55,365 nucleotides of DNA from a virus (lineage: Duplodnaviria; Caudoviricetes), in the IMG/VR virus record IMGVR_UViG_3300037722_000166, positions 1 to 55,365 of that record; one strand, given 5' to 3'. The notes below the pieces were generated by a model, which was given only the letters and a program-made list of their open reading frames with translations, was not told where the DNA came from and did not search any database. The translations under genes and the position numbers were made by a program. Positions within the stretch are counted from its first letter, which is position 1; each line of letters starts with the position of its first letter. Shown here in pieces: positions 1 through 55,365 of the stretch.

Positions 1-5
1 CGACT

Positions 6-52
6 GGGCGGGACACCGGGGGGTTGTCCCGCCCTACCTTCTTTACCCCCGG
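6..52 (+). other. GC-rich hairpin with possible H-type pseudoknot
   Basis: GGGCGGGACA (6-15) pairs perfectly with TGTCCCGCCC (25-34). Loop bases CCGGGGG (16-22) are complementary to CCCCCGG (46-52). Confidence 0.4.
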
Positions 53-81
53 GTGCAAGGTACAATCAGGTAATCGTACAT

Positions 82-112
82 AGGGGCACCGTTCTATCGG
101 TGTCCCTTTTTT
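82..112 (+). terminator. Rho-independent terminator-like hairpin
   Basis: AGGGGCACCG-TTCTAT-CGGTGTCCCT stem (one G:U pair) followed by a T run. Confidence 0.65.
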
Positions 113-115
113 GTT

Positions 116-1309
116 ATGTCAGTTCAAGAACGTATCAACAGATTGCTGTGGGATAGGCGACTCATTCTGCTTCCTAAGGATATGGATGCACCAGAGGGTC
201 TAGATTACGTTATCCTCAAGGACTTGAGTCTAGATGATCGTAATTACTACTTGTTCATCCGTGACCTAGAGGAACACAAGGCTCGTGCCGAGGGTGTTCC
301 TACTGAGGGCGAGATCATGGAGAATGCTCGTCAGTCCGGTTACTGGAACAAGGATGACGATGACGTTGTTGAGCGTGCCGATGATCATATCGCTTTTCTA
401 GAGGGGGAGTTCAAGGCCAAAGCCAAATTCAAGTCGCGACAGAATATCATCAAGCTCCAGATTGACGATGCTCACGCAAAGAAAGAGCATGTTCAAGCTA
501 AGAAGAATCATCTGAAGCAACAGACAGCAGAATACTTGGCACACGAGGTTGCCTCGTTTATGCTGCTTCGGAAGGTAGCTCTCAGACCAGATGAGAAACC
601 GCTGATTCCTGATGATGCCACCTACCTGCACTTCAAAGAGAACTACCTCATGTTGGTATTCTATCTCATCTATGAGATGATGAGTGAAGGAGCAATGGAA
701 ACCCCCGACATTAGGGAGATTGCTAGGTCAACTGAGTGGCGGTTGACTTGGGGACTAGCACGCGAAAATCTCCCCAGCATTTTTGGGCGTACAGTGGGTG
801 ACTTCAACATCAATCACAAGATGCTCATTTACTGGAGCCGTGTATACGACTCAGCTTTCGAGACTACAGATCCTCCCGATCATGAAATTGTAGATGACGA
901 TGATCGCTTTGACGATTGGCTTGCTACTCGTGATCTCGCGAGACATGACAAGCTTGGTCGCAGTATGGCTACCGACCATCATCAAGAACGAGGACACGTC
1001 CTTGACGGTGAATACATTGAGAAATGTGTTTGTGGTATGAAAGCAAGGAACGCAGGCAAGGGCTTGGGGGAACGTCTCCCCCATCAACAGCATTGCCTTT
1101 ATGGTACGTGGCACGAGTTCGCACAGGACGAAAAGGAAGCTCGGGCACGTCAGGTGTATGGACGCAATACAAAGACCGTACGCAAGTTGTTGGATAACGA
1201 ACAAGAGAGAGTGTTGCAGAAGGGCGTCATCGAAGAACAAGATCTTCGTGGCAAGAAAACACGCAGCATGCTCAGTATGCCAACCAAAGTCATTCCGATT
1301 AGAAGATGA
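116..1309 (+). CDS. Phage protein, putative tail assembly chaperone (long paralog)
   Basis: 397-aa ORF with native codon usage upstream of the tape measure. Shares an EGV-x10-G-x-W-x3-D block with 1858..2649. Confidence 0.45.
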   Translation: MSVQERINRLLWDRRLILLPKDMDAPEGLDYVILKDLSLDDRNYYLFIRDLEEHKARAEGVPTEGEIMENARQSGYWNKDDDDVVERADDHIAFLEGEFKAKAKFKSRQNIIKLQIDDAHAKKEHVQAKKNHLKQQTAEYLAHEVASFMLLRKVALRPDEKPLIPDDATYLHFKENYLMLVFYLIYEMMSEGAMETPDIREIARSTEWRLTWGLARENLPSIFGRTVGDFNINHKMLIYWSRVYDSAFETTDPPDHEIVDDDDRFDDWLATRDLARHDKLGRSMATDHHQERGHVLDGEYIEKCVCGMKARNAGKGLGERLPHQQHCLYGTWHEFAQDEKEARARQVYGRNTKTVRKLLDNEQERVLQKGVIEEQDLRGKKTRSMLSMPTKVIPIRR

Positions 1310-1854
1310 AAACGAACCCCTCAAGAGAACAGCTCAGCAAGAGCATTGATCGCAGGATCAAGCATCTTATGATTCGCACGCTGGAGAAGTTTGAAGACTC
1401 CTTCCCAGACCTGGAAGAGACCAGGGATGGACGGATCTACAAAGGCGATATCCGCAACGCATTCAACGATGTTATGCGAGCACAACGAGACGAGCTACGA
1501 GACTATGATGTTGAGTACCGCCCCTTGCAGCTCACTGACGACAACAAGTTGGCCCTCACACAGACATTCTTGCGTAGCGTACAGAAGGTTGATTTCGGCT
1601 TTACAGAAGACAGTAAGCCCTATGTTGAATTCTATGGTGGTGCCGACAGCCTGAGCGTCCTGAATGCCGTCAGATCTGAAATGGATGCTGGCATTCTACT
1701 ACGTCAAGAGGAAGGCTGGGTGCTGCTGATTGCTGGCACAGACACAGTAGTAAATAGTGTATTACCTATTGTGGATCGATATCGTCTGCACGGGAGCGTA
1801 GCTCCCAGGTACGGTGAGTGGCGGGATCAGGTTGTTAGTGTTTACAGGAGCTAG
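1306..1854 (+). CDS. Hypothetical phage protein
   Basis: 182-aa ORF overlapping the upstream stop, native codon usage. Confidence 0.6.
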   Translation: MKTNPSREQLSKSIDRRIKHLMIRTLEKFEDSFPDLEETRDGRIYKGDIRNAFNDVMRAQRDELRDYDVEYRPLQLTDDNKLALTQTFLRSVQKVDFGFTEDSKPYVEFYGGADSLSVLNAVRSEMDAGILLRQEEGWVLLIAGTDTVVNSVLPIVDRYRLHGSVAPRYGEWRDQVVSVYRS

Positions 1855-1857
1855 GTT

Positions 1858-2649
1858 ATGGTAGAACGAATTTTCAGAGCGACGGATCGCACGGGTAACG
1901 TGTCCGAATTCGAGCTAGTGCCCCCGACAGTGGGCGTAGAGAACGAAGGCGAACGCCAGTATCGTGTGGCGTACAGTAAGTCCTTGGTAGAGGGTGTTTT
2001 CCCTCGTGAAAAGCTACGTGAGATCATGCGAGATCACGGCATGTGGACCGAGAACGATGAGCACGAACTCAAAAAAGCTGTAGGCAAAATCGCACTCCTT
2101 CAGATCGACCTGAAGAATGCTGAGTCCGAGGGCAACGACAAACGTTGCGTGGAACTTGCCAAGCTAATCGGCCTTCAACGTCGCCGCATGTGGGAGCTAT
2201 TCCTTATCCAGCAGACAGTCTACATGAACTCTGCTGAGGGCGTTGCCGAGATGATCAAGACTGAAACGGTCATGGCCGCCTGTACCGTACTAAAGTCTAC
2301 TGGTAAACGCTATTGGGCAGACTACGCCGAATACGTACGTGAGCGTGACCTAAACACTAAGTCTAACGTGTACGCTACGGTTGTCCAATTGCAGGCGACC
2401 CTTCTAGATGAAGCCCGTCGTGGACTCCTGGCAGACTACCCTGAGGCATCGTACCTCAAGACGCCGCAAGAAGCCATGATGGATCGTGAGATCGAGGAAG
2501 AGGTCGTGAAGACTCTCCACGGTAGGGCAGATGCAGCTATCGAGGCTGACGCCAAGAAGAATCCGACCCGGAAGAAGGCTACAAAGAAAAAGGTAACTCG
2601 TAAGAAGGCGAGCACTCGTGGCAAGAAACTGGAACCTAAGACTGATTAG
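1858..2649 (+). CDS. Phage protein, putative tail assembly chaperone (short paralog) with Lys-rich tail
   Basis: 263 aa, AGGAG RBS, helical, similar to the N-terminal half of 116..1309. C-terminus KKNPTRKKATKKKVTRKK. Confidence 0.45.
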   Translation: MVERIFRATDRTGNVSEFELVPPTVGVENEGERQYRVAYSKSLVEGVFPREKLREIMRDHGMWTENDEHELKKAVGKIALLQIDLKNAESEGNDKRCVELAKLIGLQRRRMWELFLIQQTVYMNSAEGVAEMIKTETVMAACTVLKSTGKRYWADYAEYVRERDLNTKSNVYATVVQLQATLLDEARRGLLADYPEASYLKTPQEAMMDREIEEEVVKTLHGRADAAIEADAKKNPTRKKATKKKVTRKKASTRGKKLEPKTD

Positions 2650-3265
2650 ACCTACCCAGTCGATTACGGCTGCGGTCAATAAGGGCTGGACAATGGCCCT
2701 GAAGGATCTACAGAAATGGATCGAGACTGATCTCGTCCGTGCTATGGTGTACGGTGGGCTCGGTCTACAGGGCATTGCAGACACGCCATTTTACAAGTTC
2801 GTTATCAGTCCAGACGGCCTGAGCCAGCTTGGCATCGAAAAGACAGAACCGCCGAAACTTTTGGCGGCATATGAGCGTACTATTAAGGTAAGCCGTACCA
2901 ATAACTTAGTCAAGATCCAATTCGGAGACATGGCACAACTGAAGTTGGCCACCCCGCACCCTGCCTCTGGCACGGGTCACCTCCAGATCGAGTCCTGGCT
3001 AGAATGGGTTACGGATAAAAAGAAAGTCCAAAGTGGGTTCGTCCCACGTTCACGAGTTCCAAAGGCAATCCAGAAGAACATTAGAGTTAAAAGTGCTCCC
3101 GGCGGCTTGATGCTGCCCAAGGGGACATTTGGTAGTACGGGACTGTGGCGTTTTCCGCCGCAGCTTGCTGACTTCGAGAAGAGATGGTTGCGTGCCAATG
3201 CGGCCAAGATCGAGAAGCTACTGCAACAACAGTCCATTGTGTTTTTGAGCAAGAGTGTTAGCTAA
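2618..3265 (+). CDS. Hypothetical protein in the tail module
   Basis: 215-aa ORF with GTG start. Its stop overlaps the tape measure ATG (TAATG). Confidence 0.6.
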   Translation: MARNWNLRLIRPTQSITAAVNKGWTMALKDLQKWIETDLVRAMVYGGLGLQGIADTPFYKFVISPDGLSQLGIEKTEPPKLLAAYERTIKVSRTNNLVKIQFGDMAQLKLATPHPASGTGHLQIESWLEWVTDKKKVQSGFVPRSRVPKAIQKNIRVKSAPGGLMLPKGTFGSTGLWRFPPQLADFEKRWLRANAAKIEKLLQQQSIVFLSKSVS

Positions 3266-6200
3266 TGGCTAAAGTCCAACTAGATGCTGTCCTAAAGCTG
3301 GTTGACGTACAGATCAACCCACAGGTGTTCCGCAAGATCAGCCAAGCTGTTGCGGGCCTACCTCCTGCTTTGTCACAGACTAACACTCACCTCAAGAAGA
3401 TCCAGGGTACTACCCAGGGCGTCAACAAGAAGCTGGCGAAGACTGGGGCCCAACTAAACACAAACGAGCGTGCCGCTCGCTTGTTCTTGCAGCGTATGGC
3501 TCAGTTCGCCATTTTGCTGCCGACGTTCGCCACGCTCAACCGTGCTATCCAGGGAAGTGTAACCTTCCTATTCGAATTCGACAGTGCCCTGAGGGATATT
3601 GTTCGAGTCGATGTTGGCGGTCTAACCGACCGCATGGAAGAAATCGGTGATGCGGCTCTACGTACTGCCGCCGACTTCGGCGTGACTGCGGCAGAAGTTC
3701 TGTCCACTACTCGTGTTTTCAAGCAGGCTGGTGATACCATTGAGGAATCCCAGGAGCGTGCTCGCGTTGCTATTCTTGCTACCCAGATCTCTACGTTGTC
3801 TGCCGCTCAGGCCACTGAGGTTTTCATTGCTGCTGCTCGTCAGTTTGGTGATGTTGGTCAAGACTCTGCTGCCGTGCTTGATAAGTTGGCCAAGACTGAG
3901 GACATCGCTGCCGTCAACGCGGCTGATGTTGCCGAAGCCTTCCGTGCTGGTGGTAACGCTTTTGCCGAGTTTACTGGTAGTATCGATGATTCCATTGGCT
4001 TGATCGCTGCCCTTCGTGAACAGACTCGTAAGTCTGGTCGTGAAGTTGGTACGTTCTTCAAGACTCTACAGACCCGTATCTTTGCTGCTGGTGACGCGAG
4101 AAGTGCCATTGAGGCTCTTGGTGTTACGGTTGAAAACCTAGACGGATCTTTGCGTCCGACCCTTGATGTCTTGAATGACCTCAAGGAACGGTTTGATGGG
4201 CTTACTCAGGCTCAACAAGCTAACGCAGCGAAGTCCATTGCTGGTATCCGTCAGTTCGAGTCCCTAGTCGCTACGCTCAACTCTCTTGGTAAGGCCAATG
4301 AGTTTGCTGCCGAGTCGGCTGCTGCCGCTGGTACTGCCGAAGAGAAGCGTTTGATCACAGATGCGAAACTTGAGCGTCAACTTGGTAAGCTGGTTGCTGA
4401 AGGACAATTGTTTGCTGAGGCTCTAGGTGATGCTGGTCTAGAAGATAGCTTGGCTGGCGTGCTCAAGATTGCTACAGGCATCCTAAAGGCTTTCACGTCT
4501 CTAGCTGATGTTGTGTCTAGCATTGGTGGTAGTATCACTCCGCTACTTGCTTTTGGTGGTGTAACTCTTGGTCGTAGTGTCTTTGGTCTTGCTGGCAAGG
4601 GTGGCCCCGGTGGCGGTGCTGGTGCTGGTCCCACGGGGCCGCGTGCTGGTGATGCAGGATTCATTGGTCCGCTTACCAAAGTACAAAGCCAGATGGCTTC
4701 GTTTGGTACACAGATTGGTAGAGTCGGTGGGGTTTTCAAGAGTCTAGGAGCACTCAGCAAAGATCTCGCAAAGGAAACTCTACTACGTACTCAAGTATCA
4801 AAGGCCAATGGCATTCAGCTTGGTGCATCTAACCAAGCGTTCAAAGTACACACGCAAGCGATCAAGACGAACATCACGGCGATCAAGGCTTCCGAAGCCG
4901 CTCGCTTGCGTGAGCGTGGTAGCCCGCTAGGTGGTGGAGCCGGAACGCTTCTGCTGTCGTTGGTTGGTACTGCACTTCCGGCTGCTCTGAGTTCTGCTGC
5001 GAACGGACTTCGTACGTTCGATAATGGAATCGCACAAACCAGTGCTGATATCTTGGATGTTAGTAAGGGTGGCCTTGGTCTTGCCGCTCAGTTCGCTGTG
5101 CTTGGTCCACAGGCTGCTGCTGTGGCTGGTGCCTTCGGTATTGTTCAATCGTCTGTTATGACTATCATTACAGCAGTCGAAGAAGAGATTGATGCCCGTA
5201 AGGAAATTGCTGCGGCACAGAGGGAAGAGGCCGCACGAATCAAGGGTGGCGGTAGACTAACTGGTCGCACCGAAGGCTCTCTTGATGTTCAGGGTGCTTT
5301 GATCGAAGCTCTCCGTAGTGGAGTTGCTGGTCAGCGTGTTGGCAAGGATCTTGCTGCCGGTATCGAAGAGGGATTCACTTCCTTTACTAGAACCGCTGAA
5401 GCTCAAGAAGCTATGCTCACGACTAATGAGCGTGTGCGTGAGTCGTTGCTCAAGAACATTGACACCTTCAAGACGTTCGTCAATAACAATGAGGACTTGA
5501 TCAAGTCTACTGCTGATAGTGCAGAACAGATCAAGGCTTTCGAAGAACTACAGCAACTATTGGCCAACGGCACTAATGCCGATCTTGGTCCTGCTTTCAA
5601 TAGACTCTTGGTAACCTTGGGTGCTACTGTACCTGAGATCAATGAGTTTACTGGTGCTATGACAGAAGCCCGTAAGGACTTCAGTGAGTTCCAGAAGGTC
5701 TTGCAGCTTCAGGCATTCGCTGATAGCATTAGAACATTGGGCTTGGAGCTAGAGCTTGCACAGCTTGGTCCCGAGGCTTTGGCTGACTCTGTGGTACGTC
5801 TAACAAACGAGCTACTAGTTGCAGAGCGTCAGTCGAGCAATACGTCGGCTCGTCTTGAAACAGAACTAGCTGGACTGTTCGAGCGTCTAAGTGATGAGTT
5901 TACTGTTGGCCTGAACCCCGCTGGTCTCTCCGCTGCTGCGTTCTTCAACAAAGTGAACGATGGTGTTGAAACTCTGGATCCCAAGAAGATCGCGGAGTTC
6001 GAAGCCTTCATTGCTAAGTTGCCCAAGACTCAGCAGAAAGCCGCCAAGGAAATCCTTGGTATCCTTGAGAAGCAACTTCAAGAAGAGATTACTATTCAGG
6101 GGCAGCGTAATGAACTGCAACAGGAACAGAATCGTCGTGCGACCGACCTACTGAACGCAGAGGCACAGGCCGCCCAAAATGCTTTCGAGTCAACTCGCAA

Positions 6201-8493
6201 GTTTACAGCCGAGCTACAGCAATTCGGTGAAACAGTGAGTACAGATGTGCTTGCTGCTTTCCAGGGCATTAGTCTAGATGATGTGGATGCCGTATTGGGA
6301 GGTTCGTCTGATCTTAGTGCTGGCCTACAGGAATTGATCCAGGGTGCGTTTGCTGATCCTATCGCTAAGGCCGAGATGGAACTCAAGGCTTCCACGGCAT
6401 CGACAGCAGCAGAGATGGATATTCTGGCCAGTCGTTTGGATCTTGTCAATGCTAAACTAGAGGACGAGTCCGAGGCTGCTAACTTTGCTGCTCTTACCAC
6501 AGAGAAGCATGCTCTAGAACTCGACATGGAGAGGGCCGCACAGACGGCTGCCGTAGAAGAGACTAAGCTCAAGATCAAGGTTCTTGAAGCCGAAAGAGAC
6601 GCCGAGGAAGATGCTGCGGAAGCAGCCAAGAAGCGTGCCGAGCTACTAGAGAAGCTGGCAGACGCCTCTCGTGCATTTGATCAGGAACTCAAGGACGTTG
6701 AGCGTACCTTCCAGGATTTCCAGAGAGACAAGATTGCCGACCTATTGGGTAAAGAGACTGACGCTCGTAGTGAGCTGAAGGAAGCCCAACAGGAGGTTCT
6801 ATCTACTACACAAGAGCTGGCTGAGGCTTATGCTAACCTCATCAAAGCACAGCTAGAATTCAATGGTGCGATTGCCGAGGCTCGCATCAAGAGTGCCCTA
6901 TTGGCCCGTGACATCGGTATGCTCACTGGCGAAATCGTTACCTTTGATCAGGGGCTCGCCTCGATTGGTAACGCATTCCGTGGTGTGCTAGATGATGCGA
7001 ACATCACCCTACAGAAGAGAATTGACCTTGAGCGTCAGCTTGCTGAAGAGACGCTGGCCTTCTTGGAGCAGGCGAAGAGTGAGATCGTCAACGCTGGATT
7101 GGGTATCTTTGGTCAGAGTGGTTCCGAGAACCAAGCTCTTGGTCAGGGTATTGCTGGACTACAGTTTGTTGCCGATCAGCTTGGTGGATCGTTTGAATCC
7201 TTCTTGAGCTTGACTCAGGGAGAACTATCCTCTGTGACAGAAACTCTACTTGGTCTACCAGTCGAGTTCCGTCAGCAGATCCTAGACGCTCTATCGTTCT
7301 TGCCTAGCAGCACGAACATTGGTGGCTTCTCTGTCGAGCAACTAACCCAGGCCATTGGTCAGGTTGGTGCTGGTGTATCGCCCGAAGCTGGTCTACCTTC
7401 TATTGAAGAACTGAACGGCCAACAGGTCGAGCAGTTGACTAAGCTACAAGAGATTGCTCTCCAGGACGCCCAATTGCAGTTCGCTCAAGTGATCGCTGCT
7501 CAGGAGCAGTTGATGGCTGCGGAAGAAGCCGCTGAAGCCGCTAAGCTTCTAGAGGAGCGTGCATCTGAAAACCTCGAAGCAGTACGTGATGCTGTCCTAG
7601 AGGAGAAAGCCGTTCTTGATCTAGCCAACGACGAACGTCGTGAGTTGCTTGCTGCCGTTGTGGCTGCAGACGACAAGAACACTTTGATGCAGATCGAGAA
7701 GGAAGCTCAGTTATTCTCTGAGCAGAACGCTACATTCCGTGAGGTTGGAGATATCATCGTTCAGGGCATTAGCTCTGCGATTGGTGGTAAGCTGGCTGTT
7801 TTGGAAGCCGCTGCCAACGTAGGTGGAGCAGCCAAGGGCTACCTACCGAACTTCTCTAAAGGTAACCTCACCCCAGGTGAAGCTGCTGGACTACTTCGTG
7901 CCGGTGCTCGTGAAAAGCGAGCTATGCCGGGTGGAGCTGGTCTGGCGGTTGCCAACACAAGTGAAGCGATCATTCCGATGCGGAATGGTGGTTTCATCCC
8001 CAACTTCCAAGATGGTAACAGTGATATCTCCGCTGGTATTTCTGCGATCAAGAGTATCAACGAAACAGTCGTTGCTGCCATCGCTCGCTCTGTAACTGCT
8101 GCTCTGACAGACCTAGAAGGTGGAGGCGGCAACACTGAGGAGTTGTTGAGTGAAGTGATCAGTCAGTTGAGTTCTCTCAATAGTACAACTGATGACATCA
8201 ACACTAGCAACGCTACTGTAGCTACCAATACTGCCGCCGACACCGCTGGTACTGGAACTGCTACACAGACATCTGCTACGCAGCGTGTTGAGATCTCGCT
8301 ACAGACCAACCAGAACAACACCGTGAGTGTTACTGGATTGGATAGTCTACGCTCTGAGCTAGAGGCCGCCATTACTGAGACTACAGCAGATCAAGTGGAC
8401 TCTCAGGTTTCTGCTCTGTTGGAACAGCTTGATGAAGTCATCACGGCTCTCCAAGAGCGTGGCATTTTGAGTTCCTTCGGGCAGACGAGGTAA
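3265..8493 (+). CDS. Tail tape measure protein (TP901-type core)
   Basis: 1742 aa, Ala/Leu/Glu-rich helical. Typical TMP core (FEFDSALRDI...EQTRKSGREVGTFFKTLQTRI...LGVTVENLDGSLRPTLDVLNDL), coiled coils, and C-terminal GYLPNF/GFIPNF repeats. Confidence 0.9.
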   Translation: MAKVQLDAVLKLVDVQINPQVFRKISQAVAGLPPALSQTNTHLKKIQGTTQGVNKKLAKTGAQLNTNERAARLFLQRMAQFAILLPTFATLNRAIQGSVTFLFEFDSALRDIVRVDVGGLTDRMEEIGDAALRTAADFGVTAAEVLSTTRVFKQAGDTIEESQERARVAILATQISTLSAAQATEVFIAAARQFGDVGQDSAAVLDKLAKTEDIAAVNAADVAEAFRAGGNAFAEFTGSIDDSIGLIAALREQTRKSGREVGTFFKTLQTRIFAAGDARSAIEALGVTVENLDGSLRPTLDVLNDLKERFDGLTQAQQANAAKSIAGIRQFESLVATLNSLGKANEFAAESAAAAGTAEEKRLITDAKLERQLGKLVAEGQLFAEALGDAGLEDSLAGVLKIATGILKAFTSLADVVSSIGGSITPLLAFGGVTLGRSVFGLAGKGGPGGGAGAGPTGPRAGDAGFIGPLTKVQSQMASFGTQIGRVGGVFKSLGALSKDLAKETLLRTQVSKANGIQLGASNQAFKVHTQAIKTNITAIKASEAARLRERGSPLGGGAGTLLLSLVGTALPAALSSAANGLRTFDNGIAQTSADILDVSKGGLGLAAQFAVLGPQAAAVAGAFGIVQSSVMTIITAVEEEIDARKEIAAAQREEAARIKGGGRLTGRTEGSLDVQGALIEALRSGVAGQRVGKDLAAGIEEGFTSFTRTAEAQEAMLTTNERVRESLLKNIDTFKTFVNNNEDLIKSTADSAEQIKAFEELQQLLANGTNADLGPAFNRLLVTLGATVPEINEFTGAMTEARKDFSEFQKVLQLQAFADSIRTLGLELELAQLGPEALADSVVRLTNELLVAERQSSNTSARLETELAGLFERLSDEFTVGLNPAGLSAAAFFNKVNDGVETLDPKKIAEFEAFIAKLPKTQQKAAKEILGILEKQLQEEITIQGQRNELQQEQNRRATDLLNAEAQAAQNAFESTRKFTAELQQFGETVSTDVLAAFQGISLDDVDAVLGGSSDLSAGLQELIQGAFADPIAKAEMELKASTASTAAEMDILASRLDLVNAKLEDESEAANFAALTTEKHALELDMERAAQTAAVEETKLKIKVLEAERDAEEDAAEAAKKRAELLEKLADASRAFDQELKDVERTFQDFQRDKIADLLGKETDARSELKEAQQEVLSTTQELAEAYANLIKAQLEFNGAIAEARIKSALLARDIGMLTGEIVTFDQGLASIGNAFRGVLDDANITLQKRIDLERQLAEETLAFLEQAKSEIVNAGLGIFGQSGSENQALGQGIAGLQFVADQLGGSFESFLSLTQGELSSVTETLLGLPVEFRQQILDALSFLPSSTNIGGFSVEQLTQAIGQVGAGVSPEAGLPSIEELNGQQVEQLTKLQEIALQDAQLQFAQVIAAQEQLMAAEEAAEAAKLLEERASENLEAVRDAVLEEKAVLDLANDERRELLAAVVAADDKNTLMQIEKEAQLFSEQNATFREVGDIIVQGISSAIGGKLAVLEAAANVGGAAKGYLPNFSKGNLTPGEAAGLLRAGAREKRAMPGGAGLAVANTSEAIIPMRNGGFIPNFQDGNSDISAGISAIKSINETVVAAIARSVTAALTDLEGGGGNTEELLSEVISQLSSLNSTTDDINTSNATVATNTAADTAGTGTATQTSATQRVEISLQTNQNNTVSVTGLDSLRSELEAAITETTADQVDSQVSALLEQLDEVITALQERGILSSFGQTR

Positions 8494-8496
8494 TAG

Positions 8497-10002
8497 ATGA
8501 ACGTACAATCTGAAGTCAATCCTCTATCACCCGCAGCAGTAGAGGTCTATTACAACGGCTGTAAGCTGACGCCCGCCCCGCTCATTGATTGGACGGTCGA
8601 GCCTCAATTTGATGATACTGGTGTTCGTACCTCTGATCTCAATAAGCTGACGCTTACTGGTACAGTGCTTGTTCTACCGTCTGGTAGTTACGAGCAGATG
8701 TATATCAAGCAGGAGGAGCTTCGTACTGCCTTCTCAGTGGACGATAAGGATTTCGTCATCCTGGCTGGTCCGGGCAACAAGACGTTGGCTGAAGGCACGA
8801 TCATTTGTTCTGGTCTCAAGCCCAAGGTCACTAACCTTACTATCCCTGCCGACACGCAATTCCAGCGTATCGACTACACGATTGAGCTAGAAGATCAAGT
8901 AACGGTCTCTGGTGTTAGTGGCGTTACGTCAAGCCTGAGTGACCAGTGGAGCTTTGCCGAAGACCCGGATAGCTGCACCGTCAATGTTACTCACCAAGTC
9001 AACGCTGAAGGTCCGGATGGAGAGTCTGACAAATTCGAGCAGGCCCTCCGTGCCGTCAAGGCTCGTCTTGGTATTGATAAGCTTCCTCTATCTATTCCAT
9101 GCTTCGTACAACCAAACGCCTCTGGCTTGTTTGGGTTTACGCATCCATCTGTAGCTGGCGGCGGACCAATCTTTGAGGTCTCTGTTCAGAGAGAAGAAGT
9201 CGCTGACATTGCCAATGGTACATATCAGGCCACTGAGATCTTCACGATTGTTAGCGGTGTACCATTCTATTTCAATCAGCGTACGGAGTCTTTCGAGGAG
9301 GACTCGAATGGTGTAGCCACCGTTACTATTGGTGGTACCGTTCAAGGACTAGGTAGAACGCTGTCTCCGGGTGAGCCCGATGGTGGTCCTGGCTTTGCTC
9401 GTGCGTGCTCTGGTTACATCAACGTCATTCGTCCCCAACTCAAGTGGGATGCCTCTGGCGTATACGAAAAGTACAAGGAGGGAAGTGCTGGTAGTGGTTT
9501 GGCCCTGTTCAACCCGACAGCCTTTACTGTCTCTCAGAATAAGTGTCGTGGCACGGTTGATTTCTCTGTCACCTACACGGATGATCCTAGTGCTAACCTG
9601 CCCAGCGGTATCACTAGTCGTACATGCAGCGTTTCCGTTGTAAATGGTACGCGACTACAAGTGAGTCACACGATTCCGTTCAGACGCCTTGGTAACATCG
9701 TCCAGGACATGAAGACGACTAACGAAGGTACAATGTCGATTCAGTGTCAGGCACAAGCTAAGAACACAGGCAATCCCACAAACGACACTAACCTTGCTAT
9801 TGCTTTTGTTCAGGACGAAATCAACAGACTGAAAAACGCTAATGCAAACCCGGCAAACTTTGTCAGTATCCGTGTCAACGGCCTGAACGAACAGTTTAGC
9901 GACACCGACCTCACGAGTAGCGTGACTCTTGATCTGGCATTCGTTGTTGACCTATCTACTGTTCCTGACATCAATGCCGATATCTCGCTGAGGACTCTAT
10001 AA
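8497..10002 (+). CDS. Putative distal tail / baseplate hub structural protein
   Basis: 501-aa beta-rich (Thr/Val/Ser) ORF directly after the tape measure. Positional inference. Confidence 0.5.
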   Translation: MNVQSEVNPLSPAAVEVYYNGCKLTPAPLIDWTVEPQFDDTGVRTSDLNKLTLTGTVLVLPSGSYEQMYIKQEELRTAFSVDDKDFVILAGPGNKTLAEGTIICSGLKPKVTNLTIPADTQFQRIDYTIELEDQVTVSGVSGVTSSLSDQWSFAEDPDSCTVNVTHQVNAEGPDGESDKFEQALRAVKARLGIDKLPLSIPCFVQPNASGLFGFTHPSVAGGGPIFEVSVQREEVADIANGTYQATEIFTIVSGVPFYFNQRTESFEEDSNGVATVTIGGTVQGLGRTLSPGEPDGGPGFARACSGYINVIRPQLKWDASGVYEKYKEGSAGSGLALFNPTAFTVSQNKCRGTVDFSVTYTDDPSANLPSGITSRTCSVSVVNGTRLQVSHTIPFRRLGNIVQDMKTTNEGTMSIQCQAQAKNTGNPTNDTNLAIAFVQDEINRLKNANANPANFVSIRVNGLNEQFSDTDLTSSVTLDLAFVVDLSTVPDINADISLRTL

Positions 10003-10562
10003 TGGTAAACTTTCCCGACGTAGAATGGATCCAGCAAGATCCCGGGACAGACCCGTCTGGTCAGCGTGATCAGAAGTCGGGAGCAGCGGGATTCTTGAGA
10101 GTGCTGAACACCGCCGCTGGTGGTGAACTCAACTATGGTCAGTTGAACACGACTGGCTCTGGTGCAATCACAGACACTCTATTGGCATACGCCAGGGTCG
10201 ATGACTTTGGTGATGCTAGTGGCGTATTCAATATGCGTATGTTCTTGACTAATGTGCTATCCTGGAACATTGGCACGTATCGCTTTTTGGAGCAGAAACA
10301 ACTACACTTCGTTCCGAACTTGACGCTGGACTCGTCGGCTCAAGACACTCCGACCATCGTTCCAACATCCCCAAACCTATCAGGTACTATCACAGAACCA
10401 GAGTGGCCCCTTGGTAAGCCTTGGATGAGTGGCCTATTGGACAATGATGTGAGCCAGTATGTGCATCTAGCTGTTGAGGTTGGTAATGATGTGCCGGTGG
10501 GTACATATGGTGGTGCGGGGGCGGGATCGTTTCGCTATAGGCTACTGTTCGATTTCTCCTGA
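10002..10562 (+). CDS. Putative virion structural protein (paralog of 11636..12289)
   Basis: 186 aa, beta-rich. C-terminal SQYVHLAVEV..VPVGTYG..GAGSFRYRLLFDF matches the paralog. Confidence 0.55.
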   Translation: MVNFPDVEWIQQDPGTDPSGQRDQKSGAAGFLRVLNTAAGGELNYGQLNTTGSGAITDTLLAYARVDDFGDASGVFNMRMFLTNVLSWNIGTYRFLEQKQLHFVPNLTLDSSAQDTPTIVPTSPNLSGTITEPEWPLGKPWMSGLLDNDVSQYVHLAVEVGNDVPVGTYGGAGAGSFRYRLLFDFS

Positions 10563-10588
10563 GAAAAAGCCACATAGCGGCCGATATC

Positions 10589-10599
10589 TAGTGTATTAT
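10589..10599 (+). promoter_or_regulatory. Putative phage late promoter TAGTGTATTAT
   Basis: One of four exact copies at gene boundaries. Lies just upstream of the GGAGG RBS of 10616. Confidence 0.6.
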
Positions 10600-10615
10600 T
10601 GGATGGAGGCAAATC

Positions 10616-11464
10616 ATGACTAAACACACGCATGACCGAACATTCTTTGATACGTTAACTCCTATTAGTTGCTATTGGGCTGGCTTTCTTGCGGCAGACG
10701 GTTACGTTTATCCGCCCAATGGAGGCATTCGTCTTGGTCTTTCTGAAAAAGACGTAGAACAAGTTAGTAGATTTAAACAAGCAATATCATCCAGCAGCCC
10801 CGTACGTGGTTTTGATACTTCAAATGGTTATCGTTGTGCTCAAATAGATATCTATGGAGCCCACGAATGTCAAATTGCACTCAATCAAACATTCTGTATT
10901 ACTCAAGCAAAAAGCAAAACACTGATGCCACCTAAACTTGAAAAAGAGAAAGACATTATACACTTCATTCGTGGTTACATGGACGGCGACGGCTCTATTT
11001 CATATAATGGTAGTGGGCGTAATAATCATTGGACTCTTTCATTCTTGGGAACGCAAGCAATGCTTGAGTGGGTTAAGCGACAAATTCAACATTACGTTGT
11101 TAGCGTTGGTAATCCATCTATTTCTCCTTGTCGTGGTACCTATCAAATCATCTTTGGTTGTTGGCAAGTTCGTCCTATTCTTGAATGGCTATACCAATAT
11201 TCAACTCCAGAAATACGACTTAAACGTAAATACCAAAAGGCACTTGAGGTTTTCGCATTTTATCCAGAACAGAAGCGTCAATATGTATCTAGATATCGTG
11301 GCGTAGGTTTTTTTAAGCGTACTGGAAAATGGAAGGCAGAAATCAAGCATAAAAAACAACGTTATCATCTTGGCTATTTTGAGACGGAACACGAAGCCGC
11401 TGTGGCATACAATAACAAGGCTCGTGAACTAGGACTAGAGGATCGGTGTTATGCAATCCCATGA
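10616..11464 (+). CDS. Free-standing LAGLIDADG homing endonuclease with C-terminal AP2 domain
   Basis: Motifs YWAGFLAADG and FIRGYMDGDG. C-terminal SRYRGVGF..TGKWKAEI....YHLGYFETEHEAAVAYN is AP2-like. AT-rich relative to its flanks. Confidence 0.88.
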   Translation: MTKHTHDRTFFDTLTPISCYWAGFLAADGYVYPPNGGIRLGLSEKDVEQVSRFKQAISSSSPVRGFDTSNGYRCAQIDIYGAHECQIALNQTFCITQAKSKTLMPPKLEKEKDIIHFIRGYMDGDGSISYNGSGRNNHWTLSFLGTQAMLEWVKRQIQHYVVSVGNPSISPCRGTYQIIFGCWQVRPILEWLYQYSTPEIRLKRKYQKALEVFAFYPEQKRQYVSRYRGVGFFKRTGKWKAEIKHKKQRYHLGYFETEHEAAVAYNNKARELGLEDRCYAIP

Positions 11465-11639
11465 CGACATCAAGCTTCGCAAGGTAGGTGATCCTGAGCC
11501 AGAACGTAACGAACTTCCTCGTGGAGTTCGTGCTCTGGTGATGGGTAATGAAGTGTACTTTGTACGTAGAGTGGCTGGGCGTTTCGTGCCCCTACCAGAA
11601 GAAGACCAAGCAAGGCTTAGAGAGAAGCATGTAAAATGA
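11451..11639 (+). CDS. Small hypothetical protein
   Basis: 62 aa, GAGG RBS, overlaps both neighbours. Confidence 0.5.
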   Translation: MQSHDDIKLRKVGDPEPERNELPRGVRALVMGNEVYFVRRVAGRFVPLPEEDQARLREKHVK

Positions 11640-12289
11640 GTGGTGGCTTCCCGGAAATCCGCGTGTTCTCTTGGGACACGGCTGAAATTGCGAGTCCTGT
11701 GGGATCACGGACATCGCCCGGGGGCTCGTTTGCATTCAGAAACATGGTCTCGTCCGGTTGCCAGACCGCCGACCCGAACAATCCCGGCACAACCTCAGGT
11801 CTTCTTATTTTTGAGCAGACTGAGTTTGATCTTACTGACCCGCCGCTTCCCTCTCACCTTGAGTCTAAGGTGGCTGCCATTACGATCAACGTAGCCAACA
11901 GCGGAACGGGTATGTCTGATATTCGTTTGTTCTTGGCTGACGATAGTGCATTCCAGGGCAGCTCTGATCAGGGGCTAGATAGAGCCTTCGTTCAATTTGC
12001 AGCCAGCGGTAGCTTCTGGGCATACAACGTAGAGATGCCCTCGGGAGCAGTAGCCCAACTTCCATTGACTGTTCCCGCAGTACCAAACGTATTCCGCCAA
12101 GATGGCGGCCACGCCCTCGTTGGACAGGACGACCTGAATTCATCAGAGTTTGTGTACTTGAATCTTGTACTGCCTCTAGGGATGCCGCTAGGAACCTTTG
12201 GGGCTTGTGGATCTGGACTGCTCAGATTCGGTTTAGTCTTTAACTACTGGTGTAACGACTTCATTCTGGAGTTCGGAGATGTCGGTTAG
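11636..12289 (+). CDS. Putative virion structural protein (paralog of 10002..10562)
   Basis: 217 aa, FPEI N-terminus and SEFVYLNLVL..MPLGTFG..GSGLLRFGLVFNY C-terminus. Confidence 0.55.
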   Translation: MSGGFPEIRVFSWDTAEIASPVGSRTSPGGSFAFRNMVSSGCQTADPNNPGTTSGLLIFEQTEFDLTDPPLPSHLESKVAAITINVANSGTGMSDIRLFLADDSAFQGSSDQGLDRAFVQFAASGSFWAYNVEMPSGAVAQLPLTVPAVPNVFRQDGGHALVGQDDLNSSEFVYLNLVLPLGMPLGTFGACGSGLLRFGLVFNYWCNDFILEFGDVG

Positions 12290-12297
12290 TGTATTAT
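12287..12297 (+). promoter_or_regulatory. Putative phage late promoter TAGTGTATTAT
   Basis: Exact copy. Its TAG is the stop codon of 11636..12289. Precedes the leader of the 61-aa gene. Confidence 0.6.
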
Positions 12298-12352
12298 TCC
12301 ATGAGGACCATCTCGGTCTTTCGAACGTTCGATAAACTGTAGGAGGTAAGCT

Positions 12353-12538
12353 ATGGCTACTTTTAACGCTACTAGCAGCACTAACAACGCAAACACAGTC
12401 CTCTGGGGCTGGAGCACGAAGCTCGTTTGGCACACCGACCGCAAGGTAACTGGTGCTGCTCGCGGTGCTGAAGTCCAGGCCGTAGAGAACCTGGGTGTTG
12501 GTGTGGCAAGTGGGAATCCGTTTACGTTGCTAACGTAA
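12353..12538 (+). CDS. Small, probably highly expressed virion protein
   Basis: 61 aa, perfect AGGAGG RBS, own promoter motif, strongly biased codons (GCT/ACT/AAC/GGT). Confidence 0.65.
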   Translation: MATFNATSSTNNANTVLWGWSTKLVWHTDRKVTGAARGAEVQAVENLGVGVASGNPFTLLT

Positions 12539-12558
12539 TTTAACAGGGTTTCTGCATC

Positions 12559-12595
12559 AAAAAATGGGGCGGCGGTTCATTATGAACCGCCGCCC
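12559..12595. terminator. Perfect 14-bp inverted repeat, terminator-like with the U-tract on the minus strand
   Basis: GGGCGGCGGTTCAT (12567-12580), T, ATGAACCGCCGCCC (12582-12595). An A6 run lies at 12559-12564. Confidence 0.6.
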
Positions 12596-12606
12596 TAGTG
12601 TATTAT
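12596..12606 (+). promoter_or_regulatory. Putative phage late promoter TAGTGTATTAT
   Basis: Exact copy abutting the hairpin, upstream of HNH gene 12645. Confidence 0.6.
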
Positions 12607-12644
12607 AAACTGGACGTAGTTTTTCTTAGTCCACGGAGAAAGGT

Positions 12645-13193
12645 ATGTATAAGACTTGTAGTAAATGCGGGCTCAACAGGCCCCTAGTGGAGTTCTATAA
12701 GAACTGCCATCAAAAAGATGGTTATCGCTCCGACTGTAAGGTGTGTCATATGCCGGTCGTTCGCCGTTATCAAGCGACAGAGCGTGGTCTAGAGATTGCT
12801 CAAAAATCAGAGCGTAAGCGTGTGGGTACCGAGACACGAAAACGCTCCCATAATCGTGCTAATCGTCGTTATAAGAAAACGCAGCACGGCCGTATGGTGG
12901 AACGGGCATGTTATCATCGACGCCGGGAATTGGCACAGAGTCTCGATACTTCCTTCTCTAAGGAAGATGTATACGAAGTCTATCAACGTTTTGACCACAA
13001 GTGTTTTGCCTGCAATTCTCAAGACAATCTATCCATCGATCATCACAGACCATTATCAAAAGGTCATCCTCTGAGTGGACAGAATGCTGTCTTATTATGC
13101 GTTTCATGTAATGCATCAAAAGGTTCAAAACAACCCGAAGAATTTTATTCGCAAACACAACTAGAGGTCCTCAATGGTTACGGCATCGTTTGA
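12645..13193 (+). CDS. HNH homing endonuclease with N-terminal zinc finger
   Basis: KTCSKC...CKVC zinc finger. CFAC..NLSIDHHRPLSKG...NAVLLCVSCNASK HNH core. Confidence 0.88.
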   Translation: MYKTCSKCGLNRPLVEFYKNCHQKDGYRSDCKVCHMPVVRRYQATERGLEIAQKSERKRVGTETRKRSHNRANRRYKKTQHGRMVERACYHRRRELAQSLDTSFSKEDVYEVYQRFDHKCFACNSQDNLSIDHHRPLSKGHPLSGQNAVLLCVSCNASKGSKQPEEFYSQTQLEVLNGYGIV

Positions 13194-13650
13194 GCACGAG
13201 GGTAATTCTGGCCTTCTGGTGCTTACCACGCACTTTGGTAAAACAGTACAGGTGGCGTGCGAAAAACAAGACGACGAAACGTTTCGCCTAGGCGGCACGG
13301 CGATCAATGAAGTCGTTGTGTACGAGGGGTTGGTTCTAAGATTGCCAACACTACCTCCCTTTGCTCATTTTCGAGCCTTCCGTTCAGAAGAGGAATACTT
13401 CGAAGGCACTGGCACTATGTCTCACGAGGAGTGGGATGCTGCTGATCTGCATTGCTGGATTACTGAGTATTACGACCTAGATATGGAAGGTAAGAAGCCT
13501 GGTTGGTTCATTAGCAAGAATCCTATTTGCGACGCTCATTTTTTATTCGTTAACTTAGACGTGATAGATGGCGGTTGTAACACTATGAAAAGGTATCGTG
13601 TTTCGCCATTGACGGGTGAGTATAAAGTAATGGAGACCATAAATGGCTGA
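13174..13650 (+). CDS. Hypothetical protein
   Basis: 158 aa, GAGG RBS, overlaps both neighbours. Confidence 0.55.
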   Translation: MVTASFEHEGNSGLLVLTTHFGKTVQVACEKQDDETFRLGGTAINEVVVYEGLVLRLPTLPPFAHFRAFRSEEEYFEGTGTMSHEEWDAADLHCWITEYYDLDMEGKKPGWFISKNPICDAHFLFVNLDVIDGGCNTMKRYRVSPLTGEYKVMETING

Positions 13651-16600
13651 TCTCATCAATGATGGTTCATTAGTTGGATTTTGGCCCCTATTAGAACCGA
13701 GTGGTTCCCTACTTTTTAAGAACTATTCGCCGGCATACGCTAAATATCCTAGTGGTATTTCTTTTGACTTTCAGGTCGCTACTGCCGATGCTCTTCTTAA
13801 AGAAGAACAGAATTCATTTTGGCCTGGAACCAATAGGGTTTTTAATAGTGAGTCTGGTGTTTTTGTTACTGGTTATAGTGTTGGTGGACACTGGAAGCTT
13901 AATACGGATTCTTCTCCATTTTCTAAGTATTTAGTTCTTGGTGGTGGTGGGCGACAACAAGCTGAACAGTGTTTATCGTTGTCTATAGCCGAAAGTGGCT
14001 TTACAGTTGGATGTTGGGTATATCCGAACAGTGATGGCTACCTTGCCGCACACAGCAGTGCTTTTAACTTAAGTGCTGGTAATACTTGGAGTGTCGCATA
14101 TGCTAGAGCCCATACATTACTTGGGCAGTTTTCAGCCTTTATAAATAATGGTGGATGGTATCTAGGAGTATCTGGCAGTTTATCTCGTGGTGCTCAACAT
14201 GACTTTGACATAAACGCTGGTAATACGTTGGGTGCGTTTGTTTCTATGACAAAGGCTAATAACTCGGTGGCCGATCTTTTACTTGAGACGCCAATTGAAA
14301 GCCATCGTTATACTCACCTGACCGTTAGCTATAGATATCTTGGTGGTAGCAATAATCAATTAGTCTTATATAAAGATGGTAGAGTGGTTGCTAGTGGAAC
14401 TACAGATGATAATTTAACATTATCTAATGCGTCGCTTATTAGTGACGCTAATCATCGTTCATTGGCTATAGGTGCGTGTGATCCAGAGGCGGTAACGTCT
14501 GCGGCCAATCACTATGATCGCACTAGTGGTTGGAATAATTTGGTCTCTGGTGTATACCATTTTCGTCGCGTTTTACACGAAGGAGAGGTTCTTGAACTAC
14601 ATGAACGTGGTGGACTTATTGCGGAAGAATCTAATACATCTCCATTTCAAGAAGTACTTTTAACAGACCCCAGTATTGTTGCTTATTATCCAATTTTTGA
14701 TCAATTGTTTACTGATGTTAGCCGTAATCATTCTCCGCTAATTAGTAATTTTGACATGGGGTTTGATGGCAATGGTACATTGCCCTTAACTGGTCCATTT
14801 GGTGGTGGTACTATTTATAATGATGGCGTGAATGATTTTATTGTTCATGCTGCAAGTAGTGGTACCTGCTATGATTTATTAAGCAACGGAAGTTGGACAA
14901 TAGGATTGAATGTATCACTAGACAATTCTGTTGATAGAGATGGTCATATAGTTTTTTCTTGGGGATCAGTAACTTCTCTTACGGTCGGCACTAGTTTACC
15001 CGCATCAGTGCCACCAACTCTTAACACTGCTGGAATTTGTTGTACCACGAGTGGTGTAACTAATCAACAGCGTCACGTTATTGAGATATATTCTCTTGGC
15101 GATGTTACTGATACAGACAGTATACTCGTTTTTGATATCAATGGCGTAAAAGAGTATTATGATGGTGCTGTTTGTCATTTAGCACTTGCATACGATGATA
15201 GTACTAAAGGTATAGCTGCTTATCTTAATGGTATACAACAGGGGAGTGGTACGTTAGTCAATTCCCTTAGTGAACAATTGTTGACTATTACTGGTATGGG
15301 ATATCCGTTATTATTTGGTAACGGTATTATTGACGATATTTCTGATAATAACGGGCGTGGTCTTCATGCTGCCGGTGGTCAAGATGCTTCTATTGGACAA
15401 ATGTTTTTAGCTAAAAGAGCATTGTTACCAGCAGAAATTCGAGCTATTGCTGTTAGTGGTATTAATTTTACGCAAGTTTATCATTCGCATCATGATCCAA
15501 GATTAGTAGGATATTGGCCAGCTACTATTTTTCAAATAGATGATGTTATTGTACCAGATAAAGCTCGTTGTTGGAGTCAAACACCCGGCAACTTGACTCG
15601 TGGAGATTCTTTTGCGAAGCAGGATTACTGGTATGGTCGTGATCGTACTGACAATAGTACCAGTATTTGGAATAATGATGGTACCGCAAGATATAATCAA
15701 TTTGGTAATCGAACACTGCCTCCCGAATTAGATTCTTATGGTAATCTTGGTATAACTTCTGGATCTTTTATTGTACGTGGTGGCACTCCCGGTCTTGCAA
15801 ATGTTGTAGACGCGGTTAACGTATCGTCTTCAATTGGCAATTTTTCTTCTCGATATAAAGCGAATTTCGAACAAAATGATTTAGTTCCACAAAGTATTCT
15901 TGGTGAATTTATATTATCATATGAAGTTACTCCTAGCGGCAATATTCCCGCTACCGTTATTGGTATGAATTCATCTGCTGGTACTCCAGCACATAATTCA
16001 CTATTGCATGTTTATGGTACAGATGCTTTTAATGATACGCGATCATACCTTACTACACTTGAGGCTGGCTCTGGTTCAGGAGTAAGTATTGTTTGGTTGG
16101 GCGAAAATAATACTCCATTGGTATCTGGAAATATACCATATGGTATTCCTAGTCGTGTGTTATTACATGGTAAATTTGATTTACCACATTATCGCAATGG
16201 TTTTGCGGGTGGAACTACACCATATTCTGTTAGTTTGTGGATTGGTGGAGAATTGGTGCATAGACGCACAATGACATCAGCAACAGCACAGCTTTGGAGC
16301 AATGCTGCACCAGTATCATTAACGGATGTATTGTCGTTTGGTGGTGCTGTTGGTAACACTACTGCCTATGCTACTCAATATACAGCATTAGATAGTGGAC
16401 TAGGAGAAATTTATCTTCGTGAAATTTTTCTAATGCGTGGTATCTTCTTTGAAGATGAAATCAGGACTTTAGCAACTAGCGGTATTCAAACTAGAGAAAT
16501 TAGTGGATTCTCTAATGAACAATCAACATCGCAGGTTACCATTGCCGATCCTAATTTGGTATGTTATTATCGATTTAATGGATTTGATGGCGGCGGCTCT

Positions 16601-18616
16601 GGTACTACGGATTTAAGCTTAAATAACAATCATTTATTTGGAGCACAACAAAGTATCGTCGAAAATGGATTAGGCACACTTAGTGAGGGTGCATTTTTCT
16701 TAAGAGCATTTCCTGGTCCGTTTGAAAATTCTAGTTTGGGTGTTCAGTGTAGTGGATTTTCTTATTATGATCGTAGTCCTAATACGACTTCTTCGCCACA
16801 CAATATGCCAACCTTTATGGCGTCTGGGGCAAGATTCAATTCTCCAAATAATAGTTTTTCTGTAGGATTTTTCTTCATAAAGAAGAATGAAACCAATCCA
16901 GCCTCTCATTTCAATGCTATTGTTTCATATGGATTAACCCCTGGTAGTACCGTTATTGATACTGGAACAAGCACTGGATATGGTTGGATGATTGGCCAAG
17001 ACGATACTCAAAACATGAAAATGGTGATATCGCTCGATGGCAATATGTATCTTAATAATGCTGCCAACGCTGCTCAGGGTGGACAACTAGTTGTTGGATC
17101 ATTTGGTGAGGGCGGATCAATATACGAAGATTTTAAGCAATGGGAGCAATATCGTGCTGGTCATTATCGTTTACCACGTCTTGATGCTTGGAGTCATTAT
17201 TGTTGGGTGTATGATGCTGTGGCTAGAGTGGTTAGTCATTATGTTGATGGAGATCTTGTTGATTTCAAATACATGAAAGACGGTAAGGATCCTCAGGTTC
17301 CAGACGAATTTTCTAGATACCTAACGTTTCTTCAACATACGTCTACGGCTCCGTGGACGAATAGCCCTACGGTTTGCCACGAACACGAGGGTGCATTAAC
17401 TGATTTTTTCTATTTTGACGATGCACTAACGCAAGAAGAGATTCGTTATATAGCTTTTAATGGCATTGATGATGTTATGGGTACACCAATAAGTGGCATA
17501 GTTGGTGGCTTCATTCATGGCCAAGACACTGGCTCCGGTCATTTTGGTGGCTACTCTCGTGGTCTAGATACTGGCTCTGGTCTTATTGGTGGCTTTATGC
17601 CCGGTGGTCTAGAAGGAAGCGGTGTATTTGGAGGATACGTTTCTGGCGTTGTCTTTGGTAATGGCACGATTGGTGGCTGGATCCGTGGTCAGGATGATAT
17701 GTCCGGAATCCTCGGTGGCTACATGCGAGGCGTTGACGTTGGTTCTGGATCTGTTGCTGGCTACATTGCTGGTCAGGATGTAGGCTCTGGTCACTTCGGC
17801 GGCCTTATTTTTGCTGCCGAGATTCCGAGTGGTCTATTCGGCGGCTATATGAGTGCTGCTGATATTGCCAGTGGTGTACTTGGCGGATTTATGCTGGGTG
17901 GTCTCCAGGGTAACTTCGCGTTTGATGCTGGCTTCACTGTTCAAGTGCTGGCGGCTGAAGACTTCGATGCTCAGCTTGAGATCGCTAAGACTGTCTCGTC
18001 TGACTTCGACGCCAAGGTCATCATCTTCCAGGATGAGATTCCGCCCCTTGTTGACATCATTGTGCCGGATGCATCTGTTAGTGGTCTTGCTCCTCCGTTC
18101 AACCAATACTTCGTAGCGAAAGCATCTGGTCAACAAGGAAAGACTATCACGTCAACCAAGTGGACCTTCGGTGATCTCACGCCCAGCGTGACGGTTGCTG
18201 AGAGTGGTGCTGGTTGCTACCCGACTCAACATTTGTACGCATCGAGCGGTTTCTTCATCGCTAAGTTTGAAGCTACCGACTCTGATGGCCTACATGCTTC
18301 TGCTACACGCATCATCAATGCTGCTTCTGGTATTGATCCCGTACTCATTAGCTTGTCTGGTGTTCCGCGTTCTGGTAACGCCGAACTGATTGTAGATTTC
18401 ACTACCGACGTAAACATTCTGCCGCCTGGAGTGAGTATCGTAAGTCAGCTTCTCAACTACGACGATGGACAAACTACAATCTCGTTCAATCCGACACACA
18501 ACTATACTCAGCCGGGCACGTACAAGCCGATTTGGTGCGTGCGAGATTCACGAGGTATCATTTGGTGCGATAGCTTGGAGGCAGGCAATGACTTCCTCGA
18601 AAGCGGAGGGGCGTAA
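13643..18616 (+). CDS. Large tail fibre/adhesin: 4 LamG/concanavalin-like domains, Gly-rich 14-aa repeat, 2 PKD domains
   Basis: Four units begin LVGFWPL / IVAYYPI / LVGYWPA / LVCYYRF and end RRVLHEGEV / KRALLPAEI / RGIFFEDEI / DDALTQEEI (LamG signature). C-terminal KWTFGD...HLYASSG and NYDDG...PTHNYTQPGTY are PKD-like. Confidence 0.75.
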   Translation: MADLINDGSLVGFWPLLEPSGSLLFKNYSPAYAKYPSGISFDFQVATADALLKEEQNSFWPGTNRVFNSESGVFVTGYSVGGHWKLNTDSSPFSKYLVLGGGGRQQAEQCLSLSIAESGFTVGCWVYPNSDGYLAAHSSAFNLSAGNTWSVAYARAHTLLGQFSAFINNGGWYLGVSGSLSRGAQHDFDINAGNTLGAFVSMTKANNSVADLLLETPIESHRYTHLTVSYRYLGGSNNQLVLYKDGRVVASGTTDDNLTLSNASLISDANHRSLAIGACDPEAVTSAANHYDRTSGWNNLVSGVYHFRRVLHEGEVLELHERGGLIAEESNTSPFQEVLLTDPSIVAYYPIFDQLFTDVSRNHSPLISNFDMGFDGNGTLPLTGPFGGGTIYNDGVNDFIVHAASSGTCYDLLSNGSWTIGLNVSLDNSVDRDGHIVFSWGSVTSLTVGTSLPASVPPTLNTAGICCTTSGVTNQQRHVIEIYSLGDVTDTDSILVFDINGVKEYYDGAVCHLALAYDDSTKGIAAYLNGIQQGSGTLVNSLSEQLLTITGMGYPLLFGNGIIDDISDNNGRGLHAAGGQDASIGQMFLAKRALLPAEIRAIAVSGINFTQVYHSHHDPRLVGYWPATIFQIDDVIVPDKARCWSQTPGNLTRGDSFAKQDYWYGRDRTDNSTSIWNNDGTARYNQFGNRTLPPELDSYGNLGITSGSFIVRGGTPGLANVVDAVNVSSSIGNFSSRYKANFEQNDLVPQSILGEFILSYEVTPSGNIPATVIGMNSSAGTPAHNSLLHVYGTDAFNDTRSYLTTLEAGSGSGVSIVWLGENNTPLVSGNIPYGIPSRVLLHGKFDLPHYRNGFAGGTTPYSVSLWIGGELVHRRTMTSATAQLWSNAAPVSLTDVLSFGGAVGNTTAYATQYTALDSGLGEIYLREIFLMRGIFFEDEIRTLATSGIQTREISGFSNEQSTSQVTIADPNLVCYYRFNGFDGGGSGTTDLSLNNNHLFGAQQSIVENGLGTLSEGAFFLRAFPGPFENSSLGVQCSGFSYYDRSPNTTSSPHNMPTFMASGARFNSPNNSFSVGFFFIKKNETNPASHFNAIVSYGLTPGSTVIDTGTSTGYGWMIGQDDTQNMKMVISLDGNMYLNNAANAAQGGQLVVGSFGEGGSIYEDFKQWEQYRAGHYRLPRLDAWSHYCWVYDAVARVVSHYVDGDLVDFKYMKDGKDPQVPDEFSRYLTFLQHTSTAPWTNSPTVCHEHEGALTDFFYFDDALTQEEIRYIAFNGIDDVMGTPISGIVGGFIHGQDTGSGHFGGYSRGLDTGSGLIGGFMPGGLEGSGVFGGYVSGVVFGNGTIGGWIRGQDDMSGILGGYMRGVDVGSGSVAGYIAGQDVGSGHFGGLIFAAEIPSGLFGGYMSAADIASGVLGGFMLGGLQGNFAFDAGFTVQVLAAEDFDAQLEIAKTVSSDFDAKVIIFQDEIPPLVDIIVPDASVSGLAPPFNQYFVAKASGQQGKTITSTKWTFGDLTPSVTVAESGAGCYPTQHLYASSGFFIAKFEATDSDGLHASATRIINAASGIDPVLISLSGVPRSGNAELIVDFTTDVNILPPGVSIVSQLLNYDDGQTTISFNPTHNYTQPGTYKPIWCVRDSRGIIWCDSLEAGNDFLESGGA
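17489..17911 (+). repeat. Ten tandem 14-aa (42-nt) repeats, consensus xSGxhGGaxxGxDx
   Basis: ISGIVGGFIHGQDT / GSGHFGGYSRGLDT / GSGLIGGFMPGGLE / GSGVFGGYVSGVVF / GNGTIGGWIRGQDD / MSGILGGYMRGVDV / GSGSVAGYIAGQDV / GSGHFGGLIFAAEI / PSGLFGGYMSAADI / ASGVLGGFMLGGLQ. Confidence 0.9.
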
Positions 18617-18619
18617 GGT

Positions 18620-21600
18620 ATGAACATCATCGTTTCAGACGGCATTGTCGTTAGTGGGGTAGGTGTACCCCTCAATGGTATTCCGTGGCCCTCGGGTCAG
18701 TTTACTGCTAATGAGCCGGGATCACAGCTATGTGCATTCCTAACATCAGTCAACGCAACCTTTGGCTTCAATCTCACGCCGCATTCGTTCCAGACAGAAT
18801 GGGTGCCGTGTGGTGATCCATGTGCATTCCACGGTGCCTCTGGACAGTTGCCCGACATCGGCCATAGTCTTGAGCTTTTCGTGGGAGATTTCTTCTTTCG
18901 TGGTAAGGTAGTCCATGCCGACTATACGACTAGCGGTGGTGGCACCATTGTCAGTGTAACCGTAGAAGATGACAAGCGTGAACTGAGACGTACGAAGATC
19001 CATACTGAAGACCTTGGTGAAGATGCCCCCAGTGGTGTTGTGTCTATTGCCCGTGCATACAGAGTCTTGCAGGGGTTCGACACCGTGGGCGGTGCTCCTA
19101 ACGATCCGAACATCAAAGAGTATCGTCGTATTCTACAGTTTGGCGGAACATACAGTCAAATTCTACAGGCTATCGATCTACACTTCAGCGAAGGCAAGTG
19201 CTCCGTACCTATTACTGATCTACCAACCGTAGAGCAGCTAGAAAAGAATATTGGTGGCACCATTGATGCCATCCGATTCCAGTTCAATCTCTCTCAGCTA
19301 GACGAAGTGCTATCGCGTGTCCTACTAGATACTGGTTACGACTGGTATTGGAATATGGATGCTCAAGAAGTCAACTTGATCAACAAGAAGGCGGTCTTCG
19401 ATATTGGTGAGTCCGACATCCTAGATCTAGTTTCTCAGTTTGGTAGTGCTAGTGGCTTGAACGAAACTAAGCAGTTGGGCTTCGGTCAGGACGTGGTGCC
19501 GGATCCAACACGCTTCCGTGTCTTGGGTGGCCACCAAGAGGGGTTCATCAACTCGCATATTCTGAGTCCTATCGATGGTCTTGATACCTTCACGCTCGAT
19601 GGTCTCTCCAACATCAATAGCCTCCAGGACCAGATTGTTTTCCAGCCCGCATGGACGAGTCTGACCGTTGGCTTCTATGATGCTGATGGATTCTATCGTT
19701 CATACATCCCGACAGAGAAAGAGCTACAGCTTGCACTCACGGGTATCGAACAATGGACCTACTTCAAAATCTATCAGACGGCAGGCGGCAGCGACGACCC
19801 TCCGGGGTATGGTCTACCGTCTGACGCCGGTTCTATTGCGGCCCAGCATCCAGCATTCCAAAGTCGTCTAGATCCTATCATGCCTTTGGCTGGTTTGGCC
19901 ACTGGTGCATCTGAGTCTGGTATCCGTGTCATCAACAACCGTAGAGACGAGGCACAGAACTGGGTAATCTCGTTCTACAATCGTCTTCGTGATCATGCTT
20001 CTAGACACTACGGTCGTTCGTACGTGCTGGAGGGCGTCCTGTTTGATACGGCCAATGGCCTTTACAAGCTGGTCGATGCAGCGTGGGCTAACGTAGAAAA
20101 CCAAGTAGAAGGCTTCAGTCTCTCTGTATCCGGTGTCATCAATGGTGGCAGCGGTGTGTTCGTAGAGGACTACGAAATCAACAGAGACCTAGGCCCCATC
20201 GGTCCGTTCATTAGCGATGACTTCCGTGTGGGTGCATACGTGCGTCTGCCAGAAGATACTGTCTATGGACCACAGGGCGACGATAACCCAGCGAGCTTTG
20301 CCAACTGGACAGAGGACGCCCCACCGTTCAATCCTACTGGCGATGGTAGTCACTATGTTCCCATCGAACTGACGATTGTCGGAAATCGGGTAATCAATCC
20401 TAGGAACAATGTAGACCTTTACTCTTTTGAAGACTATCCTGAGGGCACCCTATGGTGTCAGCTTCCGATCAACGCTGGTCCGTCTGGTGGTCTCGTAAAA
20501 GACAACATCATTTCGAATCTTTCGACTCTTATCACAACGAACACGAAACTGACTGGCTCTGGTCTACTAGATATCATCAACCCAGCCACGATCTTGAACG
20601 TGTATGGTGAGTTGTCTGGTGTAGCTATTCCTGTGCAGGCACGTAGTCGTTATGGACAGACGTACCCGAGCAACTGGGTCATTGGTGATCTTCACTACGA
20701 GAGAGATGAGGACATCCAACTGGATGACCAATTCGTACCGTGGGCCTTCTCGCCTGCTGGTAGCGAGACCTCTCTACGGGTCATGGGTAATCGTGCTGTA
20801 CGCCGAGCAGAAGGCAAGATCGTTCCGAGAAGCTCGTCACGCTACGCTGACTTCAATCAAGTGGGATTGCCGCTCCTGTCGTTTGATGCTTTCGCACAAC
20901 AGAATATTGGTCCGTCTGGTCTCTATGGAGAGATTAGCCACGGCGTCAGTGAGATCAACATCTCTTTCGGTGCCGAAGGCTTCCTAACCCGCTACAAGAT
21001 TCAATCGTACTTCCCGAAGTTTGGTCGTGAAGCACCGCTTGGAGAGCGAGTACGAGCGATCCTAAATGGTATCCTCAATCCCATCAACTTCTCTGATCTT
21101 GCTCTACTGAACCCGAACCCGGGTCCGCCGAGCAATCCTCAGTTGCCTGATGATCCGTTCATCCCGCCGGTCTTCTTCGACAAAGAGGAGCGTGCTGTAC
21201 GTGTTACCATCACAGAGGCCAACAACATTTTCACGCTGTCCAGCATTCCTGGTACAGAAACAGATGAACGTTATCGTGGTATCGATCAGAACAAGTACAC
21301 GAAACCCCCTACTGGTGGCGGATCTACTAACCCTGACTTCACTGACGGTGCCATCTGTATTGATGGATTTCTGAATGTTGGTGACGAAGCCATGTATCAC
21401 ACGGATGACTTTGAGCTTCCGGGTGGCAATACAATCCTTCGTTACTTTACGCAGGGGCGTCCGTTTAGTAATGGTACCATCGTAACCGTTGCTCAGGTCA
21501 ATGCCACAGACTCTAGTCTCTATGACGTAACCATTGTTGATCCCACGCTGTTGGCTTCTCTTAGTGAAGAAAGAGCTATCTTTGGTGTGGAAGTCCTCAA

Positions 21601-21994
21601 TGGCTCTGTGCAGGTTGGTGACAAGACAACACTAGCAGCACAGGGAGACTCTCCTATTTCTCCTGGCCCCAGCAATGGTACTATTTTCATTAATGGTACA
21701 GCGTCTGATTCTGCCGGTGTTGTTGCTGTTGAAATTATTTCTGTGACTAATGAAGCAACAAACAGTGCATTAGCTGTTTGTAAGCAGTTGGGGTTGGGTG
21801 TCGATGGTACGTATTCTATTGCTTCTGGGCAGACGTATACAAATGTTGTGCCTATACCTTTTAGAGAATTGGCTGCATCGGGTGATCGTGGCTTCTTAGG
21901 AGCAATGGTTAATACTCCGAGCGGAGGCTTCGGTCAAAAGGGGACGCTTAATTTTGTTGAAATTGTAACACCAGCACTACGTAGGTTTGCTTAA
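18620..21994 (+). CDS. Large tail tip / baseplate structural protein
   Basis: 1124 aa in the tail module. N-terminus has hub-like spacing (FFRGKVVH...VTVEDDK...LSRVLLDTGYDWYW). GGAGG RBS. Confidence 0.55.
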   Translation: MNIIVSDGIVVSGVGVPLNGIPWPSGQFTANEPGSQLCAFLTSVNATFGFNLTPHSFQTEWVPCGDPCAFHGASGQLPDIGHSLELFVGDFFFRGKVVHADYTTSGGGTIVSVTVEDDKRELRRTKIHTEDLGEDAPSGVVSIARAYRVLQGFDTVGGAPNDPNIKEYRRILQFGGTYSQILQAIDLHFSEGKCSVPITDLPTVEQLEKNIGGTIDAIRFQFNLSQLDEVLSRVLLDTGYDWYWNMDAQEVNLINKKAVFDIGESDILDLVSQFGSASGLNETKQLGFGQDVVPDPTRFRVLGGHQEGFINSHILSPIDGLDTFTLDGLSNINSLQDQIVFQPAWTSLTVGFYDADGFYRSYIPTEKELQLALTGIEQWTYFKIYQTAGGSDDPPGYGLPSDAGSIAAQHPAFQSRLDPIMPLAGLATGASESGIRVINNRRDEAQNWVISFYNRLRDHASRHYGRSYVLEGVLFDTANGLYKLVDAAWANVENQVEGFSLSVSGVINGGSGVFVEDYEINRDLGPIGPFISDDFRVGAYVRLPEDTVYGPQGDDNPASFANWTEDAPPFNPTGDGSHYVPIELTIVGNRVINPRNNVDLYSFEDYPEGTLWCQLPINAGPSGGLVKDNIISNLSTLITTNTKLTGSGLLDIINPATILNVYGELSGVAIPVQARSRYGQTYPSNWVIGDLHYERDEDIQLDDQFVPWAFSPAGSETSLRVMGNRAVRRAEGKIVPRSSSRYADFNQVGLPLLSFDAFAQQNIGPSGLYGEISHGVSEINISFGAEGFLTRYKIQSYFPKFGREAPLGERVRAILNGILNPINFSDLALLNPNPGPPSNPQLPDDPFIPPVFFDKEERAVRVTITEANNIFTLSSIPGTETDERYRGIDQNKYTKPPTGGGSTNPDFTDGAICIDGFLNVGDEAMYHTDDFELPGGNTILRYFTQGRPFSNGTIVTVAQVNATDSSLYDVTIVDPTLLASLSEERAIFGVEVLNGSVQVGDKTTLAAQGDSPISPGPSNGTIFINGTASDSAGVVAVEIISVTNEATNSALAVCKQLGLGVDGTYSIASGQTYTNVVPIPFRELAASGDRGFLGAMVNTPSGGFGQKGTLNFVEIVTPALRRFA

Positions 21995-24168
21995 TGACCG
22001 TTTCGTCTGGACAAATGCCATATCAGTATGGCTGTAACTTGCCAATACGTGCGTTTCCGAACGCATGGCCCGGACTTGGTGTGCCTAACATTCAAGCTTC
22101 TGGAAATATTATTGAAGCGGGCATGTTTGTATTGAATGCTGAACTTCGTAAATGGGATTTTACAAATCCTAGTTTTCTTATATATCAATTGTATTCACAT
22201 CCAAACGTTGCACCATCTGGCTTTGAACCGAAAACTAACGGTCAAACACTTAATGGAGACGTTGGTGCTCGTCCGTCTATCTTGTCTGTTGATAATATTG
22301 AGACAATGAGAACGAATCTTTCGGCATTGTTTAGTGTGTATTCAGAAGATAGTATTTATTCTTTTAATAACTTCAAAGAGTCGTGGCTTGTTAATGCTTA
22401 TAGAGAAAGCGAAAGTGGTGCTCTTAGGTTTGTAGAAAATGGGTTATCGCTTGACGAGAAATCACCAGAATTTTTACATCCTCCCATGGAAGACGTAACT
22501 GGTGGTGATTTTATTGTAACACTTGATGATCATTGGCTTGGTGGATCTGGTGTTCTGTTTGATATTGATTATGGCGAAGTTATTTTTAATCCGTTTCCAT
22601 TTCCTAATGGGGGAAACTTTGGTCCACCTTCTCAGACAAATTTTGCACTTGCATTTGGACCAGTTACGCCAATGTGCCAGACTACACTTGGTAATCTTCC
22701 AAGCTTAGAAGTAGATAGATATGAATCAGATGTAACCGGAGCATTTGGCAATATCAATTTTGCCGCGATAGGATCTGGAAAAGTGCAGATTGATGGATAT
22801 TGTTTATTAGAAAATACAAAGATGGAATTAATCAGGGGGAATGATACAAACTATTTCCCCACACTAACTGGTAGTAGCGATTACACTGGACACGTTCGAG
22901 GATTACGTCCTGTTCGTCCTGGTACTGATGGCAAAAACGATGATACCGCTAGATGCTACAGAACACCATCTGTTCAGTCGAGTGGACTATATCGCTTTAT
23001 TACGTACAATGAACGAACAGATTATTCCGAAACATCTATTGGTTCTGGTTATGTTAGTATTTTTCCGGAGGGCCTCGTTACTAGATCGTCACCTAATGGC
23101 GTTCTTGCCAATGTAGCGAATCGTATTGATGGACAACAGTTTACGGAGGCTTCTGACGGAACCGTAATTACGACTCCAGGTTTAGCTAATGGCATACACG
23201 TTTTTGATGACGCTATTTGGATGGTTGGTGCCCCCAGTGTGTCTAATCCGTCAATTCCTAATACTAACTCTCGTGGCTTGTTTTGTATTTCTCCTCATAA
23301 TGGTCATTCCGTATGGTATCGTCCAGCAGAGATGACTGTTGCTACCACTGGTACTGCTGGAGAGAATCCGTCCGCGTGGGGAACTCATCTTGGACTTGTT
23401 GATGATGGTAGTAATTACGTTAGACTTAGCCGATCATTTGATCAAGTAATTACTGTACCGGCACTTGATGATGCTACTGGTGTCTACACTCTATATTGGC
23501 AAAAATACGACAAAATTACATTAGACTATACTGAAAGCTCAAGTAGCTTTAGTGAAATGAGTACAGACATTTCTGCTGTTTTGTTTGTGCCTAATTTTGA
23601 AAAAACATTAGGTTTACTAGATGGCGGAGGAACTCTTTACACTTGGCAACGAAATACTGTTCAATCTTTCGATTCGTCGTTTAATTACATTGCTCATCAC
23701 AGGCCAGATGGACCTGGAATCGCTGGCAGAAGACATTATGCCGGTGGAGATTTATTGTACACAATGACTGGCTCTAGTATTGGTGCCAATGATCCATTAT
23801 TATCTATCACTGGAGGCATTTCGAGCGGTATTGGCAAATGGAGTACCAGTGCCACTCAGTATACGCATGATTCAGCTAAACCATTACGAGCAGAAACTCA
23901 TTTTGGGCATAAGCCACGTGCTGTCATTCATAGTATATTTGATGTTATTGGAGCCACACACGTACAAAATGGCATTTGGATGTTTATAACTTTTCCATCA
24001 AGTGCTGGCGGTTTCATCACGAATGATCCATTGTATTTATGTAGAATATTGGAAGGTACTACTGCTTGGTCTATCATAGAATCTATTAAGCTTGATAATG
24101 TGCAAAATATTGGCGTCGTTGGTGGTCCAGAGTTTCCCGTTGAGGGAATTCTTCAGGACTTAAATTAG
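21994..24168 (+). CDS. Putative receptor-binding / variable virion protein
   Basis: 724 aa, beta-rich, AT-rich codon usage, coupled to the upstream gene by TAATG. Confidence 0.5.
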   Translation: MTVSSGQMPYQYGCNLPIRAFPNAWPGLGVPNIQASGNIIEAGMFVLNAELRKWDFTNPSFLIYQLYSHPNVAPSGFEPKTNGQTLNGDVGARPSILSVDNIETMRTNLSALFSVYSEDSIYSFNNFKESWLVNAYRESESGALRFVENGLSLDEKSPEFLHPPMEDVTGGDFIVTLDDHWLGGSGVLFDIDYGEVIFNPFPFPNGGNFGPPSQTNFALAFGPVTPMCQTTLGNLPSLEVDRYESDVTGAFGNINFAAIGSGKVQIDGYCLLENTKMELIRGNDTNYFPTLTGSSDYTGHVRGLRPVRPGTDGKNDDTARCYRTPSVQSSGLYRFITYNERTDYSETSIGSGYVSIFPEGLVTRSSPNGVLANVANRIDGQQFTEASDGTVITTPGLANGIHVFDDAIWMVGAPSVSNPSIPNTNSRGLFCISPHNGHSVWYRPAEMTVATTGTAGENPSAWGTHLGLVDDGSNYVRLSRSFDQVITVPALDDATGVYTLYWQKYDKITLDYTESSSSFSEMSTDISAVLFVPNFEKTLGLLDGGGTLYTWQRNTVQSFDSSFNYIAHHRPDGPGIAGRRHYAGGDLLYTMTGSSIGANDPLLSITGGISSGIGKWSTSATQYTHDSAKPLRAETHFGHKPRAVIHSIFDVIGATHVQNGIWMFITFPSSAGGFITNDPLYLCRILEGTTAWSIIESIKLDNVQNIGVVGGPEFPVEGILQDLN

Positions 24169-24176
24169 TGTATTAT
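24166..24176 (+). promoter_or_regulatory. Putative phage late promoter TAGTGTATTAT
   Basis: Exact copy. Its TAG is the stop codon of 21994..24168. Confidence 0.6.
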
Positions 24177-24263
24177 CCTGTAGGCATTGGTATGTGCCAT
24201 CGCCAGTCTCGGAGCGGTGTTCCTCGTTAGAGGATAATAGCTTCCCGACTTAGGAGTCGAACA

Positions 24264-24894
24264 ATGGTATCTTATAACTTAGATCTTTGTCCCAGCAAGA
24301 TTAAACATCGAGATCTTTTGAAACACGCAGAAGAAATGGTTGATTTATATATTAACCAGAATATGACGCTGCGTGAAATAGGGAATAAGTTTGGATGTGA
24401 AAAAAGTGCCGTAGGGCGTATTTTACGTAAGAACGGCATTAAGATTCTTGTTTGCATCGATTGCAACAATGAATTTCGTGGTCGCAAAGGGGTCTGCCAT
24501 TAGGTGTGTAGCTTGTCGTAAAATCAAACGTGCTCAGGAATCAAAAACGTATTATCGTAGTCTGTTTACAGATTATGATGGTTCTACCCGTCATTGTATT
24601 CAATGTGGCACAGATATTACTCATCACAAACTAGATCGTGCAAGTTGTGATAACTGTAGACCCCGAGATTGTTCGTATTTGAAGCACATGAAGACTTTGC
24701 TTGAAAAACATAAATACACCTGTGTATACTGTGGTATCAAAGTATGTCGTGCTGTGCCGCCCACTATTGATCATAAGATTCCTTTGTCTCGTGGTGGAAC
24801 GAACGTTCTAGATAATCTTACAATTGCGTGTCGTTCTTGTAATGCACGTAAGGGCACAAAAACGTACCTTGAATTTCAAGCGGAGGCAGAATAA
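24264..24894 (+). pseudogene. HTH + zinc finger + HNH homing endonuclease split by a +1 frameshift
   Basis: ORF 24264-24503 (HTH TLREIGNKFG, then CIDC) joins ORF 24448-24894 (CVAC, then CVYC..TIDHKIPLSRGG..NLTIACRSCNARK) at AAAGGGG (24486-24492). Confidence 0.75.
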
Positions 24895-25565
24895 TGGTAA
24901 GCGGAATTCGCTTCTTTGGGGCATCTGGAAGTATGGGCAACACTGTTGCTTCCCTCTACGCAAACGGTATGGCAACGATTGGTCTTGAGATTTTCAATTT
25001 CGAGATCAGTGCTACCGACAGCCCCAACCGTATGGGCTTCTTCGGCTCTCTTGGTGCTCCAAACAGTGCGGTTATCGTTGGTCAATATCAAGACCGTACT
25101 CACGTGACTGATCATGTTGGTACTGATCTTGGTGCAATGATCAATGCGAAATTTACAGGAGCTAGTACGGTAGAGCACTCTGGCGTTCCATTCACTGGTG
25201 GCTTCGCAAACATTCCTAGTGAATCTGGTACGTTGCTAGCTCGCTTTACTGAGCCTAACGGTACTGCTGTCATCACTCAATCGGCTACGTTCCGTGCCGT
25301 AAACTTTGATGCCGGTTCAGGTGTACCGGACATTGGCGACCTTGCTACTGGTATCACCATTCAGGCCGCTCAGCTACAGGATACCGCTGGCAACGCTGCG
25401 GACGCATCATGGTCTGAGATTTCAAGCGGGGGTGCTGCTCTGGGTCTTGCTGATCAGGGTATGACTGCTGCTGTTCACGACTTCCACTTGCTCGTGAGTG
25501 GCAATCCAAGTGCGGCCGGTCGCAAGATAAATTTTGGCTACTATCTCCAATTAGAGTTTTTGTAG
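24894..25565 (+). CDS. Putative virion structural protein
   Basis: 223 aa, Gly/Ala/Ser-rich beta protein, GGAGG RBS, native codon usage. Confidence 0.6.
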   Translation: MVSGIRFFGASGSMGNTVASLYANGMATIGLEIFNFEISATDSPNRMGFFGSLGAPNSAVIVGQYQDRTHVTDHVGTDLGAMINAKFTGASTVEHSGVPFTGGFANIPSESGTLLARFTEPNGTAVITQSATFRAVNFDAGSGVPDIGDLATGITIQAAQLQDTAGNAADASWSEISSGGAALGLADQGMTAAVHDFHLLVSGNPSAAGRKINFGYYLQLEFL

Positions 25566-25586
25566 GTCTTTATTTGACAAGCACTT

Positions 25587-25988
25587 ATGTCGGTTTCTCA
25601 AAACAAACATCCGAAAACCAATAAGATCTGCCAGGCGTGTGAACAATATTTCATGGGAACGGTGCGTGCTCGTTTTTGCGAACCGTGTCGGAAAACACGA
25701 CAGCGACAACAAAACCCCGAAAAAGTAGCTGCTAACAACATGAAATTGCGTACCCGTGATCCGATTGATCCTGAACTTATCAAACTGGTTTTCAAGCTCT
25801 ACGAATATGAGTGCATGTATTGTTCTTCGCGAGATAATCTATTGTTAGAACACATTTTGCCTATCACCCGTGGTGGTGATAATGGCTTTGAAAATTTGGG
25901 CGTAGCCTGTAGGTCGTGTAATTCTTCTAAGAACAATAAGACAGTGATTGAGTTTATAGAGTGGAGACAAAAACTAGTTAAAGCCTAA
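25587..25988 (+). CDS. HNH endonuclease
   Basis: CQAC...CEPC zinc finger. CMYC..LLLEHILPITRGG...NLGVACRSCNSSK core. Confidence 0.85.
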   Translation: MSVSQNKHPKTNKICQACEQYFMGTVRARFCEPCRKTRQRQQNPEKVAANNMKLRTRDPIDPELIKLVFKLYEYECMYCSSRDNLLLEHILPITRGGDNGFENLGVACRSCNSSKNNKTVIEFIEWRQKLVKA

Positions 25989-26007
25989 GATTGTCTTGTG
26001 TATGACC

Positions 26008-26046
26008 AGGGGTGACAGACTGTAAGTTTGTCGCCCTTTTCTATTT
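26008..26046 (+). terminator. Rho-independent terminator ending the tail module
   Basis: GGGTGACAGAC-TGTAA-GTTTGTCGCCC stem (G:U pairs) followed by TTTTCTATTT. Confidence 0.75.
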
Positions 26047-26124
26047 CCGTTCCCTGCCGTTTGCGTATTATGTCTGTGCCATCCGTCGTGCTGGACAGAT
26101 CACCTGCGGTTTTGGAACAAACAC

Positions 26125-26583
26125 ATGACTCTCGCTTTTAGCTCAAAACACCCATACGTCCCGAATCCCAAGAGTGATCCCAGGGGTACCCGCTGGATTG
26201 CGTCTCTTTCGGATGGCTCGACTGTTTTCGAGGATGTAACCCCTCACGAAAGATCTGCGTGGCTACGTCTTAGGGACTACATCGAGACCCACAAGCTCAA
26301 GATCACAAACCTGAGACTTGAGGCGTACAATAGGAATGTGGTTCTTGTGCCGTATCGTGACGGAGAGGGTAATGCCCAGGTCAACGGCTACTGGCACAGC
26401 AAGCAGATCAATGCCCTCATGCACTCTGGGGGTGTCAACGAAGCCAAGTGTAGCGGCATCGGCATCCTCAAGAATCAGGAAATCTGGGTTACCTGGGTTC
26501 ATGAGGACGGCACCACTCGCCAAGAGGTTAGGCCGTACGAGCCCGGCGACAAAGCCGTCATCGTCAACGATCCTCCGGTATGA
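26125..26583 (+). CDS. Hypothetical protein
   Basis: 152 aa, native codons, first gene after the terminator. Confidence 0.65.
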   Translation: MTLAFSSKHPYVPNPKSDPRGTRWIASLSDGSTVFEDVTPHERSAWLRLRDYIETHKLKITNLRLEAYNRNVVLVPYRDGEGNAQVNGYWHSKQINALMHSGGVNEAKCSGIGILKNQEIWVTWVHEDGTTRQEVRPYEPGDKAVIVNDPPV

Positions 26584-27011
26584 AATACCCCTCGCTGACG
26601 ACCCCGGACATCGAGCATGACGATGCGAACCTGCTGGCCGAATTCATTTGGCTGAATCAGGATATTCGTGCTGACATTTACCCGTGGAGAGGTCATAATG
26701 GTAAGGCGTGGGGACAGCTCGTCGCCGCTCTCAAGAAACTCATGGGGGAACCATACGGTCTATCGGCCGGGCAGCTTGCCTTCTACATCTGGAAGTGCAA
26801 GCCTCGTCGTATCGATCCGCAGCAGTTCGCTAAGATGGCGGTGGTAGCCCGCCGCCTTTTTGAGAACTACGACCTAGAACAAGTGTCCCGCTTCTATTCG
26901 GACTGGCAGAAAGAACTGGCATCCTCGGGACTCGAAAAAGCAAAGTACAAAGAGAAAAAACCGAAGACATTACTGTCTTTCTTGAGGGAGTTAGAACGTG
27001 GCCAAGCGTAA
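26580..27011 (+). CDS. Hypothetical protein
   Basis: 143 aa, ATGA overlap, upstream of recA. Confidence 0.65.
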   Translation: MKYPSLTTPDIEHDDANLLAEFIWLNQDIRADIYPWRGHNGKAWGQLVAALKKLMGEPYGLSAGQLAFYIWKCKPRRIDPQQFAKMAVVARRLFENYDLEQVSRFYSDWQKELASSGLEKAKYKEKKPKTLLSFLRELERGQA

Positions 27012-28164
27012 ACAAGTAGTAGTGGAAGACGAATCGCCGGTAGTCCCGACCTTTGGTTTTTTCAAGCAAGAGGTAGAACGGGAAGGCGTGCGGGCCATGT
27101 CCGCAGAGGAGATAGGAGATCCCGAGCCGAATCGTAGTGGGTCGTATAACCTAGACTACGATTTGTTTGTACCGTTCCCAGAGGGTCGTATCACCGAAGT
27201 CTTCGGTGAAGAGGGAACCTGCAAGACGACGCTTACCCTGGAGGTTGCGGGTCGTGCCATTCAGGCAGGCAAGATTGTCCTCTATGTGAACATGGAGAAG
27301 AACCTGAACCTCTCGCTTATGCGAACGGTTCGCACGCTCCGTCCCTACATTGACGTTGCTCTTGAGCACATGAAGGCCGGGAACAAGGATCCTGACTGTC
27401 CCCTTTGGATTGTCAACGCATCGAATGGTGAGCAGGCTTTTGAGGCCATGCGAAAGTTCGCTGGCATGGTGCCGCAAGGCGTAGCTATTCTAGACTCTAT
27501 CGATGCCGCCCAACCGGAATCGGTTATGGCTGGCGAGATCGGTGATTCCACTGTTGGCAAGTTGGCCAAGCTGATGTCTGACGCAATGCGTAAGCTCATT
27601 GGTGTTGCTGAGCAGAACAGGGTTGCCCTGGTGTTCGTCAACCAGATTCGTGACAAGATCACCATGTACGGTGATCCTACTGACACCCCTGGTGGTTACG
27701 CTCTCAAGTTCTACGCCTCACAACGTATCCGTCTATTCAAGCCCCGTAAGGTGGACTGGATCCTAGACGGAGACAAAGAGCGTATTGGTAGCATTGTCCG
27801 CTACAAGGTCATCAAGAATAAGGTTGCTCCGGACGGTAACGAAGGTGCCTTCCCGATTCTTTTCAAGAACGGTATCTTCCGAGAGCAAGAGCTAGTGACT
27901 CAAGCGGCTAACTTTGGCATCCTCAAGATGGGTGGCAAGGGCGGCAAGCAAATCTTCCTGCCTAAAATCGACCGCGATACGGGTGAGTACCTGATGGACG
28001 GTGACGAGAGAGCCACTACTTGCATGACTCAGTTCAATGCTGCTCGTCGTCTACTCATGGATAGCACCCTTGTTGATAAGCTAGACCAAGAAATCCAAGC
28101 ACTGTTTGTATCTGGAGGACACGATCCCATCGATGATCTAGTGGATGAAGTTCAAGATGCTTAA
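26998..28164 (+). CDS. recA: RecA/UvsX-like recombinase
   Basis: GRITEVFGEEGTCKTT (Walker A), AILDSI (Walker B), FVNQIRDKI, TPGGYALKFYASQRI, VIKNKVAP. Confidence 0.93.
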   Translation: MAKRKQVVVEDESPVVPTFGFFKQEVEREGVRAMSAEEIGDPEPNRSGSYNLDYDLFVPFPEGRITEVFGEEGTCKTTLTLEVAGRAIQAGKIVLYVNMEKNLNLSLMRTVRTLRPYIDVALEHMKAGNKDPDCPLWIVNASNGEQAFEAMRKFAGMVPQGVAILDSIDAAQPESVMAGEIGDSTVGKLAKLMSDAMRKLIGVAEQNRVALVFVNQIRDKITMYGDPTDTPGGYALKFYASQRIRLFKPRKVDWILDGDKERIGSIVRYKVIKNKVAPDGNEGAFPILFKNGIFREQELVTQAANFGILKMGGKGGKQIFLPKIDRDTGEYLMDGDERATTCMTQFNAARRLLMDSTLVDKLDQEIQALFVSGGHDPIDDLVDEVQDA

Positions 28165-28169
28165 TACAG

Positions 28170-28583
28170 TTGAAGTTTAGGACGTTGGCAGGCCGCGAAG
28201 TGCGTATGGAAATCATCCCCGAAAGGTATCCTATGCGGTCACGCGAGCAATGTAAGTCGGCTGGACAATATATGTTGGGTCGCTTGATTCGTCGTATCTA
28301 CGGTTTTAATTCCCTCATCCTTGAAGAGTTCCCCCTGCCCGGCGAGCGACTGTGGCTAGACTTCTTCATGCCACATCACAAGCTGGCATTTGAGTATCAG
28401 GGCAAACAACACGATGAGTTTGTCAAGTTGTTTCATGGTGATAAATCGGGTTTCCAAAAATCACAAGAACGCGACATTCGTAAACGGGAATGGTGCCAGT
28501 TGAATGAGATTACTTTAGTAGAGATTCGTGGCACACTATCGATTCAAGAACTACAGGACGCTATTGAAGAAGCTCGCCAATGA
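28170..28583 (+). CDS. Vsr/DUF559-like PD-(D/E)XK endonuclease
   Basis: EEF...LWLDFFMPHHKLAFEYQGKQH...RDIRKREWC. TTG start. Confidence 0.7.
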   Translation: MKFRTLAGREVRMEIIPERYPMRSREQCKSAGQYMLGRLIRRIYGFNSLILEEFPLPGERLWLDFFMPHHKLAFEYQGKQHDEFVKLFHGDKSGFQKSQERDIRKREWCQLNEITLVEIRGTLSIQELQDAIEEARQ

Positions 28584-29041
28584 AGCGTTTTTGGTCTAAA
28601 ATACAACGTGGGGATGTTGACGGTTGTTGGATATGGATAGCTGGTCTTGATAAGTATGGCTATGGCCACTTTTGGTTGAATGGTAGGAAAACACAAGCAC
28701 ATCGGGTTTCTTGGATATTTCAAAATGGTGATATTCCTGGTGGTATGTGCGTATGTCATAAATGCGATAATCGTCGGTGTGTTAACCCAAGACACCTATT
28801 TTTAGGCACTAGAGCAGACAACAATAAGGATTGCAACAACAAGGGAAGACGCAAGAATACTGGTCAACGTCCTGGCGAACAAAATACACAGTCTAAGCTT
28901 ACTGAATTAGATATAAAAGCCATTCGGCAACTATATCAAGATCGTAATTTTTCCCAACGAGAGATTGCTGATCGGTATGGCGTTTCGCAATTTACTATCT
29001 CGCAAATTGTGCGTCGTAAAAAGTGGAAGTGCGTACTATGA
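28580..29041 (+). CDS. HNH homing endonuclease with C-terminal HTH
   Basis: RFWSKI..GCWIW..AHRVSW..VCHKCDNRRCVNPRHLFLGTRADN, then SQREIADRYGVSQFTISQI. AT-rich. Confidence 0.9.
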   Translation: MKRFWSKIQRGDVDGCWIWIAGLDKYGYGHFWLNGRKTQAHRVSWIFQNGDIPGGMCVCHKCDNRRCVNPRHLFLGTRADNNKDCNNKGRRKNTGQRPGEQNTQSKLTELDIKAIRQLYQDRNFSQREIADRYGVSQFTISQIVRRKKWKCVL

Positions 29042-30486
29042 GCAATGTCGCCGCAGAAAAGGTATTCCTGGCTGGGGTAGCTCGACATCCTCAACGTCTA
29101 TTTGAGTTTGTGGAGTATTTGGACGAGTCAGATTTCAAGCACTCCGTCACGGCCATGACCTTTGAGGCCATGCGTTCTCTCGTCATTGAGAAGGAAGTAG
29201 AGAAGCTCACTAAGGCTAAGCTTGTGGCGGAAGCCAAGGCGTTGGGCCATCACAACTATCTGTCTGCTACCAAGAATGGTGAATGGCTGGATGAGCTTTT
29301 TGCTGAGGAGGTAGGTGAGAATGAGCTAGACTCTCACTTCATGGAGGTCAAGCGTCAGTCACTCAAAGATCAGTATACGGAGAGCTTTGTAGAGCTACGT
29401 GATTACCTATCGTCTACCGACGATCCACTGTCGATCATGATTGGCAAAGTGGAGAACACCGTCATCTCTAAGGTGAACATCCTCGACAAAGGGGAACACG
29501 CAATTGAAGACCTTAGAGATGGGTTCGAGGAATTCATCAACAGTATTGCAGACGATCCTGGTCACATGGGACTTGACCTTGGGTATCCTCTATGGCAAGA
29601 ACGCATCGGACAGATTCGCAATGGTGCCGTTACTTTTATGGTGGGCACGACTGGTAGCGGTAAGTCTCAGTTTGGCATGAAGGCTGCGGTCATCGCTGCC
29701 CGTAAGGGCACCCCTGTTCTCTATCTGGATAGTGAGCTAAACAAGCAAGATCAGTGGATTCGTATTGCCGCCATGATCGCCAAGGTGCCATCCGAGTATA
29801 TCGAGACTGGTTTCTGGCGAATGAGCGACAAGGAACTACAGGACAATGGCGTTGAGGATCCGCACAAGCGAGACGAGATCTTGGCCTGTGGTCGTCGTCT
29901 CAAAGAGCCCCGTCTTTGGGCAGCCGTGAAGGCCATGCCGATCTTCTACCAGTCGATCAGTGGACTCAGTGTTCCGGACGTACTACCGCACGTCCGAAGG
30001 TGGCTACTCACACACGTCAAGCCCGACCGTGAGACCCGTGTGCCTCAATGCCTAGTGGTGTATGATTACATCAAGCTGTCGATGACCAACGAGATCAGCC
30101 GTGGTGTGCTACAAGAGTGGCAACAGCACGGACTTCACATTGCTCAGCTACACGATTTTGCGAACAAGTACAACATCCCTATCATTGGCTTTGGTCAGAC
30201 CAACAATGAAATGGATGAGGGAATTAGGTGCGTTGCTGGTGGCAAGCGTATCAGTGAGAACGTTGATTCGGTCAGCTATTTCAAGCGTAAGACCGATGCT
30301 GAACGAGCAAACGATGGCAGCGGCACGCACTTGATGAAAGTGTTTAAGGCACGTTATGGAAAAGGCTTGTGGGGAAGCTGGGTCAACTTTGGTGCGGACC
30401 TGAGTTGTGGAGACTTCCAAGAGCTAGACATTGGTAGCGTTGCCCCCCCGCAGCAAGACAGCGATGACGATGATGACGACGAATAG
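29038..30486 (+). CDS. dnaB: Replicative DNA helicase, DnaB-like
   Basis: GTTGSGKS (Walker A), LYLDSE, VVYDYIKL, GQTN, KARYG and an acidic tail. Start placed at ATG 29038. Confidence 0.85.
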   Translation: MSNVAAEKVFLAGVARHPQRLFEFVEYLDESDFKHSVTAMTFEAMRSLVIEKEVEKLTKAKLVAEAKALGHHNYLSATKNGEWLDELFAEEVGENELDSHFMEVKRQSLKDQYTESFVELRDYLSSTDDPLSIMIGKVENTVISKVNILDKGEHAIEDLRDGFEEFINSIADDPGHMGLDLGYPLWQERIGQIRNGAVTFMVGTTGSGKSQFGMKAAVIAARKGTPVLYLDSELNKQDQWIRIAAMIAKVPSEYIETGFWRMSDKELQDNGVEDPHKRDEILACGRRLKEPRLWAAVKAMPIFYQSISGLSVPDVLPHVRRWLLTHVKPDRETRVPQCLVVYDYIKLSMTNEISRGVLQEWQQHGLHIAQLHDFANKYNIPIIGFGQTNNEMDEGIRCVAGGKRISENVDSVSYFKRKTDAERANDGSGTHLMKVFKARYGKGLWGSWVNFGADLSCGDFQELDIGSVAPPQQDSDDDDDDE

Positions 30487-31555
30487 ACTAGAGAACGACA
30501 AGAAACGCATGATCAAAAAACATGCGAATCGCAACATCGCCTATCTGTTGGATAGACTGGAGGTTGAGTTTGATGACCGTGGAGACGGACTCATTCAGGC
30601 TACCTGTCCTTGTATCCAACACGGGGGAGATCGTAACAATCGCACGGCATGGAGTTGGCGTATCGATCTTGGCAAGTGGGTATGCTGGACCCACCATTGC
30701 GAAGAGAATAGAGGTAACGACATCTTCGGCTTAGTGAGTAGCATCAAGGGCACTAACTTCCGTGAGACCGTGCAATGGCTTACGACTACCCTAGAGGCAA
30801 GAGACGTAGATCTGGACGCAGAGGTTGCCGATCCCGAGAATCTTCACCGGGGTAACAAGCTGCATGTTCACGAGCCTCTAGCGGAGGACAATCTCAAGTT
30901 CCTTATGCAAGATCCTCAGTACCTACTCAATCGAGGGTACGACCTTGAGGTTCTGAGAAATCACGAGGTCGGCCTTTGGAGTCGCATGGGCACCTACATG
31001 CACGACCGAGTGGTGTTCCCCGTCAGAGATCACGATGGTCACCTAGTAGGTTACACTGGACGCACTGTGCATCCAGAGAAGCACTTTGAAGACCGTGGCC
31101 TGAAATACATGAAGTGGGTACATGGTCGGCACTATAACCGCTGGCCTCAGCGTGGTGATCTTTTCACTAGCTCTATCCTATACAACCTCCATCGTGCCAA
31201 GCGTTACCTTAGCCTGAGTAAAAAGCTCATCTTGGTTGAGGGACCGCTTGATGGCATGAGGCTCGAAGAGGCGGGCATCCATAATTGGGTAGCCACTCTC
31301 GGCACTAGCTTCTGTCACGCACACCGAACATTGCTGGTCAAGTACGGAGTCACTGACCTGTATGTTGCTTACGACAATGATGACGCCGCCGAATACAAGA
31401 ACGGTCAGAACCCTGGCGAAAAGGGATGGCTACGTATGGCACGAATCGTGGGCGACCTATTCCAGCTACACCGGGTTCAACTACCTGTCGGACAAGACTG
31501 TGGCGACCTGGAGATCGAACAACTACAACAAATCTTTGAAGGTGTTTCATGCTAA
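30464..31555 (+). CDS. dnaG: DNA primase (zinc finger + TOPRIM)
   Basis: CPCIQH...CWTHHC, RVVFPVRD..GYTGR, LILVEGPLD, VAYDND. Exact start uncertain (30464-30473). Confidence 0.88.
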   Translation: MTMMTTNRLENDKKRMIKKHANRNIAYLLDRLEVEFDDRGDGLIQATCPCIQHGGDRNNRTAWSWRIDLGKWVCWTHHCEENRGNDIFGLVSSIKGTNFRETVQWLTTTLEARDVDLDAEVADPENLHRGNKLHVHEPLAEDNLKFLMQDPQYLLNRGYDLEVLRNHEVGLWSRMGTYMHDRVVFPVRDHDGHLVGYTGRTVHPEKHFEDRGLKYMKWVHGRHYNRWPQRGDLFTSSILYNLHRAKRYLSLSKKLILVEGPLDGMRLEEAGIHNWVATLGTSFCHAHRTLLVKYGVTDLYVAYDNDDAAEYKNGQNPGEKGWLRMARIVGDLFQLHRVQLPVGQDCGDLEIEQLQQIFEGVSC

Positions 31556-32538
31556 AACTAAAATCGGTCTCTCCTAGTCGTATCAAGACATTCGATATGT
31601 GTAAGTTCAAGTATTGGCTTACATACAACTGTCCAGAAATCAAACTCAAGACCAATTGGGGTGCCGTACACGGCTCCCTGGTTCACGACGTTCTAGAGCA
31701 ATACTCCAATGGCAGCGACATGGATCCGATTGCCAGACTATACCGTGGTTATGGTGGAACGCTGGAAACCCTGGATCGTTACCAGAAGCCCGAGGTCATG
31801 GAAAGTCCTCTCGTGTGGGCGAAGCCCAAGGACTACGCTGACAAAAAGCCGTACTGTGATACTTGTCCTTACAAAAAAGAAGACGAGGGCATCTGCGGTA
31901 TCTCTCGTAAGCCGCTAGACAATCTACCGGGCTGCCCGCGTGACCTATTCGATGGGTCTATCTCAATGGTGGAACGCACTATTGCTCGCTACAAAGACGT
32001 GTGGCCGAAGCTGTTGCGTGACGACAAGGGTGCCCCCATCGGCTGTGAGTATGGTTTCAAGATCCCTGTCCCTGGGGCTGATGTTCCTATGATTGGTTAC
32101 ATGGACTTGGTTGTCGAGGAAGATCCCGATACTATTCACGTAATCGATTATAAGACGGGCGTTCATACTCAGGATTATGCTGAGTGCTGCAAGGACATTC
32201 AGGTCAAGATGTATTCCCTAGCTAGCAGGCGGGTGTTCATCGATGACTGCGAAGGTCGTGGCTTCAATTACAAGAACGTCATCCTGACGTTCGACTATTT
32301 CACCAAGAGTCCTATTACTGTTGGCTTCTCGGCGGAAGAGGATCTTGAGACGGAAGCATATGTCCGCGACAAGATTCATGAAATCCAGTCAACAGAGTGG
32401 ATTGATCGCGTCGTTCGCGACAACACGGAACTGGACACAAAGACCCGTTACGGTCAAGTAGCATTCGGGTGCAAGTATCTCTGTGATAGCCCCGTATGCA
32501 AGAGTAAGTGGACAGGGAGATTCAAAACAGATGAGTAA
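31549..32538 (+). CDS. PD-(D/E)XK exonuclease, Cas4/AddB/RecB-like
   Basis: SPSRIKTFDMC, HGSLVHDVLE, GYMDLV...VIDYKTG, QVKMY, and C-terminal CKYLC....C. Confidence 0.85.
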   Translation: MLKLKSVSPSRIKTFDMCKFKYWLTYNCPEIKLKTNWGAVHGSLVHDVLEQYSNGSDMDPIARLYRGYGGTLETLDRYQKPEVMESPLVWAKPKDYADKKPYCDTCPYKKEDEGICGISRKPLDNLPGCPRDLFDGSISMVERTIARYKDVWPKLLRDDKGAPIGCEYGFKIPVPGADVPMIGYMDLVVEEDPDTIHVIDYKTGVHTQDYAECCKDIQVKMYSLASRRVFIDDCEGRGFNYKNVILTFDYFTKSPITVGFSAEEDLETEAYVRDKIHEIQSTEWIDRVVRDNTELDTKTRYGQVAFGCKYLCDSPVCKSKWTGRFKTDE

Positions 32539-33142
32539 AATCACGAAAGACTGGGTAGAGGCATATTTCTCATACGGAGTTGATATTGTCAACCGCAAGG
32601 TGTTCTTGTTTGACGGTGTTGATGAGGATAGTATTGGCTATGTGATCAAGGGCCTCTATCTGATGGAGGCAGATCACACCAAGGCACAAATGGAGAAGGG
32701 CGAGTACAAGCCTATCGAACTCTTCATTGGATCCTTCGGTGGTAGCGAGTATGAAATGTGGGCTCTCTACGACGTGATCGGCACGCTCAATAGTCCGATC
32801 CATACTACCGCCATTGGCAAGTGCATGAGTGCGGCTCCGCTACTAGTGTGTCGAGGGGAGCCGGGCCATCGGTATGCCACGCCCAACACTTGGTTTATGG
32901 TTCACCAATCCTGGGAAGATTGGGGGGAAAAGGACAAGGATGTCATCAAAGAAGAGATCAAGCACTATGATGACATGGAAAAGCGATGGTACGATCTAAT
33001 GGCAATACACAGCAATAGGGATGCTGCGTTTTGGCGTAAGCTATGTACAAAGAAGAAGGGCGACACTTACTTTGACGCTCAAACCGCACAAGAGTATGGT
33101 TTGATCGATCATATTTGGGACGAGAAAGACGGCGAGGCGTAA
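32531..33142 (+). CDS. clpP: ClpP-like protease subunit
   Basis: IELFIGSFGGS, GKCMSAA (Ser), FMVHQ (His), DTYFDAQTAQEYGLIDHI (Asp). Start placed at ATG 32531. Confidence 0.88.
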   Translation: MSKITKDWVEAYFSYGVDIVNRKVFLFDGVDEDSIGYVIKGLYLMEADHTKAQMEKGEYKPIELFIGSFGGSEYEMWALYDVIGTLNSPIHTTAIGKCMSAAPLLVCRGEPGHRYATPNTWFMVHQSWEDWGEKDKDVIKEEIKHYDDMEKRWYDLMAIHSNRDAAFWRKLCTKKKGDTYFDAQTAQEYGLIDHIWDEKDGEA

Positions 33143-33145
33143 GCG

Positions 33146-33847
33146 ATGGCTAATCACAGGGTAGTAGTTTGTTGCTGGCTACATGGTCACGAGACAGAGT
33201 TGTTCATGACCAGAAAGCAAGAGGACAAACTAGCTAAACAGATTCCGACACTCAAGGCCGTGTGTCCCGTGTGTCGCGAAGAAGAGAACGGTAACCAGTC
33301 CGTCTTTATCAAAGAAGGCGAGACGCCGTTCGGTACGTCTAAAGCGTATCGTTGTCGTCACGGACACGTCACGACAGTTAGTGCGTTTGCTAACGGCATG
33401 CTACATACTAAGCATGGTCCTGACGATGGAGACTTCGTGAACATCGAAGGAACCATCGAAGAACTTGAGGAACTGATTGACAAAAAGGACATTTCCTGTC
33501 ATCATGTAAAGGCGAGCGGGCGTCAGTGTGACTGCAAACTCAAAGCCGTGGACTCAACATCTATCACCTATCCGTGTGCTGCTGGCATCAAGACCAAGAC
33601 ACGTCTCGGAGACATCTGGGACAAGGCTGGAGCCGAGCCGGTTCGCAACGGACAGTATGATGGCAAGGGCAACTACAGCGAAAGTCGCACAGAGAAAGCC
33701 AACCTAGAACGTTTGAAGCGTATGCGTGAACGCAACGTCGCCAAAGACAGGCTGCCCGGCAAGCGGATCGACAAACCCACGAAGACAGACTATGGCCATC
33801 GCTCTAAGAGCGATGTCAAACCCGAACGACTCAACGGACCCAAATGA
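33146..33847 (+). CDS. Cys/His-rich hypothetical protein (zinc ribbons)
   Basis: CCWLHGH, CPVC, CRHGH, CHH..CDC and a basic C-terminus. Confidence 0.6.
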   Translation: MANHRVVVCCWLHGHETELFMTRKQEDKLAKQIPTLKAVCPVCREEENGNQSVFIKEGETPFGTSKAYRCRHGHVTTVSAFANGMLHTKHGPDDGDFVNIEGTIEELEELIDKKDISCHHVKASGRQCDCKLKAVDSTSITYPCAAGIKTKTRLGDIWDKAGAEPVRNGQYDGKGNYSESRTEKANLERLKRMRERNVAKDRLPGKRIDKPTKTDYGHRSKSDVKPERLNGPK

Positions 33848-36800
33848 CATTCGCACACCTGAACGTACACTCTAAGGCATCTATGCTGTACGGCTCTGCT
33901 GACATCAAAAAGCTTGTCAGTAGAGCCAAGGAGCTAGGACAGCCTGCCGTAGCCCTTACCGACTATTCGAACGTCTTTGAAGCAATCAACTTCTTCCGGG
34001 CAGCGGAATCGGCTGGTGTCAAGCCCATCTTGGGAGTTGACCTGTATTTCTGTGAGGACGCAGAGCAGCTAAAGATCCAGAAGGTACGTCAGGTGTCGCA
34101 CATCGTTCTGCTGGCTGAGAACGAAGCCGGGTGGCGAAACATCACTCGCCTAGTCTCTGCGGCCAACAGTCCGGAATACTTCTTCTACAACCCTAGAATT
34201 GATTTCAAGCTTCTTGAAAAGTACAATGAGGGTGTGATCTGCCTGACTGGTAGCACGCTGGATGGAGTTATTCCCTCTCAATTGTATGACCAATTGGATG
34301 ATGACGGGGACGTGAGGCAACCTGCCGCTCTGTTCAAGGCCGAGGGTCTTGTCCGTCGTTTCCTCAAGATCTTCGACGCTGACCACTTCTATCTGGAAGT
34401 GCAGGACACGGACGTTGATGCTCAGGTCCAGGCGAACGCACGTCTTCGTACCATCGCTACTAAGTATGGTCTACGCACTGTTGCATCTAACAACGTTCAC
34501 TATGTTGAGCAACATGATGCCGAGGCACACAAGACCTTGTTGGAAATGAGTGCTAACAAGTATAGTCGTGCAACCTATACCGATTTCACGCCTGAGGAAT
34601 ACTACCTCAAGACCCGTGAGGAAATGGCTGAGCGTGATCTCACTGAGGATGAACTTGACCTGACCGTAGAGATTGCTGATCGCTGCAACGTCAATATCGA
34701 TCTCAAGAAGCGTCGTTTGCCTCAGTACAAATTCATTCCCGAGGGCAAGACATCGAATGAGTACCTCGTGGAACTTGCTAACGAGGGATTAGTTCGCCTG
34801 GGGCTTGATCCTAAGGCCGGTGTTGCTGAGACCTATGGAGACAGACTCGCACGAGAGCTTGGTGATATCGAAGAAATGGGGTTTGCGGACTACTTCCTCA
34901 TCGTCCATGATGTTATGTCATGGGTGCGTAGCCAGAATATTTTGGTTGGCCGTGGACGTGGTAGTGCGGGGGGCAGTCTTGTTAGTTATGCTTTGGGCAT
35001 TACTGAGATTGATCCTCTTGAGTATGGTCTTATTTGGGAACGCTTCCTCAACAAAGGTCGTGGCGGTCTTCCGGATATTGATACGGACGTTCCGCGTTCG
35101 CAACGTCAGAAAGTCCTCGAATACATCCGAGAACGATTTGGAGTCGGGAACGTAGCTCAGCTAGTGACCCTCGGTGGTCTACAGGCCAAGGCCATTCTCA
35201 AAGAAGTATTCAAGGTATACAATCTGCCGTTCGATGAGGCCAACAAGATCACCGCACTGGTGCCTGCCAAGAACGATGATCACGTAGCCATCAGTTTGCA
35301 AGAAGCTATTGATGCTGTACCGGAACTCAAGGAATACTACGACAAGTACACGCCTTGGTTCAAGGTGGCTCTAGCCCTTGAAGGATGCTATAAGTCCACG
35401 GGGATCCACGCTGCCGCTGTTGTGATTTCCGATGTCCCTTTCGAGGAGAGTTCGTATCCCCTCGCACGATCAAAGGATGGAAGTCTTCTATTCGGCTGGG
35501 ACATGAACACGGTGGACGCCCTGAGTCTGCTCAAGCTCGACATCTTGGGTCTCACTACCCTAGACGATATTCAGGTTACGATGGATCTGGTCAAAGAACG
35601 CCACGGGATCGAGTTTTCGCGAAAAGCCATGCCACTGGACGATCCGGTTACTTGGGCCATGCTTGGCCAGGGATTCACCATCGGTGTTTTCCAGATCGAA
35701 AAGCAACTCGGTCGCACTTGGAGTAAGAACCTACAGCCCGAATCCATTGAACAATTGAGTGACCTTGTATCACTCATTCGTCCTGGTCCGATGGAATCCA
35801 ACATGCACACGGCGTATTGTAGCGTGAAGATGAAGGGTGAGGACCCCGCATACATTCACCCGATGCTTGAGCCGATCATGGGGACGACCTATTCTGCCCT
35901 CTTGTATCAGGAGCAGGTTATCTATATCTGCCAACAGCTTGCGGGCATGAACTCCATCGACGCCGACATGGTTCGTAAGGCGATGGGCAAGAAGAAGCCC
36001 GAGGAAATGCAGAAGTGGAAAGAGGTTTTCACTGACGGCTGTGGTCGCAACAACATCGATCCAATAACTGCTGATGAGATTTGGGGCTACATTGAGAAGT
36101 TTGCTGGATACGGCTTCAATAAGTCTCACGGCGTAGGCTATGCACTACTGGCGTACGAAACCGCTTACCTCAAGGCCAACTACACCGTTGAGTTCTTGTG
36201 TGCCAAGCTACGTCACGCCGACAGTCACCCGAATAAGTTTGAGCAGATGTCTGCTCTCACGTATGACGCCAAGCTGTTTGATATTGAGGTCACGCCGCCG
36301 CGTGTCACAATGGGCAACAGGGACTTTGTGGTTGTTGATGATACTCATATTGCTTTTGGACTCATGGCCCTCAAGGGAGTGGGTGTCACGGCTATCAATG
36401 ATCTCGTGAAGATTGGTCGTGACTGTGAGGGGTTCGATGAGATCCTCTGGAAGTGGAAGACCAAAAAGAGTAAGGTCAACACTGATGTCATGACAGCACT
36501 CATTCGCGGTGGTGCATTCGATGACCTCGAAGAACATCGTGTAGAGAGCCAGGGCAAGTTCCGTCTTCTTGATGGTTTGACCGACAAAGAGATCGAGCTT
36601 GTGCAAGAGCTTATGCCGCACCAAGAGGGTGATGCGGACTGGATACGCATCATTCGTGGTGTTGCGGACGAGACGAAGGCTCCGCTTATCAAAGAGAAGT
36701 TCGGTGTCAAGATTCCCAACTCACGTAGGCGTCCAGTTATTCGTAAGCTACTCATGGAATACGATGGCCGCGACCTCTTCGATACTAAAGCACAACGCAT

Positions 36801-37146
36801 CGCTTGGGAGCAGGGCTTTCTTGGCATCGCTCTGAGCGGTAGTGAAGCCGATGTTTACAAGGCACAAAACACTTGCATGGAGCTTGTGAAGAGTGGTTAC
36901 CCTGACATGAGTTTCGAGATCGCAGTCTGCATCGATAGCGTTCGAGAAATCGTGACCAAGAAGGGTGACCCAATGGCATTCGTGACGGCCAGTGATAAGA
37001 CATATCTCATGGACAACATCGTTGTCTTCCCGAGAACGTTTGCACAGTCGAAGCGACTACTGGAAGATGGAAACGTGATCAAGATTAGAGGCAAAGTAGA
37101 TGATCGCGGTTCTCTTATTGCTGAACGAGTGGAAAGACTAAGATGA
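33844..37146 (+). CDS. dnaE: DNA polymerase III alpha subunit
   Basis: PHP-type N-terminus, GRGSAGGSLVSYALGIT, LPDIDTD, HAAAVVI, KLDILGL, YQEQV, GYGFNKSH, and C-terminal OB fold (TKKGDPMAF). Confidence 0.96.
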   Translation: MTFAHLNVHSKASMLYGSADIKKLVSRAKELGQPAVALTDYSNVFEAINFFRAAESAGVKPILGVDLYFCEDAEQLKIQKVRQVSHIVLLAENEAGWRNITRLVSAANSPEYFFYNPRIDFKLLEKYNEGVICLTGSTLDGVIPSQLYDQLDDDGDVRQPAALFKAEGLVRRFLKIFDADHFYLEVQDTDVDAQVQANARLRTIATKYGLRTVASNNVHYVEQHDAEAHKTLLEMSANKYSRATYTDFTPEEYYLKTREEMAERDLTEDELDLTVEIADRCNVNIDLKKRRLPQYKFIPEGKTSNEYLVELANEGLVRLGLDPKAGVAETYGDRLARELGDIEEMGFADYFLIVHDVMSWVRSQNILVGRGRGSAGGSLVSYALGITEIDPLEYGLIWERFLNKGRGGLPDIDTDVPRSQRQKVLEYIRERFGVGNVAQLVTLGGLQAKAILKEVFKVYNLPFDEANKITALVPAKNDDHVAISLQEAIDAVPELKEYYDKYTPWFKVALALEGCYKSTGIHAAAVVISDVPFEESSYPLARSKDGSLLFGWDMNTVDALSLLKLDILGLTTLDDIQVTMDLVKERHGIEFSRKAMPLDDPVTWAMLGQGFTIGVFQIEKQLGRTWSKNLQPESIEQLSDLVSLIRPGPMESNMHTAYCSVKMKGEDPAYIHPMLEPIMGTTYSALLYQEQVIYICQQLAGMNSIDADMVRKAMGKKKPEEMQKWKEVFTDGCGRNNIDPITADEIWGYIEKFAGYGFNKSHGVGYALLAYETAYLKANYTVEFLCAKLRHADSHPNKFEQMSALTYDAKLFDIEVTPPRVTMGNRDFVVVDDTHIAFGLMALKGVGVTAINDLVKIGRDCEGFDEILWKWKTKKSKVNTDVMTALIRGGAFDDLEEHRVESQGKFRLLDGLTDKEIELVQELMPHQEGDADWIRIIRGVADETKAPLIKEKFGVKIPNSRRRPVIRKLLMEYDGRDLFDTKAQRIAWEQGFLGIALSGSEADVYKAQNTCMELVKSGYPDMSFEIAVCIDSVREIVTKKGDPMAFVTASDKTYLMDNIVVFPRTFAQSKRLLEDGNVIKIRGKVDDRGSLIAERVERLR

Positions 37147-37379
37147 CTAAATACGAATACAATTTCGTGACCCTCAACCTGAGTGACGAACAAAAACAAG
37201 TGCTCCAGATAGGTCTTGGTGACATCGACGCACTAAACCTTATGATCCGTGACGTGATCAATGAGCATGCTGCAAAGGGATGGGAACCCCTCTATCCTTT
37301 TTCGGTACCACAGATTTGGTTCCGCAAACCAAAGCCTGCCCGCCGAGCTACTCGTAAAAAAACCACGAAAAAGACTTAA
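37143..37379 (+). CDS. Small protein, DUF4177-like, with Lys-rich tail
   Basis: KYEYNFV...INEHAAKGWE pattern. Confidence 0.55.
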   Translation: MTKYEYNFVTLNLSDEQKQVLQIGLGDIDALNLMIRDVINEHAAKGWEPLYPFSVPQIWFRKPKPARRATRKKTTKKT

Positions 37380-37392
37380 CAGTTCATCAAAA

Positions 37393-37770
37393 ATGTACGA
37401 TTATGCACAGGTACAATTGTTGGGCAGAGCAACTTCGGATGCTGTTCTCAGTAACCTAGACGACGAAGGACGACCAGGAGCGGCATTTTTGACGCTGGCC
37501 CTCAACATCCCTATTAGACGTGGAAATCAAACACACACAAAAACCCTGTATCGTAGAATCATGGTCCTAAGCAGTTTCGCAAGCTACGTGGCAAAATGCC
37601 AGGATGAAGGCGGCGGACTCAAGGGCAGACTGGTCAACGCACTCGGCGTCATGGACGACGAGCGTTACTACGACGATGAAGACAATGAAAGCTATCGTGA
37701 TATCGTTCGAGTTGCCCCCGGTGCAGGACAAATCAAGGTCATGGACCGGAGAACACGGAATGATGGCTGA
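37393..37770 (+). CDS. ssb: Single-stranded DNA-binding protein (divergent)
   Basis: VQLLGRATSD...FLTLALN...LKGRLVNALG..DDERY follows the SSB OB-fold pattern. Start placed at ATG 37393. Confidence 0.65.
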   Translation: MYDYAQVQLLGRATSDAVLSNLDDEGRPGAAFLTLALNIPIRRGNQTHTKTLYRRIMVLSSFASYVAKCQDEGGGLKGRLVNALGVMDDERYYDDEDNESYRDIVRVAPGAGQIKVMDRRTRNDG

Positions 37771-38422
37771 TGTACCTGATGCAGAGGCCATTGAACTACT
37801 CAACGAGTATGGCCCCATTGTTAGACGTATCGCACGCTCAGCGTGCTACTCTTCCGCCACCATTGACTTTGCAGATCTCTGTCAGGTTGGCGACTTCGCT
37901 GTTCTAAGAGCAGTCAAATCCTACAATCCTACGTACGGGACTACGATCAAGTCGTATGTCGCACGGATCGTTCGTCAGGATATCTACAATGAAGCGGCCA
38001 GATTCCTGGGTGTCTTCACGGTTGATCATCGAGTCACTAGCCTAGCGGCCAAAGTCAGTAAGTTACACGCTAAGGGCAAGGGCGACGAAGAGATCGCAAG
38101 GACCCTAACCGAGTCCAGTCATCGGAAGTTTGATGCAGAGCATGTCCGTGATCTCCGCATCGCATATAGTCGTCGCCAGCATTCTAACTTGCACTCCGAC
38201 GATGCAATGGACGAAGGTATTGCTGAAGAAAGCACGATTCAAGAATTATTACGAGGGATTGTGCGGGATAGTGTCGAAGGTATGATTCTTGAGAAAAGAC
38301 TTATGGGTGATGCGTCAGTAAAGGAAATAGCTAAGATTTTGAAACTATCTCAACGACGTGTATATGAAATTGAAAATGATTTAAAAGATCGCATTCGTAG
38401 AGCTATTGAAAATGAACTATAA
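37760..38422 (+). CDS. Phage sigma-70 family sigma factor (SigF/FliA-like)
   Basis: Region 2: IVRRIAR...DLCQVG...RAVKSYNP...IKSYVARIVR. Region 4: SVKEIAKILKLSQRRVYEIE. Confidence 0.85.
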   Translation: MMADVPDAEAIELLNEYGPIVRRIARSACYSSATIDFADLCQVGDFAVLRAVKSYNPTYGTTIKSYVARIVRQDIYNEAARFLGVFTVDHRVTSLAAKVSKLHAKGKGDEEIARTLTESSHRKFDAEHVRDLRIAYSRRQHSNLHSDDAMDEGIAEESTIQELLRGIVRDSVEGMILEKRLMGDASVKEIAKILKLSQRRVYEIENDLKDRIRRAIENEL

Positions 38423-41288
38423 AAAACGAATCTTATTTGTAGGAGAGGCTAGCAATCTCAGTACGGGCTTTTCTACGTACTATCGCGAGTTACTACCGCG
38501 TTTAGCTGCTACTGGCAAATTTGAAATTGCGGAGATGGGTTCGTATGTTCGTCAAGACGATCCAAAGGTCCACGAGTTCATTCAGGGCCGCTGGAAGTTT
38601 TATGGCGTAATGCCCATGACACAGGAAGAAGCTCAAGTTTTCAATCAACCGTCGCCGCACCCCAGAACCAGGGGCCAGAATACCAACCAATTTGGTGAGT
38701 ATAAGTTTAACGGTGTTCTTGCTGATTTTCAGCCTGATGTTGTTATCGATATCCGAGACTGGTGGATGTGTTTTACCGGCGACACAAGTATTGTTACTGA
38801 AAACGGATCATATCCCATTAAGGATGTTTCCGTTGGCGATAATGTATTGACCCACAAGGGGCGATATCGTAAAGTTGTTAATACCTTTAGTCGTAACTAT
38901 CAAGGCAAGCTTTACACGCTTCAGGCTTCGCATATAGGTATGCCCGTCACCATGACCGAAGGACACCCCGTTCTTGTTTTTAAGCGTAATAACAACAAAA
39001 CTACAAAGCTGCCATCCTGTTATGATATAAAGCCCGAATGGTTGCCTATCGAGCAAGTTGGCAAATATGATTTGGTGTTTTATCCTATTGCTCAATCGGA
39101 AGATTCTGAATACTGGAAAATCAGCGAGGATCTTGCTAGACTGATTGGGTATTATGCTGCCGAAGGATGCCTCATGTACGAGGGCATTAAAGCAAATAAT
39201 CGATTAAAAGGAATTCAACTAACTTTTGGTAATCATGAAATAGATTACGTACAAGATGTATGCGACATTATTCAAAATGAATTTAACATTGAAGCAAAGG
39301 TACGACACGATGACGTGAATAACACCCTAATCATTAGAGTTTTTAGTTGTGAAGTAGCAAAGCGTATTACTGATTTTGTGTCCGGTACTGCCAAAAACAA
39401 AAAATTCAATGGTCAGATTATTAACGCGGATCTAAATACTATTACTAATGTTCTTTGTGGTGTCTTGCGTGGTGACGGTTGTCTTGGAGCAAATCGTGCA
39501 TCTTATTGTACAGCAAGCGAAACATTGGCAAATCAAGTTTTTAGCTTGTTGATTAAATTAGGCATTATGCCTAGTTATAATCTGAATGACAATAAGCTAG
39601 ACGGTCAAGTTTACACTCGATACATTTTTTCTATTAGAGGTCAATCACTAGAGGGCTTTAGACGTATTTATTGTGATGGCGAATTACCGCTTTCCAAAGA
39701 TAAGACTCGCATGAATCATAAATTTGTGTTTTTAACTGTTAAAGACATACGAGTATCAGAGGGAAGCTGTGATGTATACAATTTTGAGGTAGAGGAAGAT
39801 AATTCATATGTAACATCATTTGCAGTACACAATTGCGAGTACCAAGAGCGGAGCGTCTTTCGTCCTTGGTACAAGTGGATTCCGATGCCTACCGTGGATG
39901 CCGAACCCCAGGCAGAGGAATGGATTAAGACATACGAGAATGCTGACATGGTATTGGCCTATTCCGACTACGGTGTTCACGCTCTACGTCGTCAGAGCCA
40001 ACTGACGCTCAACGGTAAGAGACAAATGCGTATCTTTCCGAAGGCAATGCGTCCCGGTGTAGATCTTGAGACTTTTAAGCCGATAGACAAAGAAGAGATT
40101 AGAGAACACTGGAATCTTAGTAAAGACAATCCAGTTATAGGCTGTGTGATGAGAAATCAGTCTCGTAAACTTTATCCTGACTTGATTGACGGATTCGCCC
40201 GCATGAAAGAGAAGTATAAAGGCACGAAGTCGGTAGATAAGGCGGTGTTGCTTATTCATTCTTCGTGGCCAGATAACGCTCACTCATACGACTATCCGCG
40301 TCATATCATGCGACTAGAGACAATGGATTGGATGCCTTACCACAGCAAGGGTATTCGTGGTAGTGTGTTACAATCTATGTTTTGTCACTCATGCCAAGAG
40401 CCTTCGGTAACGTTCGCGATGAACTTACATGGGAAGCCCGTGCAAGAGGGGCGTATTAAATTGCCGTGCCCGCATTGCGGCAAAACCGACGCTTCTCCCC
40501 CGGCCACTGCGAAGGGGTTCTCGCGAGAAGATCTTGCAAAGCTTTATAATCTGATGGATCTATATGTTCAATGTTCCATATGTGAGGGCGATGGCATGCC
40601 AATCCAGGAGGCTAAAGCTTGTGGCGTACCAACTTTGGTAACCGACTATACTGCTATGCGTGAGAAAGGGCGATATCCTGCCTATTCTCATTTTGAAGAA
40701 CTTGGATTCAATGAGGCTAATTATACTTGTCCTAAGGGGGGTGACGTAATTAATGTAGGACGTTATTATTATGAGCCCGAGACGAGTTGTAAGCGTGCTC
40801 ACCCCGATGTTGAACACTTGGCAGATCAGATGCACGATCTAATTACAGATCGCGAACGTCTTGAAAAAATGTCGCGAGAAGCTCGCGAATGTGCAGAAGA
40901 GAATTATAACTGGAATATACTGTGGAAGCAATGGGAATATGTTCTCGATAATGTTAAGATAAAGGATCGTTCCGAAACGTGGGATAGTCCCATCGGTGAG
41001 TCTGAGACCATTAAACCTATTGATGTGCCCAATGGACTCACCGATGAGCAGTATGTTGAATGGCTATATATAAATGTTCTCAAATATCCAGTAGTGGACC
41101 CGGATGGTGCAAAAACCTGGGTGCAGCATCTTGGCCTAGGTGTTCCTCGCGAACGACTTATGCAGCAGTTCGTTCAGATCGGTAATCAACAGTCTGATAG
41201 TAGTAAAATGCGAGATCAGATCCGACAACAAGTTTCGGGCTTTAAAAGCCCGAAGGAAGCAACTCGACGCAAGCAGGAGTTTATTTAA
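38412..41288 (+). CDS. GT-B (GT4-like) glycosyltransferase with intein, Zn-ribbon insert and C-terminal DUF4214-like domain
   Basis: KRILFVGE..TGF N-terminus, RNQSRK, SICEGDGMPIQEAKACGVP (Ex7E). Intein at 38769-39833. Confidence 0.88.
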   Translation: MNYKKRILFVGEASNLSTGFSTYYRELLPRLAATGKFEIAEMGSYVRQDDPKVHEFIQGRWKFYGVMPMTQEEAQVFNQPSPHPRTRGQNTNQFGEYKFNGVLADFQPDVVIDIRDWWMCFTGDTSIVTENGSYPIKDVSVGDNVLTHKGRYRKVVNTFSRNYQGKLYTLQASHIGMPVTMTEGHPVLVFKRNNNKTTKLPSCYDIKPEWLPIEQVGKYDLVFYPIAQSEDSEYWKISEDLARLIGYYAAEGCLMYEGIKANNRLKGIQLTFGNHEIDYVQDVCDIIQNEFNIEAKVRHDDVNNTLIIRVFSCEVAKRITDFVSGTAKNKKFNGQIINADLNTITNVLCGVLRGDGCLGANRASYCTASETLANQVFSLLIKLGIMPSYNLNDNKLDGQVYTRYIFSIRGQSLEGFRRIYCDGELPLSKDKTRMNHKFVFLTVKDIRVSEGSCDVYNFEVEEDNSYVTSFAVHNCEYQERSVFRPWYKWIPMPTVDAEPQAEEWIKTYENADMVLAYSDYGVHALRRQSQLTLNGKRQMRIFPKAMRPGVDLETFKPIDKEEIREHWNLSKDNPVIGCVMRNQSRKLYPDLIDGFARMKEKYKGTKSVDKAVLLIHSSWPDNAHSYDYPRHIMRLETMDWMPYHSKGIRGSVLQSMFCHSCQEPSVTFAMNLHGKPVQEGRIKLPCPHCGKTDASPPATAKGFSREDLAKLYNLMDLYVQCSICEGDGMPIQEAKACGVPTLVTDYTAMREKGRYPAYSHFEELGFNEANYTCPKGGDVINVGRYYYEPETSCKRAHPDVEHLADQMHDLITDRERLEKMSREARECAEENYNWNILWKQWEYVLDNVKIKDRSETWDSPIGESETIKPIDVPNGLTDEQYVEWLYINVLKYPVVDPDGAKTWVQHLGLGVPRERLMQQFVQIGNQQSDSSKMRDQIRQQVSGFKSPKEATRRKQEFI
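38769..39833 (+). mobile_element. Intein (355 aa) with LAGLIDADG homing endonuclease
   Basis: Starts CFTGDT, block B TEGHP, LIGYYAAEG and GVLRGDG motifs, ends VYNFEVEEDNSY...VHN followed by Cys +1. AT-rich. Confidence 0.95.
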
Positions 41289-41521
41289 TGAAAAAACAGA
41301 AGACTTTAGCAGAAAGATTTATGAGCTTATTGGATCATGCAGACGCCTTTAGTGTTCGTGAATATTTTGTTAGTTTAGGTACACCAGCAAATGGTGCTGA
41401 CTATATCATTTCTTTTAAGGACGAGTCACAACTATCGTTAACGTGGGTACGAATTGGGGATGAGATTGATGATATTTTAAGATTTCGTACTCCAGATAGC
41501 CTATGGAGATCGATAACATGA
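41288..41521 (+). CDS. Small hypothetical protein
   Basis: 77 aa, AGGAG RBS, TAATG coupling. Confidence 0.55.
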   Translation: MKKQKTLAERFMSLLDHADAFSVREYFVSLGTPANGADYIISFKDESQLSLTWVRIGDEIDDILRFRTPDSLWRSIT

Positions 41522-42762
41522 AATTACTTTATGTTGGCCCTTTGTGCGATTTTTCAGGATTTGCTACAGCTTCTAGAGGACTGTTAAGATCTATTATTGA
41601 AAATAAACAAATAGACGTTGTGGTCAGAAGCCTACAGTACGATCAGCTTGATCCAGGTCAAGAGTTCGAAACTCCAGACTGGCTTGAACCGCTCTTGAAA
41701 AAGGAACTACAGGGGATCGACATTGCTTTACAAATGACGACTTGTAACGTGGAGGCTGTGCCTATCCCTGGCATCCCGAACGGCCTGTACACCTTTTTCG
41801 AGACGGATAGACTCCAGATGTCGTGGGCCGCTAAGGCTAACGAGTTCGATTTCCTGATCGTACCGTCAAAGCACAATGCTCAGACGCTACTGAATTCTGG
41901 TGTACGCAAGCCCATTCTTGTGGCTAATCCTCCTTGTGATTCAGAAGAGTACGCCCGTGAACGTGAACCATTTGAGATTGCACAGGCTGGCGACCGCACG
42001 GTGTTCTACAACATCTGTCAGCTAAGCACAAAGAAGGGCATTGATGCCTTGCTACGTGCTTACTATGCTGCCTTTGCTGGCAACCCCGATGATGTACTAT
42101 TGGTCCTCAAGACTTATGTCAATATGCAGGGTCGCCAGCAAGACCTTGAAATGGTGAAGCAGTACATCCAGGGTGTCAAGGCTCGTTGCCGTATTCCTGT
42201 GCCGAACTTGCCGCCCGTGTTGCCGCTCGTCTATACGATGAGTGACGAAGACATCCATGCTTTGCATGTGCGTGGCGATGCGTACGTATGCTCTAGCCGA
42301 GCGGAAGGATGGGGTATTCCTGTCTTTGATGCTTTGGCACACGGCAAGACAGTGATCAGTCATGGTGCTGGTGGTCTTGGTGAGTTTGTGACCCGCGAGA
42401 ATGCACTTATGTATGGTGGTACTTCCGCGTTCTTCTATGACATGCCTCACGCTGATCCTGGACTCTTCACTGGTGTAGAGCAATGCTTTGAGCCGTCTCC
42501 TGTTGAAATGGCTCTGACCATGCGACACTTCCACTTGCTTCGCCAGGGTGCTGCCGCTGGTCAACTTGATGAAGCCAACCAAAAAGAATGGGAATCTGTT
42601 TTGCAGCGTCGTGAGAATGCTCGCCTTGTGGGCGAAAGGTTAGATTATAGGGCTACCAGTCCTAAGATCACGGAGCAGCTTGAGGCAGTCTTACGCTCTT
42701 GGAAGGAAACCGGAATGGCACGTTATAAGGAAGATGAAGTTTCATTGGAGGAGACTGTATGA
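41518..42762 (+). CDS. GT4-family glycosyltransferase
   Basis: MKLLYVGP..SGF N-terminus, KKGIDALL, SSRAEGWGIPVFDALAHGK. Confidence 0.88.
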   Translation: MKLLYVGPLCDFSGFATASRGLLRSIIENKQIDVVVRSLQYDQLDPGQEFETPDWLEPLLKKELQGIDIALQMTTCNVEAVPIPGIPNGLYTFFETDRLQMSWAAKANEFDFLIVPSKHNAQTLLNSGVRKPILVANPPCDSEEYAREREPFEIAQAGDRTVFYNICQLSTKKGIDALLRAYYAAFAGNPDDVLLVLKTYVNMQGRQQDLEMVKQYIQGVKARCRIPVPNLPPVLPLVYTMSDEDIHALHVRGDAYVCSSRAEGWGIPVFDALAHGKTVISHGAGGLGEFVTRENALMYGGTSAFFYDMPHADPGLFTGVEQCFEPSPVEMALTMRHFHLLRQGAAAGQLDEANQKEWESVLQRRENARLVGERLDYRATSPKITEQLEAVLRSWKETGMARYKEDEVSLEETV

Positions 42763-43409
42763 GTCGTAAACCACGCTCAACAAAATATCAAGTTAATCAT
42801 CATGCTTTTGATAAACTAACTTTGACATCTTGTTATTGGGCAGGATATATTGCTGCTGATGGTTGTATTAAAGACAAAAGTAATACCTACCCTAATTTTC
42901 AATTGAATTTTCACGTTAATCGGAGAGATAGACGACAACTATCTTTAATCAAGTGTTTTCTTCAAGCTAACAATCCTATCTATCACTATAATGATGGCTC
43001 TTGTGAACTATCCATCAATCAGTTAAACCATTTAGCGAATGTATTGAGGGTACGCTTTAATATTACAACACGCAAATCGTTGACACTAATGCCACCACTA
43101 ATTACTAATAATTTTGCATTGGCTTTTATTGTTGGTTATATTGATGGTGATGGATGTATACGTAAAGACAAGTATAAGCATAATATTTTGCATTTACGTG
43201 GCACACAAGAAGTTTTAAAGTGGATTTGTATGATTTTTGATAAACTAGATTCTGGCAATCATTATTGTACATCAAAACCTAGATTGCATGATGGCTACTG
43301 GAGTTATACTATTAGTGGCCATAGAGCTATTAGGATTCTTAATCAATTAAAGTCATTAGATATTCCCAAAATGCCACGTAAATGGAATAAGGTCAAAAAT
43401 GAACAATAA
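42759..43409 (+). CDS. Free-standing LAGLIDADG homing endonuclease
   Basis: YWAGYIAADG and FIVGYIDGDG. Related to 10616..11464. AT-rich. Confidence 0.88.
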   Translation: MSRKPRSTKYQVNHHAFDKLTLTSCYWAGYIAADGCIKDKSNTYPNFQLNFHVNRRDRRQLSLIKCFLQANNPIYHYNDGSCELSINQLNHLANVLRVRFNITTRKSLTLMPPLITNNFALAFIVGYIDGDGCIRKDKYKHNILHLRGTQEVLKWICMIFDKLDSGNHYCTSKPRLHDGYWSYTISGHRAIRILNQLKSLDIPKMPRKWNKVKNEQ

Positions 43410-44421
43410 TCAGTTTTATTATGTTAGTCAAATGCAAAGTATTGCCGAACGGGTTAATAAACCAGTTCGTATCATCCAATGTGTGCAAATGCACAACGAG
43501 GAAGAGTTCGCGGAGGCGGTACTATCCTCTGTCTACAACGAGGTAGATCGCATTCTTGTGATCGAGGGGGCTGTCGAGAACCGTCCCAACGCCACCGAGG
43601 ATGGACACTCGACTGATCGTACCGTAGAGATCCTCGCGGATTTCAAGGCCAATCGTGATCCTGACAACAAGCTCATCATTATCTCTATTCCTAAGCACTG
43701 GAAGAACCTAGAGGAAATGAAGCAGACGTTCTTGGATATGTCTGTGCCGGGCGACTGGATACTTATAAACGATGCTGACGAGTTTTACCATCCCGAGGAT
43801 ATCCGTAGACTCCGCAAGGCTATCGACTTGAATCCGCACGCTTGCGAGTTTGTTCCGAACTTCTTACACTTCTACGGTGACTTCAATCACGTCGCCGTAC
43901 CGGGGCCGGAATGGCAAATGCAACACCAACGTATCTTTAAATACGTGCGTGGCATGAAGTATAATTCGCATCCTGTTGTCACTGACCCGGCTGGTCACTG
44001 CACCTACTTCTCGCCTCATTATCAACACCGTCGCTTTGTATTTCGGAAGCCATTTTTTATCTATCATTACGGCTATGCACGCAGTAATATGAAAGACATC
44101 ATGAGACAGAAGCAAGAATACTATAAAAAAGAACTAGCGGCTCATGGAGCCGCTGATAAGAAGTTCGACAAGAAGGTAGAAGACTGGTGTGCTGACACAG
44201 AGCCGCTTTTATATTACGATGGTCCTCATCCTGATTGTATCAAAAACCTTCGTCCTCCTATGAGGGATCCTGGTTACAGTAGAACATCAATCAAGAATTG
44301 GCGAGAAGATCGTTTTTATCGCCAAGTTGTAAATCAAGAGGACTATGGGAATGTACATCTTTGTATGACCGGCCAAGCCACACCCCATATGCCGCACTAT
44401 CACAATGCAGTCGAGATCTAG
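43399..44421 (+). CDS. GT2-family glycosyltransferase
   Basis: HNEEEF, STDRTVEI, WILINDADE (DxD), IYHYGYAR. Confidence 0.85.
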   Translation: MNNNQFYYVSQMQSIAERVNKPVRIIQCVQMHNEEEFAEAVLSSVYNEVDRILVIEGAVENRPNATEDGHSTDRTVEILADFKANRDPDNKLIIISIPKHWKNLEEMKQTFLDMSVPGDWILINDADEFYHPEDIRRLRKAIDLNPHACEFVPNFLHFYGDFNHVAVPGPEWQMQHQRIFKYVRGMKYNSHPVVTDPAGHCTYFSPHYQHRRFVFRKPFFIYHYGYARSNMKDIMRQKQEYYKKELAAHGAADKKFDKKVEDWCADTEPLLYYDGPHPDCIKNLRPPMRDPGYSRTSIKNWREDRFYRQVVNQEDYGNVHLCMTGQATPHMPHYHNAVEI

Positions 44422-44634
44422 AAAAAGACCTATAGATAGGTTTTGTAACAAGTATGCTATAGACCCTAAAACTGGATGTTGGGAGACAGTCCTCCAGCTA
44501 GAAACGCACGAAAAACACATTGTAAACATGGACATCAGTTGAGTGGCGATAATTTGTATGTCCAGCCATCAACTGGATATAGATATTGTCGGACATGCAA
44601 AAGAGAATCAGAACGAAGGTGTAGAAAGAAATGA
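44405..44634 (+). pseudogene. HNH endonuclease remnant with the catalytic core deleted
   Basis: MQSRSRKRPIDRFCNKYAIDPKTGCW is joined out of frame at ~44481-44485 to GDSPPARNARKTHCKHGHQLSGDNLY...RYCRTC. Both ends match 50147..50713. Confidence 0.8.
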
Positions 44635-44738
44635 CAAATACAATTTGTGAAATCTGTAACTCATGGGAACACGAGTCGCGAATGTCACGCTGGCCCCTGT
44701 GTGGCGAAGCTCGCGTGGCTGCTGGCCTAGAGGAGTAA
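44631..44738 (+). CDS. Possible 35-aa Cys-containing peptide
   Basis: MTNTICEICNSWEH...LEE. ATGA overlap with the remnant and fills the gap to the next RBS. Confidence 0.3.
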   Translation: MTNTICEICNSWEHESRMSRWPLCGEARVAAGLEE

Positions 44739-44741
44739 GCT

Positions 44742-45110
44742 ATGAGTTTTGCAAGTGAATATACAGAAGCCTACAGGCTACCAAGGGGGACGACTGCTAC
44801 CCTTCAAGAGGTTGCCGCCGATCAAGTGATCGAACGCGGTGATCAGACGTTGCATCTACCCGACACATATAGCGTTGGTAGATTGTACCAGATTATCAAG
44901 ATGCGTGGTCTTGGCCGAGTCAAGGCTGCCATCTATGCTTTCAAGATGGTGCGGGAACTTCGTCGTCAGAAGATATTGATGAATGTACTATTCAGCGTGC
45001 CGGAAGATGCTGCGGATCAGTCTGCCGTACAGACCAAGCATATTCACCTATTCCCGGTGACCGTCAATCGTACCGTTGTCCAAATGACTGACACGGACAG
45101 ACATGTCTAA
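44742..45110 (+). CDS. Hypothetical protein
   Basis: 122 aa, GAGGAG RBS. Confidence 0.6.
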   Translation: MSFASEYTEAYRLPRGTTATLQEVAADQVIERGDQTLHLPDTYSVGRLYQIIKMRGLGRVKAAIYAFKMVRELRRQKILMNVLFSVPEDAADQSAVQTKHIHLFPVTVNRTVVQMTDTDRHV

Positions 45111-45963
45111 GATCTCCTACCTTGTATCGACCTACAATTCGGGTCACTTTCTGGACGCTCATCTAGCTGACTTGCTAGAGAAGCAGACCGATCCGGATTT
45201 CGAGATCGTTGTAGTCAACCCCAACTCCCCAAGTACGGATGGGTTGATCGCTCAAAAGTGGGCAGCAGTAGATGATCGCGTCAAGTATATCTACTGGCCC
45301 ACTCGCGAGCCCTACGGTGCTTCATGGCTAAGGGCGTGGCGGAATGCGACGGGCGAGTTCGTGATGAATTCTAACACCGACGACTTCCACGATCCCAGGA
45401 CTACCGAGCTAGTCTATCAGCATATGAAGATTGCCACAAGTCCGATGCACGCAGGCTCTAAGATTGCCTTCTGCTACGGCGGCATGACCGTTATCAATGA
45501 GCAGCGTCAGATCCAAGGAAGAGGGCTAAAACCAAGGTTCGATTTTGAGCTAATGTCCCGCGAGTGCTGGGCTGGACCGCAGGTTGCGTGGCGGAATGAC
45601 AAGGAATTCATAAGGGATTTGGACTGGAACCTGATGGATGAGCGAGGCGAGACACACAGGTCCGCATTCGACTACTGGCTTTGGCTTTACTTCATGAGTA
45701 AGGGCTATCACGGCCATGTCATCGAAGAGTTCCTTACGGACTATACACAACGTCCCGATTCTATTGAGAATAGCAACAAGTGGGCTAATAATTGGGAGAC
45801 TTACGCTTCCATTTCTGAGTTTTTCGGTCATAATTTCGATGGCAACTTGAAGCACGCGAGAGAATTCCGTGACTTCGGCAACTTACCGTCTAAGGACGAG
45901 TGGGTTGCAACGATGCAGGCAGGTAAGAAATGGCGAACATCAAAGCATGGTGGCACTGGTTAG
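45103..45963 (+). CDS. GT2-family glycosyltransferase
   Basis: KISYLVSTYN, FEIVVVN..STDG, ATGEFVMNSNTDD, DYWLW. Confidence 0.85.
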   Translation: MSKISYLVSTYNSGHFLDAHLADLLEKQTDPDFEIVVVNPNSPSTDGLIAQKWAAVDDRVKYIYWPTREPYGASWLRAWRNATGEFVMNSNTDDFHDPRTTELVYQHMKIATSPMHAGSKIAFCYGGMTVINEQRQIQGRGLKPRFDFELMSRECWAGPQVAWRNDKEFIRDLDWNLMDERGETHRSAFDYWLWLYFMSKGYHGHVIEEFLTDYTQRPDSIENSNKWANNWETYASISEFFGHNFDGNLKHAREFRDFGNLPSKDEWVATMQAGKKWRTSKHGGTG

Positions 45964-46358
45964 TGGCGAGGAGCTTGCTACGCGAGCTTGAGTCACAGAA
46001 AGATGCTACCGCATCCAACGCTCTCGAATGGGCTGCCGCCGATAGTCGTGCGGACGAGCTACGGATTGAAGTGAATGAACTTCGTAGGAAGGCCGCGATG
46101 TTGGGTAGTGAGCTAAAGTACGCTCAAGACTCTCGTACAGCCGACGCCGCAGCGGTAGCACAGGTCATCAACGAACGCATGGGGGCAGACAAAAATCTCC
46201 CGGGCAAGCTTGATCTACTGCGTCAACAACTCAAGCAGGAGTTGGCGTACATTGCTTACCTAGAAGAAAATCAGACCGCAGGCACTACTTTATTCAACGA
46301 CCTTCCTCTGGAAACCAGAAAGCAGTATTTCGAGCGAGTTGAAGGAAACGTACGATGA
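45930..46358 (+). CDS. Hypothetical coiled-coil protein
   Basis: 142-aa helical ORF overlapping both neighbours. Confidence 0.55.
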   Translation: MANIKAWWHWLVARSLLRELESQKDATASNALEWAAADSRADELRIEVNELRRKAAMLGSELKYAQDSRTADAAAVAQVINERMGADKNLPGKLDLLRQQLKQELAYIAYLEENQTAGTTLFNDLPLETRKQYFERVEGNVR

Positions 46359-46633
46359 AGATCATTCCTAAGCCCTGGGGCCGTGAACGAATCATTGAGG
46401 CAAACGACAAGTACGCCTTCAAGATTCTGGAAGTAGACCCCAGACAACGACTCAGCCTACAGTACCATGAGCAGAAGCGTGAAACCATGTACTGTATCTA
46501 CGGTTGTGGCACACTGTTCCTGAGTAACGACCAAGGCACCCGCGAAATGACTCTACTGCCTGGGCGTTTGGAAGACGACTACAGCCGTGGCACCGAAAAA
46601 GACTACCTGGACCCCTTTGATAATGGCAATTAG
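46355..46633 (+). pseudogene. Cupin (type II mannose-6-phosphate isomerase C-terminal-like) with an internal in-frame deletion
   Basis: KPWG, RLSLQYH..KRET and RLEDDY.R are present. The second cupin motif (..HR..) normally between LxPG and RLEDDY is absent. Confidence 0.65.
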
Positions 46634-47714
46634 AGTTCTACACTACCTCCGCAACCTTGGGTTGGGCGGCACGGAGAAGACCTGTCAACTGTTTTTCGAG
46701 CATGCTGGCAGAGACTTCGAGGTTATCCTAGTACACGAGGCTACCGGAGACAAGACCCGCCTGGAGGAATTCCAGAAGGGTGCCAAGGTTAGTATGGGCA
46801 AGATCATTGAGATTGACTCGTACTTTGGTTATCCACAGAGCACGCCCGATCCTCGTCCACTACAAGAGATCATTGATTTGGTCAAACCTGACATTCTGCA
46901 TGTCTACCGTAGCGGCTACGCAGAGTTCCCGGTGGGAGAGGTCGATGTCCCGCACGTTGTAGAAACCAATGTCTTCGGCCATCTTGATCCTAACCCCAAG
47001 ATTGACCGCACACTCTTTATGAGCAAATGGCTACACGACTATGCCCTCCGTGGCGTGCGGGTGCCGCCGCGACTCGCGAACAGATTTGATTTTGTCAACA
47101 ACCCCGTTGAGGCCCCGTACACAGACCGCCCCCTTTCCGGTATTTCAAGCAGAATGACTTGGCTAGGACGTTGTGGTCGTCCGGACAATGGCATCTACAA
47201 TTCCGTTAGTGTAGAAGCCGCTCGTCTACTACGTATGCAGGGCTACGAAGTTGGATTTCTGGTGGTGGCTCCCCCTAGTAACATGGTAAGAGACCTTGCG
47301 GACAATGAGATTCCATTCAAGGTGATCGAAGAAACTACCAATCCCTTGATTCTGAGTCAGTTTTACAATACCGTAGACATCTACGCTCATGCCAGGGCAG
47401 ATGGAGAAACGTACGGCGTAAATATCGCTGAGGCCATGATGCATGGTAAGCCAGTAGTTACTCATATTGCTACACCATCCGTACCAGGAATGGGGGTGTT
47501 TCAATCGCAAACAGAATTGGTAGATAATGGTTTAACAGGATTTGTTTGTTCTAACGATCCAGTAAATTATATGTACTTCTTAAAGCTTTTGATTGATGAT
47601 TCTAAACTTAGAAATGAGATGGGAATGGCGGCTTACAACAAGGCAATGAAAGAGTGTCATGTAGATGTGTGCCAGGAGAAGCTTGAAAAGATTTATAGGG
47701 AAGTAGTAAAATGA
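46623..47714 (+). CDS. GT4-family glycosyltransferase
   Basis: RVLHYL..LGLGGTE, AHARADGETYGVNIAEAMMHGKPVV. Start placed at ATG 46623. Confidence 0.88.
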   Translation: MAIRVLHYLRNLGLGGTEKTCQLFFEHAGRDFEVILVHEATGDKTRLEEFQKGAKVSMGKIIEIDSYFGYPQSTPDPRPLQEIIDLVKPDILHVYRSGYAEFPVGEVDVPHVVETNVFGHLDPNPKIDRTLFMSKWLHDYALRGVRVPPRLANRFDFVNNPVEAPYTDRPLSGISSRMTWLGRCGRPDNGIYNSVSVEAARLLRMQGYEVGFLVVAPPSNMVRDLADNEIPFKVIEETTNPLILSQFYNTVDIYAHARADGETYGVNIAEAMMHGKPVVTHIATPSVPGMGVFQSQTELVDNGLTGFVCSNDPVNYMYFLKLLIDDSKLRNEMGMAAYNKAMKECHVDVCQEKLEKIYREVVK

Positions 47715-47944
47715 CTAGCATTCAGACTAAATTTTATGGAGTCAAAGAAGTTACAGTTTATTTAAGCAAGAAAGATCTTATAGACCTAGCTTTTACTTAT
47801 TTAACTGATGAACAGAAGAGTTTTTTCATAGAGAAAGACTTTGAAATCAATGAAGAAGGATTTAATCTTGGTCATGTCAGTAGCATGCGTGAACACATTA
47901 AGGTTCTTTTTTCAAGAAAGGAAGAAGTTAGTGAAAAAGCGTAG
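47711..47944 (+). CDS. Small hypothetical protein
   Basis: 77 aa, ATGA overlap, AT-rich. Confidence 0.5.
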   Translation: MTSIQTKFYGVKEVTVYLSKKDLIDLAFTYLTDEQKSFFIEKDFEINEEGFNLGHVSSMREHIKVLFSRKEEVSEKA

Positions 47945-48161
47945 TTGGGATAAACGTATTCAAGAACTAAAAGAACTTGAAGACGGTTGGCTCGATGGCG
48001 ATGGAAAGAAGCCCACTAAGGCTGCGTGGGACAAATTTGGAAAAATGTGTATTTTTCCTACACAAGATGGTGGCCTTTCGATAGAATTTGCTGGTGATGG
48101 TCCATTTATAGAAATTAAGCCAGAAGGTGACTTAATAGGTGGAGTATTTCTAGATGAATAA
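47931..48161 (+). CDS. Small hypothetical protein
   Basis: GTG start after AAGGA. LKELEDGWLDG...IFPTQDGGLSIEF. Confidence 0.5.
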   Translation: MKKRSWDKRIQELKELEDGWLDGDGKKPTKAAWDKFGKMCIFPTQDGGLSIEFAGDGPFIEIKPEGDLIGGVFLDE

Positions 48162-48264
48162 CAAGCACCATATTAACGACATCATAGTTGTTATTTGTGT
48201 TATTTTAGTACTTATTTTGTATCTTTTATTTTTGATAAAATGTGGACTATTGTTGATCGACTGA
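48154..48264 (+). CDS. 36-aa single-pass membrane peptide
   Basis: MNNKHHINDIIVVICVILVLILYLLFLIKCGLLLID with GGAG RBS. Below the ORF-track cutoff. Confidence 0.45.
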   Translation: MNNKHHINDIIVVICVILVLILYLLFLIKCGLLLID

Positions 48265-48306
48265 TTTTTTGGGTGGTAGCTTGGAGTGATTTTGGAGACG
48301 GATACA

Positions 48307-49461
48307 ATGTCTAAAATTCGCGTCGTTCATCATTCGAAGACTATTGGGTACTCTGGAAGCGACCGTACAGCCCAATTGTTTGCAAAATATCTCATCAACA
48401 GTGATCGTTTCGAGCCTTTTTTAGTATACCGCGAAGGCGATAAGAATAACCAGAGACTAGACGCCGCGAGACAATGGTTAGGCTCTGACCGCGTGATACC
48501 CTATCGGTGGGAGCCGGGCAGGAAGGGGCGTCAATCACCGTATCTACCTGAGCATGATAATCTCCATGAAGTACTCATGGGAATTGATCCAGATATTGTT
48601 CATTTGCACCGAAGCGGTTATGTCGAATGGCCCGGCTTCCGATACATGGCTCCCAGAGCAAAGTGGGTAGAGACCAACATCTTTGGAGAAGCAGACCGTA
48701 CGCCCGAGCGTCAGTTTGATCTGCATATCTATATTTCTGACTACATTCGCCAGCGTGCTCTAGAAAATGGTTCTCCCGATGGTCCCGTGCTGTATAATCC
48801 TATTGAGCAGCCCGTGTTGGATATGACTCCCGAGAATAAGGAACTTTGCCGTGAGGCTCTGCTCGCTCAGTTTAAGATTCCGCATAACGCAATTTTAATA
48901 GGACGAGTGGGCCGAGCAGACAACTTTGACCCTATCTCGCTTCGTGCATTTGCCGAAGTGGAGAAGGCTTGTCCTGAGGCTTGGTACATCGTCGTTAACC
49001 CTTGTAATAGATGGCAGGAAGAGTCGACTCGTCTTGGTATTCAGAACATTCGTTTTACGGGGCCTATCGTGGATGACTACAAGCTATCTAACTTCTATCG
49101 TGGCCTGGATATCTACGCTCACGCTCGCCATGACGGGGAGTGCTGTCCGTGTAACATTCAGGAGGCTATGATGCATCGGCTTCCCGTTGTCTCGCATGAG
49201 AGTGCTATCTACAATGGGCAATCGGAGATTGTTGGCAATGCTGGCTTTGTTGTTCCCCTTGGGGATCACGTTGCATATCGTGACATTCTTATTCAATTAA
49301 TTGAAAACCACGAGTTCGTTAATGAGAATGAAGATGGGTTAGTGCGTCTACGCGATCACTTTGGTCTTGAGGCTCGTCGTCGTTCCATGCGATATTTTGA
49401 AGCAAGTTGCATTACGACTCAATTAGAAAGTATGTATGATTGGGTGCTTGAAAAACAATGA
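48307..49461 (+). CDS. GT4-family glycosyltransferase (paralog of 46623..47714)
   Basis: DIVHLHRSGY, VETNIFG, AHARHDGECCPCNIQEAMMHRLPVV. Confidence 0.88.
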   Translation: MSKIRVVHHSKTIGYSGSDRTAQLFAKYLINSDRFEPFLVYREGDKNNQRLDAARQWLGSDRVIPYRWEPGRKGRQSPYLPEHDNLHEVLMGIDPDIVHLHRSGYVEWPGFRYMAPRAKWVETNIFGEADRTPERQFDLHIYISDYIRQRALENGSPDGPVLYNPIEQPVLDMTPENKELCREALLAQFKIPHNAILIGRVGRADNFDPISLRAFAEVEKACPEAWYIVVNPCNRWQEESTRLGIQNIRFTGPIVDDYKLSNFYRGLDIYAHARHDGECCPCNIQEAMMHRLPVVSHESAIYNGQSEIVGNAGFVVPLGDHVAYRDILIQLIENHEFVNENEDGLVRLRDHFGLEARRRSMRYFEASCITTQLESMYDWVLEKQ

Positions 49462-50183
49462 CTAAAGTTATCTCATTTTCGTTATGGGGTCAGGATTTAA
49501 AGTACTGCATCGGTGCTATTCGTAATGCCGATCTTGCTCAACAATTTTACCCCGACTGGCAATGCGTTTTTCAGCTTGATGCGATTGTCCCCAATATCAT
49601 TGAAGACAAATTAAATGAGTTTGAAAATACCATTGTTATTCGTCGTATAGATCCAAAAACTAATGGACTTACCAAGGGAGATTGGCGAGCGATGATGTGG
49701 CGTTTTGAGCTTATTTGTGAACCGTCGGTGGAAGTAATGCTTGTTCGTGACTGCGACTCTCGACTGTCGGCACGCGAAGCTGCCGCAGTCGAGGAGTGGA
49801 TGGTAAGCGATAAACAGTTTCATTCAATGCGAGATCATGTTTTTCATAGTGTACCAATATTGGGTGGTCTTTGGGGCATGAAGCAAGGGAATATATCGCG
49901 TAGTGCTTTCAAGGCATTACTTGACAGTTGGCCCACGGAAGATCGTCTTCAAACAGATCAAGAATTTCTCGCTAAAGAAGTTTGGGTGAGGTATAATCAT
50001 CATATTTTATGTCATGATGATGGATTTTTTACTCATTTATGGGGCGGACAATCGTTTCCTAGTCCGCGAAGCGGCCTAGAGTTTGTTGGTCAAGTATATG
50101 ACGAACATGATGTAGCTACTAAATATTATGAAGAAGAGTTATCAAAATGGCTTTGTGGACAAAAAAAGAAGACGACTTATTGA
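49458..50183 (+). CDS. Putative GT-A-like glycosyltransferase (SFSLWG...RDxDSR type)
   Basis: ISFSLWG, MMWRF, LVRDCDSR (DxD), MRDH..H..PILGGLWG, DQEFL. Sits in the GT cluster. Confidence 0.55.
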   Translation: MTKVISFSLWGQDLKYCIGAIRNADLAQQFYPDWQCVFQLDAIVPNIIEDKLNEFENTIVIRRIDPKTNGLTKGDWRAMMWRFELICEPSVEVMLVRDCDSRLSAREAAAVEEWMVSDKQFHSMRDHVFHSVPILGGLWGMKQGNISRSAFKALLDSWPTEDRLQTDQEFLAKEVWVRYNHHILCHDDGFFTHLWGGQSFPSPRSGLEFVGQVYDEHDVATKYYEEELSKWLCGQKKKTTY

Positions 50184-50713
50184 AGCGTTACTATAATGCA
50201 ACATATAGCCATCAAACATTGATGAATTTGTTACCAAATAGAACTTGGTATGCGATTGTTAGTCGTGCTTCTTATCTAAATATTAAAAGAAATATCAAGC
50301 CTTTTGTTAAATTCATAAGGTATACAAAAGTCAATCAAGAAACCGGATGTTGGGATTGGATTGGACATAAATTTTCTAATGGTTATGCATATGGGTGCTT
50401 TAATGGCAAACGATCTATTCTTGTGCATAGATGGTCTTATGAACATTTCAGAGGAAAAATAAGTAATAACTTACACTGTCATCATATATGTTATAATCGT
50501 GCGTGCGTGAATCCTTATCATTTAGAATTAAGAACGAACAAGGATAACGTCCTTGATGACAGTAGTGCTTCGTTAGCTCTTAAAAATAAGAATAAAACTC
50601 ATTGTAAGCATGGACATGAATTTACAAAAAACAACACATACACCAGTAAAGAAGGATGGAGACGTTGCAGAACGTGTCATAATATTACTGAACGTAAACG
50701 AAGACGAGGTTAA
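50147..50713 (+). CDS. HNH homing endonuclease
   Basis: GCWDW, VHRWSY, HHICYNRACVNPYHL, KTHCKHGH...CRTC. Confidence 0.9.
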   Translation: MALWTKKEDDLLKRYYNATYSHQTLMNLLPNRTWYAIVSRASYLNIKRNIKPFVKFIRYTKVNQETGCWDWIGHKFSNGYAYGCFNGKRSILVHRWSYEHFRGKISNNLHCHHICYNRACVNPYHLELRTNKDNVLDDSSASLALKNKNKTHCKHGHEFTKNNTYTSKEGWRRCRTCHNITERKRRRG

Positions 50714-50729
50714 GCGTTTTAATTAACTT

Positions 50730-51770
50730 ATGAAAGCACTATCATTTGACGATGTTACTTTAGTTCCAAACTACAATCCAGTCGCTTCGCGACGAGACGT
50801 GGACACTAGTATTGAATTTGGTAATCTATCACTTAAGATACCTTTAATGTCGGCGGCAATGGACACGATCACTGGAAGTCGTATGGCTTCTGCAATGAGT
50901 GATCTTGGTGGGCTTGGATTTTTACATCGTTTTTGTTCTATTGAAGAAAACGTAGATTTGTACTATGATAGTTGTTTTCAAATTGGACACGCACACGATG
51001 GAAGTGACTGGAGAGAAGTACGTATAGCAGAAGCAGTTGTTTCGCTTGGTGTAAACGAAGGACTTGATCGTTTTCATGCGTGCCATGAAGCTGGGGCTCG
51101 TTATTTTAGCTTAGACTTGGCTCATGCACATAGTAAGCAAGCCGGACAATTCATTAAACAATTAAAAGAATTTGACGAAACCATTACATTAGTTGCTGGG
51201 TCAGTGTGTACCTACGCTGGAGCAGATTACTTGTCGTCTTGCGGAGCTGATGTAATTCGCGTGGGAATTGGAGCATCTTCTATCTGCCAAACCCGCAAAC
51301 AGACTGGGTTTGGTTTAACTCAATTTTCAGCATTATTAGAATGTTCTAAAGTTGATAAACCAATTATTTGCGATGGTGGCATTCGTTCTGGTGGTGACTG
51401 TATGAAGGCACTTGTGGCTGGAGCTACGTATATCATGTGTGGTTCATTTCTCGGTGGTTCAGAGGAGTGTCCAGGAGACATCATTGAAAAAGATGGTTGC
51501 CAATATAAGATTTTACGTGGACAAGCTTCTCGTGAGGCCCAAGAAGACTTTTATGGTCAACAAAACGAGTGGAAGACCGCAGAGGGGGTACAAGTCAAAG
51601 TCCCTTTCAAGGGAAGTGTACGAAATGCTATTAATGACCTAATGGGTGGAATTCGTAGTGGACTTACTTACGGGGGTTGTACTAATTTAGAAAAGGTTCG
51701 TGGCCGTATAGAGTGGCGTGAAATTAGTCATTCTGGTTATATAGAAGGAACTCCATATGGTCAGATTTAG
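50730..51770 (+). CDS. IMP dehydrogenase / GMP reductase family enzyme, no CBS domain
   Basis: LSFDDVTLVP, SAAMDT, GGLGFLHR, VGIGASSICQTR (catalytic Cys), DGGIR..GD, AEG. Confidence 0.92.
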   Translation: MKALSFDDVTLVPNYNPVASRRDVDTSIEFGNLSLKIPLMSAAMDTITGSRMASAMSDLGGLGFLHRFCSIEENVDLYYDSCFQIGHAHDGSDWREVRIAEAVVSLGVNEGLDRFHACHEAGARYFSLDLAHAHSKQAGQFIKQLKEFDETITLVAGSVCTYAGADYLSSCGADVIRVGIGASSICQTRKQTGFGLTQFSALLECSKVDKPIICDGGIRSGGDCMKALVAGATYIMCGSFLGGSEECPGDIIEKDGCQYKILRGQASREAQEDFYGQQNEWKTAEGVQVKVPFKGSVRNAINDLMGGIRSGLTYGGCTNLEKVRGRIEWREISHSGYIEGTPYGQI

Positions 51771-51791
51771 TAGTGCAGAAGGAGAACAGCA

Positions 51792-52571
51792 ATGAAAATT
51801 CTTTTTAGAAAAGACCAGGATAATTATGACGAGTTACCGGTAGCACAGCAATACTCAGATGTAATCACTCAGCGTGTAGAGTGTTGCAATGGCGATACTA
51901 TTGTTGGTCGTTATTCTGTTTTACCTTTTTATAGGGAACTTGAAAAAGACATTGAGTTCTTTGGTGGAAAATTAATTAATTCTTATTCTCAGCATTCTTG
52001 GATTGCTAATTTTAATTATTATGATGAGTTATATAACTTGACATTTCCAACCTGGAATGATTATGATTTTCATTTGGCTCCCGAAGGAGCTTATATTCTA
52101 AAAGGTAAAACAAACTCTAAGAAAAATCAGTGGTCAACTCATATGTTCGCAGCCACAAAACGAGAGGCTATCGATGTGGCGTCAAGATTAATCAATGATG
52201 AATTCATTGGTCCTCAAGGTCTTCTTTATAGGAAATATATGCCACTTAAAACATTTAGTCATGGCCTGAATGGTCTTCCTTACACAGACGAGTGGCGATT
52301 CTTCTTTTTGGGTACTGACCTATTGAGCTATGGATATTATTGGTGCTGTGAAGAGAATGCTGACGAGAGGACGATTGAACCAGAAGGAATCGTCTTTGCT
52401 CGCACGGTAGCGGCAGTAGCTTCCAAGTATGTTAATTTCTTTGTTGTTGATGTTGGCAAGACAGAAAGTGGCGATTGGATTATGATTGAATTAAACGATG
52501 GTCAAATGTCTGGCTTATCAATGAACGATCCACATAAACTTTATGTAAACTTGGTAAAATGCGTGTCTTAG
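51792..52571 (+). CDS. ATP-grasp domain protein (R2K-like)
   Basis: YILKG, EWRFF, FFVVDVG...WIMIELNDGQMSGL. Confidence 0.72.
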   Translation: MKILFRKDQDNYDELPVAQQYSDVITQRVECCNGDTIVGRYSVLPFYRELEKDIEFFGGKLINSYSQHSWIANFNYYDELYNLTFPTWNDYDFHLAPEGAYILKGKTNSKKNQWSTHMFAATKREAIDVASRLINDEFIGPQGLLYRKYMPLKTFSHGLNGLPYTDEWRFFFLGTDLLSYGYYWCCEENADERTIEPEGIVFARTVAAVASKYVNFFVVDVGKTESGDWIMIELNDGQMSGLSMNDPHKLYVNLVKCVS

Positions 52572-53449
52572 TTTCATATCGTGGTGCTCCCAGAATACGC
52601 GGTTGGGAAACTGGTGCTATGATTGCTAATGCATTCAGGAGTCTTGGGCACGACGTTTTCGAGTATGGAAACATATATGAAACAAAAGAACGTTTACCTA
52701 ATGCCCCCGACAACCTAGACGATATTGATCTTTGTGTTTATTGTGAAATGAACGATGCAGATCCACAATATACTGAACTTCGTTCCGTAAGAGCTCGAAA
52801 AATGGTGTGTTGTTTATATGATACATCCTATTATGCCGACCGCTGCAAGCATCTTGTTGATTACTTCCGCTTCGACCATCTATTTATAGCGAATCCACTT
52901 ACCATTCAAGAATACAAGACGTGGGGATACGATCATGTCTCTTACCTACCTTATGCATGCGACCGCGACCTACATGGACGTTCGCTGGAACATCCCAAGA
53001 CCCGTGACGTGGTGCTCGTTGGTTCTATCCGCGACGACAGGCGGACTCTTGCTTATCAACTCTCTAACTTAGGAGTTGATCTAGAGCTTATTGGCGATGT
53101 CTTCCGAGAAGACTACATTGATGCCCTAGCGTCCGCAAAGGTCGTGATCAATCAGAATCCTACTGACGGTAGAGGTCTATTGAATATGCGGTACTGGGAA
53201 ACTCCAGCGGCGGGCTCTTTTGTTCTAACGGAAGCGGCTGATTATTCCGAACAACCGATTAACTTGTGCAACGGATACCCGTATAATGGTACTGAGGAAA
53301 TCGCGGGCTTCTGCCGTGCCATCTTAGATAACCCGCAGCGTTTGGCGGAAGCAACAGCGGCCACACAGCATCACGTTTTCAAGTATCACACCTACACCAA
53401 CCGCTGCAACGACATCTTGGGGACGCTGTTCCCACACCATACGTCATGA
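52559..53449 (+). CDS. CgeB-like GT-B glycosyltransferase
   Basis: YLPYACD, DVVLVGS, AKVVINQ..LNMRYWE, HTYTNR. Confidence 0.82.
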   Translation: MRVLVSYRGAPRIRGWETGAMIANAFRSLGHDVFEYGNIYETKERLPNAPDNLDDIDLCVYCEMNDADPQYTELRSVRARKMVCCLYDTSYYADRCKHLVDYFRFDHLFIANPLTIQEYKTWGYDHVSYLPYACDRDLHGRSLEHPKTRDVVLVGSIRDDRRTLAYQLSNLGVDLELIGDVFREDYIDALASAKVVINQNPTDGRGLLNMRYWETPAAGSFVLTEAADYSEQPINLCNGYPYNGTEEIAGFCRAILDNPQRLAEATAATQHHVFKYHTYTNRCNDILGTLFPHHTS

Positions 53450-54111
53450 AAGAAACAGATACCATCAGTGTCCTGATCTGTGTCCACAGCCAGGACATTG
53501 AGCACGACCGACTATTCCAGGAATCCCTGGAGTCGTTGGTCCGTCAGACATATGAGGATTTCGAAGTCGTCGTCGTCCTAGATGAGTGCTGGAACAACAC
53601 CCGCAGCATCTTGGAAAGCTATCGCTCTGTACTAGACATTCGTTTTTTCGAGCGTCCTCGCAAACAGGGACTTGCAGCGGCCAAGAACTTTGGTCTCTCA
53701 AAATGTAAGACGGATTGGGTCACATATCTCGATGCTGATGATCGTTATATGGACTGCAAGATTGGTGTTCAGCGTCAGTGGATGCTAGATCATCCGGATG
53801 TTGATTTTTGTGGCACGCAGGCGTGGGATATTCTTGATGGATATGTAGTGCCTAATTGTTTCCCTATCATGTCTTATTTGACACACGAGGAGATTGTTGG
53901 TGCGTTGTCCAATGAGAACGTTCTATGTCATGGTAGCATGATGATTCGTAAACTAGCTATTGATACTCTTCGTGGTTACAGTACAGATAAAGTGCTACTT
54001 GGTCGTGAGGATTGGGAGCTATGGGTGCGAGCCGCCAACGCTGGTTTTCGTTTCGGTAAGGTGCCTGAACGTCTCTATCTCTACACACTAGGTACAAGCG
54101 TACCTCGATAA
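53446..54111 (+). CDS. GT2-family glycosyltransferase
   Basis: ISVLI, LESLVRQTY.DFEVVVV, GLAAAKN.GL, YLDADD, EDWELWVR. Confidence 0.9.
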   Translation: MKETDTISVLICVHSQDIEHDRLFQESLESLVRQTYEDFEVVVVLDECWNNTRSILESYRSVLDIRFFERPRKQGLAAAKNFGLSKCKTDWVTYLDADDRYMDCKIGVQRQWMLDHPDVDFCGTQAWDILDGYVVPNCFPIMSYLTHEEIVGALSNENVLCHGSMMIRKLAIDTLRGYSTDKVLLGREDWELWVRAANAGFRFGKVPERLYLYTLGTSVPR

Positions 54112-54112
54112 T

Positions 54113-54385
54113 ATGTGCAAAGTAGTACATTGCAAGAAAGAGCCGTTTGATGTTTACATTGGTAGACCTTCAAAGTGGGGTAATCCATTTTCGCATAAGA
54201 GCGGTACCAAGGCTCAATTTAAAGTAGCTACTCGTGACGAAGCGGTTGCACAATATCGCGAATGGATCACGCAACAACCACATTTACTTAACGCACTTTA
54301 TGAATTGCGTGGTAAAACACTTGGATGTTGGTGTGCTCCTCAATCGTGTCATGGTGATGTTTTAATGGAACTAGCAAACTCATGA
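54113..54385 (+). CDS. DUF4326-like protein
   Basis: VYIGRPSKWGNPF...LRGKTLGCWCAPQSCHGDVL. Confidence 0.85.
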   Translation: MCKVVHCKKEPFDVYIGRPSKWGNPFSHKSGTKAQFKVATRDEAVAQYREWITQQPHLLNALYELRGKTLGCWCAPQSCHGDVLMELANS

Positions 54386-55356
54386 AAATTCTCTACGTAG
54401 GACTCCTGTATAATTACGGTAAACCCGAAGAGGGGTTTTCGTATGAGCACTTCAATCTAGAGGCAGGTTTCAAAGACTGTGCTGACCGTGGCATGTTCGA
54501 AGTAGACTACCTCTATCCTGATGAGTGCAAAGATCTTGCTAGGACTGCTTCCGAACTAGTGATCGACGGTGACTACGACGCCATTTTTCATGTGGCATTC
54601 AATGAGTCATTGGACCTTCCGGAAGGTGCAGCCAAACTAGCACTACGAAAAGACATGCCCGTGATCCAGTGGGACTGCGATACGTCGTGGCGTTTTCAAA
54701 GCTGGATTGCTCCCCGCAAGGACAGGGTGAGTCACTTCGTTACAACCCACTCGCGTACAGTGGAATGGTATCAGAAGTTTGGTATGAACGTGATTCGTTC
54801 TCAATGGGGTGGCTCCCCGTACTATCATCCTCAAGAGGTTGACGCGAAGTACGACGTAACGTTTATTGGACAAAAGCATGGCCGCATGCCTGATGGACGC
54901 TTCCTGCGTTCTGAGATCATCGACAACATCATGGCCGCTGGTATCAACATTGATCTTTTCGGGAACTATTGGGACGGATACGAAAACTGGCATGGCTATC
55001 AAACCAATTTTCATGATATGATTAGGGCGTTCACGGAGAGTAAGATCTGTTTGAACCTCTCTAATCCCTGGCATCACGGCAGCATGCCTCAAATCAAGGG
55101 GCGACACTTTGAGATACCGCAAACTGGTAGGCTACAAGTTTGTACGCCCGCCGACGATCTCGCGTCTTATTTTGAAGACGGCAAAGAGATCGTGATTGCT
55201 AAGGACCAAGGTGAACTCCTGGCCAAGCTACGGTATTACCTAGAGAACGATGAAGAACGCGAACAGATTGCTGTTGCTGGTCGTACTCGTATGCTTGCAG
55301 AACACCAGTGGCATCATCGTTTCGAACACATTTTCAAAGAGGTAGGGATCCTGTGA
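54382..55356 (+). CDS. CgeB-like GT-B glycosyltransferase
   Basis: YDVTFIGQ, SKICLNLS, IKGRHFEI, FEDGKEIV, HQWHHR. Confidence 0.85.
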   Translation: MKILYVGLLYNYGKPEEGFSYEHFNLEAGFKDCADRGMFEVDYLYPDECKDLARTASELVIDGDYDAIFHVAFNESLDLPEGAAKLALRKDMPVIQWDCDTSWRFQSWIAPRKDRVSHFVTTHSRTVEWYQKFGMNVIRSQWGGSPYYHPQEVDAKYDVTFIGQKHGRMPDGRFLRSEIIDNIMAAGINIDLFGNYWDGYENWHGYQTNFHDMIRAFTESKICLNLSNPWHHGSMPQIKGRHFEIPQTGRLQVCTPADDLASYFEDGKEIVIAKDQGELLAKLRYYLENDEEREQIAVAGRTRMLAEHQWHHRFEHIFKEVGIL

Positions 55357-55365
55357 CAAATCAGT

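Follow-up and report, generated by a model that had tools for sequence, protein, structure and literature searches.

The dipeptide Ser-Gly (SG) is a genuine, minimal and Ser-specific functional motif on the distal tail complex proteins of an uncultured siphophage, and its leading, still tentative reading is that of an acceptor site for cytoplasmic O-glycosylation. The motif is enriched in and restricted to the tail-tip proteins, both its Ser and its Gly are conserved, the Ser is dispensable for the fold, and a set of soluble glycosyltransferases (GTs) is universal among the relatives. Because the SG pairs are conserved and lie beside this large GT set, they may be sugar attachment sites. The phage belongs to a clade of uncultured 150-183-kb siphophages; the stretch analysed here (55,365 nt, hereafter the window) was compared with 38 related IMG/VR loci for SG bias and with G005, a complete 183-kb relative.

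Ser-Gly pairs in the distal tail proteins

The 49 ORFs of the window comprise seven tail-tip and fibre genes (4632 aa, starting at 8497, 10002, 11636, 13643, 18620, 21994 and 24894) and 42 others (13,272 aa). Pooled over the seven proteins we counted 96 SG, where the composition of the individual proteins predicts 46.6 (z 7.2), the largest z of all dipeptides with EI next (z 3.3), and none of 2000 within-protein shuffles reached this number (mean 46.7, SD 6.3). GS is found at expectation (49 vs 46.6), neither NG (35 vs 30.3) nor DG (32 vs 32.6) is enriched in the pooled proteins, and TG has an observed/expected ratio (O/E) of 0.78. The excess of SG over GS, noticed by hand counting in a preliminary description of this DNA, persists after correction for composition, and the hand counts agree exactly with ours, for the fibre within one (41 vs about 40). 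As had also been described, the excess is confined to the distal-tail proteins, the other 42 ORFs containing 40 SG vs 49.9 expected (O/E 0.8). The sites share the context [G/A/P/V]-S-G-[V/L/I]-[L/F/I], with a small residue at -1 and hydrophobic residues at +2/+3, and both Ser codon families are in use.

The bias sets in abruptly at the first gene downstream of the tape measure, 8497..10002 (+), encoding a Dit-like distal tail protein of 501 aa with 10 SG (O/E 2.91 in the window, 3.00-3.05 in orthologues), in which the Ser of SG is conserved to 95% vs 52% for other Ser. Two tail-tip proteins follow, one at 10002..10562 (+, 186 aa, 6 SG, O/E 4.09 in the window and 3.17 in orthologues, Ser conservation 0.81 vs 0.48) with no match in Pfam and PHROG searches, and one at 11636..12289 (+, 217 aa, 7 SG, O/E 2.76 and 2.58, Ser 0.80 vs 0.58, p 0.08). 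A 158-aa ORF inside the tail module (13174-13650), absent from the preliminary description, has one SG and is not SG-rich (pooled O/E of orthologues 0.48). The fibre protein at 13643..18616 (+, 1657 aa, 41 SG) carries Pfam Laminin_G_3 and PKD domains and shows an O/E of 2.03 in the window and 2.15 in orthologues (Ser 0.83 vs 0.34); about ten 14-aa tandem repeats with the pattern xGxDxGSGxxGGYx and one SG per unit were read from its translation at 17480..17917 (+, aa 1280-1425). Best conserved of the seven is the large tail-tip protein at 18620..21994 (+, 1124 aa, 16 SG, O/E 1.78 in the window and 2.04 in orthologues, Ser 0.91 vs 0.48), for which Pfam, PHROG and PDB sequence searches gave no match. 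The fast-evolving tail protein at 21994..24168 (+, 724 aa, 9 SG) is, judged by position and variability, probably the receptor-binding protein; its O/E is 1.24 in the window and 2.16 pooled over 29 orthologues (28% median identity), and the Ser of SG is conserved at 0.84 vs 0.23 for other Ser, at 32% mean identity. In the beta-sandwich tail protein at 24894..25565 (+, 223 aa, 7 SG, O/E 2.60 in the window) five of the seven SG are nearly invariant in an alignment of 31 sequences.

The genes upstream are SG-poor. The tape measure protein at 3265..8493 (+, PF10145, 1742 aa) has 3 SG and 9 GS, with an SG O/E of 0.32 in the window and 0.64 in orthologues, and the four ORFs at 116..3265 (+), candidates for tube and chaperone proteins by position and without match in family searches, have 1, 0, 0 and 2 SG (orthologue O/E 0.78, 0.26, 0.50 and 1.14). 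DnaE has 2 SG in 1100 aa, and the candidate major capsid protein of G005 is likewise SG-poor. With the bias present only from 8497 on and the tube and capsid candidates poor in SG, the earlier idea of a glycan coat covering the tail is not supported in that form.

Conservation of the Ser-Gly sites and their structural setting

Tail SG bias was present in all 38 related loci (O/E 1.86-2.92; their non-tail proteins 0.42-1.59). In G005 the seven tail proteins contain 93 SG vs 39.4 expected, five further ORFs are SG-rich (40 vs 16.6; three with weak structural-protein matches, two unannotated), and the remaining 250 ORFs are at expectation (198 vs 190.8). Those segments of the tail orthologues that cannot be aligned to the window again show an SG excess (108 vs 62.0).

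Across orthologues Ser is conserved to 86% in SG (n=96) vs 38% elsewhere (n=315; MWU p 9e-30), in the same direction in seven of seven protein families, and Gly to 92% vs 66% for other Gly. At least 80% conservation is reached by 77 of 96 SG serines and by 49 of the 315 others. The first residue of NG, DG, TG and AG is conserved at 0.38-0.47 only. Of 273 distinct SG sites, 28% carry the dipeptide in 80% or more of orthologues; the share for 21 other dipeptides is 0-5%. The conservation peak is an island of two residues, its flanks (0.48-0.62) lying at background (0.54). No extra conservation of SG serines was seen in lambda-like tails (0.75 vs 0.80 for other Ser), in T5-like tails (0.72 vs 0.67) or in the non-tail (replication) proteins of the clade (0.30 vs 0.51). 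This conservation is a new finding that goes beyond the earlier observation, and it supports strong Ser-specific purifying selection on SG, as a sequon would be expected to look. Of the earlier proposal, a sequon for a phage-built glycan coat on the tail, the sequon gains from this selection, while the tail-covering coat is not supported.

A somewhat less likely alternative is that SG has a structural or assembly role in the tail-tip complex and is unrelated to the GTs, for example as a turn in which the Ser side chain forms a cap and the Gly is left-handed, or as a close contact between subunits. Part of the SG excess is indeed generic, because lambda distal-tail proteins are also mildly biased to SG over GS (O/E about 1.5; about 1.26 in T5 tail and Che8 minor tail proteins, all hand sums). 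The Dit-like protein has 1007 remote homologues of unknown genomic context. Such homologues carry SG at a pooled O/E of 1.76, and the nine positions richest in SG among them are all SG sites of the window. Since many of these homologues share the sites at about 25% identity, the Dit sites are ancient and could be structural. Of 17 sites mapped on two AF2 models (pLDDT 60 and 70 only), 13 are in coil, several of them in hairpin turns or 1-3 residues ahead of a strand; the other four lie in predicted strands or helix. The Dit-like model (pLDDT 70) gave weak tube/Dit/Hcp-like fold matches (best E 2.5e-3), and the model of 24894..25565 (pLDDT 60) is beta-rich with no clear fold match.

Among the 15 SG-poor Dit homologues listed, Gly is kept in 12 at site 253 and in 11 at site 370, as expected of turn positions, but Ser in only 3 and 0, being replaced by D, N, T, A, K or P. 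As these homologues keep the Gly and swap the Ser, the Dit fold does not need the Ser. Against a structural role also stand the narrow two-residue island, the generic turn formers NG and DG being neither enriched nor conserved, the lack of extra conservation in lambda-like and T5-like tails, and the presence of the motif in seven proteins of differing architecture and in non-homologous segments.

The glycosyltransferase cluster

Nine ORFs match GT Pfam families, eight above the gathering score and one just below, where about ten had been reported, and as reported they have no membrane segments: no 19-residue stretch in ORFs 38406-55356 has a Kyte-Doolittle mean >1.45. The first, 38406..41288 (+), is a GT4 (PF00534, 48.7 bits) with an intein (Hint_2, LAGLIDADG_3) and a C-terminal DUF4214; its G005 orthologue is intein-less (601 aa). 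Further GT4 genes lie at 41503..42762 (+, PF00534, 38.1 bits; phrog_2170) and 48286..49461 (+, PF13692, 47.4 bits), and a GT4-like gene at 46587..47714 (+) scores 25.0 vs the PF00534 cut-off of 26.4 bits, which its G005 orthologue passes (39.5-41 bits). GT2 genes were found at 43399..44421 (+, PF00535, 37.2 bits), 45103..45963 (+, 59.5 bits) and 53446..54111 (+, 79.8 bits, with generic GT-A matches in PDB), and CgeB-like Glyco_trans_1_2 genes (PF13524) at 52559..53449 (+, 50.3 bits) and 54382..55356 (+, 101.7 bits). Interspersed are a cupin resembling the C-terminal part of mannose-6-phosphate isomerase (46355..46633, +, PF01050, 32.5 bits; TIGR01479 weak), a 241-aa protein without Pfam match (49458..50183, +), an ATP-grasp enzyme of the R2K clade (51792..52571, +, PF14243, 75.4 bits) and a DUF4326 protein (54113-54385). 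The window ends 9 bases past the last GT gene, within the glycan module, which in G005 continues with methyltransferases, a nucleotidyltransferase, fcl and gmd. In total G005 has twelve GT-domain ORFs together with the nucleotidyltransferase, gmd and fcl for GDP-fucose synthesis, and a TylF-type (sugar) O-methyltransferase. Each of the 20 related virus records examined carries GT4 genes; as every relative examined has both GTs and SG bias, their co-occurrence is not discriminating.

We infer that the phage GTs act on the SG serines. The Ser hydroxyl of S-G sites in turns or loops would itself receive the first sugar from soluble GT4, GT2 and CgeB-like transferases, which would then lengthen the glycan, all in the cytoplasm while the tail-tip proteins fold and assemble. 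Nucleotide sugars would be the donors, relatives presumably producing their own GDP-fucose via gmd and fcl, and the glycan might be trimmed by the TylF-type O-methyltransferase; lipid carrier, flippase and polymerase would not be involved. Since Thr is no alternative acceptor, as the low TG ratio indicates, the enzyme would have to be strictly specific for Ser. The glycan could plausibly shield or stabilise the adsorption apparatus, or serve in host contact.

If SG were structural, the GTs would instead remodel host envelope polysaccharide via the lipid-carrier machinery of the host, or another glycoconjugate. Peripheral GTs of O-antigen pathways likewise have no membrane segments, which fits such a role. 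In keeping with the preliminary description, which had noted no flippase or polymerase, a profile search of the 49 window ORFs gave no match to flippase, polymerase, initiating (phosphoglycosyl) transferase or ligase families, nor were these found among 181 of the 262 ORFs of G005 (at least 110 aa), and this argues against envelope remodelling. The large, lytic cyanophage S-SCSM1 has a comparable gene set, with numerous GTs alongside gmd and fcl, which is read as serving to modify the host cell wall (PMC9602691); unlike the present case, that account, as far as it was available to us, mentions no acceptor motif on virion proteins.

It is unlikely that the SG serines serve something other than the phage GTs, namely another modification, by a host enzyme or the ATP-grasp R2K ligase of the cluster, or a chaperone docking motif. 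The selection signature says that Ser followed by Gly matters and is silent on the attached group, and the ATP-grasp, DUF4326 and 49458..50183 proteins do lie among the GTs; the last has a homologue (30% identity, E 7e-23) on a contig of 32% GC from a very distant phage, where the tail-tip genes lie about 3 kb away. Kinase, acyltransferase and other Ser-directed families, however, had no match in the window, and at the corresponding place in G005 an HNH gene replaces the ATP-grasp gene, which is therefore not obviously core, while the GTs are universal.

That composition, repeats, a motif at the DNA level or selective counting produced the enrichment has a negligible probability: the proteins were chosen after SG had been noticed and ten of the 41 fibre SG lie within one tandem repeat, but no composition-preserving shuffle reached the observed count, the excess stays without the repeat (86 vs 42.0, z 6.8), TCN and AGY codons interchange at 43 of 77 conserved SG serines, and the bias of all related loci is absent from their other genes.

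Comparison with known glycosylation systems

Chloroviruses and other giant viruses have their own glycosylation machinery with soluble GTs, independent of host membrane machinery, and attach N-linked glycans at atypical sites of the major capsid protein in eukaryotic hosts. The phage resembles them in its own soluble GTs and, in its relatives, in GDP-mannose 4,6-dehydratase and GDP-fucose synthase, but differs in its bacterial host and in the Ser-based motif on the tail. Ser-Gly is also the attachment site of proteoglycan xylosyltransferase, where Ser is not replaceable by Thr and the flanks are acidic. The minimal dipeptide and the preference for Ser over Thr are identical here, but a small residue precedes the pair (-1) and hydrophobic ones stand at +2/+3, and no related GT family was matched in the window.

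Mycobacteriophages (Che8, Corndog, Myrna; Freeman et al. 2023) glycosylate their virions with their own GTs, and capsid and tail-tube subunits are reported in the portions consulted to be modified at their C-termini (PMC12619734, PMC12363180). In both cases GTs encoded by the phage would act, inside the cytoplasm, on structural proteins of the same phage. Unlike there, the candidate sites here form a dipeptide scattered over tail-tip and fibre proteins alone, the GT genes number nine to twelve, and the minor tail proteins of Che8 lack a comparable SG excess. The upstream tube candidates and the G005 capsid candidate are without the motif, unlike the glycosylated mycobacteriophage subunits, which counts against O-glycosylation.

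The heptosyltransferases TibC and AAH of the TibA/AIDA-I system offer a parallel, TibC being described as hyperglycosylating beta-rich adhesins in the cytoplasm at many sites and on Ser only (PMC4358343). The reading proposed here would share the cytoplasmic location, Ser rather than Thr, the many sites and the beta-rich substrate; the substrate there is, however, a secreted bacterial adhesin and not a virion, and the heptosyltransferase family had no match among the 49 window ORFs. In the part of that account available to us, one mapped site is Ser-313 in N-S-G-G, the other mapped site being S-A (PMC4358343).

Ser-Gly dipeptides in the tail-tip and fibre proteins

The window's 55,365 bases are the entire record, and all credible genes lie on the plus strand. 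The gene order starts with four unannotated ORFs and the 1742-aa tape measure protein (PF10145). These are followed by seven tail-tip and fibre ORFs with free-standing homing endonucleases in between, a replication block (RecA, DnaB-like, primase, PD-(D/E)XK nuclease, ClpP, DnaE), a sigma factor and a glycosyltransferase (GT) cluster that extends to the contig end. The seven ORFs start at positions 8497 (Dit-like, 501 aa), 10002 (186 aa), 11636 (217 aa), 13643 (fibre, 1657 aa), 18620 (1124 aa), 21994 (724 aa) and 24894 (223 aa). We found 38 related loci in IMG/VR. Their contigs reach 183 kb, and direct terminal repeats are present on three of them (183,100, 161,114 and 147,927 bases); the window is therefore part of a larger genome, that of an uncultured siphophage of some 150-183 kb. 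Genes in the relatives were called as simple longest ORFs.

The preliminary description had counted Ser-Gly (SG) dipeptides by hand in the seven proteins and had set them against Gly-Ser (GS). Our counts agree exactly or differ by at most one (fibre), and the enrichment persists after correction for composition, with 96 SG against 46.6 expected in a total of 4632 aa. This is the strongest deviation of all dipeptides in the pooled proteins (z 7.2, runner-up z 3.3), and none of 2000 shuffles reached the observed count. Unlike SG, GS is at expectation (49 vs 46.6), as are NG and DG, and TG is depleted. The remaining 42 ORFs of the window contain 40 SG against 49.9 expected. Ten SG of the fibre lie in a 14-residue tandem repeat, and with the repeat removed the pooled count is 86 against 42.0. 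The repeat itself (xGxDxGSGxxGGYx, about ten copies at 17480-17917, aa 1280-1425) matched no known repeat family in Pfam. Both serine codon families are used for the SG serines, which makes SG a protein-level feature; the flanking residues are small or hydrophobic, with only D at position -3 mildly elevated (1.7-fold).

The bias is shared by the whole clade. Orthologues of the seven proteins from the 38 loci have pooled observed/expected (O/E) ratios for SG of 2.0-3.2, those of the replication proteins 0.4-1.4, and the ratio of the 724-aa protein is 2.16 despite a median identity of 28%. Every single locus shows a tail ratio between 1.86 and 2.92, and regions of the tail orthologues outside the alignment to the window contain 108 SG against 62.0 expected. 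The onset is abrupt at the gene after the tape measure (Dit-like orthologues 3.05), the four upstream ORFs and the tape measure giving 0.26-1.14. In the complete 183,100-base relative (G005) we counted 93 SG against 39.4 expected in the seven tail proteins, 40 against 16.6 in five further SG-rich ORFs and 198 against 190.8 in the other 250 ORFs; its candidate major capsid protein, assigned by a weak PHROG match, has no SG. Of the five further ORFs, one has a BclA_C match that stays under the Pfam cut-off, two weakly match PHROG families of head decoration or virion structure, and two are unannotated. The BclA_C-like domain is located at the C-terminus of an SG-rich 599-aa protein. Other phages give summed O/E ratios of about 1.47 (lambda distal-tail proteins), 1.26 (T5), 0.94 (T4 long-fibre proteins) and 1.26 (Che8 minor tail proteins). 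Tail proteins thus share a mild, generic SG excess, and the clade lies roughly 1.5-2 times higher.

For each of the seven families, 22-32 distinct sequences were aligned. The serine of SG matches the window in 86% of orthologues (n=96), compared to 38% for other serines (n=315, p 9e-30), and the glycine in 92% compared to 66% for other glycines. SG serines are thereby more conserved than Trp (72%) and Gly overall (71%); N, D, T and A before Gly reach 0.38-0.47 and Ser after Gly 0.59. The difference has the same direction in all seven families, with p<1e-3 in five and 0.03 and 0.08 in the two smallest. At least 80% conservation was found for 77 of the 96 SG serines, 43 of which swap TCN and AGY codons among orthologues, and 28% of 273 distinct SG sites are filled in at least 80% of orthologues, compared to 0-5% for 21 other dipeptides. 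The conserved stretch is a two-residue island whose flanking positions are at background. As controls, SG serines and other serines were compared in lambda-like tail families (0.75 vs 0.80, n=27 SG), T5-like tail families (0.72 vs 0.67, n=24) and non-tail proteins of the clade (0.30 vs 0.51, n=12), and the effect is absent from all three. We regard this conservation as the decisive result, and it is new. As a selection signature it is unusually clean: the surroundings are variable, it is seen in the host-recognition apparatus only, and the serine is dispensable for the fold.

The last point comes from the Dit-like protein, whose profile retrieved 1007 remote homologues among 1.84 billion representatives. 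The 125 far homologues listed (~25% identity) have an SG ratio of 1.76, and their nine SG-richest positions are all SG sites of the window, Thr-Gly being second commonest at two of them. Individual homologues carry 0 to 17 SG; examples of SG-poor ones are P0093 (1 SG, 185-kb contig), P0086 (2 SG, 124 kb) and P0149 (3 SG, 117 kb). Of the 15 SG-poor homologues displayed, 12 retain Gly at site 253 and 11 at site 370, whereas Ser is retained by only 3 and 0, respectively, with D, N, T, A, K or P instead. The SG sites are therefore turn positions that need Gly, and the insistence on Ser is a property of the lineage, not of the fold.

AF2 models show repeated strand-strand-helix units with weak tube/Dit/Hcp matches for the 8497 family (pLDDT 70.3) and a beta-sandwich with no clear match for the 24894 family (pLDDT 60.3). 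On these moderate-confidence models 13 of 17 SG sites fall in coil, often at a hairpin turn or directly before a strand, two in strands and two in one long predicted helix. Segments with pLDDT <50, 20% of residues, hold seven of the 17 sites, and we consider the mapping weak evidence either way. The matches from Foldseek and VIA-align were weak (tube/Dit-like, best E 2.5e-3) or to beta-sandwiches in general (Z ≤5.8), PDB sequence searches with three tail proteins and two GTs gave no matches, and the ESM Atlas returned nothing beyond unnamed viral clusters.

The glycosyltransferase module

Nine ORFs of the module (38406-55356) have GT domains, eight of them above the Pfam gathering cut-off (PF00534/PF13692, PF00535, PF13524); ORF 46587-47714 falls just short of it (25.0 vs 26.4 bits), and the orthologue in G005 scores above it. 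All are on the plus strand: four GT4 ORFs starting at 38406, 41503, 46587 and 48286, three GT2 ORFs at 43399, 45103 and 53446, and two Glyco_trans_1_2 (CgeB-like) ORFs at 52559 and 54382. Amid them, on the same strand, lie genes for a cupin, a GMP-reductase/IMPDH-like protein (50730-51770), an ATP-grasp R2K ligase (51792-52571) and DUF4326 (54113-54385). The earlier impression of about ten GTs without obvious transmembrane segments and of no flippase or polymerase in the window was confirmed: the module has no hydrophobic segment (maximum 19-residue hydropathy 1.45), and among 49 ORFs we also matched no membrane initiating transferase, transporter or ligase. In G005 no membrane initiating transferase, flippase/transporter, polymerase or ligase was found in the 181 of 262 ORFs scanned (≥110 aa; shorter and nine boundary-spanning ORFs were left out). 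Such components of a Wzx/Wzy- or ABC-dependent surface polysaccharide pathway could still come from the host.

The window contig stops inside the module. The syntenic region of G005 contains ten GT-domain ORFs, with two more directly before the terminase, and in addition a class I methyltransferase, a TylF-type O-methyltransferase, a two-domain nucleotidyltransferase, a GDP-fucose synthase and a GDP-mannose 4,6-dehydratase. GT4 genes were present in all 20 related virus records and GT2 genes in all five tested. The module is thus a glycan-building system that is soluble and belongs to the core of the clade. It fits stepwise glycosylation of a cytoplasmic acceptor and does not by itself identify the acceptor.

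The first GT4 gene (38406-41288) holds an intein (Hint_2, Intein_splicing, LAGLIDADG_3, roughly aa 120-480), which suggests that the gene is important to the phage; the G005 orthologue has 601 aa and no intein. G005 also codes for NAMPT, aspartate carbamoyltransferase, peptide deformylase, PhoH, ThyX and RNR. Stretches 141697-147336 and 161558-163357 (L039-L048) are examples of where these genes, the sugar, nucleotidyltransferase and methyltransferase genes named above and the gene of the 599-aa protein lie.

Possible meanings of the Ser-Gly signature

A few actinobacteriophages are known to glycosylate their virions, with an effect on recognition by antibodies, and to our knowledge the choice of targets is little understood. 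It is a real possibility, short of probable, that the SG serines are O-glycosylated. A Ser-directed modification of SG, with the phage's own GT set as the obvious agent, would account for the Ser-only choice, the two-residue island, the spread over seven proteins and non-homologous segments and the absence from lambda-like and T5-like tails. More tentatively, the siphophages of this widespread uncultured 150-183-kb clade may hyper-O-glycosylate about a hundred SG sites on the adsorption apparatus, with about a dozen cytoplasmic GTs of their own and self-made GDP-fucose-type and methylated sugars. The glycan coat covering the tail, as first proposed, has to be narrowed to the adsorption apparatus, since the tube and capsid candidates, identified by gene position and one weak PHROG match, do not carry the motif. 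Against glycosylation it counts that the link between GTs and SG is inferred, that both features occur in all relatives, and that similar GT and fucose clusters elsewhere are read as host-envelope genes (PMC9602691).

Alternatively, SG could be a structural or assembly motif to which the GTs are unrelated, a reading that we regard as possible and somewhat less likely than glycosylation. It agrees with the turn context of the sites and with their great age. It leaves unexplained the clade's intolerance of Asn, Asp or Thr in place of Ser, the island's width of two residues, its recurrence in seven different proteins and in non-homologous segments, and the lack of the signature in lambda-like and T5-like tails. 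That SG serves another Ser-directed function is improbable. Chance, composition, repeats or a DNA motif as the source of the excess are excluded by the shuffles, the repeat removal and the use of both serine codon families.

Phage-encoded virion glycosylation has been described for mycobacteriophages (PMC12619734, PMC12363180). Phage-coded GTs are common to both cases; in mycobacteriophages the modified proteins are reported to be major capsid and tail-tube subunits, for both of which the candidates here lack the SG motif. TibC acts in the cytoplasm and hyperglycosylates beta-rich adhesins on Ser only, with one mapped site in NSGG (PMC4358343). Acceptors of its enzyme family, the autotransporter heptosyltransferases (BAHT), are modified on Ser only in loops between short strands; here Ser specificity is suggested by conservation and TG depletion, and no BAHT member was matched among the window ORFs (Pfam, NCBIfam). 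Ser-Gly xylosylation of proteoglycans differs in its acidic flanks from the small or hydrophobic flanks seen here, and no related xylosyltransferase family was matched. Regarding DNA base glycosylation, no base hydroxymethylase or dioxygenase family was matched in the window, and G005 has dCMP deaminase, ThyX, dNMP kinase and MazG with no hydroxymethylase seen. Such systems use one to three dedicated GTs, and their needs would be exceeded by the twelve GTs, the fucose synthesis and the O-methyltransferase (TylF type) of G005. A literature search in a limited collection gave nothing relevant on a phage Ser-Gly motif or sequon or on glycosylated tail fibres.

If the glycosylation reading is true, no sequon-directed glycoprotein system would have been described in phage before this one, and it is readable straight from sequence. 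With SG as glycan attachment mark, glycosylated phage proteins would become predictable from sequence, and simple co-expression could test which proteins a large set of viral GTs acts on; a sugar layer on receptor-binding proteins would bear on host range, environmental stability and tail engineering. If SG is structural instead, it would still be an unexplained clade-specific rule of tail-tip architecture.

Related loci, possible host and mobile elements

The clade is known from metagenomic contigs alone. The tail module gave no nucleotide match among isolate phages, the Dit-like protein and two remote homologues no tblastn match in 50,697 phage records, and DnaE only distant matches (<35% identity) to isolate phages. 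We also looked for relatives that lack GTs. Taken one at a time, the remote homologues P0139, P0127 and P0093 led to no locus in viral contigs, and P0093 to none in metagenome contigs, though the cluster table puts it on a 185-kb contig; a further alignment search (A2) returned previously known contigs alone. Through homologue P0102 we reached L194, a contig of 32% GC from a very distant phage, where the Dit-like and 1033-aa tail proteins have SG ratios of ~1.9 and ~1.6 and no GT was found within 10 kb. This contig also carries, at 17641-18411 on the minus strand and ~3 kb from its tail-tip genes, a homologue (30% identity, E 7e-23) of the 241-aa protein of unknown family encoded at 49458-50183 in the GT cluster.

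The GMP-reductase-like protein matched one genome contig (157,945 bases, 52% identity) in G006, a MAG assigned to Hydrogenophaga sp. The closest relative found is another contig of this MAG (C4, L165-L167). It has four GT4 matches, a Dit-like gene and a copy of the 1124-aa tail protein with 87% identity. This copy implies that the MAG contains phage DNA of the clade; C4 probably belongs to a phage and was binned with the MAG, and Hydrogenophaga as host is a weak hint at most. A profile search of 400 genomes of the same class found G006 alone.

ARAGORN called one tRNA, a tRNA-Arg (anticodon gcg) at 37267-37359 (-) overlapping the start of ORF 37261-37770; the call is doubtful, since no Rfam family reached its gathering threshold in the window. 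Dispersed among the tail, replication and GT genes are seven ORFs for free-standing homing endonucleases (LAGLIDADG+AP2, HNH, HNH_3+HTH, LAGLIDADG), at 10616-11464, 12645-13193, 24448-24894, 25587-25988, 28580-29041, 42759-43409 and 50147-50713, and G005 has its own set at different positions. The 137-aa ORF at 28170-28583 has PHROG matches to HNH/homing endonucleases, yet orthologues with ~61% identity are present in all 38 related loci, a ubiquity that contrasts with the neighbouring mobile endonucleases.
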